A stretch of 63,888 nucleotides of DNA from Negaprion brevirostris. Lineage: Eukaryota. The stretch's first letter is position 1. Each line of letters begins with the position of its first letter. The notes under the pieces are model-generated. The model searched no databases, was not told where the DNA came from, and was given only the letters and a program-made list of their open reading frames with translations. The position numbers and the translations under genes were made by a program. Below, piece after piece: positions 1 through 63,888 of the stretch. The DNA is taken from the NCBI GenBank assembly GCA_030324005.1, contig JARDVH010000042.1, forward strand, positions 74,936,116 through 75,000,003, read 5' to 3'.

Positions 1-337
1 TCAAATATCTCTGCTAGGGGACCTGCAATTTCCTCCCTAGCCTCCCACAATGTCCTGGGATACACTTCATCAGGTCCCAGGGACTAATCAACTTGATGCA
101 CTTTTTAAAACTTCCAGCACCTCTTTCTCTGTATTATGTGCACTCCTCAAGTCATCACTATTTATTTCCCCAAGTTCCCTAACATCCATGCTTTTCTCAC
201 AGTAAATACTGATGAGAAATATTCATTTAGGATCTCACCCATCTCTTGTGGATCTGCACATAGATGACTTTGTTGATCCTTAAGAGGCCTTACTCTCTCC
301 TTTGTTACTGTTTTGCCCTTTATGTATTTGTAGAAGC
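1..337 (-). mobile_element. CR1 LINE ORF2 fragment
   Basis: reverse complement resembles the CR1 ORF2 pre-RT region (NEYFSSVFT / SLGPDEVYPR-like), similar to other CR1 copies in the window. Confidence 0.7.
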
Positions 338-731
338 TTGTTGACCAATTAGGAGCACAAGAACTGGGAGCAGTAGTGGACCATTATAGCCCCTTGAGCC
401 GCCTGCATCATTTAGTAAGATCATGGATGATCTTCAATTTCAGCTTCCTATAAGAAAGAGGAAAGATTAACTGATATAAATATTGGCTTCAAACCCACAC
501 TGCAGCCTTAATCCAGTGCCTTAAATGACATAGCCAAGACCAAAGCCTAAAATTGAAGCCCTGATATTCTTTGCAGTACTCCAGCATCATTACCTTTTTG
601 GCACCGGTTTTTTTTAAAAATTGTAAATTGAAATGGTTAATAATGCAAATCTTCACTATTAACAAGCAGATAAGATGTATTAACTTGGGAGACTGTTTGA
701 ATTTAATTAATGTGATTATGTTTTGATATAG

Positions 732-911
732 GCCAATGAAATCATCAAAAAACTGCAGGGGGACATGAAAAAATTGATGGAAAAAATTAGACTGAAAAAT
801 ACTGTTACGATGCAACAAGAAAAGCTTCTAGGAGAAAAGACACAATTGCTCCAGAAGGAACAACAAGAATTAAAAGAAGTTCAACAGTCTCTAAAACAAA
901 AGGAAGAAGAG
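732..911 (+). CDS. SASS6: SAS-6 coding exon (coiled-coil), first exon visible in window
   Basis: atag|GCC...GAG|gtaat; 180 bp, phase 0/0; [60 protein letters not shown] matches recalled vertebrate SAS-6 ([13 protein letters not shown]...KLKNTVTIQQEKLL). Confidence 0.95.
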
Positions 912-1045
912 GTAATGAATCACAAATTATTATCTACATAAAGTGATTCTGAGTTTAGAAGTACTGGGGAAGGGGAAATAAGACAGTTGATTTGAAAATG
1001 AGTTTTGAAACTAAACAGCTGCCACTTTTTTAAAAATCTTTTTAG

Positions 1046-1127
1046 GTTTGTAAATTGCAAGAGCAGCTTGATGCCACAGTCGGAAAACTGGAAGAAAGCA
1101 AACAGCTTCTAAAGACAAACGAAAATG
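1046..1127 (+). CDS. SASS6: SAS-6 coding exon
   Basis: tttag|GTT...AAT G|gttagt; 82 bp; VCKLQEQLDATVGKLEESKQLLKTNEN. Confidence 0.95.
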
Positions 1128-2471
1128 GTTAGTAGTTGAAGCAAGAATGCTATAAAGCAGCCTGCATGTACACAGTATCTTTTAGCATTAATAAAATACA
1201 ACCAATAGTATTATTGGGCAAAATTTAACACGGAACCATATAAAGAATCTGTAGGACAGTTGACAAAAAACTTGGTCAAGCTGCTGATGTTTTTGTATGT
1301 GTAGAAATGAGACCGTGTGGTCGCTTTTGTGAGGCTGACGCCTCACACAGCCTAGCATTACAGGACTGAGAGGCAATGGGATTAATGTTTTACAATTATA
1401 TTGCCTTCATTAAGACTTGTGCAAAAACTATTAACCACTGAAGGCATTATTCACAGAAGATAAAAGAATGAATAAACTGAAGTAGGCAGAAGAACAGTAT
1501 TGAAGTATGGTAAATGTGTTGGCTGATAAACTATAGTGGAGCCTGTTTCAAAGGTAACCATGATGGACAATGTGGAAATAAATCACAGGGTGATCAACTG
1601 TCTGATTTTTCTGGGTTTGTCTCAGAATTTGGCTTCCTGTCCTTGTTACAGAGAAGCCTAGCTTATAATCGTTAGTTCTGCAAGTATTTGAATGTGACCC
1701 AAAAATGCTGGCATTTGTGGAAAGCTTCATTTTGAAAAGATTGAATAGAAGCTATGGCAGACATGCTAATATGACATCGTGTAGAAATATTTTGTGTTCT
1801 GATGTCCTTTACCAATTAGTACTGAAACTTTTTTCTGTGAGCTTCCTGAGTGCCATTTTTCCCCTGGATTTGTCAGGGCACAGTTGTACAGTCCAAAGCT
1901 AGCACTCTTCTCTTGAATTTTACAGCTTCAGCAGGTGGATGATAGGACTTGGGTGAGTTTGGGAGTGTCTCCCCACACCCCTCTGGTCTTGGCAAACCAT
2001 CTGCTCCTCTGGTGAAGTGTCCCTTATTTTCCTCCCTAGAGCTGGCCACCTATGGGTCATCCTAAGAAATTGTCTTTACTAACTTTTCAGTACACTGAGG
2101 TTTGTTGACAGCCAGCAATCAATGATGAATGAAATGATGCAGGGAAGCCTAGACTGTAATAATCAATTCTTTAAGTATTTGGATGTGACCTGGAAAGCGC
2201 TAGCTTTCCTGGGGAGCTTCATTTTAAGAAGAATTGAGAAGCTGTTAGCAGACATGTTAATATGACATTGTTTAGCAGTGTCTTGTGTACTTTGCCAGTT
2301 AATACTGAAACTAGTACCATTGTATTAATTCATTGAAAAGCACATGACTCCAAGCTCATCTTGACTGAAGTTTTTTTTACCATTCTGACATTTTTGGGAG
2401 GGGAAGAGAAACAAGCTCCATTATTTAACTTTTAAAACTGTTAATTGTATGCTACTATTTACCTTGCACAG

Positions 2472-2602
2472 TAATATCCTGGTTGAATAAACAACTGAAT
2501 GAAAATAAATTAGCAGCACTGCAAGAGACTCCAGGCTCTTTTGACCCATCAACAATATCTAGTGGCAATTTGTCCAGGCCTGGGGCTATGCAAAACAGTC
2601 TG
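2472..2602 (+). CDS. SASS6: SAS-6 coding exon (end of coiled-coil)
   Basis: cacag|TA ATA TCC TGG...CTG|gtaagt; 131 bp, phase 1/0; (V)ISWLNKQLNENKLAALQETPGSFDPSTISSGNLSRPGAMQNSL, cf. ITWLNKELNEN. Confidence 0.93.
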
Positions 2603-3996
2603 GTAAGTAAACTATTTACATTGTGACCAGAATTAAAACTTAGTTATTTTTATAATATCTAGTGAAGGTATGCGATGGAGAGCAGTAGTTTTTAATTGTT
2701 TATTGAAATGTTAGTACATTTTACTTTACCTTCATCTTCAATGGGACATCAATATTTATTGCTGTCCTGTTTTATAATGTGCAATGCAGGATTTTTGATT
2801 CCAGTTATATAAGTGTCAGTTTGGTTCAAGAGGAGCATTTTCATCTCCAAGTCAGTATATTTATTCAATGACCACACAGCAGAGGATGCAAAGACCCTTC
2901 TTTATTTGCCTGCTGATGTCCAGTGGTTTTTCACAGATGGATTACTGCCATCTGTAATAAGGAGAGGCACTTAAGTAGGCAGATAAAGACAATTTCCAAT
3001 CCTCTAACCTCATTTCCTATTGGTCACTGCAGGGTTGAGGGGATTACTCGCTGTGTAGGATGTCCAGAAAATGTCAGCTGAACCAGCTCCTGATGGGGGA
3101 TGGGCTTAGCAGCAAGCACTGCAGTTCAAAGGCCATCACTGTTTCTCTCCCTGCCCTCCTGAACACAAGCAATAATACTGGGTGTTTTCTGACAGCAGCC
3201 AGAAGTATGCAATGATGTCAGCCGTTGCTGCTCTTTCAGCTTGCAGACTTTATTTTTCATTTCCTGGTGCCTTTGCTGTGGGAGTATCTAGGAAATTTAA
3301 ATATAGAGCTCAGCAGCTCCGTGGATGTGTCAACTAGTTCACTGCCCGTCTCTCTAAAATATCTGTGAACAATATAGCGTTCGGCTGATTAACTTATGAA
3401 TACAGTTCAGTGGACTATGCAAAAATCTTGCTGGTAGGTTTGATCTCCAGTGGAGTCTGCACTCTCACATCCCTTGTCCATAATTCCAACACAGAACCTG
3501 TTAATGTAACATGGGGTAATCATCTTGCTGATGGAACTTATGACAGAGAGCAGTCTGAGTGCAATTGCTTAGATAAAAGAAAATCCACATTCAGTAAGAA
3601 CTTTGCCAAGCAGTTTAGCTGTGTGTTTGTTATTGAATTAACTCCAGTTAAATAGATCTTAAGTGGTCTTTTAAATTTGCCCCATCAGAAACCTGTCAGA
3701 TCTTTGAAAGCTCATTTTGTTGACGTTTTTGGAATTTGATTTGCCATTTTATTGGCAGAGAAAGGTTGAAGAGGCTCAGTGAAGGAAAAGTGACACAGGG
3801 CAAAAAAAGACAAATGGTTTCAGATTATTTTTCCAGTTTTCTGCATGCATGGCTGTTATACAGCAGTGGAGGATAGATCTGTGCTTTTGGATTGTGGAGA
3901 AATGTCTGTTTGCCCATTTTTTAACATAATTGGTGCAGACTTTTAAATAAAAGTCCTTGGAATATTAATATTGTTCTGTTGCTTTTTCTTTTGCAG

Positions 3997-4146
3997 CAAA
4001 CTTTGTTGCACCCTCCTTTTTCTGTCTTGATGCCACAGCCTGTCTCTTCTGCTTCGTCTTCAAATATTTATTCTCCGACCTCTGTTTCTACTATACGAAT
4101 GACTTCTCCATCCCTGAGGCCTGGTGTATCAGGACATGGTCTTCAG
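3997..4146 (+). CDS. SASS6: SAS-6 coding exon (disordered C-terminal region), probable GC donor
   Basis: strong polypyrimidine tract + ttgcag|CAA; 150 bp open, QTLLHPPFSVLMPQPVSSASSSNIYSPTSVSTIRMTSPSLRPGVSGHGLQ; the best phase-0 donor is CAG|gcaggc, so the 3' boundary is less certain. Confidence 0.7.
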
Positions 4147-4510
4147 GCAGGCTTGATTTTAAAATATATTATTTGTACTATTCTATTGTTTGGAGCGAAA
4201 TTAAATGTTTTAGAATTTGCTAGATTTTTAAACTCTGACTGAGTCGCACGTGTAAATTCAGGATTTTTGATATAAACCATATCAAACAGCTTTGCTGGTT
4301 ATCAGGAGGGCTTGTCATGATTATACACTTAAAATATTAAATGCTTGTACGTCTTAGCAGTAATTATTGCATGTTTGAAATTATTTCATAGATGCCTGTT
4401 TGTTTGAGGTTTGAATTGTTTATTAATTGTTCTGCAGTTTAAAAAAAATTGAACCAAAGTCACATTATTCAGTGAAAACTTGATATCTGACAAGAAAATG
4501 TTGCTCCTAG

Positions 4511-4617
4511 GTGCATTTCAGTCCTTTGCAACTAAACCCTAGCAGCATTCCTGCAACTGAATCCAAGTCGGGTCCTTCAGCTTCAACACCAACAGTAATG
4601 GCTGCCTCTTTGAAAAG
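4511..4617 (+). CDS. SASS6: SAS-6 coding exon
   Basis: cctag|GTG...AAA AG|gtatgc; 107 bp, phase 0/2; VHFSPLQLNPSSIPATESKSGPSASTPTVMAASLK (VHF cf. VQF). Confidence 0.8.
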
Positions 4618-5940
4618 GTATGCATTGGTTCCAGCAGCCTTAACAATGAATCAGAATAAATGTACTTTGTATTGGTCTAGTTTTCAGATGCCACAACCAG
4701 TCTTAAATATTTCCTGTTATATGCTGTTTAGATTTAGCTTTTTGATTATAAATTAGTTGAAATTTGTGAGATTGCATCCAATTGATGCAGACTATATTTT
4801 TGAGGTGTCTGAGATATGAATTTGTGATATTGAAATCCACTATTAAGCACTGGAACAGTAACTAGTTTAGGGTGCATTTTATAGCCACTGGAAAGCTTGA
4901 TGACAGGGAAGGTGAATAAGGATCACACTGTAAATAGCTCAGGTTTTTTCTCCCTGAAATGTATTGTCTGAAGTTTTTTTCTGTATGAATTGGAGTTAAT
5001 TCCTTCTCTGGTCTCTTATAACAGCTTTTCTTCACATCCTAAAGGCCATTTCAATGCTGCTCTAATCTACAATCTTCCCTCCCTCGTAACATACCATTAA
5101 ACAATTACCTAATCCTTTCACTATTGTCTCCTGACACCCGTACCTAAATTGAAAAATGTGTAATGGAAAGAGTGGCGGGCATGAACGTGCACCCAGCAAA
5201 TGCCTGACAGTTACCTTTTACACTCCTAGGCTGCATTAGAAACTTTTGGTCAGCAGCTCTTAATTCTTTCCATCGCCCCTCCAGTCTGCTTTCTTCTCAT
5301 CTCCCAGTTATCAGAAGGGAAGTTAGAGATGGATGTGCAAAGTAGGGGAGATTATTGTTTTCTTAAATTTCTGTTTCCTCTTTTTACTTTGATAGTATTT
5401 TATTTTGTGAACTAGAGAACCATTCCACCATTATTTTAAAATCACTTCCCCATAACTATATTCTTTTCTTTTGATTTTGCACTATAACTCTTGCATTCCG
5501 AAAAGGCTTTAACTTTTAGAACCTTTGCTAACTGAAACTTGTTTTCCACAAATGTGTAGATTGTCCCAATTTATTTCAATGTAATTACCTAAGATGTTGC
5601 TAGGCGTTAAAACCAAGAAATCTGGCTAACTTCCAGGTGTAATCTTAGCCTTCTGTAGATATGCTGGGGCCTGGAAGTAAACCCATTTATGAACTGATCT
5701 CGGTAGTGCATGCTGGAGTAGTTGCAGCTTAAATTTAAAATCTAAGTGTAAGTTCACTGATAGTGTGCTTCCAATACTGACAGAAATTCTACTCAGACTA
5801 CTGAATTTTATTCAGTGAAAAGTAAGGAAATTTGATCTCTCAATTATATGTTTTAAAGGGTAAGATACGTTTAATTGCAATACAGTTTTGTAAAATCAAA
5901 AAAATTGGCATTCAGAAGAGAACCTGATTCTGGGAGTTTC

Positions 5941-6130
5941 TTAGAATCACAGAATGCCCACAGTGCAGAAAGAGGCCATTTGGCAAATCAAGCCTGCACC
6001 AACAACAATCCCACCTAGGTCCATCCCCGTAACTCCATATATTTACCTTGCTACTCCCCCTGACGCCAAGAGGCAATTTAGCATGGCCAATCAACCTAGC
6101 CTGCATATCTTTGGAGTGTGGGAAGAAAGC
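5941..6130 (-). mobile_element. HE1/V-SINE 3' portion
   Basis: reverse complement matches the 3' half of the SINE at 13997-14317, including the CR1-like tail. Confidence 0.8.
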
Positions 6131-6988
6131 ACATGTATGTGGATGTCAGATGACATGATGAGGTCAAATATAATAACCCCATAATCAATATAGTAAAATC
6201 TAGACTCCTGTGTGATGAATGGACTCTTGAGGTACAGGGTGTTGCTCTTGAGAAAGCGTGGAAGAAAACTCGAAGACAGGAAGAAAAAGTATAACTACAT
6301 CCTAATATCAATTGATAAAAAGTAGAGAAAAAATGTCTTAGCTGCTCCTAAATCCCAGTGGAATGCATAAATAATTAAAGCCCTGATGGGAAGGCATATG
6401 AAGTAGATCTTATCTCGTATTCATGTTATCGAGCCTTTAACTTTTGTCTAGACTATAATGGAGCTTTTGGCTCCAACCAAGGAACATGTTTCTGAACTCG
6501 CTTGAGTAATGAAATATGGTTAGCGTGTATTCTGGGTTACTGAGTATGTTATTTGAAAATAAGTTACTTAGATTGATCTATAGGTTGTTTTCTTAATAGT
6601 TATGTAAGTTAAGCAACTTAATTTAATTTTTATTGTAAAACAGATGAAAAATTATGGAAGATTTGGCATTGGATTTAAGCTTGACTCATTGTAAAATTCT
6701 GTGTACCGGAACTATTGTGAGCTTATTTGCTAAAGTCACTGTTGGGAGATAACTAGTTGAAATCGAGGAAACAGTTTGTATTTAACTAGTTAGTTCAAAT
6801 TGGAATTGTTCCATTTTCAACTTTCAACAAGTCCAAAACTCTAATCTGTGTGATTTGTTGCAATGTAAATAGTAAAATAGAAGCTTTAAAAATTGAAATG
6901 TTTCAATTTCATGTTAACTCTTCATTATGTCTGTGGTTTGAACAATTCCATCAGCCATTTAATTAGAAATATTTCTTATTCTCTGTAG

Positions 6989-7095
6989 TGAACCAGTTGG
7001 CTTGGACCTGAAATACCTACAGAAGAGGGAAGGTGGTAAACCGATTTTATCTCGAGGGGCACCATTACAGAAGGCATCATGTCCATCTAGTGCAG
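6989..7095 (+). CDS. SASS6: SAS-6 coding exon
   Basis: tgtag|T GAA...GCA G|gtagt; 107 bp, phase 2/1; (S)EPVGLDLKYLQKREGGKPILSRGAPLQKASCPSSA, cf. ENVGLESKYLKKRE. Confidence 0.88.
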
Positions 7096-7494
7096 GTAGT
7101 AAAGTAGTTGTATTACGTCAAACCTCTGTATACATTATATTAGTTTTCATGCCTACATATGAAGAAAATTGTAATAGCTGGGAAGGTTAGGAATGTGTAA
7201 TTTATTATCTCCTAATATTTGCTTCAAAAAAATCAGCCCTTGAAAAAATCATATGGTACACTTTTAATTCAAAGTTTTTGATATAAATTACTTTCTTGCA
7301 AAAAACATTGAATTATCAGTAATACATTGTAATGAATAGATAAACTCCAACCAGGCTTTGACTTCTTTCTTACTGTTTCTTAGTATTGAACACAAAGTTA
7401 TAATGTCCATTATAATAATATGTACCATTAACAGTGCAATTTGTAAAATGCCTGCAAAAGAGTACAGATAAGGACTGTGAATAGAAAATATTGG

Positions 7495-7960
7495 AAATAC
7501 ATACTAGCATGAGTACAGCTCCAATAACACTTATGAAAGTTGACACAATCCATGATAAAGCAGCCCACTTGATCAGCACTCCCTTTATGACTGACACACT
7601 ATGGATGCAGTGTGTACCTTCTACAAGATGCAGTTCAGCACCTCAACAAAACTCCTTTAACAGCATCTTCCAAACCTGTGACCCTTACTATCTTCAGGAA
7701 CCAGGGATGCAGGTCTATACGAACACCATTAACTGCAAGTGCTCTCCACACATTATCCTGACTTGGTAATACATCGCCATTTTTTTGCTTGCTGCATTAA
7801 AATTCTGGGACTGTCTTATACTGCACATTTGGCCTAGAGACCTACACAACTCTACTGCAGCAGTCTAAAAAGGCTTAGTTAATACTGTCTTCTTGAGGAC
7901 AATAAGGGATGGACATTAAATGCAGTCCTTGTCAATGATACCCAGATGCCATGATTTTTT
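7495..7960 (+). mobile_element. LINE (CR1/L2 group) 3' end, decayed
   Basis: ends in caataagggatggacattaaatgcagtccttgtcaatgatacccagatgccatga, a tail shared with the SINE at 34737-35090. Confidence 0.6.
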
Positions 7961-9698
7961 TCTAAAAGCAGCCAAAGAGAGAAAACCAGAACTCTGCACA
8001 GATGATTCCTGAGTATTTCCAGCATTTTCTTTCTATTGCTGATTTTCAACATGCAAATAAGGGCCTGCAGTATATCCATAAATGCACCAAGACCTAAATA
8101 CAAGAGTAGTTCCAAATAGGGTGTGAGAGGAATTATACATGGTGATCCCTTCAGCTTTCTCTGCCTGTGGGGATCCTCTCAATGCATTTTCCTATCAGCT
8201 TGGCTGAGATTAGCCGAAATCAATATCATAACGTTTCATGGCATAGTGCATTAGGCTGACAGAGCTCAAAGCTTCTTTCAGTGCCTATCTTAATTTTCCT
8301 GCACCACCTACCCTTATGTTACAGGACCAAAATGTACACCTCTTCCTACTTCAATGACAAATAAGCCACTTAAAATCATAGATTCATAGGTGAATCCAGC
8401 TTAAACATAGAACAATACAGCACAGGAACAGGCCCTTCGGCCCATGATGTTGTACTGGACATGACGCCAAATTAAACAAATCCCTTTTGTTTGCCCTTGG
8501 TCTATATCTCTCTATTTCTGTGCTGTCGATATTCATGTGGTTATCTAAAAGCCCCTTAAGTAGCCCTAAAATTTTTTAAGGCTTTAAAGTTTATTTATTA
8601 CATTGGTTATTTGGAGAAAAAAAAAGTGGCTCCAGCAAGCCAATTATATTTTATGGGGTAAGAGAAATGTCCATAATTAGCTGGAGTTTTTCTTTTTGTC
8701 CAGTCCTAAGTCAAGTTCTGCTGACCTGTTTTTCTGTCCTTGGCATCTACATTTGTACACCATCCCTCCAATGCTTGTAATTTAAATCTTTGTCCTCAAC
8801 TTTAAATCCTCCAAGGTGTCATTCCTTTTAAACTATGTAATCTCAAACGTACGATCAGACCTTGGCACTTCGTGCATTCAGCTTTTCTCACTTACTTATT
8901 GGTAATAGAATCTTTAGTTATGTGAGTCTCTGTTCCTCATTCACTCTTTGTACCTTTTGGACAAAACACTTGGTCATCCAATTACCTCAAGTGTCCTAGC
9001 TAGTTACGAAACGCCTGCAACAGACAGACTCAGGTAAGATGCTAAGAAATTTCATGAATTTTCATTCAGATGTGGATAGGAGAAGGTCAGCAATTTCCCA
9101 CTACTGCCTGGCATGCCAGGTTGCAGGCATGTTTCCTCCAGGCTGTTTTGGAGCAGATTACATTAGAGGAGGGGATGATGACGACCCACTTGCAGGCAGA
9201 GGGTAGCTATTTAAGATAACTAAAGGGTGTTTAGGTTATGCTGAGGTCATAACCCGGCCATTGTGGAGGGGTCTCCCTCTACAACAACAGACAGACAGTT
9301 GTGGCTGCCTTTTACTATTTTCAAGATTCTTCAGAGGGTGCCCTTTTCAACTACCCACTTCTGCTAATGGGACTGTTGATCTCTCAGGGCTGGGGTCTCC
9401 TAATGTCCTCCAGCCTCAGGAATCTACTTTCCAACCATCCTTGATTGGATGAGGCTAAGTGGCCACCTCCTCAAAAATAGCCCTCTGGATTCTAACGATA
9501 ACATTTCTGGGTACCCGACCCCCACTTACTCCCAACAGCAGGAGTAGGACCCATAAATGAAAATGTAGCTGTTTGTGTTAATAACAATTTTTAAGGTAGG
9601 CTTTGGAAGTGAACAATTGATCATTTTAACCAACAAGTATAATTACTTTCTTCTGTCCTCTTTCTCCCCATCCCCATTGTTTTCTGATGTTTATTAAG

Positions 9699-9793
9699 TG
9701 CCAACACGTCCGCCTGTGCCAAAGCAAGGAAATCCGCCAACAGTGATTTCTGCCTACTTCCCTGGACAACAGCCTAGGCTCCCTGCATCATGA
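9699..9793 (+). CDS. SASS6: SAS-6 terminal coding exon
   Basis: ttaag|TG CCA...TCA TGA; phase 1 fits the previous exon; (V)PTRPPVPKQGNPPTVISAYFPGQQPRLPAS*, containing the conserved SAYFPGQ C-terminal motif. Confidence 0.9.
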
Positions 9794-11260
9794 AGAAAGA
9801 GCAGTAGCAAAACTTCTCAACATGGATCATAATCATGAAAGGAGAAAGGAAATTTCCCTTTAATAAAATAAAGAGGGGCCTCTAGAACACATCACTGCAA
9901 GTATTGCAGTGATACATTTAGACCGATTTGTCTTTTGTAAGAAATGACTAAACTGGGCAGTGATAATTACCATAAACCCAGGTGCTCATGCAAACTGCCA
10001 GAATACACTCTATTGCCATTTTCAGAATATTAACTTGCATACAAATACAAGCTTCATTTGAGGGAAGGTCTTCCGTACAGACCGCAGCGGTATACCAAAG
10101 TACATATGATAGAACCAGGAGTTTATATTTTGTGCCTTACAGATTACTACAATGGTGTAAATGATAATTTGAAGTAATCAAGATATGTGTATCAGGGCAC
10201 TAAATCTTGGGAATTTGATAAGTGAAGATCATTGGCTACCTTCTACATGAAGAAACTAAGGTTTTCTTCCCCCCTGCTTCCTCTTCCTCCTCCTCCCACA
10301 GCACGCACCCTTGAATATGTTCTTTTAAAATGAATGTTTCTGTAACTACAAATCTTTAGAGGATAAAACTCTCAGCATACTTTTTGAAGTTGATACACAT
10401 TGTTTTTTCCATTATGTTGTCAGCATTAGCAACATCTTTGGCACCACTCTTGTCTTTGGCATTTTTTTTGCTCAGCCTGTGCTATCTCAAAACTTATCTG
10501 GGATCACATGAATGGTATCTGTTGATTCTTAACAGGAGAGAGCAGTTTCTGTATGATCGACCATCTTAAACTAGTTGCAAACGCACTGTTGCCATTTTTG
10601 GCATCCGATTTATGACAATTATCTACAAACTGAAATCAGTTTGAGTTCAGTTTTCTTCAAACTCATATTGAAACCTTACTGTAATTCAGTATATACAGTC
10701 AGTATTACAATACAGGAATGGGTTGGCCCTGCCGAACACTGCAGGGAATACAGAATTGTTGATTAGCACTGGAGGGGTAAGGAGCAAGTTCTGTCTTGTT
10801 AGTAGGGCAGTAGTTATGTACTTTTTGTATCTGCAAAATAAATTTGATAGCTGCATAATAAGGAAATTAGAATCCATTTTGTTTAAAAATGCACCTCAAA
10901 AATATTAAGTGCCATTATTTATTATGCCCTATCAAATTATTTGTCTGAAAACATGAACTACTGCAATTTATCTCTGTAGTTCTGAATTCTATTACTTTGA
11001 TAAGGTGACTAATATAATTGCATCAGGGATTTTAAAGCACATCAGATGTACAGAACTGACATTACGTCCTCTATTGTGCTGTAACTAGTAATTTATGACC
11101 TCTGTTGAACTGAATATATGTCTGTGTAAAAATTGTAAAGAATTTTGTATTTAAAATGAGTGTTGTATACATATTTTGACTGAATAAAATATATGTACTT
11201 TTGCAGAAGAAACAGTGACCCTTCAATCTTTTAAAATAAAGTTGTTGCGATCTGCCATCT
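9794..11260 (+). other. SASS6: SAS-6 gene putative 3' UTR
   Basis: AT-rich, apparently TE-free stretch after the stop; AATAAA at 9862, about 10836, 11183 and 11235; true end unknown. Confidence 0.5.
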
Positions 11261-11437
11261 CCCAGCATAGCTGTAATGAGATGGGGAAGAAGACATGAAG
11301 GTTATTTTAAAATAAAATCATATACCATAAAGGAGAGCTTGTGTACTAGAGGAAGAATGACAATAATGCCAGTGGCCTTTTGTCATCCCTGGCTTTCCTT
11401 GTGTTTTCATGTTCTTCTTCCTGAGCTCTCACCCTTA

Positions 11438-11722
11438 CATAAGAACATAAGAAATAGGACCAGGAGTAGGCCATCTAGCCCTTCGAGCCTGCCCCGCCAT
11501 TCAATAAGATCATGGCTGATCTGTCGTGGCTNNNNNNNNNNNNNNNNNNNNNNNNNNNNNNNNNNNNNNNNNNNNNNNNNNNNNNNNNNNNNNNNNNNNN
11601 NNNNNNNNNNNNNNNNNNNNNNNNNNNNNNNAGAATTCCAGAGATTCACCACCCTTTGAGTGAAGAAGTTCCTCCTCAACTCCGTTCTAAACCGCCCCCC
11701 CTTTATCTCGAGGCTGTGCCCC
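11438..11722 (-). mobile_element. young CR1 LINE 3' end spanning a gap
   Basis: RGHSLEIKGGRFRTELRRNFFTQRVVNLWNS C-terminus plus (ttcttatg) tail. Confidence 0.85.
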
Positions 11723-12648
11723 CTTACCAAATGTGATTCTGTTAATAAGGGCAATGCTGCAGAACATTGCAGCCAATGGCCATTCTTCAAAGTGAATGAG
11801 TGTTAGAGTTTCGGCTTTGTTGCTGCCGGAAGCAACGCTTTCAATCATAATCGCTGCGTGAGTGCAAAGTGTGTTGCAGAGTAGTTTAATCCTGGCCTTG
11901 CCCAACATTAGGATTCAAACAGGAGACCTCTGGAAATGACAGAACTAAGAATCCATCCTGAACCTTTTCCCCTCCTAGAGCTGCAGGTTCAATGCAAAAT
12001 TTAGTGACCAAACAGCCTTTTTTAAAAAAATTTAGTTATTTGAAGTAATGAAGTACACCTCACCTTAAATCACCAGACTTGTTTGCTTTGAGTACTTTCC
12101 ATAGTCTATCTTCAACAATAATCTAGCTGGAAAAATTTCTTAATGTACTTTGCAAGAATTACACACATTTTCTGTTAAACCACTTATTTCCAAACTGATC
12201 GTTATTCACGAGGCAATATGACTGCTGAGTTATTATGTTAAATATTAGTTCAACTGTTTTTCAAAGATGTGGCTATTCCTTTGGAGTCTCATAGACTTGC
12301 AGTAAATCATCTGAATTTCTTAAGTTCAAGTCTACCTGTCACCACTTAATTTTCAATTAATGGGTAGAAAGATTGCATTTACATAATTGAATGGAAAATT
12401 GACATGTAATGTATTTGAAATTTTAACTTTTGGAAAGACAGGAAGCCAGGAAAAGGTTGAGATGCAGCTCTATTAGTTAAGAATGGCATTAGAGAGGGAT
12501 GACCTTAGTTCTTAAAATCTGGATGTAGAATTAGTTTGGATTGAGGTAAGAAATAGGAAAGGTAGGAAATCACTTGTGGGTGTAGTTTATAGATTCCCTA
12601 ATCACACCGTAATGCATACAGGAAGAAATGGGGGCTAATGAAGGTATT

Positions 12649-12760
12649 TGTTAGAATTTTACCGTCTCACCTACCACAAGAATTGGAGGGGGCGAGGGGT
12701 GAATGATGGAAAGGTGAGATTCTATAGTTTCGGGATAAGTGAGGCCATAAAATCCCACCC
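12649..12760. mobile_element. Harbinger-type MITE nested in CR1
   Basis: degenerate TIR (tgttagaattttac / ataaaatcccaccc) and 3-bp ATT on both sides; removing it restores CR1-like continuity. Confidence 0.5.
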
Positions 12761-13996
12761 ATTGTGATAGTCTTCAGTGACTTTTAATTTACATACGGAT
12801 TAGATTCATCAGACAGGCAAGGATAGTCTGGAGGATCAGGTCATTGAATATTTTCGGTACAATTCCTTAAGAGTTCTGCAGCCAACTAGAGAGCAGGCTA
12901 TTCTAAATCTGGAAACAAGATTCATTAATGACTTCGTAATAAAGGTAGCAGCGATCATATCATGGTTACATTTTTCTTTTGGTTTGAGGGAAAGAAAAAA
13001 GAGCCTAAGACCAATATTTTAAACTTATAGAAGGGTAATTATGAAGGTATGAAGGCAGAACTAGCTAAAGTGACCTGGAAAATTACAAGGGACAGGTCAG
13101 TGCAGATGCAGTGGCAGAAATTTAAGATTGTTCATGTTACTCAGCGAAATAAGAGAGCAAGACTCAAGGGGAAGGATGGACTGGTTGTGGCCAATTAAGA
13201 AAGTTAATGATAGTATCAGTTAGAAATAAAAAAAAGCATAGTGGCAGGTCAGAAAATTTAATAAAATATAAACACAGCGAAGAATGACTTGAATAGTGAC
13301 AGAGAAATTGTAAGGAAAAAGCTGACTAAAAAGAGTTTCTGCAGATTCTTAAAAACAAAAACAAAGGAAGTGCATGTTGGTCCTCTGGAGAGAGAGCTGG
13401 TAAATTAATAATGGAAAATAAATGACAGATGACTTGGACAGATATTTTGCATCTGTCTTCGCTATAGAGGATCATATAACATCACAGAAACAATTGAATC
13501 AAGAGGTGAAAGGGAGGAAACTTGAAATGATGATGATCATCAGGAAAATGTCTTTTAAGAAAATCATTAGAGCAAAAAATTGTCAAGATCCAGATCCTGA
13601 ATGACTTAATTCTAGAACTAGGTGCTGTGATGGTGCTTGCATTGGATTTAATTTTCCAAAACTTCCTTGATTCTGGAAATATCCCATCGGAGTGGAAAAT
13701 ATTCAAGAAAGGAGGGAGACAGTAAGCAGAAAACTATAGGCCAGCTGGCTTAACATTTTTCATAAGGAAAATGCTGGAATCTATTATTAAGGAGATTATG
13801 ACTGGGCACTTGGAAAATCACAATGTAATTAGGCAAAGTCAACAAGGTTTTGTGAAAGGAAAATTGTGTTTGACTAATTTATTAGAATTATTGGAGGAAG
13901 TAATTAACAATGTGAACAAAGGGGGGCCTATGAATATGGTGCACTTAGATTTCCAAAAGGCATTTGACAAAATGCTCATATAAAGATTATTACACA

Positions 13997-14317
13997 GGGC
14001 AGCACAGTGGTTAGCAATGCTGCCTCAGAGCTCCGGGGACTCGGGTTCAATTCTGACCTCGGGACACTCTCTGTGTGGAGTTTGCACATTCTCCCCATCT
14101 GTGGGTGGGTTTCCTCCATATGCTCCGTTTTCCACCAATGTCCAAAGATATGGTTAGGTTAATTGGCTTTGCTAAAATTGCCTCTTAGTGTCGGGGGATT
14201 AACCTATAGGTAAATAGGTGGGATTATGGGAATAGGGCCTGGGTGGGATTGTGGTTGGTGCAGACTCGATAGGCTGAATAGCCTCCTTCTGCACTGTAGG
14301 GATTATATGATCCTACA
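13997..14317 (+). mobile_element. full-length HE1/V-SINE (tRNA-derived)
   Basis: A-box-like agtggttagc, B-box gggttcaattc, V-domain tgtgtggagtttgcacattctcccc, CR1-like tail; interrupts the CR1 RT. Confidence 0.88.
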
Positions 14318-15497
14318 TAACGTAAGTTAGCATTGTGGGGATGGGGGAGGGGGCAGTGGTAACATAGCATGGATAGAGGATTTGTTACCCAACAGGAAAC
14401 CAATTAGGCATAACTGGGTCATTATTATGTTGGCAAGCTGTAATTAGTGGAGTGCCACGGGAATCAGTGCTGGGATGTCAACTATTTACAATCTACACCC
14501 TTTATTTGGATGGAAGGACTGAATTTGCAGCTGACACAAAGATAAACAGGAAGGTAGGTTGTGAAGAGGATATAGTCTGCAAAGAGATTATAAATAGGTT
14601 AAGTGAATGGACAAAAAATTGGCAGATGGAATATATGGGAAAATTAACTTGTCTACTTTGACAAGAAGAATAAGAAAACGTTATCTAAATGGTGAGAGAT
14701 TGCAGAATTCCTGAGGTACAGGGATCTGGGTGTCCTGGTACGTGAATTTCAAAAAGTTAGTATGCAGGTGCAGCAAGTAATTAGAAAGGCAAATGAAATG
14801 TTTGTTGCAATGGAATATAGAAGGGATGTTTTGTTACAGTTGTACAGGGCATGTGTGGGACCACGTCTAGAATACTGCGTGTAGTTTTGGTCTCCTTATT
14901 TAAGAAAATACATAATTACATAAGTCTCACTTGACTGATTTCTCAGATGAGGGGATTATGGAGACAGGTTGGAACTATATCCATTGGAGTTTAGAAGAGT
15001 GGACAATAAAATGCTATTTCCTCTTGTGAGAGAGACCAGAACTTGAGGATATGTTAAAACTGAGGGGTCTCCCATCTAGGATGGAGATTAGGAGAATTTT
15101 TTCCCCTTGAGGATTTGCATTTATGGAACTCTTCCCCAGCGAGTGGTATAGACAGGGTTATTGAATATAGGTTTTTGATGAACAAGGGAAGCAAAGGGTA
15201 TTGAGAGTAAAGAGAATAGTGGCTTTGAAGTTACAATCTGATCAACCATGATCTTTTTGAATAGTGAAGCAGACTTGAGGGGCTGAATGTTCTACTCCAA
15301 ATTCATATGTAACTTTCCCAGTCATTTGCTTTAGCAACATATTAAGATGCATATGAATTTCATCATAGGATTACATTTTTAATTTGCATCTGTTTCAAAA
15401 TGGTTGAAAGTGAAGGTGAAACAGAACAGTAAATAGACAGCCACATCACACTGTTCAAATATGTTTCGATGTTCCGTTACTAACCTCATTTAAATCT

Positions 15498-15626
15498 ATG
15501 ATGTGGAGATGCTGGCCTTGCACTGGGGTGGGCACGGTAAGTAATCTCACAACACCAGGTTAAAGTCCAACAGGTTTATTTGGTAGCAGGAGCTTTCAGA
15601 GTACTGCTCCTTCATCAGGTGAGTGC
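15498..15626 (-). mobile_element. Penelope-like element 3'-terminal fragment with 15-bp flanking direct repeat
   Basis: homologous to 46916-47043; catttaaatctatga at 15487-15501 and 15627-15641. Confidence 0.85.
15587..15621 (-). ncRNA. minimal type-I hammerhead ribozyme motif (PLE family 1)
   Basis: CAC CUGAUGA A GGAG-cagua-CUCU GAAA GCUC cUG: core intact, palindromic AGCU helix III, one mismatch in helix I, G:U at the base of helix II. Confidence 0.7.
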
Positions 15627-17562
15627 CATTTAAATCTATGAAAGCTACATGGTTTACTTAATTGCTAACTTAGCCAGTTTATGTCCCAGTTATTTTTAAA
15701 TAAAGTATTTCTTTTGGTAAATCGCTAACATTTAATTCATGGAATTACCCTGTTACCTTTGTAAAGGTAGATTTTGATGTCACTGTAGCAACAAGCAGTA
15801 AACATTTGAATTTATTGCTGCCAGCTTGACCCTCTGTCGGGTCATTAAAGACAGTTGAATTGAATAAATCAATCTCTTTGTTTGCTAGCTGTTAAAACAT
15901 TTTATCTTGTGCTGGAATAACGACAATTCAATTTCAGTTTTTTTTGAAAAACATTTGGGGACCACATCAATCAATTTATAATCCCTGCAGATTTATTTCC
16001 ATGTAAATAGCAAATGAAGTACCTGATTCCAATCCATGCTGTGCCATTATTCGAGTCTCACCAACCACGGCTCGAGTATGACTTGGACCTGTTTATAGCC
16101 AGACTGATTCCTGGGGCTCACTGTAGGAAGTGGACTCACCTGGCCGGTCCATCCCACTACAAGCACGGCTTTTATGTGACTTTGGGCACATTTACATTCC
16201 TGGGTGAGTAAAGTGTTTAGTCACCAAACTTATTAAATGGAATATTTGTTTTTTCTTGGAGTTGGTGAGTGTGAAGTGGTAGGGGGTATGGGAATGGTGA
16301 ATGGACGATGATTTTGTCCCTCAGAAGCACAACCGTTCGATCAGCAGAGATTTGAATGGTTTTGTGTCCAGTGTTTGAGACCGATGGCTGGGTATGACAG
16401 TCACCTATTCTAGGAAAAGTTGACAAATCCATTTTCAATTGCTCTGGTGCCATATGTTTTGGAGCAAGGTACGAATATTTTAGAGGAACCAGTTTTCCCC
16501 GGGTAAGTTCGAGAAGTAGGCTGTAAAAAACTGATTTAGCTCAACAAATGCAGAGAAAAGTGAATAGAATAAGNNNNNNNNNNNNNNNNNNNNNNNNNNN
16601 NNNNNNNNNNNNNNNNNNNNNNNNNNNNNNNNNNNNNNNNNNNNNNNNNNNNNNNNNNNNNNNNNNNNNNNNNNNNNNNNNNNNNNNNNNNNNNNNNNNN
16701 NNNNNNNNNNNNNNNNNNNNNNNNNNNNNNNNNNNNNNNNNNNNNNNNNNNNNNNNNNNNNNNNNNNNNNNNNNNNNNNNNNNNNNNNNNNNNNNNNNNN
16801 NNNNNNNNNNNNNNNNNNNNNNNNNNNNNNNNNNNNNNNNNNNNNNNNNNNNNNNNNNNNNNNNNNNNNNNNNNNNNNNNNNNNNNNNNNNNNNNNNNNN
16901 NNNNNNNNNNNNNNNNNNNNNNNNNNNNNNNNNNNNNNNNNNNNNNNNNNNNNNNNNNNNNNNNNNNNNNNNNNNNNNNNNNNNNNNNNNNNNNNNNNNN
17001 NNNNNNNNNNNNNNNNNNNNNNNNNNNNNNNNNNNNNNNNNNNNNNNNNNNNNNNNAAATACAGAATTACTTAATTCTGAATGTATGAGGGTTCATACAG
17101 GTAAGCCCTCTTAATCGAACATAACGCAAGTCTGCTTTTTTGATTAATTCAGTATATTAATATTTTAATACACAGCTCACAATGTTTATAAATTGACATC
17201 CTGTTTAGACTTAACATTGCTTTTGATTTTACAATGAACAGTTTGTCCTGATGAACTACTATATTCCTTTATGTTCCATCTTTCACAATCCCAGGAAAGG
17301 CAAATTGCTTTTCAGATACACTATAGGAGTGTGTGAAAGTGTAGATACTATTATAGCATGGGAAATACACAACTGTAAAGCTACACTACATACACTACTG
17401 TATATTGTAGCAAGATCTCAAAAACTTTTCACAACTGAGTGAAAATAGGTTAGACCAGGATTTTTATTTTTGAAAATTACATTGATTTTAAAATGTATGA
17501 ATATGTATTTCTACAAGCTGCTCTACTTTGGATTGACAATTATCCATCATTTATAAAAGATA

Positions 17563-17714
17563 CTTTTTTCTACACCCTAGCTATGACTATATTCTGCACC
17601 CTTTTCTTCTCCCCTATGTACTCTTTATGAACAGTACGCTTTGTATAGTGCGCAAGAAACAATACTTTTCACTGTATGTTAGTACATGTGACAATAACAA
17701 CAAAATCACATATC
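17563..17714 (+). mobile_element. LINE 3'-UTR fragment (Rex/RTE-type tail)
   Basis: caatacttttcactgtatgttagtacatgtgacaataac tail; absent from the paralogous segment at 25574-25810; inverse copy at 23528-23720. Confidence 0.6.
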
Positions 17715-18639
17715 TAGTTTAGAATGAAATGAATTGAGAAACATAGTATTAATCACAATGTATTATTAGTCCTGCACGTTACATTTTGGACTTCAAGTGC
17801 ACACAATCTGACCCCCCAGTGAGGAATTTTAACTTCAAAATCAAATTTCAGGATCCAATCCCCCCTTTACAACATTGTTTCTATGGAAAAAATAGTCTTG
17901 ACTTGCAGTGCAGTTTTCAGGAACCAATGGTATCACAAGCTCAAGATGATAGTAAATCATTCAATACAGAAGGGAAAAAAGTATACTTACCAACTCAAAA
18001 CAGACTTTATGAGCTGACAGTTGATTAGGCTGCAGAGGGGTCACCTCAGTAACTCTTCTTTGACAACATGCTAAGATTTTTATCTCTGCGGGTACTTCCA
18101 GAACAAAGCTAACAGCGGGCCTATCTCAGCTTTGGGTTTTTAATCCCTTTTCATGAACACCACGATATGTCATGTCAAACTACCAATAGCTTATTGATTG
18201 ATTCTAGATGTATGTTAATTTAATTGGTCTTTAATTACATAACATCTCAGTTCAAAAGGGACAGTTTATGGAAGACAATAACTGCTTATTTACTAATCTT
18301 GATTAGATTAGATTAGATAACAATGAGTGTTATCTAACTATGAGCCAGACTTTGGCAGACCATGGTGTTCTGTGGCTTATCAAAAGTTAGAAATATTGCA
18401 TTGTCTGAGTGGCTTCTGCTAGCACAGTATCTTTATGAAACAGTTGGCATTATATTAATTTGAAATAAAAAGCTACTCTTCCCAATATATTTATCAATTA
18501 CGTGGATTCACTATAACTCAATCACGGTACATTTCTTAAAAAGATTATTGGTCATAATTTCCTCTGAGTGGCAATCAGTGGCAGGTTATTACTCCGTATC
18601 AATTTGCCTGTGCAAGAATTCTAAAGTGCCTGTCTCACC

Positions 18640-18966
18640 CATAAGAAATAGGAGCAAAATTAGGCCACTCGGCCCATCGATTCTGCTCCGCCATTCAATC
18701 GTAGCTGATTTTTTTTTCTCATCCCATTCTCCTGCCTTTTTCCCACAATCAAGAACCTATCTATCTCTGTCTTAAAGACGCTCAATGACCTGGCCTCTGC
18801 AGCCTTCTGCCGCAAAGAATTCCACAGATTCGCCACACTCTGGCTGAAGAAATTCCTCTTCATCTCTGTTTTATAAGAATATCCGTTTAGCCTGAGGTTG
18901 TGCCCTGTGGTTCTGGTTTTTCCTGCTAGTGGAACCATCCTCTCTACATCCACTCTATCCAGGTCT
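18640..18966 (-). mobile_element. CR1 LINE 3' end
   Basis: DRVDVERMVPLAGKTRTTGHNLRL...RNFFSQSVANLWNSL...FKTEIDRFL plus tail. Confidence 0.88.
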
Positions 18967-19137
18967 CTTAGCAAAGAACAACACAGAACGGGAAACAGGC
19001 CCTTCGGCCCAACGAGCCCGCGCCGCCGTCCCATTGTNNNNNNNNNNNNNNNNNNNNNNNNNNNNNNNNNNNNNNNNNNNNNNNNNNNNNNNNNNNNNNN
19101 NNNNNNNNNNNNNNNNNNNNNNNNNNNNNNNNNNNNN

Positions 19138-20319
19138 TCTCCTCTGCACTCTCTCCAGGATCTCTACATCCTTCCGGTAGTACGGCGACCAGAACTGGAC
19201 GCAGTACTCCAAGTTTCTGTAAGTTTCAATAAGATCCCCCTCATCCTCCTAAACTCCAACGAGTACAGACCCAGAGTTCTCAACCGTTCCTCATATGACA
19301 AGCTCTTCATTCCAGGGATCATTCTCGTGAATCTCCTCTGGACATTCCAGTCCTCTGGTAACCCTCTCTGCCATGATGTGGACATGCTGGCGTTGGACTG
19401 GGGTAAACACAGTAAAAAGTCTGACAACACCAGGTTTTAGTTCAACCGATTTATTTGATAGTTAACCCGAAAGCTTGTGAGTTTACTATCAAATAAATCG
19501 GTTGGACTAAAACCTGGTGGTGTCAGATTTTTTACTGTGTTAAGCCTCTCTGCCTCCAGTGATTCCTGAAAGATCACCACAATTGCCTCCACAATTTCCT
19601 CAGCTATCTCTTTTAGAACTCTGGGGTGTAGTCCATTTGGTCCAAGTGATTTATTCACCTTCAGACCTTTCAGTTTCCCCAGAACCTTCTCCTTAGTGAT
19701 GGCCACTAGACTCGTCTGTGCCTCTTGATTCTCCTGAAGCTCTGGTATTCCACTGGTGTCTTCCACCGTGAAGACTGATGCAAAGTAACTATTCAGTCCC
19801 TCTGCCATTGCTTTGTTTCCTTTTATTACTTCTCCAGCCTCATTTTCCAGTGGTTCAATGTCTATTTTTGCCTCTCTGTTATCTGTTATATATTGAAAAA
19901 AACTCTTCCTATCTTCTTTTATATTACTAGCTAGCTTACACGCATATTTCATCTTCTCCCTCTCTTATTGTTTTTTTTAGTTGTCCTCTGCTTGCTTTTA
20001 ATGGCTTCCCAATCGTCTGGCTTGCCATTAATCCTTGCCACTTTTTCTTTTGCTTTTATGCTGTCCTTGACTTCTCTCATCAGCCATGGATGCTTCATCC
20101 TCCCCTTAGCATGTTTCCTCCTTCTTGGGATGAATTTCTGTTGTGCCTCTCATATAACTCCCAAAAATTCATTCCATTGCTGTTCCACTGTCTTCTCTGC
20201 TAGGCTCCCTTTCCAATCAACTCTGGCCAGCTCCTCCCTCATGTCTTTGTTGTTACCTTTATTTAATTGTAATACCGTTACATCAGACTCCAGCTTCTCC
20301 CTCTCAAACTGCAGGGTAA
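19138..20319 (-). mobile_element. CR1 LINE ORF2 fragments (rearranged, interrupted by PLE hairpin)
   Basis: EYCVQFWSPYYRKD, RFTRMIPGMKSLSYEERL, KSLGPNGLHPRVLKE, LNSYFASVFT motifs. Confidence 0.88.
19373..19544. mobile_element. Penelope-like inverted (hairpin) terminal insertion with 10-bp TSD
   Basis: 57-bp inverted arms 19406-19462 / 19485-19541 (3 mismatches); TSD cctctctgcc at 19363-19372 and 19545-19554. Confidence 0.85.
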
Positions 20320-20473
20320 NNNNNNNNNNNNNNNNNNNNNNNNNNNNNNNNNNNNNNNNNNNNNNNNNNNNNNNNNNNNNNNNNNNNNNNNNNNNNNNNN
20401 NNNNNNNNNNNNNNNNNNNCACCGCCGGGGGGGGGGGGGGCGGGGGGGGGGGGGGGGGTGGTGGTGGTGGGTA

Positions 20474-21040
20474 GATGGTTGAGAGTGGGGGTCCCTCTGC
20501 CATTCTGCACTCGGGCTTGGTAACAGAAGGAAAAAGGCCACTAATCCGGGCTAGTAATTGGGTGGGGTGGGGGTTGGTCTGCCAAGGGATTTGCTCTGCT
20601 CTGGGGTGGAGGGAAAGACTGAGGCGGGTGTGGAAGGATGGAGTGGAGTGGTTTGGGGGGTGGTGGTGGTTTTGGGGCTGGCTTGGACATGTCCGGAAAG
20701 CCTGCGATCGGGGGAGTGCTTAGCAAGGCCAATGATGCAGGGACACGGGGCAGGCCAGCGACTGTGGGGACAGCAGTGCAGGGCCACTATGTATGTACTG
20801 ATTTCGGCACTGACAAATCAGCGAATGCACAGTGGCCTGCTCAGCCCTATGTTGCTGGCCTCTCCAGTGGGAATAGACCCCACCNNNNNNNNNNTTTTTG
20901 ATGAGATTCACACTGGTGGACTCTGCAGTGCCCAGATTGTCGGGATTCATTTTGAAAATTCCACTGAAAAAATCAATGGGATTTACTCAAAGCTTTTACA
21001 CAAAGTCGGTGCTTATAATTTTTTGGGGACAATGCCACCC
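20474..21040. mobile_element. Harbinger-type non-autonomous element, right part
   Basis: homologous to 27600-27976; ends ggggacaatgccaccc. Confidence 0.6.
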
Positions 21041-21715
21041 TTAATCTTTGCCCAATTTGGGGTCACACTGTGACTAATTTGCTGTCATCCATTAGTAAAT
21101 TAAACAAAGGATTACATTTTAATCTTCACTGCATGGACAGTAGTTTGATGGAACGGACTGTCTGCCTGTCATAGAACTTGTCTAATTTTCATTCCACTAG
21201 AGTTGACAAAATAAAATTGAATGTGTTTTGCAGGCAATCATTTGACAAATTATTACCCATTCAGTGAAGCTCCAAACTTGCTCCAATTTTCATCTCAAAA
21301 ACACAATCTAATTTCATCNNNNNNNNNNTCTTGACCACTGTGGAATGTGGATTCCTCCTACCCAATTTCATTGCTTGGTCTCTGAAACAGCATAATCTAA
21401 AACATTGCTCTTGCTTCATTGGCACTTTTAAAGCTGAAACAAAACATAGTAGAATTCCGTTAATACTTGTAGTGCAATTTATGGTATTCTTACACTGATA
21501 ACGATTGTGATAACAGATGCCATAAATAATGGTGTGAGCCCTGCAGTGCACTTTGAAATTATTTGAACTGCATTATGTTTGCCTGCATTTGTGAGAGGCT
21601 CCTGTAATTTTTAAGAATAAAAATTTCATGGGGGAATTTGTAAAGGGCAGACATTTAGGTCTGTCTGTGTAGGTATTCCTGGCTAACGCAACAGTGTAAT
21701 GATTGTTGACTTTAT

Positions 21716-23015
21716 GGGCAAATTTTTATGATTCCATCATGCTATGTTTGCAGTGGGAAAAAGTTGTAAAATTAGGCATGACATGACTAGCAGGAATGGC
21801 ACCCATTTTCACACAATTCCTATTTTAACAAGAAAGAAAATTGGCGCGATTGGGAGTACGACAAAATGGGTGAAACATCAAATTGCATTTGTTTGCATTC
21901 ATCACAATGTAATGAGCGTGTTTCACTCCCAATTGTCCCGACCCACCTGCTTTAACGACTTCATTCTCTGTAGGCAGATCGGTCAGGAAAATGCCTCAAG
22001 TATAAAAGTCGGATTCAGGTGCTTGATCAGTGAGGGTGAGCAAGGAGGTAAGTCTCTGTGTTCAAACTGCTCCATGCTGCTCAGAGGGGGTTGTTTTGTG
22101 GGGACCATGTTGCGTTTTGGGTCAGGAGGAGCTGCGAGTGTGTGGTGGCTGGGGGGCTGTTGTTGGTCATGGGGTCTAAACTCGGACTCCGGTTAGAGCG
22201 TTGACCTCGGATTTTAGCGCTGACTCTCGGTCCTAGTGCAGGCAGCAGTAAGCACTGTTGCAAGTGGGCTGGAGACTCTCTGAAATGGCAGTGCTGCAGC
22301 CTCAGGACTTGTCAAGCAGCACTGTCTGTGGCCACTACTGCATGGGTTCTAGGTGTCTTTTGGGGAGTAGGGGAGGGATTGAGAGATGTGTTGCCATTCT
22401 GGGATTTGTGAGGGTGTATGGGGAGTATGTAGTGTTGGGGGTCCGTTGGGGGAGGGGGGTTTGGTGAGTGTGTGTTGCTGGGGGTTGGGGGGGTGCTATG
22501 GAGAGTGTGTGTTGCTGGGTTGGAGGGCAAGCAAAATTCTTTAACGTCTCCACCTGACTCTCCCCTTCTGCAAAACCTCTACCCCCTTCACATTGACAAG
22601 ATTATTTTTACAAAGCAACCAATTGATCTTGCTGTTCTTTTGGTTGCTGCTGGAGCTGAAGACGAGGAGCAGGAGGAAGAATTGCAGACAGAGGAAGCCC
22701 AGGCCTCACCACTTGCAAGAGAAGACTGAGTCAACCACCAGGGACAGGACATGGCTGTCAATCACCCAGGGGAGAATGGGTGGGCAGGAAAAGGAGAGAG
22801 TGGAAACCCTGGTGGTTCTGTATGCAAGTATCCTTTGAATAACTATTGGACATTAGGTGCCACGTCTAGCTCCAGCTCCGAAAGGAGACAATGCGACAAT
22901 TGTGCCATTTGTTGTAGGATCTTGCATGTCGGGGGAGGGGAGGTGCTCACACATTCTCGGTGGCTGTGAAAGTAATGCTGCTTTAAACTTTTACACCATT
23001 GGGTGTGTCCAAACC
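21716..23015 (+). mobile_element. PIF/Harbinger transposon 5' remnant
   Basis: starts gggcaaatttt; 22860-23003 encodes frameshifted LQLRKETMRQLCHLL...VAVKV.AALNFY.IG, resembling the N-terminal part of HARBI1/Harbinger transposase; truncated at a PLE insertion. Confidence 0.65.
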
Positions 23016-23444
23016 TGATGTGGCGATGCCGGCGTTGGACTGGGGTAAGAAGTCTCACAACACCAGGTTAAATCCCAACAAGTTTATTTGGTAGCACAAG
23101 CAACTAGCTTTCAGAGTGCTGCTCTTACATCAGGTAAGTGGGAGTTCTGTTCACAAACAGGCCATATAAAGACACAAACTCAATTTACAAAATAATGGTT
23201 GGAATGCACGTCTTTACAGGTAATCAAGTCTTAAAGATACAGACAATGTGAGTGGTGAGAGGGTTAAGCACAGGTTAAAGTGTATTGTCTCCAGCCAGGA
23301 CAGTTAGTGAGATTTTGCAAGCCCAGGCGTGTCGTGAGGGTTACGGATACTGTGACGTGAACCCAAGATTCTGGTTAAGGCCTTCCTCATGTGTGCAGAA
23401 CTTGGCTATCAGTTTCTGCTCATATCCGTACACGAGGACAGCCT
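23016..23444 (-). mobile_element. Penelope-like element 3' portion with degenerate hammerhead (23102-23136)
   Basis: reverse complement is colinear with 46630-47043. Confidence 0.85.
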
Positions 23445-23527
23445 GAAACAGAATCTAATGTTGGAAATTGTTTGGTTCCACATTAAAATATAACTAGTTG
23501 ACTCAATTTTTTTTTAAAGAAAGTGAA

Positions 23528-23720
23528 TTGATTTATTATTGTCACATGTATTGGGATACAGTGAAAAGTATTGCTTCTTACATTCTATAGAGACAAAACA
23601 TACCATTCATAGAGTACGTAGGAGAGAAGGAAAAGAGAGGGTGCAGAATATAGTGTTGCGGATATAGATAGGCAGAAGGGAAAGATCAATTTAATATATG
23701 ATAGGACCATTCAAAAGTCT
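23528..23720 (-). mobile_element. LINE 3' end (Rex/RTE-type tail)
   Basis: inverse homolog of 17563-17714. Confidence 0.6.
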
Positions 23721-24618
23721 GAGTTGGTTGAGAAAGTTAAATAACAAGGATTTATCCTTAACTACCTTAGTGTTAACTCTAAGAAAACATTTGTTTTTAA
23801 GTACACTCATCTGCATTTTGCGATAATATGATTGGCAACAGGTTGAATGGCCTTCTTCTGTGCCACAAATTCTCTGTGATTTCTATAATGACGGTGAAAC
23901 TGTCAGCCTTTGCAATCAATATCTCTCTGAAACTGGCAGCAACCCCCACAGTTTGTGCATATGCAATTAAACACGCAAATCCATAATTGATGTCTGTGGG
24001 TCAATGCTTCCCCATAAGCGTGCTGCTGAAATACCACCCCCAGCCGCAATCATGTAGAAATCACTAAACCAAGGCAATTTTTGACATTTCATCTTACTGT
24101 AAAACCAGTGGAATAGTGATGCCTTGTTAAACAGGGTTTTGAACAACATATTAAATTCCTAATTACTGCAGAAAAATCTCCCTGGCTCTGGACAACAAAT
24201 ATTTTGTTTATGAAGTGCCATGTTTCTCCATTGAGAAATTTTGTGTTTTGTTTCAGTTTGATTAAATGCCAGCTCCCAGATTAATTCCATGGTTATGTTC
24301 CAATCATTTTGCTCTCTTTAAAATAGAATTAAAAATGAAAGATAATCAGTGTGTTTTACTTCCTGGTTTACTGTATGTGAGAATCATTTTGATGTGACTG
24401 GCTTCTTTACCAGGCTTAATGAGCTCAGTGCCGTTGGACACTTTGTGATCCCCTTGACCCGGTACCAGATTCAGACTGGCATCAGGAAAGGGGAAAATCT
24501 ATCCACAGAAACTACTGGATTGACAGGGGCAGTTTTCTTTGAGGTCAGGGGTCGTTGCCAATGCTTTGCCGCTAACTGTATAATCTGGGCCATCATAAAC
24601 TATTTCCCGAGTGAGTGC

Positions 24619-24890
24619 TTGGCTCAGTTAGTAACATCTGAGTCGGAGGTTGTGGGTTTGAGCTCCTTGTCAGGAGTTTCACAAAAGCAATGTGGAGGAA
24701 GTGCTGTCCTTTGGATGAGATGCCAAACTGAGGCTTTCTTACATTTTATATGGTAGCTAAATTTCTGTGAGAGTAAGTATAGAAATATAGAGAATCTAAC
24801 TCATATCCTGGCCAATTCATCCCCCACTACTACAATCAGAATAACCAGTCATGCACGTCATTACTTTTTGCAACGTGATGCATTTATGAG
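24619..24890 (+). mobile_element. Deu-domain SINE-like relic
   Basis: tRNA-like head (ggctcagttagtaac...gtgggtttgagctcc) followed by gtgctgtcctttggatgagatgccaaactgaggc, resembling the Deu core. Confidence 0.5.
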
Positions 24891-27201
24891 GTATTTCTGG
24901 TGCTAAGTAAATGTTTTGTTTCCAAGTGTGGTCTGTTAGGATTATTCTTCCCTGGTCCTGTGTTCTCGTGAGCTCTAATTTGTTTCTTTGCTAAATTACC
25001 TTGATTCTTTTTATCACACTCGGTGAGCAAAATAAATGCTACTGCGACATTAGCATCTGCTTTAATGCCTAAATTTACAATTAATTTGAGGAAAGGTAGT
25101 TGATAACACAAGCATATGGCATTGATTTTCTCCACATGTGCCATATTCTTGATTGGCAGCACCTTGTAAAGCATCTTACATTAAATCTTAGAAAAGCTAT
25201 GTTGTCATCCCTGAACAAGTTTACTTCTATGGAAAATTCCCTAACAATTAGACACTGTCTCTATCACCTCTCGTTCTAGCCAATCTACATTGCACACTTG
25301 CTGCTGTTTTTTTATATATCCTTGCTGTAATTGTACTCCCTGCGGAGAACAACTTAGGTCTTGTTTACACAAATCCAGCATTGTCTTCTCCCTTTTGGAT
25401 CCTATACCTCTACCTACAAAAGCAGAAGTTCAATGTGACCTTTCAATGGTATTATTTACTTGATTGTCATCTTGATGAATGCATACCAATTATTTCACTT
25501 TGAAGTGAAAAGACTAACTGCTTCTGTTTGTGAGAAGTTGGTTGAGAGAGTGTAACGCAAAAGAATGACTAAATAGACCAGGTTTTATTTTCAGTAATTA
25601 CGTTAATTTTAAAGCCTGTTAATATGCATTTCTAAAAACTGCTGGACTTTGGATTGACAATTGCCCATCATTTATAGAAGATTAGTTTAGCATTAAATAC
25701 ACAGTAGTATCACAGTGTATTACTCCTACATTTTACATTTTGACAACACAAGTAATTGCACATTATCTAATCCTCTGAGGAATTATAACTTCAGAATCAA
25801 ACATCAAGGTTATGCTAGGGTTCTCAGACGGGTATCTTATCTTTTAAGTGTGACCCATTTGGGTAGATAATTATACAGAGTGAAAATTAAAATACCATTG
25901 AGTGTAAACTGGTGATTTTGCAAACCTTTAGTGTATTTCACTTAAGAGTGAAAAGTAGAAAAGTGCTAGGAATAAATTTCTCTGATAAATCTCTGCTTTC
26001 GAAATTGTTGTCTGAACAAAGAAAATTGTTATGAATGGATCACAATGGTTTACTCTTTATACAGAAAAGCAACATAAACTGTAGACATTACAATTAGATT
26101 AGAACTAATCTAAAACATGTACCTTAAATGGAAGATCAATGCACATCAAAATACGCTGAAAGTTTTGTGCAAAGATTAAGAAACTTGCAGATTTGCTTAA
26201 TAAGCCTGTAGTGGCTTGCTGCCCCCTGCTGACAATTTCACATAAGAACAGAATTAATAGTGCATTAATAGTCCAACCCTCGTCCACGGGCCACATCAGG
26301 GCCACCATCAGGCCTCTGCATTCAGGCCCATGGACCCCATGTTCAAAATGCCAATAAGTGGAATGGAAGATTCTGCAAGGATCGAGAGTGCCTTTCAGCA
26401 GCAAATGTGGGAAACAATTTCTAAATGGAGGAATGTAGAACTTAGCAACGGGAATAGAAGTATCTAGATTAGCCAAAGGTCTGAAAGATATCACTGACAA
26501 ATAACCTTATAATACCTTAATAAAATGATAAATTATTATAGAAATAGCTTTTTGGCTCCTGAAGAAAGCTTCCATGGCAGTTTCCTGGCTGACAAACATA
26601 GGCCTGTGGACTCTGCTAAGGACATGTCCAGCACTGCTTCAAAACAAGACATTTCTAATCCTGATAACATTGGATCCCTGACATAAACCAACTATCTGAT
26701 TAAAAGTCAAAACAATCTCTCAAGAAGTTGGAGAAAGAAATTCACTTTGGACACAAAAAAAAGTTTTTTTGATGTGGGGCCTCAGCCCAAAAATTAAACT
26801 TTGGTCAGAGGGGAGAGCCCACCCACACACACCCCCGCCACCCCCCCTGCCCTGCCCCCACCCCACCCCCTGCCCCCGCCCCACCCCNNNNNNNNNNNNN
26901 NNNNNNNNNNNNNNNNNNNNNNNNNNNNNNNNNNNNNNNNNNNNNNNNNNNNNNNNNNNNNNNNNNNNNNNNNNNNNNNNNNNNNNNCATGCTCCAGGGC
27001 TGCTAACCATTCCACCCAATGGGCTGTATGGTTTTCTCCCTACTTAGTTGATGCATCATTGTTAAACAGTTGCTTCATATTCAACTACTTTAAAAACCCT
27101 GGAGTTCAACCCTGTTTTAGAGAATCTGATTCCCAAATCAAAATATTACAAACCCTCATCAGCTTTTCTCCAAGGTATTGATCTGTTTAGTCATACTTAT
27201 A

Positions 27202-27976
27202 GGGGGCCATTCTCCCATCCTGTTGCGCTGATCTATTAGCATATAATTTAAATGTGATTAATGGGCCTGGGACTGAAGTTTCCAGACCCACTGGCCTCCA
27301 CACCCTTCTCCAGTTAGGAGTGGTTCACTCTAGTAAGGTTTAAAATAGTTCCCCACTTTCAGGGAGCTGGTGGCCTGACCCCATTTGAGTAAAGAAGGGC
27401 AATAAGGGCCCCCTGGAGGACCAGCTGCCAGGGGGTGCACCCTGGGCAACTGTGAGTGCCAGCCTGTGCCCCTGGCATTGTCAAAGGAAGCAAAGTGCCA
27501 AAGCCCAGGAGCACTTGGCACTGCTCACCTGGCATGGGGCAGTGCCATCGGTGTGGGCTGCCACTGTAGACAGGATCAGTGGGGGAATCAGCAGAGTGGG
27601 TGGGGGAGGAGTCAGCAGTCTCTTGGGGATTGGGGAGAGAAAAGGGGAGTCATAGGTGGGGCCGGGAATGGTCGATGGGGGAACAGTGCCTGCAAGCGAG
27701 CCGCCAGCAATCGAGAGGCCAGCAGACAGGGGTCTCTGCGCATGCACTGATCTCGGCACTGACAGATCAGTACATGTGCAGTGGCCCGCTCACTGCAATA
27801 CTGCCAGCCTCTTCAGCAGAGATAGGCCCCATCCACTAATCTTCAGTGCGATTTACGCTCATGCACTTGGAGTGTGGGAGGTTCATTTTGAAACACCCGC
27901 TGAAAAAAAACAACGGAATTTACTTCAGTTTTCACACAATTTTGGCACTTAGAATTTTTATGGGAGAATTGCCCCC
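27202..27976. mobile_element. Harbinger-type MITE / non-autonomous DNA transposon
   Basis: 16-bp TIR with 1 mismatch: gggggccattctccca ... tgggagaattgccccc; no clear TSD. Confidence 0.75.
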
Positions 27977-28879
27977 ACATTCTTTGCCATTATCATCTTA
28001 AAGCATATTATTTTATGGTCACAATTGCCCAGATGTTCTCCTACTTGTAGCCACTCCGGATCAGTCCCCAGTAACTAGTCCAACAGCAAATCTTCCATTG
28101 TGGGGCTTTTCACATTATTGGACTAGGAAGGAATCCTGCACACATTGTGGAACTCCATTTCTTTATCCCCTTCTGCCCAATTAATATCGCAGTAGTTGCT
28201 ATCCCCATGATTATTATTAGAACCATAGGAAAGTTTCAACACAGAAAGCCATTTAGCCTATCTTGTCCATGTCAGCCTAATGACACCCAAGTGCTGTTTC
28301 TAATCCTACCTTGCTGCACCAGGCCCATAGTTTTGTAGCTTACAGCACTTGAGTGCAGATCCAGGTACTTTTTAAAAGAGTTTAGGGACTGTGTCTCCAC
28401 CCCCCAACTCAGGCAGCTAATTCCTGACACTCACCACTCTTTGCGTAATAAAATTCTTCTTCATGTACCCTCCATACCTGGCACTTAATTTGAATCTGTT
28501 TTTATTTACTTAATTCCTTAATTTGTCACACATTTCTTTCACCAACTCCCTGCAACTATTAGGTAGTTTGTGGACTATACTGATTGACGTGATTGACCCT
28601 TTATTACCTTTTATCTCTATCTATATGGATTCTATTTGTCTCACCAATAGCTGCATCTCTATTTTCTCTAGTAATTATCTTAACCCTAATAGCACAACCA
28701 CCACCCAACCCCTGCCACCTTTTCCTTCTCAGCCTTTTAAATATGTTGCACCCTGGAATGTTTAGTTACTATTCTGATTTCTCTAGTCGTGCTTCAGACT
28801 CCTCCAAAACCCTCGGCATTGCATGCAGACTTTTCAACCAATCAACCAACATACCATACTTGTTGTCTGGAAGTGTTTT

Positions 28880-30445
28880 GGAGGGAATTGTTGACCAGTT
28901 GGAGAAAATCTCCATTACAAGGGAGGAAGTGTTAGGGTTTTTGGGTAACATTAAAACTGACAAATCTCCAGGGCTTGATAGCATTTATCCTAGGCTGCTC
29001 AGGGACGAGAGATGAAATTGCTGGGCCTCTCTGACGGAAATCTTTGTCTCTTCTTTGGACACAGATGAGGTCCCAAAGGATTGGAGGATAGTGAGTGTGG
29101 TACCGTTGTTTAAAAAGGGTGGTAGGGATAACCTGGGTAATTATAGGCCGGTGAGCTTGACATTAGTGGTAGGGAAGTTGTTAGAGAGGAATCTTAGAGC
29201 TAGGATGTATATGCATTTAGAACATAATCTGATTAGTGACAGGCAACATGGCTTTGCATAGAGGAGGTTGTGTCTTACAAATCTGGTAGAATTTTTTGAG
29301 GAGGTGACAAAAACGGTTGACGAAGGACNNNNNNNNNNNNNNNNNNNNNNNNNNNNNNNNNNNNNNNNNNNNNNNNNNNNNNNNNNNNNNNNNNNNNNNN
29401 NNNNNNNNNNNNNNNNNNNNNNNNNNNNNNNNNNNNNNNNNNNNNNNNNNNNNNNNNNNNNNNNNNNNNNNNNNNNNNNNNNNNNNNNNNNNNNNNNNNN
29501 NNNNNNNNNNNNNNNNNNNNNNNNNNNNNNNNNNNNNNNNNNNNNNNNNNNNNNATGATCTTATTGAATGGCGGGGCAGGCTCGAAAGGCTAGATGGCCT
29601 ACTCCTGCTCCTATTTCTTATGTTCTTATGAGACAAATAATCATTGTCAGGTTAGCAGAATGTATAGTGGAATGCTATAGGGATAAGTGCTGGAATTTCA
29701 GCTATGATTTAGACAGAGTAATGTGTCCAAGTTTGCTGATGATACGAAGCTAGGTGGGATTGCAAGCTGAGGAGGACAGAGGCTGCAAAAATAGGCAAGT
29801 TAAGTGAACGGGACACTTAGTACAAGGAAGGCAAAGTTAGCATATAGGTACAGCAAGCAATTAGAAAGGCAAATAACATGCTGTCCTTTATTGAAAATGG
29901 ATTGATGTACAAGGTAAATATATCCTGTTAAAATTGTACAGAGTTTTGGTGAGACCGCACCTGCAATAGCGTATGCAGTTTCGGTTTCCATAGTTAAGGA
30001 AGGATGTACTTCATTGGAGGTGGTACAGCGAAGATTAATTGCCCTATGATGAGGTTGAGTAAAGTGGTTCCATTATTTTCTGGCATCTATAAAAATGAAG
30101 TGATCTCGCTCCAAGATTCTCACTCCAGAATCACAAGATTCTGAAGGAGCTTGAAAGGGTTTTCCTCCTCTGGGGAATCTAAAACACAGGGAACTATCTT
30201 AGAATAGATGGCCAATCATTTAGGACTGAGATGAGGGGAAATTCCTTCACTCAAAAGGCACAAATCTTTGAAGTTTTCTATCCCTAAGGGTTGAGTGTTG
30301 AATATACTCAAGATCAGAATTTTTTGGTCTCTCAATGAATACTGAATATAGGGAGCAGGAAGGAAATTGCAGTTGAGCTGAAGATTGGCCATGGCTCAAC
30401 AGGTTGCACGGTTTACTTGCGCTCCAATTTCGCATGTTCTTATTC
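28880..30445 (+). mobile_element. CR1 LINE fragments (at least two copies around a gap)
   Basis: KSPGLDSIYPRLL, VPKDWR..VVPLFKKG.RD..GNYRPVSLT, QHGF, CLTNLVEFFEEV; decayed 3' part after the gap. Confidence 0.85.
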
Positions 30446-30739
30446 TAGATCCTGAACTCCAAGCACAATGCACAACATAGTATATGTGCAATTCACAAAT
30501 CTAATTACTTGTGCTCCCAAAGTGAAATCAATTGAAATCATTAAGTGGGTGAATTCCACTTATACTAAACTGCCATCAAATCTACTGCTGAAAAAAAATG
30601 CCAAAATCCTAGTGTAGGTCGAGGTAATAATCCAACATCAAAGTGAAGATATTGTGATCCTTCAAATAGCAAAATAAAAAAGTGGCAAGATAAATGAAGT
30701 AAAATGTCACAGAATACACAGCAATCCAATGCTGGGTTT

Positions 30740-33434
30740 ACTTATTTTAATAAATTATTTTGAAGTTCTTTTTAATATACATTTTATACAGTTCCAGATG
30801 AGGCACATTTGAAGAAAGTGGTAATATAACTAACAGGATATGAACAATACCAGTGCCAAGATGCCTGAAAATCTCTGCTTTTGTGAACTTCTTGTTCAGA
30901 AAAATATATTTTATAATATATACATTTTTTAAAAACTGAAAATGATTTTCCTTTTTAGGAATTCTCTTCACAATATACAACACATTGCACTTGAGCACAA
31001 TCTGTGTGCATACAGATCATTATCAAACTCCACTAAGTAACCAGAAATCAGATGGGCCATATTTTCAATAAATCTGAAATAAATTTAGAAATTCTCAATT
31101 TAAAAGTTTAATGCAAACTCTACCTTTAGTAAATCTGAAATCAGAAGTTTATCTTAAACTGTAATGGATGAGAAAATCAATTGAGACAGGGTGTTGAGTT
31201 TTTACTGCTTGAAGTTGTGCCAATAATGATCTACCAGTGGTGAACTGCACCTTGTAGTATTGCTCAGAAGGGCAGGTTTATGTTCAATTTTAGAAAAATC
31301 ACACTTCTCTCAACACAATCCTGTGATTGATGAGCCAACTCTTGTTTTTGCCATTTTTCTCTCCATCACTTATCCAAGTAAAAAACTTTATATTATTCCC
31401 AACCTGACACAGGAGTTACAGTCTAACAGGAAACTATTACTAAGTAAATGGTCATCTTATTTTAAGGCAGAACTTACCCTCAAAATGGCCTTGTTCAGTG
31501 CTTTTCAGTACTTTGTATCTGATGGCAAGGTAACTCCAGTATCAAGGAAATAATAAAATTATAGAGGGCACGTCCACATTTGTAATGGTTTCATCTGAGA
31601 ATTAAATGCAGATGATTTTGATAAGTTGATTTGGCATTTTTATTGGCAGGGCGGGGGACTGGTTAGAGAATTAGATTTTCACCAATTATATCAGATCATT
31701 TATAAACATTCAATCATGGGGAAATCATTTTCCAAAGTTTGCAAAAAACATCTGAATGAAGTGCACAAGTTATACATTTTCATAATCATATCTAATATTC
31801 ATTTCTACTAAATTAGGCTCTTTCTGGGATTACGAAATTATATTCAATGGAACTGTTTAATCAGCCATCTTACCCAAGTACACTGGGTCAAAGGTGTTTA
31901 ATGGGAATGTGCTTCTTCCAAACAATGAATTTCTGGCAAAACAGGCGGTTCATAATATCAAGAAAGAGATTTTCTTAAGTGCCAAAAGAACCGCACATAT
32001 ACAGCGTCCCATTGGTTCAAAAGCGAACTCAATCCAGTTAGCTTATGCTCTAATGCACACAATAGCAAAGAGATCAGAATTAACGGTAGCAGGCCTACAA
32101 AGCTGCTTGCATATAGGCTAAAGCTGAGGTAGCAGATTATGTGTTTGAGGCTATGCACGGTTAGCAGCTGAGGCCAAGTGCAAGGAAAGAACAGGGATGT
32201 GGTTAATCTGCCGAACTGGACATCTTTCTGCAGTTTTAGTGAAACCATTTTGACTAAAACAAAAAGCAGTTTTTCTCTCCAGTACAAAAAGGTTTCTCTA
32301 AATTCCCCACAATATTTGCCTGAAACATTAAATATAAAATTCATGTCAAAAATAGTATTAGATAATCCGTACATATTGTTCTTTAGAAAACTGCAGTTAT
32401 TTTCACAGGTCAGGTTTTAGCCTTACCTGCAAGTTATAAGAAAAATAATTGTCTTTTAACAGATACTTCAACCAAAGCCTTCTCACAAAATGAAAAGAGA
32501 TACACAGCGGACACTTGAAATTTGCTTACTTACCAAGTATTACAAATGAAAAAAACACAAGCGTTTCTTTTACTTAGTAGTTCAATTGCCTGGGATGTCG
32601 ACACAAGAATCTACAACTTACTTATTACAACCTTAGTTATTGAATAACTTGTTTTATTCATCTACAAACAGTAGCCAAGGTAGTGAGTTTAATATTTCCA
32701 CAATGTACTCTGTTCAAATTTTAAGAAGGCTGAGGGAAGTTAGGGCGGTAGTTTCACAGATTGCCTTCCTTAATACTTTGCAAAGTGAAGTACTGTGACT
32801 CTCTGGTTTGCATAGCCATCCTCAAAATCTATGTACACATTTCTATGCAAGTCGATTGGGCTCCTTTCCTTTACCTCTCCAAATCCGACTCCACCCATGG
32901 CATTTGAGGAATTTCAGGGAAACAAACAGCGAAAAGTATACAGACTTAGTGGATTTGATGATCTTTCATTTTAGGGCAAGTATAAATTACTGCAGCCAAT
33001 GGGAACACAACTTAAGTCCAATCGATGAAGAGTTTTTTATACAGGGGTAGTAAATTGATCGAATCAACATTCACAAAATGATGTTCCTTCCCCCTTTCAA
33101 TTGGTGTACAAGTTACAACCCTGAGATATGGCTCTGAATGTATTCCTTCTCCAAAATTCTGAATGCTGATCACCAGCATCAAGTGGAATTTCTTGCATCG
33201 GGATGACACTTTGGATAGTACTTGAACTGGCAGTGCTGAATATTGGATTCAAGTAGCTTGCATTAAAAATGAAGCTACTAGTTACATCCACTTTCACGGA
33301 TCTCAAAGTAATCTTTCTTCAAAATGGTTTCCACTCTTCGTAGGCCATCTGGTCTTTCAATGTGCCGTAGATCCAGTGGAGTCAACACATCGTTCTTTGT
33401 TTCGATCTGCAATTTTTCTTCAAAGCTAATATCC
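30740..33434 (-). other. MFSD14B: MFSD14-family gene putative 3' UTR
   Basis: about 2.7 kb apparently TE-free AT-rich tract; minus-strand AATAAA at 32653-32658, ATTAAA at 30746-30751 and 30771-30776; Pumilio-type TGTANATA at 30917-30924 and 32830-32837. Confidence 0.5.
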
Positions 33435-33644
33435 TCACACACTGCTGTCCTGCAACAGTGGCTCATTGTCCTCGTCACTGCTAATGGGTGGAGTAGTGGG
33501 ATTGATACCAAGACTGCTGCTATGCTTCCTTGCAGTACTGGCTTTACCAGAGATGCCATGTTCAGGAATAAATAAGGCAACCAAAAAAGCTACCAGGACT
33601 GTAATGGCTCCAAACAAGAAAGGTGGTCCAGGGATAATGGAATC
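33435..33644 (-). CDS. MFSD14B: MFSD14-family terminal coding exon
   Basis: gtttag|GAT...GTG TGA; 210 bp; DSIIPGPPFLFGAITVLVAFLVALFIPEH...SDEDNEPLLQDSSV*, with an acidic dileucine-type motif in the tail. Confidence 0.93.
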   Translation of the reverse strand, partial: DSIIPGPPFLFGAITVLVAFLVALFIPEHGISGKASTARKHSSSLGINPTTPPISSDEDNEPLLQDSSV

Positions 33645-33977
33645 CTAAACGAACAAGAAATGAATAGAAGAATCAGCAATTGCCAACAACTTGCATTCAT
33701 GCATTGCCTTTACAACACAGGAAAAATGTTCAAACAAAACGTTCACCTCAAATATTGGGAAGGGGGATTAAAATTTAGTCAATAAAGTTTTAAGGGGATC
33801 CTAAAGGAGGGGAGGTTTTGGCAAAGAATTCCAACAACAGACTCTAGATAACTGCGCGCTATACAGACAGTGGTGGGACAAAGTTTAAGGGTGAGGTACA
33901 AAGAGGTTACAAATACAGGGTGGGGCCAGGGAGGAATTTGGATTTAACATTCTCATTCTTGCATTGTCAAAACTTAC

Positions 33978-34123
33978 CTCCATTTTGGAATTTTGTACAT
34001 TGACCTTCTTGCCAGGGATTGCATCCAGCTCCACATGAAACATGTAGAAAATAAAACCATATAGAGCAGGTCCAAGGCCATTGCACAACCCTCTGATTCC
34101 TGTGATCATTCCTTGCACAACAC
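33978..34123 (-). CDS. MFSD14B: MFSD14-family penultimate exon
   Basis: ttttag|GT GTT...GAG|gtaagt; 146 bp; (G)VVQGMITGIRGLCNGLGPALYGFIFYMFHVELDAIPGKKVNVQNSKME. Confidence 0.94.
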
Positions 34124-34736
34124 CTAAAAAAAAAATCAAAGTATTAATTGCAATTATTTCAAAAGATATAGAAGCTTTAATGGCAAATTACTGATGTGAC
34201 AACAATTTTTCCTTTAAAAAAAAAGAAAATCTTGCCTTAAAAGTTCCCATCCTTTAAAATCCTCGCAATTATCTTTGCAACGCTCTACCCCAGAATGGTA
34301 AAGGCTGAGATCGATTGTTGAACTAAAATGAGGGTCAAGGGTTATAGGGAAACAGGTGAAAAAGTGGAATTAAGGCCAAGATCAGATGCAGCTGGCTTAA
34401 GAGGCCATATGGCTGAGTCCTGCTCACGTTCTTAGGTTCTTGCATTATTTATCCATAGACCTTTTGGTGGCTACAGCAACAATTAACTGCAAGTTTAATT
34501 TTGGCATTACACTGGCTACCTCAATTTTTCAGTACCATCAAATATGCCATAGGCATATTTTAGATTGATTTGAATTTGAGGAAGTTTTGCATTTCCAGTA
34601 ATGCATTGCTTCTCACATAATTATTGCATCAAGCCACTTAGGAACATGCTCCTCAGAAAGGTAAGAGAGGGAAGATGATGAAAAACAGCATTTATTTTAC
34701 GAGAAAATGATACATAAGGGAGAGTTAAGCAAGATG

Positions 34737-35090
34737 GTAACATAGTGGTATTGTCATTGAACTAGTAATCAATGACCCAGAGTAATGATCTGGGAACTCA
34801 TGTTCGAATCTCATCATGGCAGGTGGTGAAATTTGAATTCAATAAAAATTTGGAATTAAAAGTCTAATGTTGGCCACGAAACATTACAAATTGTTGTAAA
34901 AACCCACCTGGTTCATTGATGTGTATGTCCTTTCCTGGTCTGGCTATATGTGACCCTGGACCCAAGTCAAGAGTTTGACTCTTAAATACCCTCTAGAATG
35001 GCCAAGCAAACCATTCAGTTCAACAGCAATAAGGGATGGGCAACAAATGCTGGCACTTGCAGCATGCACATGTCACATGAATGAAAAAAA
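34737..35090 (+). mobile_element. tRNA-derived SINE (second family)
   Basis: A-box-like tagtggta, B-box gttcgaatc, LINE-shared tail and A-rich end; inverse copy at 49215-49550. Confidence 0.7.
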
Positions 35091-35759
35091 ACTACAACAA
35101 AATGTCTGCAAAAGGCATAGTAATTAGTTGCGGGGGCAGGGTGGGGGTCTGCTGCATGCAGCTGTGTGGCATCTACTCAGCACAGTTTACAAACAGTGGC
35201 AACAGGTATTTGATACAATGGCGGGGGGGGGGGACGGTGGGGCGGGAGNNNNNNNNNNNNNNNNNNNNNNNNNNNNNNNNNNNNNNNNNNNNNNNNNNNN
35301 NNNNNNNNNNNNNNNNNNNNNNNNNNNNNNNNNNNNNNNNNNNNNNNNNNNNNNNNNNNNNNNNNNNNNNNNNNNNNNNNNNNNNNNNNNNNNNNNNNNN
35401 NNNNNNNNNNNNNNNNNNNNNNNNNNNNNNNNNNNNNNNNNNNNNNNNNNNNNNNNNNNNNNNNNNNNNNNNNNNNNNNNNNNNNNNNNNNNNNNNNNNN
35501 NNNNNNNNNNNNNNNNNNNNNNNNNNNNNNNNNNNNNNNNNNNNNNNNNNNNNNNNNNNNNNNNNNNNNNNNNNNNNNNNNNNNNNNNNNNNNNNNNNNN
35601 NNNNNNNNCAGTGGATAGGCATATGGATAACATTGGAATAGTTTAGGTTAGAGGGTCATTAGATCGGTTCCACTGGTCGGCGCAATATCAAGGGCTGAAG
35701 GGCCTGTACTGCGCTGTAATGTTCTATGTTCTATGGATCAGTATGTCAAGGGACCAAGC

Positions 35760-37885
35760 AGGCAACAGACCATGTTAGACATGGAATTGTAAACTGAGAC
35801 AGGATCTTGAAGTAATCTTCAAGGATCTCAATAATCTTGAAGTAAACAAGCCTCTAGGGAAGAGTAATCTAATGAACAATTTATATTGAGTTTGAGTGAT
35901 TTAATTGAGTTTGAAACTAGGGTCTTAAATTTTACTAAAAAAATACACGAGGAGCAAGTTGGCTAAGATAAACTGTGAAAATGTAAACAGATAATTCATA
36001 ATTATTCATTTTCATCAGAAATAAAAACTTAATGGAGAATAGGTCTAACCTTTGGCACATAAAAAGTATGAGATTAAAGGATAAACTTTGGTAATATTGC
36101 CAAAAAAGCAAGCCTGAGAATTGGGATGATTTTAAAATTTAGCAAAAATGACCAAAAAGTTAATAAGGAAAATAGGATGCGGGTAAATGAACAGGAGACA
36201 TAAAACAGTTTATAAAGGTTATGTAGGTATGCAAATGAGAGTCTGACAGACAAAAGAGAAATTATTGTAGGGAGTAAAAAAATGGCAGAGATTTATATTA
36301 AACAAATACTTCGTATTGGTCTTCAGGAAATTCTGGAAGCAGTGCAAGTTCTAATGAAAATAAGGAACTTAAAGTAGAACTAGAAATAGAACTGCACTGA
36401 GAAATTGATGGGATTAAAAGCCAACAACTTCCTTAGATCAGAATGCTTACAACCTAGGGTTTTAAAATAAGTGGCTATAGAAGTAATGGATGGATTTAGC
36501 TTTGACCTTTGTGAATCTTGTGGATTCTAGAATGGTTCCTCACAGATCTTGAGGGGAATTGCTTGATAGAGCAGACACAGCACGGTTTCGTTAAGGGGAA
36601 GTCGTGTCTGACAAANNNNNNNNNNNNNNNNNNNNNNNNNNNNNNNNNNNNNNNNNNNNNNNNNNNNNNNNNNNNNNNNNNNNNNNNNNNNNNNNNNNNN
36701 NNNNNNNNNNNNNNNGATCTTATTGAATGGTGGGGCAGGCTCGAAGGGCTAGATGGCCTACTCCTGCTCCTATTTCTTATGTTCTTATAAGACAACAGTA
36801 AAGGTAACCAATTATTCAAGAAAGGAAGAGGACAAAATAACAAGGAACTGTGGGTTATTTTGATATCATTTGCAGGGAACATGCATTAAAATTGTGTGCA
36901 TGCTGCAACTGCCATATTAGCTCTCAAAAGAACTACTGTGGCACTCAAAAAATGAGCACAACTGATCCCCATTTCATGATGACAGATTGAAATGACAGAA
37001 ATGTAGCTTTCTGTCAAGGACAGAATTGAAAATGAAAAGTACAATGATGATCTAAAAAGGGGAATGCTTGGGGAAACACGAGTTTATGGGAACAATGGTT
37101 TATGTTAATATAAAAGGGAATTCAAAAGCTTTTGGTTTTAAACACAAACGGGTAGTCAAAGAAGGTTGGTTCCAATTAGGGATCAGAAGGGAGGTCTTTA
37201 GGAGGCAGAGGCCATGGCTGTTAATGAGTAATTCGCACCTGCCTTTACTAGAAAACAGGATGCTTCCAATGTAGCTTTTAAGAAAGAGACAGTAACAATA
37301 TTGCATAGAATAGAAAAAGAGTTACTTAAAAGGTTGATAGCCCTCAGTCATCTCTCTGGATGTGACGCATCGTCAGCTAGGTAGGGAAGCAAAGGTGAAG
37401 TTGGTAAATGATCAAAATCATCAATTATTTTGATAGTTTCTCTTTTTTTTTAAACTGTTTGTTAGGAAGGTCAATCACCAGATGACAAAGGTTTAAGACG
37501 ACTGGCAGAAGAACCATAAAATTCTAACAGGATTGTGCAGGGTAGATTCAGAAAGAACGTTCTCAGTGGTGGGGAGTCCAGAACCAGGTGTCATTGTTTG
37601 AGGATAAGTGATAAAGCTTTTAAGACTGAAGTGAGGATAAATTTTTTCACCCAGAGAATGATGAATCTGTGGAATTCACTACCACAGAAAGCAGCTGAGG
37701 CCAAAACAGTGTGATTTCAAGATGAAATTAGTTATAGCTCTTGGGCCTAAAGAGATCAAAAGATATTGGGCGGGGGAGGGGCAGGAGAAGAATATTCAAC
37801 GCGACCAGTCATGATCAAAGTAAATAGCAGAGCAGGCTCAAAGGTCCGAATGGCCTACTTCTGCTTCTATTTTCTATGTTTTTAT
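35760..37885 (+). mobile_element. cluster of decayed CR1 fragments with a nested young CR1 end (about 36548-36788)
   Basis: QHGFVKGKSCLT; 3' ends tttttcacccagagaatgatgaatctgtggaattcactaccacag; ttctatg tails. Confidence 0.75.
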
Positions 37886-38129
37886 GACTTTTTTTGAACA
37901 TAGTGAATTGTGATCTTGAATGTTTCAAGTGAGAGGGTGGTGGAGACTGCTTCAATAGTAATATTCAAAAGAACTGGAAAAATTGCAGGACAATGGTAAT
38001 CAGATCAGGGAATGAGATTAATTCAATAGCTCAATGAAATATAGGTTCGATGGCCTACTTCTTTGTTTTATTAATTATTTGTATGGCTGAGAAAGCAGTT
38101 ATAGTTTACAAGTAGTCATTTGGTAATAC

Positions 38130-38280
38130 AGAAATTTATTGCTGGAAAAAGACATTTTGACAAAGCTTTTCATCTTGCACTCATCAGAACGACTGCAAGA
38201 ATCAGGAGAAACAACAACTTTATGCTACATGAGGAGAGAATGTTGACTGGCTAGCAGTTGTCAGTTTATAGAGTGTGGAG
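38130..38280 (-). mobile_element. PLE family 2 terminal fragment with hammerhead motif (38157-38192)
   Basis: reverse complement tcgtt CTGATGA gt-gcaag-at GAAA agct tt gtcaa; homologous to 62420-62575. Confidence 0.65.
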
Positions 38281-40168
38281 TATGGTCCAGTGAACACTAC
38301 AGGATTTCAGGTATGTGCCGTATCATTTTGCAATTATACGATTTGAAGGGCAGTTCATCACTTATTGAACCAGCAAATTCTTAATGGGATTTAAAGGAAG
38401 CCAGAACATCTACTCTGACGACATGGCACAAGGCAGAACCATGGACCATGTGAGAAAGCATCCAAAAACTCAACTTGCATCTTCAGACTAAGCTGACAAA
38501 ATAATTAACTCCGAAAACGATTCATTATCTAAATTGTATACTCACCAGGATGTCTCAAAATGCAAAAGGACATTTTAAATATTCTATCTTAACCTGTTTT
38601 TGCATCTAATTTTTGAGGGGTTGAGAACTCTGGTATGTAGTGATTGAAAAGGTTTCTTCAGTTACCAGGGTGGAGCCCAAGAAATTAAAATAATTTTTAA
38701 TGACAGGAGACAAAAACAAAAGTTTGGACCAGCAATAAGAAAAACCAAAACCAACTCGCCCATAGGCAACAGTCCTTTGTCTACAGTAATTTTGTTAGAA
38801 TAAATCACAGGGTGCCAAGAGCAAAAGTGTAGCAAAAACTATTAAATTTTTAAGAATATTTTTAAGAATATGATCAAATCATTCTTATTCAGTATATATT
38901 TGTTACTCAGTAGCACATAACTATTTAGACCAAGGTAAAAGGGTTGAGTGTAACCCTTATAATTGTTGCTAGTGACAGTCAAAGCCACCCAGATATCTTT
39001 TCTATTAAATGCTGAGAATAATCAAAACATCTGGGTTTTTTTTAAGGTAACTTAACTTATTCAATATAGGATTGCTCAGTCTTCTCACTCAGGAACCACA
39101 AAATAAATATGTTGGCAGATACCAAACTAAGGAGAAAAAATAATTTTGAGATTGAGAAGTTGACAGTTGCAAAGTCGAAGAATAATAACTCAACTTGCAG
39201 ATGTCAACATACTTTTTCCTTCACACCCTCACCCATGAAGCAAACTTACACCTCTCCACATGAACTCAATATTTCCCATTTTGTCGGTGTGAATTTTATC
39301 AAAATACATGGCAAGTTTTGAAGGTGCACTCTAAAACATAGATTAAAATGCATTCACTGTACCTTGAAAATAAACCAGGCTAATTATAAAGCCATACAGA
39401 AAATTTGAAAAAGAGGACACAAGATATGTTTGTGTTTCACCTGAAAGGGCAGGCTAGTTCTGTGTTTAACATCTTATCTGCAAGCCTTCACCATCAACAA
39501 CGTAGCATTCATTCAGTATTGCATTGGAATATCATCCAAGATATTGTATTTCAGTCTCTACAGGCAATATGCTACCATGGATAACCAAGTTCTTGAAAAT
39601 TGTGTTAATATTCACAAGCATATGGCACATGCATTTACTTGGGCACATAGCTGTTTTTAAGATGCTGATTACAATCATACGCCCATGTTTTTTCTTCAGT
39701 GTTTGTGATGATGTGAGGAGAGTGCAAGTATAAGTGCAAAAAAAAAAATCACTGTGCAACTCGGTATGGACAGTTGATAGAAGACTTGGACACCAACAGC
39801 CCTGGTAATTAGCCAGGAAACATGAACCCTGTCTGAAGACAACAGAGATTTTGCCATTTGCTACCGTAAAGACCATCAATGGGTGCAAATAGCTCTCATT
39901 CTTTAGCGTAATCTCTAATATTTTAGAAATACAGTTAGTTCTTATTGGAGGTTACTGAAATCTCTCGGGATCAGTTGATTCCCGGAATTAGGTAACCATC
40001 TTAATTTGCACACAACTGATGTGGTACTAAATCCACTGAATTATGCAATACAATCATAAGAAAAAAAATCAAGGGATTAAAAGGAAAAAAATGCATCTAC
40101 GCAACACTTTCCAAATCCGAAATTGTGGAGCACTTCATAGCCAATATAGGAAAATGCAAGCACACTGT

Positions 40169-40465
40169 TAAGAACATAAGAAATAGGAGCAGGAGTAGGC
40201 CATCTAGCCCTTCGAGCCTGCCCCGCCATTCAATAAGATCANNNNNNNNNNNNNNNNNNNNNNNNNNNNNNNNNNNNNNNNNNNNNNNNNNNNNNNNNNN
40301 NNNNNNNNNNNNNNNNNNNNNNNNNNNNNNNNNNNNNNNNNGAGCACCGAAAAAGATCTCCTTAAAGATCCTCCACTGTTCCTCAGCAGTCCTACCGACC
40401 AATCTGCGCCCCCAATCTGCATTTGCCAATTCCTCTCTCATCCTATCGTACTCCCCTCTGTTCAG
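40169..40465 (-). mobile_element. young CR1 LINE (collapsed in gap)
   Basis: 3' tail left of the gap; ORF2 piece GEYDRMREELANADW...EEQWRIFKE right of the gap. Confidence 0.8.
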
Positions 40466-40701
40466 AGGACACAGGTCCAGGATTGTTGTCAGGCGATGAG
40501 ACAAAAATATTTTTAAAAAATGTGATGTTCATTGAATAAACTTTTGTCAGGCCATCAGGAGAACTACCTTGCACCTCTTCAGATAGCGCTTTGTGATATT
40601 TATTACCTAAACAGATAGTCAGGGTCTTACTTTAATCTCATTAAAACGTTGGCAATTCCAACAACGGAACTTACAATTGGTACAGCAATAATGCTAACCT
40701 A

Positions 40702-40898
40702 AGTCCAAAGATGCGCAGTTAGGTTGATTGGCCATGCTAAAAAATTGCCTCTTAATGTCCTGGGATGCATAGGTTAGAGGGATTAGTGAGTAAAATATGT
40801 AGGGACATGGGGGTAGGGCCTGGGTGGGATTGTGTTTGGTGCAGACTCGATGGGCTGATGGGCCTCTTTCTGCACTGTAGGATTCTATGATTCTATGA
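40702..40898 (+). mobile_element. HE1/V-SINE 3' portion
   Basis: matches 14140-14317; (attctatg)n tail. Confidence 0.82.
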
Positions 40899-40995
40899 TA
40901 ATTTATAACCAAGTAGAGCTTGAGCTCAACCTTCTGACTTAGAAGTGAGAAGTCAAAGATGCCTCTGTATTGAACACCAATTGGCTCAAAACATA

Positions 40996-41117
40996 GGGTG
41001 GAATTTTCTGGTCTCACCCCCAGTGAGAACAGAAATTCCTGCCCTTTCAATGATCCATCACGTTTTCCTTGCTGCTTCGGATGATTCCCATGGTGGGAGG
41101 TCAAGAAAATTTATCCC
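40996..41117. mobile_element. 122-bp Harbinger-type MITE
   Basis: TIR gggtggaattttct / agaaaatttatccc (11 of 14 match); ATA on both sides. Confidence 0.65.
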
Positions 41118-41715
41118 ATAATAACATTCTTACTGTTGTACGTATGGAAAATAAACTACCATCATGAAGCAATTCTCAATTCTAGGACACCTAAATGAAT
41201 CAATAAATTGGCACAGATCATTTTATTTGCAGTCCTCAACACAGAATCATGTGGCATTGGAGGGGGCCATTCATTTCTTTAAAAGAGCTATCCCACTCAG
41301 CTGTTCTTTCACCATAGCTCTGCTGATTTTTCCTGTTAGTGTACATATCAAATTCCATTTGAAACTGAACCAACTTCCATCACCCTCTCAGATTGTAACA
41401 CTAAAAAGATTACTTCCCCTCTGGCTCTTTTGCTGCTTTTATATATTCAAAGGCGTAACACTGAATTAATAAGAGGCACAGACAGCAAATCTGGCTAAAA
41501 GTGCCAACACTAGCAATTGATCAACTAAATCTTATGACCCAAATGTAATCCATTATTACATGCATTAACATAGTATTCTAGAGTGTAGAATTGGTCTTTG
41601 AACAATTTTGCAATGACTAACACTCACTAATAGTCATTCCTCAGATCAATTACAAATTGATTAACTAAGAATGAAATCTGCTTGCTGCAATCAATATTGA
41701 CGCAAAATCACTCAC

Positions 41716-41813
41716 CCTGTTGATCAGGATCTGCATTTCTTGAAACCAGAGCACTCACTGCTGGAAACGTAATACTGGACATTGCTGCTACAGCTCCTGC
41801 TGCCCACATCATC
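41716..41813 (-). CDS. MFSD14B: MFSD14-family exon
   Basis: cttag|G ATG...CAG G|gtgagt; 98 bp; MMWAAGAVAAMSSITFPAVSALVSRNADPDQQ. Confidence 0.94.
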
Positions 41814-42407
41814 CTAAGAAAGCAAGTGGCAATTAGAGAGTAAGTAGCAGAATATTTAATTTGATATATCCCACTGAAGAAGCTACTAATACCATTGCCG
41901 GTTTCAAATTTATAATTTGCATCTTTTGACCAGGAAACAATGCAGACTTGGTCATCAACACATTTACACAGCAAGATATGTAATCTTCGCTCCCCCCACA
42001 GACATTTGTGCAACACCCCCTCCCTGACAGATTTGCACGCACACAGCACCCCCCTCCTGGCAGACGTATACATATGCACCCAGCCCCCTCCTGCCATTCA
42101 TGCACTGCGCCCCACCCTCCGGCCAGGNNNNNNNNNNNNNNNNNNNNNNNNNNNNNNNNNNNNNNNNNNNNNNNNNNNNNNNNNNNNNNNNNNNNNNNNN
42201 NNNNNNNNNNNNNNNNNNNNNNNNNCCCCAGACAAACACATATCCTCAGCGCCACCACACGCACACGTAGACACACACACACCCCACCCACACCAAGCGA
42301 TGTTGAAGCATTCAAAATTCCACATAACCGGTTTCTGTTATCACTGGATTTGCGTAACTGCATTTGCAACGTACATGCCAGCATCCTAATGAAGCATGCC
42401 TGCTTAC

Positions 42408-42520
42408 CAGGGCTGGGATCCAAAGCCATACCAAGCTAACTGCGACATCTGAAATCCAAGGCCTAGGAGAACGGTGTTCTTATTACCTATGGACCTCATT
42501 AGGATACTAAGAAATACAGT
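42408..42520 (-). CDS. MFSD14B: MFSD14-family exon
   Basis: cacag|ACT...CCC TG|gtaagc; 113 bp; TVFLSILMRSIGNKNTVLLGLGFQMSQLAWYGFGSQP(W). Confidence 0.93.
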
Positions 42521-43669
42521 CTGTGAAAATAGAAATTTGGGGAAAATGTCAATGACATGCTTAATTCTTTTAAAGAATGTTTGCATTTTTAGATGTGAAA
42601 AAAATGAGTTGTAGGTGAAATAATCTATTCCTGTAGAAAAATACCTTAATACGGTATCTGATTTCACTAATGGCCAACTTTTAATATTCTAACAAGCAAA
42701 CATTGGCTTTATTAAAAATCTGTTGTTCCGAGCGCTGATGCATAAAATACTTGTGTTGGTTACAAGTTTCCATGGAGGTCCTGTTCCATAACTTCTTGAA
42801 CAGAAGCTCAATTCCGCCCAGTATACTTGAGTAATAACTGATTTGCAAAAAATACTTTTTGAAAAGGTTCCAAATGATTAATTCTGAAGGTTCAATGAAT
42901 AAAAAGCCACTGAAATGGCACTGAACCACAAATCAGAAGGTCCCAGAATTAGCAGTTTTCAGTTCAGTGAGTTTTCTCAGTACAATTGACCTGAGGATCC
43001 ACAGACTAAACAGGGGAACAATAAAACACATGCCATGGCTCACACTCATGGCTACCATCTAGCCAGCCCAACTAGAAACTGAAGGTGTAGGGAAAGAGAT
43101 AAGCAACATTGTGGTACTCCTAAAGTCCCTTCGTCTGCTAACACTTAATGTAAAACATTCACTTGGGCAGGATACAGTTGAACTCCCTCCGTGAATTCAG
43201 CAAAATAAATTTCACTTTTCAACAAATAAATTAATCATAACCACAAACCAAGAAAATTTTAATCTGAAATGCAATTGTGACAGGGTAGATCTATTGGAAA
43301 GGGGTGGCTGTGGGGTGGGGGTTATTTTACAACAAGCACATTCATCTGATCAAGACGCATGAAAAAGATAAGATTGGATATATATGCAACTTCATTAAAA
43401 TCAACGTGACTGAGAAAACGGAGCTTGAACAACTTGTATTATAACTGGAAAAAAATGCATCACATCCTGAATTACTGACAGCCACCAGCTTTTTTCAGCA
43501 TTCTGAATGCTGGGTTCTATCAATGTTAATATTTTAAGTAGCTTTTGTTTACTGCAATTACAGTGGAATAAAACTAGAGGGCATAATCTTGGCCTAACGC
43601 AAGCAATATTAAAAATCACCTTACATCGAAACTTCTGTCAATAATTGTAACAAAATAATTGCTGCCACT

Positions 43670-43900
43670 ATTTTCTGATGATCAAGGGAGTGAATGTTTA
43701 TGATGGATGGTGGATGCATCTCCACATCATGGACAAGGTACAAGTAGGCTGCTTTGCCCGGTGATATCAGGTTGAATGTTGTTGGAGCTGCATTTAACTG
43801 GGCAAATGGAGAGTGGGCCATTACATTCCTGATACGCAAATGGTGGAAATGCATTGCACAGTCCCTCTGCATACCCTTTGTGTGCTGTAATCATGGCTCC
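43670..43900 (-). mobile_element. LINE RT-region fragment
   Basis: gttgttggagctgcatttaactgggcaaatggagagtgggccattacattcctga resembles an antisense LINE ORF2 segment; decayed. Confidence 0.4.
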
Positions 43901-44089
43901 TTGCTCACTAAGCAACACATTTTATCCTTTAAAATGGTATCTTTAAACCATAAGACTTTACCTCAATCCGTAAATTTCACAGTACAAACTTGATACTAAG
44001 GAATTGCTACTTCATTAACTATTTTTTTCTATCAACCAAGATACTGTCACATCAGGTGTATGTGCAACCTGACCTCGGCACTGTGATAC

Positions 44090-45040
44090 AGGAAGCCATT
44101 TAAACTGGAGATGCAGAGTGGGGAGCAAGTAGAAATGTAATGGTGGTAGAACACACTAGAGTCAGGGGATGGGGCACAATCTTCTGCAGTTGAGAGAGAC
44201 AGTCCAGAAGACTGTGTTGTGTGCCCGGTGCCAGGGTCAGGGTGTCTGCTTGGGGTTAGAGGGGAACTTGCAGTGGGAGGGGAAGGATCCAGTTATAGTG
44301 GTCTATGCAAGTGTCAACAACAGAAATAGAGCTAGGAAATAGGTTCTACAAAAGGGGTACAAGCAGCTAGGGGCTAAATTAAAAAGTAAGAACTTCAAAG
44401 ATGGTAATTTCTGGATTAATATCCAAGCCATGAGCAGTTTGCCATACAGTGAATAAGGTAGGAGAGTTGAATGCATGGCTCACAGCTGATTTGGGTGAAA
44501 TGAGTTTCGATTAATGGGGCGCTGGCACCCGTACTTGCAAAGTGGGAGCCGAACCATCAGGAAGTGTTCTGGTGAGTCATATAACTAAGGCAGAAAAAAG
44601 CGCTTTAAACTGAATAGTGAAGGGGTTGTCTGAGGGATTAAGTTTGGGAAGACATGATAAACAAAAGGGAAAGGACAAATCAAAAGGCCAAGGTAGCAAT
44701 AAGGGTAATGATAATCAGAGAGCGGCAGGAAAGACAGTGCAAAATCTTGAGTGCGCCAGCAGAAAATTGTAAAACGATACAGCTAACAGCCCTGTATCTG
44801 AATGTATTGCTGCATTCGTTACAGTTGAGTTGTCAGCTCAAATATAAATACATTTGTATGACTTATTAGCCATTGGAGATATGACTGCAAGAGGACAAAA
44901 GGTAGGACCTGAATATTCAAGAGTATGTGACATTTCAGAAGGACACAAAGCTAGAAAAAGATGACGGTGTGGATCTGTTAGTTGAGACTGACATTAGTAC
45001 AATAGTGAAAGATCCAGACGTAGCATTAGTTGGGATAGAG
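44090..45040 (+). mobile_element. CR1 5' region: ORF1 (SGNH esterase-like) remnant and start of ORF2 endonuclease
   Basis: VCCVPGARV and DPVIVVYASVNN (cf. VVVHVGTND) motifs; ALYLN...DLLAI ORF2 start. Confidence 0.7.
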
Positions 45041-45042
45041 TG

Positions 45043-45232
45043 GTGGAGGCTACCTCGCTAAATATATTTAAGACACGGGTAGATAGGTTTTTGATAGGCA
45101 AAGGAATTAAGGGTTATGGGGAGAAAGCGGGAAAGTGGAACTGATCCACTTCAGATCAGCTATGATCTTACTGAATGGTGGGGCAGGCTGGAAGGGCTAG
45201 ATGGCCTACTCCTGCTCCTATTTCTTATGTCT
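45043..45232 (+). mobile_element. young CR1 3' end
   Basis: gaatggtggggcaggctggaagggctagatggcctactcctgctcctatttcttatg tail. Confidence 0.8.
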
Positions 45233-47043
45233 TATCTCTGTTGCCTCCCGAAAATACATAAGACAAACACACCCGTCCCATCGTATGGGACCCATGCGAG
45301 AACCTCTCCGGCTACATCGAAACCCATTGTACAAAGAACCCCCTAGCTTTTGTTGCGACATTACAGACTTCCTACAGAAAGTCAGCACACATGGAGCTGT
45401 TGAACCAGGAGCACTCCTCATCACAAAGGATGTCACGGCACTCTACAACCAGCACCCCCCACGACGATGGCATTGCTGCAATTGCTTCAGTCCTCAACAC
45501 TGACAACTGCCGGTTTCCAGATGCAATTTTACAACTCATCCGTTTCATCCTGGACCACAATGTCTTCACCTTCAACAACCAGTTCTTCATCCAGACACAC
45601 CGAACAGCCATGGGAACCAAATTCATACCATCTTCATGCACAGGTACCTCTTCACTGCACAGAACCTTCAACCAATCAACACACTAGATACATCGATGAC
45701 ATTTTCTTCGTTTGGACTCATGGTGAACAATCACTGAAACAATTATATGATGACATCAACAAGTTCCATCCCACCATCAGACTCATCATGGACTACTCTC
45801 TGGAATCAGTTGCGTCCTTGGACACACGCATCTCCATCAAGGACGGTCCCCTCAACACTTCACTGTACCGTAAGCCCACGGATAACCTCACGATGCTCCA
45901 CTTCTCCAACTTCCACCCTAAACATGTTAAAGAAGCCATCACCTACAGACAAGTCCTCCGTATACACAGGATCTGCACAGATGAGGAGGATCGCAACAGA
46001 ATCTCCAGGCATTGAACGATGTCCTCATAAGAACAGAATATGATGCTTGACTCATCAATTGACAGTTCCGACACACCACAGTGAAAAACCGCACCAACCT
46101 CCTCAGAAGACAAACACGGGACATGGTGAACAGAGTATCCTTTGTCATCTAGTACTTCCCCGGGAGGAGAAACTATGACATCTTCTTCGGAGCCTTCAAC
46201 ATGTCATTGATGAAGATGAACATCTCGCCAAGGCCCCTCTACTTGCTTTCAACAACCACACACCCTCAAGCAGACATTGTTGGCAGCAAACTACCCACCC
46301 TTCAGGAGAATAGCGACACCACACAACCCTGCCACAGCAACCTCTGCAAGACGTACCAGATCATCAACACGGATGCCACCATCTCAGGTGAGAACACCAT
46401 CCACCAGCTACACGGTACAACATTGTCTATTTGATATTCTGCAGGAAAGAATGGCAAGACCATGTAGATGCTATGACAACGGATGAATGGACACCATTTG
46501 ACAATCATCAGCCAGAAGTGTTGCCTTCCTGTCGGAGAACACTTCAGAGTCAAAGGCATTCAGCCTCCAATCTTCAGGTAAGCGTTCTCCAAGGCAGCGT
46601 TCAAGACACATGACAACACAGAATTGCCAAGCACAAACTGATAGCCAAGTTCTGCACACATGAGGACAGCCTCAACCGGGATCTTAGGTTCATGCCACAC
46701 TGCCTGTAATCCTCACGACTTGCCTGGGCTTGCAAAATCTCACTAACTGTCCTGGCTTGAGGCAATTCACACCCCTTTAACCTGTGCTTAATTCTTACTC
46801 CACTCGCATTGTCTGTACCTGTAAAGACTTGATTACCTGTTAAGACTTGTATTCTAACCATTATCTTGCAATTGAGTCTGTGTCTATACATGCCCTGTTT
46901 GTGAACCAAATCCTGCACTCACCTGATGAAGGAGCAGTGCTCTGAACGCTCGTGCTACCAAATAAACTTGTTGGACTTTCACCTGATGTTGTGAGACTTC
47001 TTACTGTACCCAGCCCTGTCCAACACCAGCATTTCTACATCAT
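45233..47043 (+). mobile_element. Penelope-like retroelement (5'-truncated RT + GIY-YIG remnant + 3' terminal repeat with hammerhead)
   Basis: CLPKIHK, DVTALY, HNVFTFNNQFFIQTHRTAMGT, RYIDDIFFVWTHG (YIDD at 45689-45700), LYRKPTD; IVYLI.C GIY-like motif near 46420; many frameshifts. Confidence 0.92.
46920..46954 (+). ncRNA. minimal type-I hammerhead ribozyme motif (PLE family 1), core mutated
   Basis: CAC CUGAUGA A GGAGC-agu-GCUCU GAAc GCUC GUG; helix I CAC/GUG; GAAA changed to GAAC. Confidence 0.65.
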
Positions 47044-47549
47044 ATTTTTCTAGCATTGGCTTGATGGGCAGAATGGCTTCCACTGTGCAGAATATTACTC
47101 TGATTAGATAGTTCCTTCAAAGAGCTGTCACCCACGCAATGGACTGAATGACCTCCCTCCGTGCTTTACCTGCTGTGATATAATGCCCAGTGCAAGTGAG
47201 GTCCCTCTTATCCTCTCCACCATCCCGATCACACTCACTCTCACTTCGTCAAGCAGATTCAGGAGACTGGGGCAGGGAAGTTGATGTCAGAACGGACCCT
47301 TAACCCAGCCCTGACACAGCACAGTTACAGAGCTCTGTGCGCCCTGCCGAATGATCCCATCCATCAGTCAACCATTCGAGCAAGTATTCATCACGTCTCA
47401 CCCAGCAGCTCATCACCTGCCTTCTGTGTAGATACCCTTAACCATTTGATAACATCCAGTAACCTCCTGTCTGCCTCCTGAGTCTCCCTTCCATGCATGG
47501 AGTGTGGCGAATCAACAGGGTCTGGGGAAGATTGGGGTTTTTACACTGT

Positions 47550-47798
47550 AGAACATAGAACACTACAGCACAAACAGGCCCTTCAGCCCACAAGTTGCAC
47601 CAATCACATCCATACTTACCAAGCCATAGAACTATCTGTAACTCCCAATCCCATTAGATCCCATGTACTCATCCAGGAGTCTTTTAAAAGACCCCAACGA
47701 GTTCGCCTCTACCACCACTGATGGCAGCCGATTCCATTCACTCACCACCCTCTGAGTGAAAAACTTACTCCTAACATCTCCTCTGTACTTGCTCCCCA
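47550..47798 (-). mobile_element. CR1 3' end
   Basis: (tagaaca) tail and antisense FFTQRVVSEWNRLP. Confidence 0.75.
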
Positions 47799-47898
47799 NN
47801 NNNNNNNNNNNNNNNNNNNNNNNNNNNNNNNNNNNNNNNNNNNNNNNNNNNNNNNNNNNNNNNNNNNNNNNNNNNNNNNNNNNNNNNNNNNNNNNNNN

Positions 47899-49035
47899 AT
47901 AAACGTTAAAACTTTAATAAAGGTGATTTCAAGAATATTAAGACAGAACTGGCTAAAGTAAACTGGGAAATCAGGTTAAGTGGTAGATCAGCAGAGATTT
48001 CCCATTTAAGGAGATATTTTATAATACTCTACAAAGTTACATTCTAGTGAGAAAGAAAGACTCTTGGAAAAGGATGCATAATTTGCAAGTTAAAGATACA
48101 ATTCCGTGAGGATTAATGGCAGGCCGGAGCTTGGACAGAATTTTAAAACCAGCAAAGAAGGACTAATAATGAGGGAGAAATCAAGTGTACGAGAGAAAGC
48201 CAGCTAGAGATATAAAAACAGATGACAGTTTCTACAAATATTTAAAAAGGAAAAAAAAAGTGTGTTGGTCTTCTGACAGCAATTCTGGGGAATAAAGGAA
48301 ATAATGAAATGGTAGATGGTACTGAACAAATATTTTATGTCTGTCTGATTTGTAGAAGCAGAAATTACGTTACAGAAATAATTGCAAATCAAGAGGGGAA
48401 GAAACTTAAAAAATTCAAATCCTCAGAAAAAGGTTACAGATAAAATTATTGGAACTAAAGGCTGACAAGTCCCCAAGATCCAACTGACTTAAGATCTTGA
48501 TTGTATGGTTGCTAAATTTGCTCATAATACATGTCTGCAAAGGGATATGGACAGGTTAAGAGAGTGGGCAAAACATTGGCAGATGGAATATAATGTGGGA
48601 AGATGCAAACCTATCCACTTTGCCAGAAAGAATAAAAAAAGTATATTATTTAAATGGAGAGAGATCACATAATACTGAGGTACAGGGATTTGGGTACATG
48701 AATCACAAAATGTTAGTATGCAGGTACAGCAAAATTAGGAAAGCAATTAGAATGTTGGCCTTTATTGCAAGGAGAATGCTATATAAAAGTGGGAAGTTTT
48801 GCTATTGTTGTACAAGGAATTGATGAAATCAGGTCAAAACTGTACACAGTTTTGATCTCCTTAATTAAGATATAATTACATTAGGAACAGTGCAGAGAAG
48901 ATCCACTGGAGTGATTACTGGATAAAGGAGATGTCTTAAAGGTTAGATAATTTGGGCCTGTTTCCAAATGAAGCACAATCTTGCTGAGTGGTAGCAGAGA
49001 CCAGAGAGGCTGAATGGCTATTCCAGTTCCTGCAT
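47899..49035 (+). mobile_element. decayed, internally deleted CR1
   Basis: WQMEYNVG and KFAH motifs; ADKSP; 3' tail. Confidence 0.7.
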
Positions 49036-49214
49036 TACGGAGCTTCTTGCAGTGGAAGCATTACTACATCATTTATATTCCTGTGCTTTAAATCCACCCC
49101 TTGTACTGTGTAACCAATTCATAGACTAGTGAGAAATTTAACAGACATTAAAGAACATAATGTACACATTGTGTGAAAGACAGACAATTGACTATTTTTC
49201 ATTATACCTTTTAT

Positions 49215-49550
49215 CAAAATTTAATCTTTCATGGAATGTGAGCATTGTTGGTTAGGTCATTTCAGAGGGCTGTTGAGAATCAACCAGATTGTGGATCTGC
49301 AGTTACAAACGGGCCAGACCAGGTAAAGATGACAGAATCCCTTCCCTAAAGGACATCAGTCAATCAGATGGGTGTTTGTATCAACCAGTGATAGATTTAT
49401 GGTCACCATTACAAAGGGCTACCTTTATATTCTAGATTCGTTAATTGAATTTTAAATTCCACCAGCTATTTTGGTGGGATTTGAACCAGGGTTCCTAGAG
49501 TCTATGCCCCAGGATTACTAGCCCAGATGATGGCACCATCATCTCCTGAA
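49215..49550 (-). mobile_element. tRNA-derived SINE (second family)
   Basis: inverse homolog of 34737-35090. Confidence 0.65.
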
Positions 49551-49773
49551 ATTGTTTATTACTTCCAATGTGCTTCATTATTTTTTTAGGGCAGTAGCTT
49601 CCTTTTGTGACCAGAAACTTTCCTGCAAGATGGGTCACAAGTAGGTGTAGGGTCCAAACTTGTAGTTTTTAAACCCACCAAAACCTTTACATAAATTTCT
49701 TGGAGACAAATCATTACATGTTTGAAGAACAGATTACAGTGCAGGTAGGTAAACAGAATTACTGAATACTCAC

Positions 49774-49845
49774 CTGTGCTATTATAGAGAGGATTCCCAC
49801 CACAGCTATAAAGGCTGCTAGGTTCCCAGCAGAAAAGTCGATAAC
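49774..49845 (-). CDS. MFSD14B: MFSD14-family exon
   Basis: catag|GTT...CAG|gtgagt; 72 bp; VIDFSAGNLAAFIAVVGILSIIAQ. Confidence 0.92.
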
Positions 49846-50121
49846 CTATGAAAAGAGGAAAGGTTATAAACAGGTTGAGCAACAGTTCAATATTGGGGAT
49901 TATCTTGCTAATAGATAGCTACACAAGTTAAAATGGTCAAAAATAATCATAGAAGCATTTAAATAGCACTGTTCCATCAGCATGGTTTCTAACATTTGAC
50001 CATTTTATTTTTAGGTTTAATGATCAGAGAAACATATACATCCCATAGGTGACAAGGTCAGCATCACTGATCTGCCCTGAATTGCTGATTTCTACCATGT
50101 AGCAGTGAAGAGACTCCAACT

Positions 50122-50848
50122 AGAGTCACAGAGGTTTATAGCATGGAAACAGGCCCTTCGGCCCAATTTGCCCGTGCCACCCTTTTTCTTTAAATCCCTA
50201 AGCTAGTCCCAATTGCCTGCATTTAGCTCTTATCCCTCTATACCCATCTTACCCATGTAAATATCTAAATATTTTTTAAAAGGTAAAATTGTATCTGTCT
50301 CTACTACTACCTCTGGCAGCTTGTTCCAGAGGCTCACCACCCTTCCTGCAGAAAAAAAATGGCATACTTTTGGACACTTTTATAACTTTCCCCTCTCATC
50401 TTAAACCTATGCCCTCTAATTTTAGACTCCCCTACTTTTGGGAAAAGATATTGACTATCTAGCTGATCTATGCCCATCATTATTTTATAGACCTCAATAA
50501 GATAACCCCTCAGCCTTCTAGGCTCCAGAGAAAAAAGTCCCAGTCTGTCCTGCCTCTCCTTATAACTCAAACCATTAAGTCCCAGTAGCATCCTAGAAAA
50601 TCTCTTCTGCATCCTTTCTAGTTTCATAATCTCCTTTCTATAATAGGGTGGCCAGAACTGTACACAATATTCCAAGTGTGGCCGTACCAATATCTTGTAC
50701 AACTTCAACAAGACATTCCAACTCCTGTATTCAATGTTCTGACCAACAAAAATCAAGCATGCTGATTGCCTTCTTCACCACTCTGTCCGCCTGTGATTCC
50801 ACTTTCAAGCAGCTGTGAACATGTACCCCTAGACCTCTTTGTTCTGTC
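50122..50848 (-). mobile_element. CR1 3' end (relatively young subfamily)
   Basis: LYKILVRPHLEYCVQFWPPYYRK...RGHRFK; close inverse homolog of 55075-55774. Confidence 0.9.
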
Positions 50849-50929
50849 ACTCTATAAACTCTATAACTACTCTCAGTACACTGGATTCCAGTAAGAGTGG
50901 TGGCAGCAAGAAGAAATAATAGAGAATTA

Positions 50930-53900
50930 AGACATAAGAACACAGGATTAGGAGAATTAGGCCATTCTGCCCCTCCAGTCTGCTCCATCTTTCAATTACA
51001 TTACAGCTGATCTTATTTTGGCCTCCACACCACCATCCTGTCCACCCCATAGCCTATAATCTTTTGTTTATCAAAAGTCTACTTTAGCTTTGAATGTATT
51101 CAATGATTCGGCCTCAAAAGCTTTCCAGGTCTCAACCTACAATGGGAGACTCTTAATTTTTAAACAGTGTCTCCTAGTTGTCATCTTCTCCAAATGCATA
51201 AAACATCTGCCCAGGAGCAACCCTGCTGAGTCCTCTCAAACGTTTTCTATTTCATCAAGGTTACCTCTTATTCTTCTAAGCTCCAATTGGCATAACCCCA
51301 CTCGTTCAACCTTTCCTCAAAAGATAATCAGTGGAATCATCCGAGTGAAACTTACCTGCACTGCTTCTAGTGCAATTACATCCTTTAAGTAAGTAGACCA
51401 AAACTGTACACAGTACTCCAAATGTGGCCACTCCAAAGCCCTCTACAGCGACAGCAAGACTTTCAGACTGTTACACTTGATTCCATTTGTAATATAGGTC
51501 AACATTCCATTTGCCTTCCTCATTACTTGCTGTACCTGCATATCAACTGTGCGAATCCTATATCAGGACACTCAGATCCCTCTGAACATCAGAGTACTGC
51601 AGTCTCACTCCATCCAAGTAACATACTGCTTTTCTATTCCTCCTGCCAAAGTAGATAAGTTTACATTTTTCCACATTATACTCCAACTGCCAAATGTTTG
51701 CTCACTCACTTAACCTAGCTAAATCCCTTTTGCAAATTACTTTCCTATCTATCATTGTGCCATTAGCAATGTAGCTACCATATATTCAATCCCTTCATCC
51801 ATAGATTGTAAATAGTTGAGGCCCAAGTACCGATCTTTGTGTTATTCCACTAACAGCAGCTTGATAACTTGAAAATGATCCATTTATTCCTACTCTATCC
51901 TTCCTGTTAACTAACCAATTAGTTATCCATGCTAATGCGTTGCCCATAATATCTTACTTTGTGTGGTAACCTTTGAAATGACACTTTGTTAATCCTCTCT
52001 TGGAAATCCAAATACAGCACCACCAGAGTTTCCCTTGATCAATGCTGCTTGTTACTTCCGTAAAGAACTCAAGTAAACTTGTCAGATATGATTTCCCTTC
52101 CACAAAATCATGCTGACTCTGCCTGACTGAATTGTAATTTTCTAAATTTCCCACTATTACCTCCCTTAATAATGGATTCTAGTATTTTCCTTATTGTTTT
52201 GGAAGATTACAACCAATGTATCTATTAAATCTTATCTACTTCTTTTAAGACCCTAGGATGAAAGCCATTAAGGGTATGTCAAACTTCTTTTCTAATTGTT
52301 TTTCTGGTACCTTTTCCTTAGTGAATGTTTTAAGCTCCACCGCTTTTATCTCTGGGGTTTTTTTTAAAGGTATTCTTGGGATGTTTATGTCTTCTACGGT
52401 GAAAATGAAAAAAAAAAAGCCTTATTTTCACCATTTCCTACTTCCTATTATTAATTCTCATCGTCTAAGGGAGGGTCACTTTAATTACTTTTCCTTTTTA
52501 AATACTTGCAGAAACTCTTAGTAGCTTTCTCTTATGCTGTAATTTCTCCCTCCTTATTTTTAGTCATTTAGCTTAAAGTCCTTTCTACTACCCTTATATG
52601 ACTTGCCAGAAACTCTTCCAGCATATTTAAACTGAAGATCGTCCCAATGGTGCAGAGTTTTTTGAAGGGGTAACCAAGAAGGTAGATGAGGACAGTGCAG
52701 TTGATGCTGTCCACGTGGATATTAGCAAGGCCTTTGACAAGGTACCACATGGTAGGTTGTTGCACAAGGTTGAATCTCAAGGGATCCAGAGTGAGGTAGC
52801 TAAATGGATACAGAATTGGCTTGCTGACAGAAGCCAGAGGATGGTTGTAGAGGGTTGTTTTTCAAACTGGAAGCCTGTGACCAGCGGTGTGCCTCAGGGA
52901 TTGATGCTGGGTCCATTGTTATTTATCATTTATATTAATGATTTGGATGAGAATATAGGAGGCATGGTTAGTAAGTTTGCAGATGACACCAAGNNNNNNN
53001 NNNNNNNNNNNNNNNNNNNNNNNNNNNNNNNNNNNNNNNNNNNNNNNNNNNNNNNNNNNNNNNNNNNNNNNNNNNNNNNNNNNNNNNNNNNNNAATTACC
53101 TGCTGCACCTGCGAACCAGCTTTTGGTGACTCGTGCACAAGGACACCCAGATCCCTCTGCACAGCAGCATGCTGCAGTTCTTTACCATTTAAACAATAGT
53201 CCATTTTGCTGTTATTCGTACTAAAATGGATGACCTCACATTTATCAACATTGCACTCCATCTGCCAGATCCTTGCCCACTCACTTAGGCTATCTCCCTT
53301 TGCAGACTTTCGACATCCTCTGCACACTTTGCACTGCCACTCATTTTGGTGTCATCTGCGAATTTTGACACACTACACTTGGTTTCCAACTACAAATCAG
53401 CTATGTAAATCGTAAACAGTTACGATCCCGACACTGATCCCTGAGGCACACCACTAGTCACTGAAAACCAGAAAAACACCCATTAACCCCCACTCTTTGC
53501 TTCCTGTTAGTTAACCAATCCTCTATCCGTGCTAATACATTATCCGTAACACTGTGCACCTTTATCTTAAGCAGCAGCCTTTAGTGCGGCACCTTGTCAA
53601 ATGCCTTCTGGAAATCCAGATACACCACATTCACGGGTTCCCCACTGTCCATCGTACACATAATGTTCTCAAAGAATTCCACCAAATTAGTCAAACATGA
53701 CCTGCCCTTCATGAACCAATGCTGTGTCTTCCCAACGGGATAATTTATATCCAGATGCTTCACTATTTCTTCCTTGATGATAGATTCAAGCATTTTCCCA
53801 ATGCTTGAGTAATCCAAGATTACTTTGAAAGTCCTCCACTGTTCCTCAACTCACCATAAAGTTTTTGCTCACTCCTCCCTCATCCCATTGTAGTCTCCTT

Positions 53901-54530
53901 TGTTTAAGCACAAGACACTGGTATTGGATTTTACTTTCTCACGCTCCATCTGTATTTTAAATTTAACCATACTGTGATTGCTTCTTACAAGAGGATTATT
54001 CTCTGTACAGTCAGCCTAAGTCATTAATATATGTGGAGTAAAGCAGTGAACCCAGTACTGATCCATGGAGAAAGCAGCTGTATACCTTCTTCCAGTCCAT
54101 GAACAAGGTTCACCATTACTCTCTGTACCCTGTCAGTGAACCAATTTTGTATCCATGCTGTCACTATCCCTTTTATTCCATAGGTATTAACATTGCTGGC
54201 AGGCCTATTTTGTGGCACTTTTACCAAAATATTTTTGGAAGTCAGTGTACACCACATTAAATCCATTACCTCATCAACAAGCTCTATTACCTTGTCAAAA
54301 AACACAATCAAGTTAATTAACATAATGCCATTCTTTTGTGTTCTTAATTAATTCATCCTTAATCAAGTGACTGTTAACTTTGCCAAGATTATTATTTCTA
54401 AAAGCTTTCCCATTACCAAAGTTAAACTTACCAGCCTGTAGTTGCTAGTTTCATCTCGATATCCTCTTTTGAACAACAATGTAGCATTTGCAATTCATTA
54501 GTCCTCTGGTGTCACCCCAAATCAAAGAGA
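50930..54530 (-). mobile_element. stack of CR1 fragments, mostly minus strand, with a plus-strand RT piece at 52637-52993
   Basis: [14 protein letters not shown]...VTSGVPQG...SKFADDTK (+); [29 protein letters not shown] (-). Confidence 0.85.
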
Positions 54531-54850
54531 ATTAGAAGTTTTTTTGGGGGGGGGTGTCAGACAGAGAGGACTTGTCCCCTTTTCTTTTTGCTCTGCCACT
54601 TTTGACTCGGAGGCACTGATTTAAGGTATGGGGCAGGAGGTTTAGAGGGGATGTGAGGAGAAACTTTTTCACCCAAAGGGTGGTGGGAGTCTAGAACTCA
54701 CTGCCTGAAAGGGTGTTGGAGGCAGGGACTCTCATAACATTTAAGATGCAAAGTACTCATTTAGTGTCCTAGCCATGTCTGCTGACTCCAGGTATAAATT
54801 TCCTTTTTGGTTCCTAATCATCCTGATCATGCCACTTACTATCTTTTACC

Positions 54851-55774
54851 ATGGTTAGGAAGTTTGCAGATGACACCAAGATTGGTGGTATAGCGGACAG
54901 TGAAGAAGGTTATCTTGGATTGCAAAGGGACCTTGATCAATTAGGCCAGTGGCCTGACAAATGGCAGACAGAATTTAATTTAGATAAATGTGAGGTGATG
55001 CATTTTGCTAGATTGAACCAGGCAGGACTTACTCAGTAAATGGCAGGGCATTGGGAAGCGTTACAGAATAAAGATCTAGAGGTACAAGTTCATAGCTCCT
55101 TGAAAGTGAAGTCACAGGTGGACAGAGTGGTGAAGAAGGCATTCAGCATGCTTGGCTTCATTGGTCAAAACATTGAATACAGGAGGTGAGATGTCTCATT
55201 GAAGTCGTACAAGACATTGGTACGGCCACACTTGGATACTGTGTACAGTTCTGGTCACCCTATTATAGAAAGGAGATTATTAAACTAGAAAGAGTGCAAA
55301 AGAGATTTTATAGGATGCTTCTGGGACTTGATGGTTTGATTTATAAGGAGAGGCTGGATAGACTGGGACTTTTTCTCTGGAGCGTAGAAGGCTAAGGGGT
55401 GATCTTATAGAGGTCTATAAAATAATGATGGGCATAGATCAGCTAGATAGTCAATATTTTTTCCCAAAGATATGGGAGTCTAAAATTAGAGGGCATTAGG
55501 TTTAAGGTGAGAGGGGAGAGATTCAAAAGCGTCGAGAGGGGCAATTTTTTCTGCAGGGAGGGTGGTGAGTGTCTGGAACAAGCTGTCAGAGGTAGGAGTA
55601 GAGGCAGGTACAATTTATCTTTTAGCAAGTGTTTGGACAGTTACATGGATAAGATGGGTATAGAGGGATATGGGTCAAGTGCAGGCAATTGGGACTACTT
55701 AGGGGTTAAAAAAAAAGAGTGGCACGGACAAGTTGAGCCAAAGGGTTTGTTTCCATGCTGTAAACCTCTATGAC
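54851..55774 (+). mobile_element. CR1 RT C-terminal half and 3' UTR
   Basis: KFADDTKIGG...LQRDLDQL...FNLDKCEVMHF; YCVQFWSPYYRK; tail taaacctctatgactc. Confidence 0.9.
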
Positions 55775-56393
55775 TCCCTTTCCCCCCACCCCCCTTACTG
55801 ATGCCAGTACATTTTTCCCACCCTAATTTTTGACTCATGCATTCAGCCCTCTAATCTCATTTATCCTGTACCAATTTATTTGTGTTCAGGGAGTAATTCA
55901 GAGATCATCTTTAAGGCTCTGCTTTTTGATTCAAGTCATCCAGGATTCCCCTCCTGATCAATATTCTGCTACAAGAAGATGCACCTGTGGTTAACACTGA
56001 AGAAAACTCAGCTGTGACCATCACCCAAAGCCAGATGATCTGCTGATAGTTAAACCTCAAATAAGTATTGGTTACTTGAGCAAGATATCACAGTCAATTG
56101 GTGCCTGTAGAACTACATGCCTGCAAATGATAAAGATCTTCAAAGGAGCAGTGGTGAGAAAACTGGCATAGAGAAAAGAAGTTTCCTTCTAGAAATCATG
56201 TTTAATTTAAAAGCTAAAAGAATTTATTTATATAACTGCTAGCCTTTTATGAGGCTATAATGTGCTCCATAAAATCAGTGTTCAGCCCATATTCTGTTTT
56301 ACAATTGATTAATAACCTTGCTGGCCAACAAAATAACAATTCTGAGAATGTGCTAGACCGCAAAAACTGCTGTGGGAAAAGTGGCAGACACAC

Positions 56394-56507
56394 CTGTTTA
56401 AGATAAAGGAAAAAGCTAGAGTACTGTCCAGCCTCAGGCAGGTATGAAAGAAATACAGTTATACAGATGAGCAGCACAGTGGTGTCCTTCCCAACCTTCT
56501 TCAAGGA
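56394..56507 (-). CDS. MFSD14B: MFSD14-family exon
   Basis: cag|TCC...CAG|gtgtgt; 114 bp; SLKKVGKDTTVLLICITVFLSYLPEAGQYSSFFLYLKQ. Confidence 0.93.
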
Positions 56508-57267
56508 CTGTAACAAAAGAAAAGAAATGCTCACTTACAAATGTTATCAACTTTAAGTTACTTATTCACATCATATGGTATAACAGATCAGAAACACACC
56601 TAGAATGGTTGATCCAGCATCTTGGATTTAATGGCACTGCACAAAACAGCATAAATATAAAGCAATGCAGCTATAAATTAATAGGATTGGTGGAAAAATA
56701 ATGACTGGGACTATCAGTTACCTTGAAATTCCTGAAGATAAACAGGGATGGAGTATAGATTCTTGAAGTAATTGTGCACTTGTTACAGCTTTTGATAGGC
56801 CACAGCTGGCTCAGAGCCTCCCATTTAAAGCTGCAACCCGCCTCTGAGTCAGATTGTCTCCTTGCCCAAATCCTAGCTTCAATTAAGACCATAAATGGGT
56901 CATTTGGGCAATGAATAAGCAGATGGGGATGTTGGATAAAGCAGTCTATTCTATGCTTGAAGGTTTTATATAGCTGATACAAACAAAAGTGGTAAAAGCT
57001 GCTTTTAAAACAAACATTTGTGTACTGAGCTTTAGCATGTAGCAGGATTTTGTTTTAACAACTTGTTCATAACATTGCTTCTAATACTAAATTCTGTAGC
57101 AGCCTGCTCAATTACTGATGGTCAAAAAACAAAATGCAACAAAGTTCAGACTTGCTCAACTACTGCATACGTGAAAGATAAAATTCTGCCTCAGTGTCAT
57201 AATACAGGCATCAGCGAATGTACAACATTGTCACATAAAATCTGTACATTCAAGAGTTACTGAATAA

Positions 57268-57740
57268 ACAGCTTGTACTTGCATAGTGCCTTTAACATAG
57301 TTAACCTTCCTAAGGTGTTTGGCTGGAGCATTACAAAGCAAAATTTTGACACTAAGCCCCATGAAGAGATATTACGGCAAGCAATCAAAAGCTTGGTTAA
57401 AAGCATGTTTTGAAGAAGCAGAGAGAGGAGGGGAGAGACGAGGGGAGAAATTCCAGAACTTAAGGCCCTGGCAGCTGAAGGCACAGCTTGCCAGCACACA
57501 TGGTGGAGTGAATAAAATTGGGGACACGCAAGAGGCCAGAGTTGGAGAAGTGCGGATTTCTCACAGGGTTAATGAGCTGGAGAAGAACACAGACAGCAAG
57601 ACCACAGAGGAATTTGAAAACAAGCATATGAATTTTAAAATCCCGCCACCATTTAACCAAAGGCCTGTGCAGGTTAATGAGCACAAAAGTAATAGGTGAA
57701 CAGGACCTGGTGCAAGCTAAGACATACATAGCATTTTTTA
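57268..57740 (-). mobile_element. L2-type LINE 3' end, decayed
   Basis: antisense tail tatgttaaaggcactatgcaagtacaagctg; similar relic at about 33680-33890. Confidence 0.55.
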
Positions 57741-57820
57741 AATATGTAGGTATGGTTTATTCAACAACAAATCCTGCATTCTGGTAATTATAGTCCAAAT
57801 ACAGATTATTGAATGCTTAC

Positions 57821-58039
57821 AGAAAAAGGGTCCGCTTGCTCCCAAGAGAAAGGTGATCCCCGCGAAGCTGGTCGAACCTTCTCAGGAAGAGATTCTGGCA
57901 CAGCTACTAAGATAAAGCAGATGTCCAATGCTGCAATCACAGTGGCTACAAGGACCACAAGGTTATCACCATATTTACTTGAAAGATAAGCACCAATGGC
58001 TGGACTGGTTACCAAGCTTGCTGCAAATGTTGCTGACAC
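57821..58039 (-). CDS. MFSD14B: MFSD14/HIAT1-family MFS transporter exon (most 5' exon found in window)
   Basis: tag|GTG...TCT|gtaagc; 219 bp; VSATFAASLVTSPAIGAYLSSKYGDNLVVLVATVIAALDICFILVAVPESLPEKVRPASRGSPFSWEQADPFS. Family is secure; A versus B paralog call is tentative. Confidence 0.92.
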
Positions 58040-59679
58040 CTAGAGAAGCAACAAAAAAAGGTTTTACTTGCCAGCTCATTAACAGGTTAATATTTACAAT
58101 GCGAACATCTTTAAAAACAAAAAAAAAACCTCCGAGGTATACTATTCTACAGGCATAGTGGGAATAAAACTGGTCCACGCCAATGCAAACAAACTCACGC
58201 AATTGGCAGCCAGTTCCATACAGTGCCTGGTTTTCCCTTCAACAGACTTAAATGGACAAGAAAATCAAGCATGTTATAGCATGGGCTGCTAATTCACTAT
58301 GATCTCATTTGCACTACTAGCAGAGACCAATTCTCCCTGTCATTTATTGTTGAAAATAAGTATTTTGCAATATTTTGCCCAATGAGGTAGGAGTGGAGAG
58401 CCCAAATGCAATAAACTGTACTGTACAACACTGTAAATTGTACTATGTGCCACTAATCTCACTACTGCTTGACCAATAAGTAAGTGTCTCGTTGTCATGG
58501 GAATTGTCCCTTAACAAAGAATTAGATCTAATTCAAAAACTTGACCCAACTTCATTTATTTTGTGCCAGAGGCAGAGTGGATTACTACAGGAGCTAAAAT
58601 TCTGACAATAACTCCACTGAATACAAGTTGAATAAAAATGCTGCCAGACTCTCAATAAAAAGCTATCCTGTTTTAGGGCTGTTTTATCACAAAGTGATAC
58701 CACTTACAGACGGATGCCATACAATACCATTATATAGTGATTTTCTTTCATTGACAGAAACAATGCCTGCAAAATTAAACAGTTTAAAATGGAAAGCTAA
58801 ATTTGTAAAGTCATGCTCAACAGCAATAAATTAAAAACATTTAGTTACTTTGTTTGACTGTTTCACAAATAATATAAATAAAACAATTCTATTAAAAAAC
58901 CCTACATATTCATTGCTGTTAAATTTATGCTGTTGACTCACTACCAACGTTGAACTCTTTCAATGGTCATTGACAATATCTAACATATTGGGACAGCACA
59001 AACACTTCAATCACTTCTTTTCCCTTTTCTTATGACTGTTGGTGCTGCATATGCACCACTTAGTATGTAGCCAACAGCAATAGGAAGGCAAGCCATCATC
59101 TGGCAATTATCTCACAATGAAACAAAACATGCTCTTTTTGTAGTATATTAGCTCCATTAAATAATGAAAGTATCAAAGCCAGAAAACATTTAATATAAAC
59201 TATTTTGAATATTAGTTGTCTTCATTTCTGTCCTTCAGTTTCAGCATTTACAATCTTTGGATCACAATAGTCTCTAAGGTGCGATTGGGGTTGCAAATTT
59301 AAACTTCTGGATATTAAAACTGCTAATATGATTCTATACAATAGCACAAAATAAATTTTGTTTAATCTGGAACCGTATGCAATTAAAATTGAATAAGTTC
59401 AAATAGTACTCCAAGAATCAAGGTTATATATTCTTCTATTCACAAATTCTTTGCAAAATAAATAGGAGCTTGTGGGGAATAATGCTATAAATGCATCTAC
59501 AATTCTGTGAAAATAAGAAAAGAAAGCAAAATATATGCCCTACTGATTAGTAGATTTTATTTGAAGAAAATATTAACCTAATTTCAATGCACGAGTTCCA
59601 AACAGAAGGCAGCAAATACTGTAATGGTATTGCTTCTTTAAATATTTTGCCACAAATGAATCTTTGAGATGGCATTTTT

Positions 59680-59850
59680 TTAAAAAAAAAGTCATTCATA
59701 GGATTTGGCTATCACTGGCTAGGCCAGCACTTATTGCCATCCCTAACTGCCTTGAGGAGGTGGTAGTGAGCCATCTTCTTGAATTGCTGTAGTTCATGTG
59801 TTGTAGGTAATATAGGAAGGGAATTCCTGGATTTTGACATAGTGTCAAGC
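59680..59850 (-). mobile_element. LINE/SINE shared 3' tail fragment
   Basis: inverse homolog of the tail at 7850-7960 and 35020-35090. Confidence 0.55.
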
Positions 59851-59867
59851 GAAAAAACGGAAATAAA

Positions 59868-60238
59868 GAGTGTCACGGTGGCACAGTCATTAGCACTGTT
59901 GCCTCATAGTGCCAGGGACCTGGGTTTGATTCAAGCCTCAGGTCAGTGTCTGTATGGAGTTTGCACATTCTCTCCATGTCTGCATGGGTTTCCTGTGGGT
60001 GCTCCAGTTTCCTCCCACAGTCCAAAAATGTGCAGGTTAGGTTGATAGGCCATGCACATTCTCCCCTTGTCCGCGTGGGTTTCCTTGACAACATGGTGGC
60101 ACAGTGGTTAGAATTACTGTCTCTCAGCGTTAGGGACTTGGGTTCAATTCTGGCCCCAGGTGACTGTCTGCGTAGAGTTTGCATATTCTCCCCATGTCTG
60201 CATGCGTTTCCTTGGGTTCTCCAGTTCCCTCCCACATG
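59868..60238 (+). mobile_element. two tandem HE1/V-SINE heads
   Basis: head + V-domain 59868-60052, short V-domain repeat 60053-60085, second head + V-domain 60090-60238, then a gap. Confidence 0.8.
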
Positions 60239-60264
60239 NNNNNNNNNNNNNNNNNNNNNNNNNN

Positions 60265-60335
60265 AATGGCGGGGCAGGCTCGAAGGGCTGGATGGCCTAC
60301 TCCTGCTCCTATTTCTTATGTTCTTATGTTCTTAT
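60265..60335 (+). mobile_element. young CR1 3' tail
   Basis: near-identical to the tails at 29555, 36715, 40170 and 11443; (ttcttatg)x2-3. Confidence 0.85.
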
Positions 60336-62229
60336 ATCGTACGCACTTTAATCAGACTTTTATTATTCAACACAGTCATAAAAGGCATCCTGCCTGATTT
60401 TCCAGCCCTACATAAAAATTGGTGTAAAAAAGTAGGCTTCAGTAAAGGCATGTGCTTATCTTCACTTGATGTTTCCACCTTTACTGTACCCAAGCAATCC
60501 AATAGCCCCAGGAGCAGGAAAAGTCAGTCCATCATTTCTATTTGTTATTTTCCCTTTCATTTCCCAGAGGGAATTGAAAATCAGTGGCACAAAGCACAGA
60601 AGCAAAATATTGTGTAAGCTGCAAACAGAAAATGCTGGAAATACTCAACAGGTCTGACAATGTTTGCTGAGGTTGAAACAGAGGTAGTGTTTCAGATCTG
60701 TGACCTTGCGTCACATAGGATGATAGCGCATGCATATAGAGTTTCCCATATCTAGATCAAATGGGTTGCTGGTTTTTCCCTTTGGTCTTGAATTCAATAA
60801 GCAGGAAGCAGAAATATTTACCGACAAGGTGGGTTAATTTAAAGCCTCAAAATAAATAGTGAATGAGTTAGATACAAAGTTGATAAAAAGGAAGGCAGTT
60901 GAGGGTAAAGGCAAAAGAAGGCAATCAAATTAATACAAGTGAAACATACAAGGATAAAAGATAGGGTAATCCAGAACAGCCCTAATGAGATGAAATAGCC
61001 CCTTGAACTCATTGCTTTTCATTAAAATCTCTGCCCCATATGTCCTACCAAGGTTAAAAGATGGGCAGTGTGCTTTGAAGTCCTTTAGGTATGGTGCACT
61101 AAATATCTATCAGAAAGAAAGCAAGTCTGTTTGATTGACCTTATTCATCACTTTTTCCTCCCACTTTTCAAGCCGAGTAGCATTCAATCACTTGGTAAAC
61201 AGCTCGTGAAAGTCAGAGAGTAAACCTGTATCCGATCATTTCGTATCATTTATACACTGAGACATTGTTCTATTAATTTTATGGGTAAAATGGTGCCCAG
61301 CAGAATTTCAGCCTAACTTTGCATCCAAGTTGAAAGAATATCATTTCACGTACATGAATCAGCTTTAATCTCCAAATAGAAACCATTAATTGTGCATGCA
61401 ATGAAACTGCTAATTTCAATAACATTTGATCATGCCAGATCTTAGACAAATGTTGCAAATAAACGATTTCTGACATATAGTTAGAAGAGGGTTGTGCAAT
61501 ACCAATAGCAGACACTGAACACAAATGTGGACAAAAGGCAACACAGTCTCATCTACTCGAAGCCAGACTGCACAGTGGTAACACCAATGGTTTGGCAGAA
61601 GGCCAGGGCTCAATGTATAATGATAAATAGGATAGAGATATTGCACAAAATCTAAGAAATGTAGTGAAGTTACAAAGGACCGGAAATCACACCTACAGTT
61701 TAACATTTTACTTCAGTACAGACTCAACTGTTTAAACGGCTAATTGGAGGATCAGAAAATACGTTGCACCTCTTTTCCGATCTTCCAGTTCCAATACCAA
61801 ATATCTAATTCATTTCCATCCATCAAATTACCACTGTAATATTTCATTTTACCAAGAGTGCGCAAATAAAATTGAAATAACTGGGTGCCGGAAGTCTGTG
61901 GTTCATCAGTAACGATTACAAAGTCGAGTGGAGTGGGGTGGAGTCTACCAAATAGGGTCAAAAGAGCTCATGCAATGCGTGTGTAGGAGGAGACACAAAA
62001 CATCAAACAAAACAAGGTTTTATGCAAAGAACCAAAAGTACCCAAGAGTTGATTATAATACCTTGCTAGATCATCTTTTGTAAAAGAGAACTGCTTCAAA
62101 TCTGAACAGCATAAAGAACATAAAGTATATTGGCATGAAAAAGTCCAGATTGATGAAATACACTCAAAGTCCATGACTACGCTCTTTCAAGACACAGTTA
62201 CAGATCCAATGTAATAGGCAAAGTACAGA

Positions 62230-62575
62230 CACTACTCAACTAGCAACTGGACAGTACTTGCTGAATAATCCCGTGTGTCCTAATTAACAACCAATTTCAG
62301 ATAATCAGTTGAGTTCATAACATGGCTCAATTATGCTTGCATTCATATGCAGAGATCTACAATATATTTTGACCTGCATCTTTTTCAAATTACTCAGAAG
62401 CATGGGGACATATAGTTCTCCATGGCAATGCCTTGGCCAGAGTCAACATACCAACTAATCAGCAGCCTCCCCACCCCCACCATCGCATAAATTGTTGTGA
62501 CTGTTTGAAATTTGGCATCGTCCTGACGAGTGAAAGATGAAAATCTTTGACAAATCGCTCTCTTTTCAACAAGAC
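62230..62575 (+). mobile_element. PLE family 2 3' end: GIY-YIG C-terminal remnant + hammerhead motif (62518-62553)
   Basis: ATGQYLLNNPVC..NQFQIIS..HNMAQL remnant; tcgtc CTGACGA gt-gaaag-at GAAA atct tt gacaa. Confidence 0.6.
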
Positions 62576-62779
62576 CCAATTTCTGCTTCACAACCAGAAG
62601 TAGTACACAGTACACGCATGAGATGAAACTCATACAAAAGTTGGAAGAATGTAGGATGACTCATAGCATTCTATTTAACATGGTAATGCTTGAAAACATT
62701 ACCAAGGAGAATAAGACCAGTATCTGCCTATCTGATGGAATATTATCACTTTAGGCAGTTCCTCAGGACAGAGGATATC

Positions 62780-62960
62780 TTTCTTACACTCAAGGATTCT
62801 GGATCCTGAAGCGAAGAAGTCCAATGCTGGATCCACACACACTGCCACTGTTGGGACAAATAGTGTTAGATGAGGTGGGTGGGTTGGGTGCTCAATCTTT
62901 GGTGTGCTCCTTCCACTGTTTGAACTTCGCCTCCACAAGCCTGCTAGAAGTTGTTCAGAA
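62780..62960 (-). mobile_element. RTE-type LINE C-terminal remnant
   Basis: antisense ICPNSGSVCGSSIGLL resembles the RTE terminal CPxCGRxCxSRIGL motif. Confidence 0.4.
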
Positions 62961-63799
62961 TGGCTGACACCTTTGCAACTACTTCTTTCTCAGTTTGGGC
63001 TCTCTCAAGCAAGAGATTCCCAAATGTCTGAATAGTGGAACAGGCTCAAGGGATCAAGTGGCCTATTTTTGCTCCTACTTCCTATGTTTTTCTGTGTCAT
63101 TTGGGGCATCTTGTTTTTGCTGGTTGTTTGCTAAGTAATTAAAAGCCAACTTGACTACCAACTATCTATGTTCCCAATACCTTTCTCTGTTTCAAGTATT
63201 TATTCAATTTTCCTTTAAAGTATTCAATAGTTGCTCTCTCAATCACACCCTGTTTGTCCAATGCTCCAACAACTAATTTCAGTGAAGAAATTTTTTCTAG
63301 TCACTCCCCTTGCTCATAAATATTTCAAGTGAATGACTCCCCTGTCACAGAAATAATCTTTTCCTCTTCAGTTACCTAAACTCTTAATTTCATAACTAAT
63401 AAATCTCTCCTTTATTCTTGGAGATCCCTTAGAGATTAAAATTTTTGTAATGACCCAACAATATTTTCCACAAATGTTTTATTTCTTTGCTCCTTCACGC
63501 TTAAGCTTCTAACTTATAAAGCCAATATGTGGTCGGTCATTTAGGTTTTATATGCCTACACTCACACTTCCACTTGATTGTAAAAGATAAATCTTTTGAT
63601 CTTTCTTCTATCTCAGCTCAGAATTCAAAAGAAAAAAATACTGGTGTCCAGTAAAATAATAACTACTTCCTGATCACTGCTTGGCCTTTAGGCAAAGGTA
63701 GTTTGTCTTTCCCACAAAAGAGCATTTCATCGAGATAGCAGATAGGTTAAAGAATTTTAAAATTGGTATTCTGATACAAATTCTGATTTAAAAATCACT

Positions 63800-63888
63800 A
63801 TTCTGATTGGTGGTTGGTAACTAGTGGAGTGCCGCAGGGATCGGTGCTGGGGCCTCAGCTATTTACCATTTATATAGATGATCTGGAG
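63800..63888 (+). mobile_element. CR1 RT fragment running off the window
   Basis: [24 protein letters not shown]. Confidence 0.85.

Follow-up and report, generated by a model that had tools for sequence, protein, structure and literature searches.

SAS-6 provides the scaffold for the ninefold symmetry of centrioles, acting through head-to-head oligomerisation and a coiled-coil spoke. It is usually taken to be dosage-sensitive and single-copy, with one-to-one orthologues between species. The human gene, SASS6, presumably lies beside MFSD14A in a tail-to-tail arrangement, and we take human 1p21 and 9q22 to have other paralogue pairs in common, for example CDC14A/CDC14B. Hidden paralogy by differential ohnolog loss is a general pattern. 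Duplicates are known among vertebrate centriole regulators: both members of CEP63/DEUP1 and of CDC20/CDC20B are retained in mammals. As given in an excerpt of one study, the deuterosome pathway is served by deup1 and not by its paralogue cep63 (PMC4083089). For teleost synteny blocks, a figure legend groups sass6 with hiat1b, trmt13, lrrc39, dbt, rtca and cdc14ab (PMC8389408).

Organisation of the locus

The window, a 63,888-nt stretch from Negaprion brevirostris, contains a SAS-6 gene on the forward strand (732-9793) and an MFSD14 gene on the reverse strand (58039-33435), a convergent pair with a 23.6 kb gap between. Both genes lie where a sequence-only reading had placed them, facing tail-to-tail. 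The last seven coding exons of each gene are in the window; the window ends fall within the genes, and both 5′ halves are outside, as are any outer neighbours such as TRMT13 and SLC35A3, the flanks expected for the A block. The features are as follows, with lineages A and B as defined by the trees below.

732..911, + strand: SAS-6 (B lineage) coding exon, 60 codons of coiled coil; closest to chondrichthyan SAS-6, 85-95%
1046..1127, + strand: SAS-6 coding exon, end of the coiled coil, by alignment
2472..2602, + strand: SAS-6 coding exon where the low-complexity tail begins, by alignment
3997..4146, + strand: 150-nt SAS-6 exon, frame-preserving, GC donor
4511..4617, + strand: SAS-6 coding exon, by alignment
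6989..7095, + strand: SAS-6 coding exon, by alignment
9699..9793, + strand: last SAS-6 coding exon, stop codon at 9791-9793
9794..33434, no strand: 23.6 kb between the stop codons, with 3′ UTRs, repeats and assembly gaps
33435..33644, − strand: last MFSD14B coding exon with stop codon; best non-shark matches mostly named HIATL1/MF14B
33978..34123, − strand: MFSD14B coding exon, by gene model and tree
41716..41813, − strand: MFSD14B coding exon, by gene model and tree
42408..42520, − strand: MFSD14B coding exon, by gene model and tree
49774..49845, − strand: MFSD14B coding exon, by gene model
56394..56507, − strand: MFSD14B coding exon, by gene model
57821..58039, − strand: first MFSD14B coding exon inside the window; matches Pfam MFS_1 weakly, at E 0.0018 and short of the curated cut-off

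Pfam analysis of all 61 stop-free frames of at least 70 aa in 9794..33434, which is blind to short exons, identified no third gene; the two matches were both reverse-transcriptase fragments. These frames were among the 80 of 166 long frames covered by the window-wide scan. There were no Rfam matches in the whole window, and inspection of 58040-63888 by eye showed no MFSD14 exon further upstream.

The SAS-6 exons joined into a single open frame of 283 aa, with AG at all acceptors and five GT donors and one GC donor, and 271 of the 283 residues were identical to the model of Mustelus asterias, the shark whose named proteins are closest for both genes. The exon at 3997..4146, found in the Mustelus and Rhincodon models and missing in other shark isoform models, is likely, from these comparisons, to be a cassette exon.

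Homology searching gave 357 matches at E ≤ 1e-3, of which the best 120 were nearly all named SAS-6 or carried SAS-6 Pfam domains. The C-terminal parts of named shark orthologues were 86-96% identical to the window protein, and its coiled coil and C-terminal tail are homologous to SAS-6. The N-terminal head domain, PF16531, is encoded upstream of the window and is present in the named shark orthologues. Full-length shark relatives displayed both SAS-6 Pfam domains and matched solved SAS-6 heads at E 3.6e-65. Sequence alone settles the fold, and a modelled A/B pair would score through resemblance to known SAS-6 dimers. None of the seven SAS-6 exons matched Pfam singly, and a PDB search with exon 732-911 gave chance coiled-coil matches only. 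The conserved head loop of full-length B relatives, together with the established biology, suggests that the gene likely encodes an ordinary cartwheel scaffold.

Jawed-vertebrate SAS-6 forms two clades

In an outgroup-rooted tree, jawed-vertebrate SAS-6 resolved into two clades, A (support 100/100) and B (100/99). Clade A holds mammals, birds, squamates, teleosts and one softshell-turtle record; clade B holds the window gene with sharks, rays, chimaera, paddlefish, bowfin, coelacanth, amphibians, crocodilians and other turtles. Each clade broadly follows the species tree, and the split recurred in four further trees. The window gene does not group with mammalian SASS6 as the species tree would require. 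When 114 named SAS-6 rows were scored, 62 were A, including all those of birds, squamates and mammals, and 52 were B, with none from those groups.

The same separation was seen in the residues. At 11 diagnostic columns the window protein has the B residue in 6, the A residue in 2 and neither in 3. Clade-specific residues are distributed along the protein and the tail ending differs between clades, the C-terminal extension in exon 9699..9793 being typical of B. Identity of the window part was 46.6-48.7% to amniote A-type proteins and 56-59% to B-type proteins of Xenopus, alligator and turtle. The coiled-coil exon 732-911 was 68-73% identical to amniote A. Alligator SAS-6 shared 64.7% identity with catshark and 55.2% with chicken. 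The SASS6 genes of human, mouse, chicken and teleosts (A; beside MFSD14A/hiat1b and TRMT13) match the window gene in family, domains and length. They are likewise tail-to-tail with an MFSD14 gene, presumably in human, and in teleosts by the gene list excerpted from PMC8389408. The window gene differs from them in its separate clade, its 47-49% identity, its tail ending and its MFSD14B neighbour.

Could these clades reflect one orthologous SAS-6, split by a rate or composition artefact, in a gene that moved between MFSD14 paralogues? The window and lamprey rows did fail the composition test, and all databases name the A and B kinds alike. The branches within both clades are short to moderate, however, and the split kept 100/100 support under a site-mixture model. 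AU tests rejected all four one-gene groupings, namely monophyly of archosaur (p 1.9e-38), turtle (p 1.4e-4), ray-fin (p 7.5e-15) and bony-vertebrate SAS-6 (p 4.2e-6). Turtles occur in both clades, with Pelodiscus K7G361 in A on a short branch and Emydura, Mauremys and Caretta in B. The spread of clade-specific residues along the whole protein also argues against an artefact, and the gene would have had to land repeatedly beside one and the same paralogous neighbour. We regard the single-gene explanation as largely refuted already and its truth as highly improbable. The distinct clade and the last AU test uphold the earlier idea of a SAS-6 separate from mammalian SASS6.

Vertebrate SAS-6 as a whole was supported at 99/97, and the occurrence of B in sharks and A in bony fishes places the duplication before the jawed-vertebrate radiation and after the invertebrate chordates. 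Cyclostome sequences fell outside A+B in the best trees (support 92/85, 80/70 and 74), though neither alternative was rejected (p 0.09 and 0.24). One A-type record, P0332, gapped and on a long branch, was sister to amniote A at 87/87. No shark or crocodilian A-type SAS-6 occurred among the 50%-cluster representatives, and no genome had both copies among the matches listed, which reach down to ~70-73% identity. Since turtle A is identical at 41 of 60 positions (68%) on exon 732-911, copies of this kind would escape such a listing. Querying the ESM Atlas with the turtle A protein returned generic coiled-coil clusters only and was uninformative.

The neighbouring transporter groups with MFSD14B

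The seven MFSD14 exons joined into 323 aa and a stop codon, with GT-AG at every junction, and 317 of the 323 residues were identical to the Mustelus asterias model. One of the seven matched Pfam singly, the weak MFS_1 match given above. In a tree that is unrooted, without an outgroup and without a named mammalian or bird MFSD14A, the window transporter grouped with MFSD14B/HIATL1 rows, apart from an A-like clade (split 100/100). A named amniote MFSD14A was sought and none was obtained: the PDB yielded MFSD10 only, and an Aquila record named HIAT1 turned out to be MFSD14B. Fourteen columns distinguish the 17 A-like rows from the 23 B rows of bony vertebrates; at these the window has the B residue in 10, the A residue in 1 and neither in 3. 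The initial MFSD14B-like call thus agrees with both tree and residues. Its description of B-type residues mixed with A-type ones was sound as to the motifs quoted, all of which are present, and overstated the A component. MFSD14B/HIATL1 is an atypical SLC of the MFS type, with its diagnostic residues in the window protein and no notable difference from it. Co-localisation of the mouse protein MFSD14B with an ER marker is reported in PMC5263138.

The A-like clade has shark members of its own, on another contig. Skate and chimaera also have a second, A-like MFSD14 copy; in skate it lies on a 32.8-Mb contig and the B pair on a contig of 101.4 Mb. The one neighbour gene examined, MFSD14, was duplicated along with SAS-6, with the copies on different chromosomes.

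In the unrooted tree the shark clade is placed between bony-vertebrate B and the A-like clade (100/97); rooting it as sister to the A-like clade would be compatible with the tree alone. The shark transporter might then be a third paralogue of MFSD14, distinct from both mammalian A and mammalian B, and the shark block a third sister block. At NCBI the shark protein mostly goes by 'HIAT1-like', the label 'MFSD14A2' is in use for fishes, and the window protein is about equally close to the A-like protein of sharks (78-79%) and to cat or alligator B (77-79%). These points are outweighed by the diagnostic residues, 10 of 14 being B, and by the neighbouring SAS-6, which groups with those SAS-6 genes of amphibians and turtles that have HIATL1 on their chromosome. 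If the root is put on the A-like branch, moreover, the species tree is recovered without additional losses. We give a third paralogue very little credence.

Linkage of B-type SAS-6 with MFSD14B

SAS-6 and MFSD14B lay on contigs of equal size in 23 of 26 B-type species and in none of 5 A-type species, where species are not independent and equal size means the same chromosome without proving adjacency. The three mismatches were Ascaphus, which was clear, and Caretta and Lepidochelys olivacea, which differed by <0.3 Mb and whose records were drawn from several assemblies. RefSeq accessions of the two genes were consecutive or nearly so in two Scyliorhinus species, Mustelus and Cetorhinus. The linkage recurs from chimaera through turtles. 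In the window, too, the neighbour of SAS-6 is a B-type MFSD14 and not MFSD14A, mammalian MFSD14A lying outside the comparison set. The adjacency likely reflects inherited synteny rather than a functional link.

Probable ohnologous blocks and inferred differential loss

Taken together, these data suggest that the window holds a B-lineage SAS-6 gene tail-to-tail with MFSD14B, and that the pair is likely the sister block of mammalian MFSD14A-SASS6, likely through an early vertebrate whole-genome duplication. We put the probability of this reading at about 85%. The SAS-6 split itself is best read as hidden paralogy with lineage-specific loss. The sister block suggested from sequence alone is thus supported by the B-type transporter, the separate SAS-6 clade and the recurrent linkage, with whole-genome duplication as the likely cause. 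Real paralogy could also have come from segmental duplication of a small MFSD14-SAS-6 block on the jawed-vertebrate stem: two linked genes were tested, and cyclostomes outside A+B are consistent with any duplication after their split. The different chromosomes of the copies, an age consistent with the 1R/2R window and the paralogue pairs presumed common to human 1p21 and 9q22, such as CDC14A/CDC14B, make this improbable, if less so than the two explanations above.

Under the preferred reading of ohnologous blocks, the jawed-vertebrate ancestor would have had both A and B, and the two would have coexisted down to the ancestors of neopterygian fishes, archosaurs and turtles. B would later have been lost in mammals, birds, squamates and probably teleosts. 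In many other lineages only B is in the data, but any A copies there would fall below the search cut-off. The scope first guessed for the second copy was right that a B lineage exists and too narrow: the B copy occurs in amphibians, coelacanth, paddlefish, bowfin, turtles and crocodilians, and birds, squamates and teleosts have the A copy just as mammals do.

The locus matches the hidden-paralogy pattern in having one apparent copy per species, conflict between gene and species trees, and sister synteny blocks. It is unlike the general pattern in that SAS-6 is a core cartwheel protein of which both copies would have persisted into archosaur and turtle ancestors. CEP63/DEUP1 and CDC20/CDC20B are likewise vertebrate duplicates, but their members have distinct roles, and for SAS-6 mammals show A only. 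Long co-retention followed by repeated loss raises the question whether the SAS-6 copies were redundant, dosage-balanced, or specialised like CEP63/DEUP1. A tentative and rather doubtful extension is that the two ohnologs were kept together for hundreds of Myr because their functions differed, such as centriole duplication in the cell cycle as against mass production of basal bodies or sperm centrioles. Both would then still be expressed in living turtles, crocodilians and perhaps amphibians and sharks; mammals, birds, squamates and teleosts would each have returned to A, and the catalogued Xenopus SAS-6 would not be orthologous to the human microcephaly gene.

No description of two vertebrate SAS-6 lineages was found in the literature searched, which covered SAS-6 paralogy and ohnologs and MFSD14A/B phylogeny by titles and abstract openings, with subscription journals thinly represented. 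Gene trees in Ensembl, Xenbase and ZFIN may already encode the A/B split. In Xenopus, sharks, coelacanth, crocodilians and most of the turtles sampled, the SAS-6 on record is a paralogue of the gene that mammals, birds and teleosts carry. This paralogy therefore affects cross-species comparison of centrioles, notably in Xenopus multiciliated cells, and the use of SASS6 as a single-copy phylogenomic marker. The Swiss-Prot entry for Xenopus laevis, Q6NRG6, is named just 'SAS-6 homolog', with its paralogy to mammalian SASS6 unmarked. It falls in the B clade as an orthologue of the window gene, and its contig size, 233,740,091, equals that of X. laevis HIATL1.

A convergent SAS-6 and MFSD14 gene pair

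The window consists of AT-rich vertebrate DNA and includes assembly gaps totalling 2,013 N bases. Splice-aware reading recovered two genes in open frame:

732-9793, + strand, SAS-6, 7 exons
3997-4146, + strand, 150-nt SAS-6 exon with GC donor, shark isoform models with and without it
58039-33435, - strand, MFSD14, 7 exons

All acceptors were AG and all donors GT, with the GC donor after 4146 as the sole exception. The stop codons face each other across 23.6 kb, in agreement with the convergent arrangement described in the sequence-only reading. For both genes the closest named protein was from the shark Mustelus asterias, with 271/283 identical residues for the SAS-6 part and 317/323 for the MFSD14 part. 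Pfam analysis of all 61 long stop-free frames found no third gene between the two, only two reverse-transcriptase fragments, and an Rfam search of the window gave no match.

Candidate SAS-6 polyadenylation hexamers occur at 9862, 10837 and 11183-11311. Downstream of MFSD14 (30750-33434, - strand), several AATAAA/ATTAAA hexamers run down to ~30751, and these suggest a long 3′ UTR of up to ~2.7 kb. In a predicted membrane segment, the MFSD14 codon 42445-42443 (- strand) encodes Ser where the aligned proteins compared have Leu (Phe in cat); either a variant or an error in base calling could explain this.

Two SAS-6 lineages in vertebrates

A 65-row SAS-6 tree separated mammals, birds and squamates from sharks, paddlefish, coelacanth, amphibians, turtles and crocodilians, a split that received 100/100 under a mixture model. 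Alligator SAS-6 shared 64.7% identity with the catshark protein and 55.2% with that of chicken. The 114 named rows (the best 120 of 357 matches, minus 6 without a name) comprised 62 of type A, the mammalian SASS6 lineage, and 52 of type B, sorted by taxon without mixing among the matches listed. Representatives of 50% clusters were then added (amphioxus, crinoid, coral, Ciona, hagfish, lampreys, teleosts, bowfin and a partial Pelodiscus record). Clade A (100/100) held teleosts, mammals, squamates, Pelodiscus and birds; clade B (100/99) held chondrichthyans including the window gene, paddlefish and bowfin, coelacanth, amphibians, crocodilians and the other turtles. Swiss-Prot X. laevis SAS-6 (Q6NRG6) also falls in clade B.

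AU tests rejected SAS-6 monophyly for archosaurs (p = 1.9e-38), turtles (1.4e-4), ray-finned fishes (7.5e-15) and bony vertebrates (4.2e-6), groups derived from the species tree but picked after the first SAS-6 trees had been viewed. Orthology of the window gene to mammalian SASS6 was ruled out by the clade split and these tests; as judged from the trees, the two genes are not orthologous. It is near certain that A and B are paralogues, and the two clades predate the shark/bony-fish split. The earlier proposal of a second SAS-6 lineage beside the mammalian gene is supported by the separate clades and the four rejections, with a broader pattern than was proposed: B also occurs in amphibians, coelacanth, paddlefish, bowfin, turtles and crocodilians.

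The transporter and its linkage to SAS-6

The best non-shark matches to the last MFSD14 exon mostly carry the names HIATL1/MF14B, and a tree of the transporter with 55 of its database matches agreed with the species tree. An A-like clade of 24 rows (chimaera, skate, sturgeon and teleost 'MFSD14A2'/HIAT1) was split 100/100 from all B rows and the window in an unrooted tree that lacked an outgroup and any mammalian or avian protein named MFSD14A. The transporter matched B at 10 of 14 diagnostic columns and A at 1; the other 3 matched neither. On these comparisons it is assigned to MFSD14B, as the sequence-only reading had suspected; the NCBI name of the shark protein, 'HIAT1-like', suggests the opposite but is contradicted by the tree. 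The tree described in PMC5627054 placed chicken MFSD14B closer to human MFSD14A, which indicates that the A/B names are not stable beyond mammals.

Linkage was scored by exact equality in size of the contigs carrying each gene, read as a shared chromosome rather than adjacency, and excluding species with scaffold-level records or records from different assemblies. For B-type SAS-6 and MFSD14B the sizes agreed in 23 of the 26 species scored (12 chondrichthyans, paddlefish, 5 amphibians, 5 turtles). The exceptions were Ascaphus and two sea turtles whose contigs were almost the same size; for A-type SAS-6, matches to MFSD14B numbered 0 of 5 chromosome-scale cases. B-lineage SAS-6 is therefore linked to MFSD14B. 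RefSeq accessions for SAS-6 and MFSD14 follow each other directly, or almost so, in four sharks. The skate Rhinoraja has both transporter kinds, the A-like on a 32.8-Mb contig and the window type on a 101.4-Mb contig that also carries SAS-6. In human the gene order is SLC35A3-MFSD14A-SASS6-TRMT13. On the A side, teleost synteny blocks include cdc14ab, dbt, rtca, lrrc39, trmt13, sass6 and hiat1b, according to the Fig. 5 legend of PMC8389408.

The A-like proteins sampled (records P0511, P0422, P0451 and P0516) are labelled MFSD14A2 in fishes and lie on a small contig in skate; they may represent a third ohnolog apart from mammalian MFSD14A. Paddlefish has two MFSD14B copies (records P0150 and P0163; contigs of 110.7 and 109.1 Mb), with SAS-6 seen on the 109.1-Mb contig only; this is consistent with the paddlefish-specific duplication. 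The Acipenser sinensis model P0419, joining a RhoGAP domain to MFSD14 sequence, is likely a merged gene model and hints at a RhoGAP gene as neighbour.

Probable origin and loss of the copies

The SAS-6 B and MFSD14B block is likely (probability roughly 0.85) the sister of the mammalian MFSD14A-SASS6 pair through an early whole-genome duplication. The duplication would have acted on an ancestral tail-to-tail pair, with 1R or 2R as the most likely event. The best trees placed cyclostome SAS-6 outside A+B, but support was weak and grouping it with A or B was not rejected (p = 0.24 and 0.09). On the standard vertebrate species tree, the A/B distribution implies that both copies would have persisted into the ancestors of neopterygians (bowfin B, teleost A), archosaurs (crocodilian B, bird A) and turtles (Pelodiscus A; Emydura and other cryptodires B).

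A B-type query returned no B-type SAS-6 among the 62 rows from mammals, birds and squamates in the matches listed, which supports a probable loss of B in these groups. The matches listed reach down to ~70-73% identity and turtle A is 68% identical on the query exon, so A copies of sharks, amphibians or crocodilians could fall below. Record P0332, a gapped, fast-evolving A-type SAS-6 on a long branch, was sister to amniote A (87/87); it may be a non-amniote A copy, decaying or mis-predicted. The A/B distribution fits a recognised pattern, hidden paralogy through differential loss of ohnologs; no description of it for SAS-6 was found in the literature searched, which did not extend to curated gene-tree databases.

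Predicted function of the B copy

Full-length B proteins of sharks contain the two Pfam domains of SAS-6, match solved structures of the SAS-6 head (E = 3.6e-65) and conserve the head loop, and B SAS-6 is accordingly taken to be a putative working cartwheel protein. A and B diverge most strongly in the tail. Exon 3997-4146 likely reflects alternative splicing of the tail; it is missing, entirely or mostly, from the B records compared for coelacanth, axolotl and bowfin. Specialisation of A and B for different roles is a speculative and rather unlikely prospect, and nothing suggests a functional tie between SAS-6 and the adjoining transporter.

Repeats in the window

Two sets of repeats were identified:

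13726-13980, 29016-29258, 52631-52993 (+), 53584-53850 (-), reverse-transcriptase fragments (Pfam RVT_1)
11440-11512, 29555-29629, 36714-36788, 40169-40241, 45162-45236, 60253-60327, copies of an interspersed repeat family, 80-99% identity

The former are from decayed LINE-like elements. The stretch 45200-46900 contains several long frames, four of which were tested against Pfam with no match; we take it to resemble a decayed Penelope-type retroelement. The interspersed family is young, and since several copies directly adjoin N gaps, it likely caused those assembly breaks.

Follow-up and report, generated by a model that had tools for sequence, protein, structure and literature searches.

Remnants of two shark repeat ends with minimal type-I hammerheads: a Neptune-type Penelope-like element and a family with a predicted leader pseudoknot

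INTRODUCTION

Six hammerhead ribozyme motifs lie in a 63,888-nucleotide stretch of Negaprion brevirostris DNA (contig JARDVH010000042.1, positions 74,936,116 to 75,000,003; hereafter, the window). An initial annotation had assigned them to at least two Penelope-like element (PLE) families, raising the question of which elements they come from, how their RNAs would fold, and whether any copy still works. We consider it probable that they represent two repeat ends, the first of a PLE and the second likely of a PLE as well, the hammerhead of the latter having a predicted helix II of one G-C pair and a 7-bp pseudoknot.

RESULTS

Hammerhead motifs of the window and their decay

Direct inspection of the window found all six motifs at the positions and on the strands first reported, namely, 15587-15621 (-), 23102-23136 (-), 46920-46954 (+), and a half copy at 19467-19479 (+) for family 1, and 38157-38192 (-) and 62518-62553 (+) for family 2. 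The five full copies rank within the top six matches by a relaxed hammerhead score, and six matches in the window reach a score of at least 6, compared with approximately 1.0 per shuffle (10 shuffles). The six motifs are not chance occurrences. None of the five full copies passed a strict descriptor, and an Rfam search of the window gave no hammerhead match for any motif. The G10.1-C11.1 pair is intact in 0 of 5, being G-U in four copies and A-U in that at 23102. The consensus strings of the initial annotation do correspond to motifs that are present, but they masked damage found in every copy. It was also right that minimal type-I hammerheads end two repeat families, of which family 1 is a PLE, whereas the fold of family 2 was probably misread. 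The copies at this locus are decayed, truncated remnants of two shark repeat ends with minimal type-I hammerheads. Judging by their sequences, they are probably inactive; because they are isolated and mutated, they are unlikely to cleave.

Family 1 and its host element

Sequence comparisons identify family 1 as the 3′ terminus of a PLE of Neptune type, where the choice of Neptune over Nematis is based on linker and endonuclease motifs. A combination of tblastn, the RVT_1 domain, and motifs identified a 5′-truncated, frameshifted element of this type at 45242..47044 (+). It comprises a reverse transcriptase (RT), a CxxxxCxxC linker region, a GIY-YIG endonuclease ending at 46706, and a terminal repeat with the hammerhead and a tail. 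Residues 120 to 643 of the Heptranchias protein P0006 (643 aa) align collinearly with the window (tblastn, best E value of 3e-74); within the RT block, identity is 79%. The best protein matches of this host, from Scyliorhinus, Mustelus, and Heptranchias, show 79 to 83% identity, consistent with the shark origin first proposed. Its open reading frame is broken in the window; the RVT_1 domain and the linker and endonuclease motifs were found in its protein relatives. The linker reads CHSNLCKTC in P0006 and CHSNLCKTY in the window copy, in keeping with the CX2-5CxxC motif of Neptune. The position 3′ of a GIY-YIG remnant first reported for this host is borne out, as its RT, linker, and endonuclease match shark PLE proteins and the hammerhead core begins 217 nt past the endonuclease end. 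It also holds for a truncated copy delimited by alignment and tblastn at 23016..23421 (-), where the last 25 endonuclease codons (23421-23347; 76% identity, E value of 6e-7 by tblastn) are followed by the terminal repeat, with the core 214 nt beyond and the hammerhead at 23136-23102. This copy is 80.6% identical to 46630-47042 over 422 columns.

Self-alignment revealed a 125-bp copy at 15502..15626 (-), consisting of the hammerhead (15621-15587) and the tail. It is flanked by 15-bp target-site duplications (15487-15501 and 15627-15641); a repeat of at least 13 bp occurred at 0 of 300 random border pairs. The fourth insertion, at 19373..19544, consists of two inverted family 1 ends that meet head-to-head at the half hammerhead, with the terminal ~33-bp tail on the left arm only and a 10-bp target-site duplication (19363-19372 and 19545-19554), a repeat of at least 10 bp being present at 2 of 300 random border pairs. 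In the other two of the four insertions, no target-site duplication of at least 7 bp was found. All family 1 copies are homologous to one another (74 to 87% identity). Truncation, target-site duplications, and an inverted pair with a one-armed tail are hallmarks of PLEs (PMC8557442, PMC3846280), and family 1 combines PLE-type truncation, target-site duplication, and inverted repeats with an optional tail of 30 to 40 bp. A tandem (pseudo-LTR) arrangement of family 1 was looked for within the window and not found.

The minimal PLE hammerhead is defined by CUGANGA, an extra nucleotide, a helix II of 3 to 7 bp, GAAA-NN-UH, and a helix I of at least 3 bp. Among the four family 1 copies, every one of these positions is preserved at least once, and no single copy is complete. 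The decayed motif at 46920..46954 (+) has its core from 46923, the extra A at 46930, and a GGAGC/GCUCU helix II, with GAAC in place of GAAA (loss of A15.1). The copy at 23102 has a CUGAUGU core and a 7-nt duplication, and the first helix-I pair of that at 15587 is mispaired.

Both the AGCU palindrome and the additional A of family 1 had been taken for shark variants. An additional nucleotide separating position 9 from 10.1 and a palindrome at 15.2-16.2 are general traits of PLE hammerheads, published in 2014, and AGCU itself is present in several of 56 representative motifs (PMC4209133). Among related PLE loci, 16 of 80 have the family 1 hammerhead form (18 matches, all on the ORF strand, against 1 match in 5 shuffles), with the extra A in 18 of 18 strict matches. 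Family 1 does no more than extend the known association of hammerheads with PLEs to one more shark locus.

Family 2 and its host element

Family 2 is likely a second Penelope-like family, to judge from consensus peptides. Its two copies in the window are homologous (74% identity over 89 bp, E value of 1e-11). The first, a ~370-bp copy of a high-copy repeat at 62216..62585 (+), carries the decayed hammerhead at 62518..62553 (+). A total of 303 contigs aligned in run X1 and 476 in run X2, with depth raised from ~62200 to 62570. The second is a short copy at 38139..38225 (-). Translation by hand of the loose-end consensus gave NNPECANSYT and EATYIHTQ (next residue, E or G), the latter resembling, in a by-eye comparison, the endonuclease end EALYITTQSP of Nematis_C4 (Fig. 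S2, PMC8557442). The upstream part of 62216..62585 likely derives from the C terminus of an endonuclease of PLE type. The GIY-YIG remnant reported for this host was seen by eye in the consensus peptides only, whereas all protein searches for the family 2 host were blank, and no RT was found in the short copies. Those blank searches, together with the lack of a target-site duplication of at least 8 bp at either copy and the report of retrozymes from one chondrichthyan genome (bioRxiv 10.64898/2026.07.22.740005), would fit a non-PLE repeat, SINE or retrozyme-like, with a hammerhead. We consider this very improbable, given that the repeat extends ~300 bp upstream of the core, that its consensus pieces give the endonuclease-like peptide, and that the copies in the window are solo, none of them tandem.

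In the copy at 38157, the core starts at 38187, G10.1 is at 38180, the loop is at 38179-38173, and the AAGCUU palindrome is at 38168-38163; cleavage is predicted 3′ of 38162. CUGAUGA, GAAA, AAGCUU, and UU are retained. Helix I has two mismatches and a wobble over five positions, and position 11.1 is U. The family helix I reads UUGUC/GACAA, as deduced via 62519 C>T. In the copy at 62518, the palindrome is broken (AAUCUU), the loop is altered, and the leader strand was likely lost through a ~9-nt deletion. The loose-end consensuses of both runs read CA from position 11.1, where the window copies have TG; CA and TG may be two decay products of one CpG. The family 2 hammerhead spans ~45 nt, with six palindrome bases fixed.

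A predicted leader-loop II pseudoknot in family 2

In the copy at 38157, the heptanucleotide UGCAAGA, which separates G10.1 from 11.1, is exactly complementary to a leader, UCUUGCA (38194..38200, minus strand), with 7 of 7 Watson-Crick pairs. This leader, the predicted pseudoknot strand, adjoins helix I on the 5′ side with a one-nucleotide linker. Leader and loop are identical in the loose-end consensus of run X2 (47 contigs; 7/7 pairs), whereas the run X1 consensus (30 contigs, agreement of 0.66) has an unchanged leader and a UGUAAAA loop, with five Watson-Crick pairs, one G-U, and one mismatch (6/7 paired). Leader and loop of the copy at 62518 form at most 3 to 4 pairs. No shark copy showed a compensatory double change; the material for covariation was the two copies of the window and one consensus string per run, in which linked changes cannot be followed. 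Because the copy at 38157 and the run consensuses are of one family, they amount to a single observation. The complement was spotted post hoc; depending on the null, the chance of a 7-nt complement is 0.0009 to 0.003 without G-U and 0.006 to 0.065 with G-U.

The initial annotation had proposed a helix II of 2 bp (GU/AC) closed by 5 nt of loop; on that reading, there would be no tertiary pairing, and the leader would be idle in the active fold. Both pairs, G-C/U and U-A, can form in both window copies, two-pair stems II are common among natural hammerheads (PMC3088659), and forms with a helix II of 1 to 2 bp cleave slowly in fungal viruses (PMC13725137). This fold nevertheless gains one pair at the cost of seven and leaves unaccounted for a perfect 7-nt complement beside helix I (chance, 0.001 to 0.003). 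Most phage hammerheads with a G-N7-C core moreover have a leader partner: in 20 of 28 distinct type-I examples, it forms at least 5 pairs. The partner was far, as in RAGATH-1, in 11 of 28 (0.6 expected) and near, directly 5′ of helix I, in 9 of 28 (2.0 expected; maximum of 6 in 500 shuffles); the nine near examples share partial kinship. The phage partner sequences vary on both pairing sides. In the control set of 16 canonical PLE hammerheads, none (0 of 16) formed as many as 5 pairs with its leader. Hammerheads that combine a pseudoknot with a helix II of one pair are active (PMC3088659, PMC11300833). We regard the 2-bp helix II as unlikely; one pair and a 7-bp leader pseudoknot, overlooked at first, are the probable structure. 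Family 2, with at most 2 pairs in helix II, falls outside the 3- to 7-bp range and has the RAGATH-1 arrangement, in which a single pair, G10.1-C11.1, closes a loop of 7 nt whose partner strand lies 5′, C11.1 being taken from the consensus (U in the window copies).

The same seven pairs could instead form a plain hairpin that also engages the strand of helix I and some of CUGAUGA. It would be either an inhibitory off state, to be opened by the PLE protein or by a partner in the dimer, or a relic of a local inverted duplication such as occurs at PLE repeat ends. This hairpin, closing over the core, is the minimum-energy fold of the copy at 38157 as monomer and dimer (z score of -1.65, with 11 of 200 shuffles equally stable). 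PLE terminal repeats bear palindromes of 18 to 38 bp (PMC3846280), and the anole PLE hammerhead requires its own protein for cleavage (PMC11167929). The folding program used cannot represent pseudoknots, however, and so cannot tell the two folds apart, and the perfect pairing spans exactly the 7 loop nt between 10.1 and 11.1, like the near class of phages. We judge the hairpin unlikely, if a serious rival, and the pseudoknot remains the preferred structure.

Position relative to the host gene

A motif scan, MFS_1, and Atlas MFS clusters identified a gene for an MFS transporter at 33438..58033 (-), which we take to be MFSD14, a name unsupported by any search result. The scan found six exons, with approximate limits of 58033-57824, 56510-56394, 42520-42419, 41812-41711, 34124-34011, and 33644-33438; MFS_1 matched one of the six with an E value of 0.0066, below the Pfam cut-off. 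The orientations first described hold for this minus-strand gene: the copy at 38157 is intronic and sense, that at 46920 intronic and antisense, and that at 62518 antisense and, given its position 5′ to the first exon detected, probably intronic. An effect of the hammerhead copies on the gene is unlikely, again because they are isolated and mutated. Retention by the host of the copy at 38157 to cut or regulate the pre-mRNA would be in line with its sense, intronic position and its intact CUGAUGA, GAAA, UH, AAGCUU palindrome, and seven leader pairs. It is scarcely credible in view of the damaged helix I, the U at 11.1, and the lack in the window of a second same-strand family 2 copy as a dimer partner.

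DISCUSSION

On a tandem transcript from a source element that is still intact, a pair of hammerhead cores would swap strands, and the AGCU or AAGCUU palindromes would form a shared helix III of 4 or 6 bp between them. The RNA would then be cut 3′ of UH, probably slowly and with the assistance of the element's protein. Both dimer cleavage (PMC4209133) and protein assistance (PMC11167929) have been described for PLE hammerheads. The family 2 pseudoknot would take the role of the loop-loop contacts in fast hammerheads by packing helix I against the site of helix II. We tentatively suggest, short of favoring it, that the hammerhead of a high-copy shark PLE family unites a pseudoknot without helix IV (one-pair helix II, 7 bp) with a palindromic, dimer-only helix III, modules otherwise known only apart.

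PLE hammerheads are described as poor cleavers (PMC4209133) that have no tertiary loop-loop contacts and whose role is unknown (PMC7761336). If our proposal is true, the family 2 ribozyme would be a PLE hammerhead that supplies its own tertiary brace, is missed by the standard PLE descriptor and Rfam, and could cleave fast and protein-free once dimerized. Comparable folds may then lie unrecognized among the "core-only" PLE motifs, to which no descriptor applies. Should the pseudoknot be real, its Watson-Crick brace would allow a clean test of selection for fast cleavage in PLEs, and the descriptor blind spot that it exposes (helix II of at least 3 bp) may bear on the "HHR_core" cases (PMC8557442).

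The minimal hammerheads of PLEs (Cervera & de la Peña 2014, PMC4209133) resemble both families in being type I, in being located 3′ of an endonuclease within the terminal repeat (in family 2, a likely endonuclease), and in having a palindromic helix III, G10.1-C11.1, and mostly solo truncated copies; they share the extra nucleotide and 5-bp helix II with family 1 specifically. No chondrichthyan is among their 56 examples, and the corresponding descriptor (helix II of 3 to 7 bp, the shortest listed being 3 bp; 4-nt palindrome) is unable to detect family 2. The shark Neptune-clade proteins P0001 and P0006 (RT, CX2-5CxxC linker, C-terminal GIY-YIG), with which the family 1 host is collinear to the C terminus, have the linker zinc finger; the window copies are truncated and frameshifted. 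In the anole Poseidon element PAc (PMC11167929), the hammerhead is likewise located at the repeat/ORF junction, and the optional tail, explained by two RT start sites, matches the one-armed tail at 19373-19405. PAc belongs to a clade other than that of family 1, and its hammerhead has been tested, being protein-assisted and dispensable for insertion in vitro, whereas the shark ones are known from sequence.

Like family 2, the pseudoknotted RAGATH-1 hammerhead (RF03152; PMC11300833) is type I, with G10.1-C11.1 closing a 7-nt loop that pairs with a sequence 5′ of helix I. Its helix IV and A-rich linker are absent from family 2, whose leader stops 1 nt short of helix I and which has a palindrome instead of a closed helix III, and RF03152 did not match family 2 in the Rfam search. 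Membership in RAGATH-1 is ruled out, and family 2 at most has a RAGATH-1-like mode of working. The near-leader phage hammerheads (L083, L104, L111, L126, L127, L137, L138, L158, and L195) share with family 2 the G-N7-C core and a partner, of 5 to 6 bp, that abuts helix I without a helix IV; they differ in their closed helix III of 5 to 7 bp, expected monomer function, and viral contigs. The likeness is one of form, shared ancestry being no part of the comparison. Perreault et al. 2011 (PMC3088659) described pseudoknotted hammerheads with short stems; grouped with these, the phage forms are among the known motifs closest to family 2.

Hammerhead motifs of two families and their decay

The six hammerhead motifs of the initial annotation were all found in the window sequence at the positions it had assigned, those of family 1 at 15587 (-), 23102 (-), 46920 (+) and, as a half copy, 19467 (+), and those of family 2 at 38157 (-) and 62518 (+). 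All five full copies were among the window's six best by a relaxed hammerhead score, which gave six matches at 6 or above versus about 1.0 per shuffle (10 shuffles), and sequence comparison revealed homology among the copies inside each family. None of the five satisfied the strict descriptor for an intact core, and a per-copy audit found damage in every one: the core reads GAAC at 46920 and CUGAUGU at 23102, the 15587 copy has a mispair adjoining the cut site, helix I is disrupted in the 38157 copy, and the 62518 copy no longer has an intact palindrome. The half copy retains CCGAAA. The 10.1-11.1 pair is G-U in four full copies and A-U in one, and the ancestral pair was probably a G-C lost through CpG decay. 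The proposed check against hammerhead models came out negative, as Rfam reported no hammerhead in the window or in the segment 38080-38280. Cofolding of the decayed copies, by a program unable to draw hammerhead folds, gave none and was given no weight. Solo and mutated, the window copies are unlikely to cut. The sixth-ranked match, at 25775, and lower ones were rejected as further families, as they have neither a full core nor a homologous copy.

Genomic context

An MFS-transporter gene, presumably MFSD14, occupies the minus strand with six exons from 58033 to 33438. These exons bear out the orientations proposed earlier: the 38157 copy is sense and intronic, and the 46920 and 62518 copies are antisense and cannot act in the MFS pre-mRNA. 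The sense copy has its helix I broken and no partner copy in the window, and the 15587, 19467 and 23102 motifs are situated 10-18 kb past the stop of the gene. A PDB search with one exon of the gene yielded nothing useful. Coiled-coil-like coding stretches at 750-1110 (+), for which Pfam gave no match, are perhaps exons of a neighbor gene facing the MFS gene, which by synteny may be SASS6. The window also holds many fragments of a LINE-type RT repeat that we assume to be CR1-like (19437-20470, 28600-29630, 50334-50774, 52631-53351 and others), with assembly gaps often at their ends.

Family 1 as the end of a Penelope-like element

The view that family 1 is the end of a Penelope-like element (PLE) was confirmed by protein matches. 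Of 140 candidate proteins, 66 were matched by the open frame 45686-46012, with identities of 79-83% for the best, from Scyliorhinus, Mustelus and Heptranchias, and the alignment of a 643-aa Heptranchias PLE protein spans 45242-46706, from the RT through the final endonuclease residue; its last 25 residues match 23421-23347 as well. The hammerhead core starts 217 nt (46920) and 214 nt (23102) past the endonuclease end. The motif had been placed just 3′ of a GIY-YIG remnant in the two longest hosts, which holds for 46920; at 62518 there are by-eye peptides and no protein-search match. PLE relatives of family 1 have a CxxxxCxxC linker, of a type given for Neptune and Nematis in the available text of PMC8557442, and the host, judged by its motifs, is putatively Neptune-type. 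Neither an RT nor a GIY-YIG match was returned by Pfam for 12 read-through frames from four hosts, and a scan of metagenome and viral sequences with the family 1 DNA pattern gave no matches.

The 125-bp copy at 15502-15626 is flanked by a 15-bp target-site duplication. It begins a mere 5 nt before helix I (15622-15626), and so hammerhead and tail moved as a unit; a truncation and a short non-autonomous form would look the same at this site. A 10-bp target-site duplication flanks the inverted pair at 19373-19544, whose final ~33 bp are present on one arm only; two other family 1 copies have no such duplication. PMC8557442 and PMC3846280 describe copies that are truncated, inverted or tailed on one side as typical of PLEs. 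The strand switch within the inverted pair falls at the hammerhead; one arm begins ~11 nt ahead of the predicted cut and the other ~5 nt beyond it. An Rfam match to MIR5070 at 19416-19531 (57.8 bits; gathering score, 100) was dismissed as merely the inverted repeat, whose sub-gathering score arises because it forms a long hairpin.

We compared family 1 with the best 80 of at least 434 confirmed related PLE loci. Strict hammerhead matches numbered 18, in 16 of these 80 loci and all on the ORF strand; the control, 5 shuffles of the loci, gave one. The extra A was present in 18/18, AGCU was found at locus L009 and CAC/GUG at L065. The extra A and the AGCU palindrome are therefore not shark variants as first proposed: the available text of PMC4209133 has an extra nucleotide and a palindrome as general traits of PLE hammerheads, and its supplement includes AGCU in several of 56 representative motifs, none of them from cartilaginous fish.

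A PLE subclade (L020, L022-L024, L028, L029, L031, L033, L034, L036-L039, L041-L044 and L046; e.g., L020:3250 and L034:3430) combines CUGAUGA with a short helix II and ends of the GAAACCGU type. Seven of these 18 loci have a partner ACGGUH with the helix-I strand 130-220 nt downstream, the arrangement of a type-I hammerhead with a ~150-nt loop III, which would be invisible to descriptors. Three near-identical PLE ORFs ~4035 bp apart (L066, L068 and L069, in WLWD01001510.1) form a tandem array; no strict hammerhead match was found at these loci.

Family 2 as a repeat end with leader-loop complementarity

Contigs from two sequencing runs were placed on 62040-62680 (303 from run X1 and 476 from run X2), and their depth is elevated from ~62200 to 62570, showing that family 2 is the end of a high-copy repeat. 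Their majority letters give a helix I of UUGUC/GACAA and a CUGAUGA core. Hand translation of the loose ends of the consensus yielded NNPECANSYT and EATYIHTQ(E/G), the latter resembling, by eye, EALYITTQSP, the endonuclease end of Nematis_C4 (Fig. S2 in the available part of PMC8557442). With this by-eye match as the sole support for a PLE host, we regard family 2 as very probably a PLE. One host-protein search gave three candidates, none at E ≤ 10, and a second gave none; the region matched none of 208 proteins and 80 locus ORFs, no duplication of ≥8 bp flanks the 38157 or 62518 copy, and the family 2 DNA pattern had no matches in viral sequences. A YIG-like word at 62126 was rejected as a GIY-YIG motif: the repeated part does not reach it, and the depth there is that of a single contig.

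In family 2, CUGAUGA is followed by G-UGCAAGA-Y (nine bases), and the loop UGCAAGA is the exact complement of a leader, UCUUGCA, that stops one base short of helix I. All seven leader-loop pairs are Watson-Crick in the 38157 copy, and the loose-end consensus of run X2 (47 contigs) has the identical leader and loop complement. The chance of a full 7-pair match is 0.0009 with random 13-mers, 0.0028 with random 25-mers, 0.0024 with loop shuffles and 0.0033 with leader shuffles, and ranges from 0.006 to 0.065 once G-U is allowed. The run X1 consensus (30 contigs) has the loop UGUAAAA and an unchanged leader, with 6/7 paired including one wobble. The 62518 copy forms at most 3-4 pairs; position 62518 is also where the loose ends start, and 62511-62517 have no listed substitution, which suggests that this copy lost its leader through a ~9-nt deletion. 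No compensatory change was demonstrated for the leader-loop pairing, and in the minimum-energy fold of the 38157 copy the same seven pairs make a plain hairpin over the core. A helix of 6-7 bp can be spanned by a link of 0-1 nt, and the leader would pair with loop II in a pseudoknot that braces helix I.

Leader partners in phage and PLE hammerheads

Scanning 29 of 64 parts of the viral sequences with the pattern CUGAUGAG-N7-CGAAAC gave at least 117 loci, or 98 after removal of duplicates and of loci with <35 nt upstream. Full type-I hammerheads made up 28 of the 98. A far leader pairs with the loop (≥5 Watson-Crick pairs) in 11 of these 28 (expected, 0.6), and a leader directly 5′ of helix I, the near class, does so in 9 (expected, 2.0; maximum of 6 in 500 shuffles). 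Near-class pairing occurs in 3 of the other 70 loci (expected, 1.6), and the control, canonical PLE hammerheads with ≥5 leader pairs, gave 0/16. The layout of family 2 thus exists in nature, and the counts argue that a G-N7-C core is usually accompanied by such a partner. Near-class partner sequences vary on both sides from locus to locus, some loci being related; an alignment of ten near-class phage motifs puts the leaders out of register and was excluded from pair counts. Among 20 picked viral loci run through Rfam, six of the far class exceeded the RAGATH-1 gathering score, and near-class loci either matched that model weakly and only from position 26 or gave no match. A one-pair helix II and a pseudoknot partner immediately 5′ of helix I are present in the phage type-I hammerheads L083, L104, L111, L126, L127, L137, L138, L158 and L195, which have no helix IV; none of them reaches an Rfam gathering score.

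In four loci of the PLE subclade (L020:3229-3266, L022:4051-4091, L024:4912-4948 and L034:3413-3446), the hammerhead leader complements helix II/loop II over 6-8 bp, and the pairs vary on both sides (CAUGGGG/CCCCAUG, CCCUGGGG/CCCCAGGG and CCGUGA/UCACGG). These hammerheads may represent a second PLE example of pairing by the leader.

Proposed mechanism and relation to known hammerheads

If source copies are transcribed in tandem, strands would be exchanged between two cores, AGCU or AAGCUU becoming a shared helix III, and the RNA would then be cut 3′ of UH, by extension from PMC4209133, whose available text has dimers cleaved weakly and monomers not at all. For the hammerhead of an anole element, the accessible part of PMC11167929 reports that the protein of the element is required, that insertion in vitro works without the hammerhead and that no RNA-seq ends lie at the hammerhead site.

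In the literature searched, we found no report of shark PLE hammerheads or of a pseudoknotted PLE hammerhead; a family-2-like fold may be described in Lunse et al. 2017, Weinberg et al. 2015 or Arkhipova et al. 2017. The available portions of PMC8557442, PMC10085705, PMC6765202, PMC13725137, PMC7761336 and PMC7936874 do not describe a pseudoknot in PLE hammerheads, and that of PMC7761336 has PLE hammerheads without helix III or tertiary contacts. The 2014 descriptor would miss family 2 because it demands a helix II of ≥3 bp (PMC4209133). Type-I hammerhead retrozymes occur in one chondrichthyan genome, according to the available part of a preprint (10.64898/2026.07.22.740005). For the pseudoknotted hammerhead that includes helix IV, the structure has been determined and activity is high (PMC11300833), and the available text of PMC3088659 has a one-pair stem II with a pseudoknot as active and two-pair stems II as common in hammerheads.

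Family 1 is another instance of the known association of PLEs with hammerheads. Among variants of the family 2 kind, which may already have been described, the largest survey is reportedly that of Lunse et al. 2017. Family 2 likely combines already known modules in a new way.
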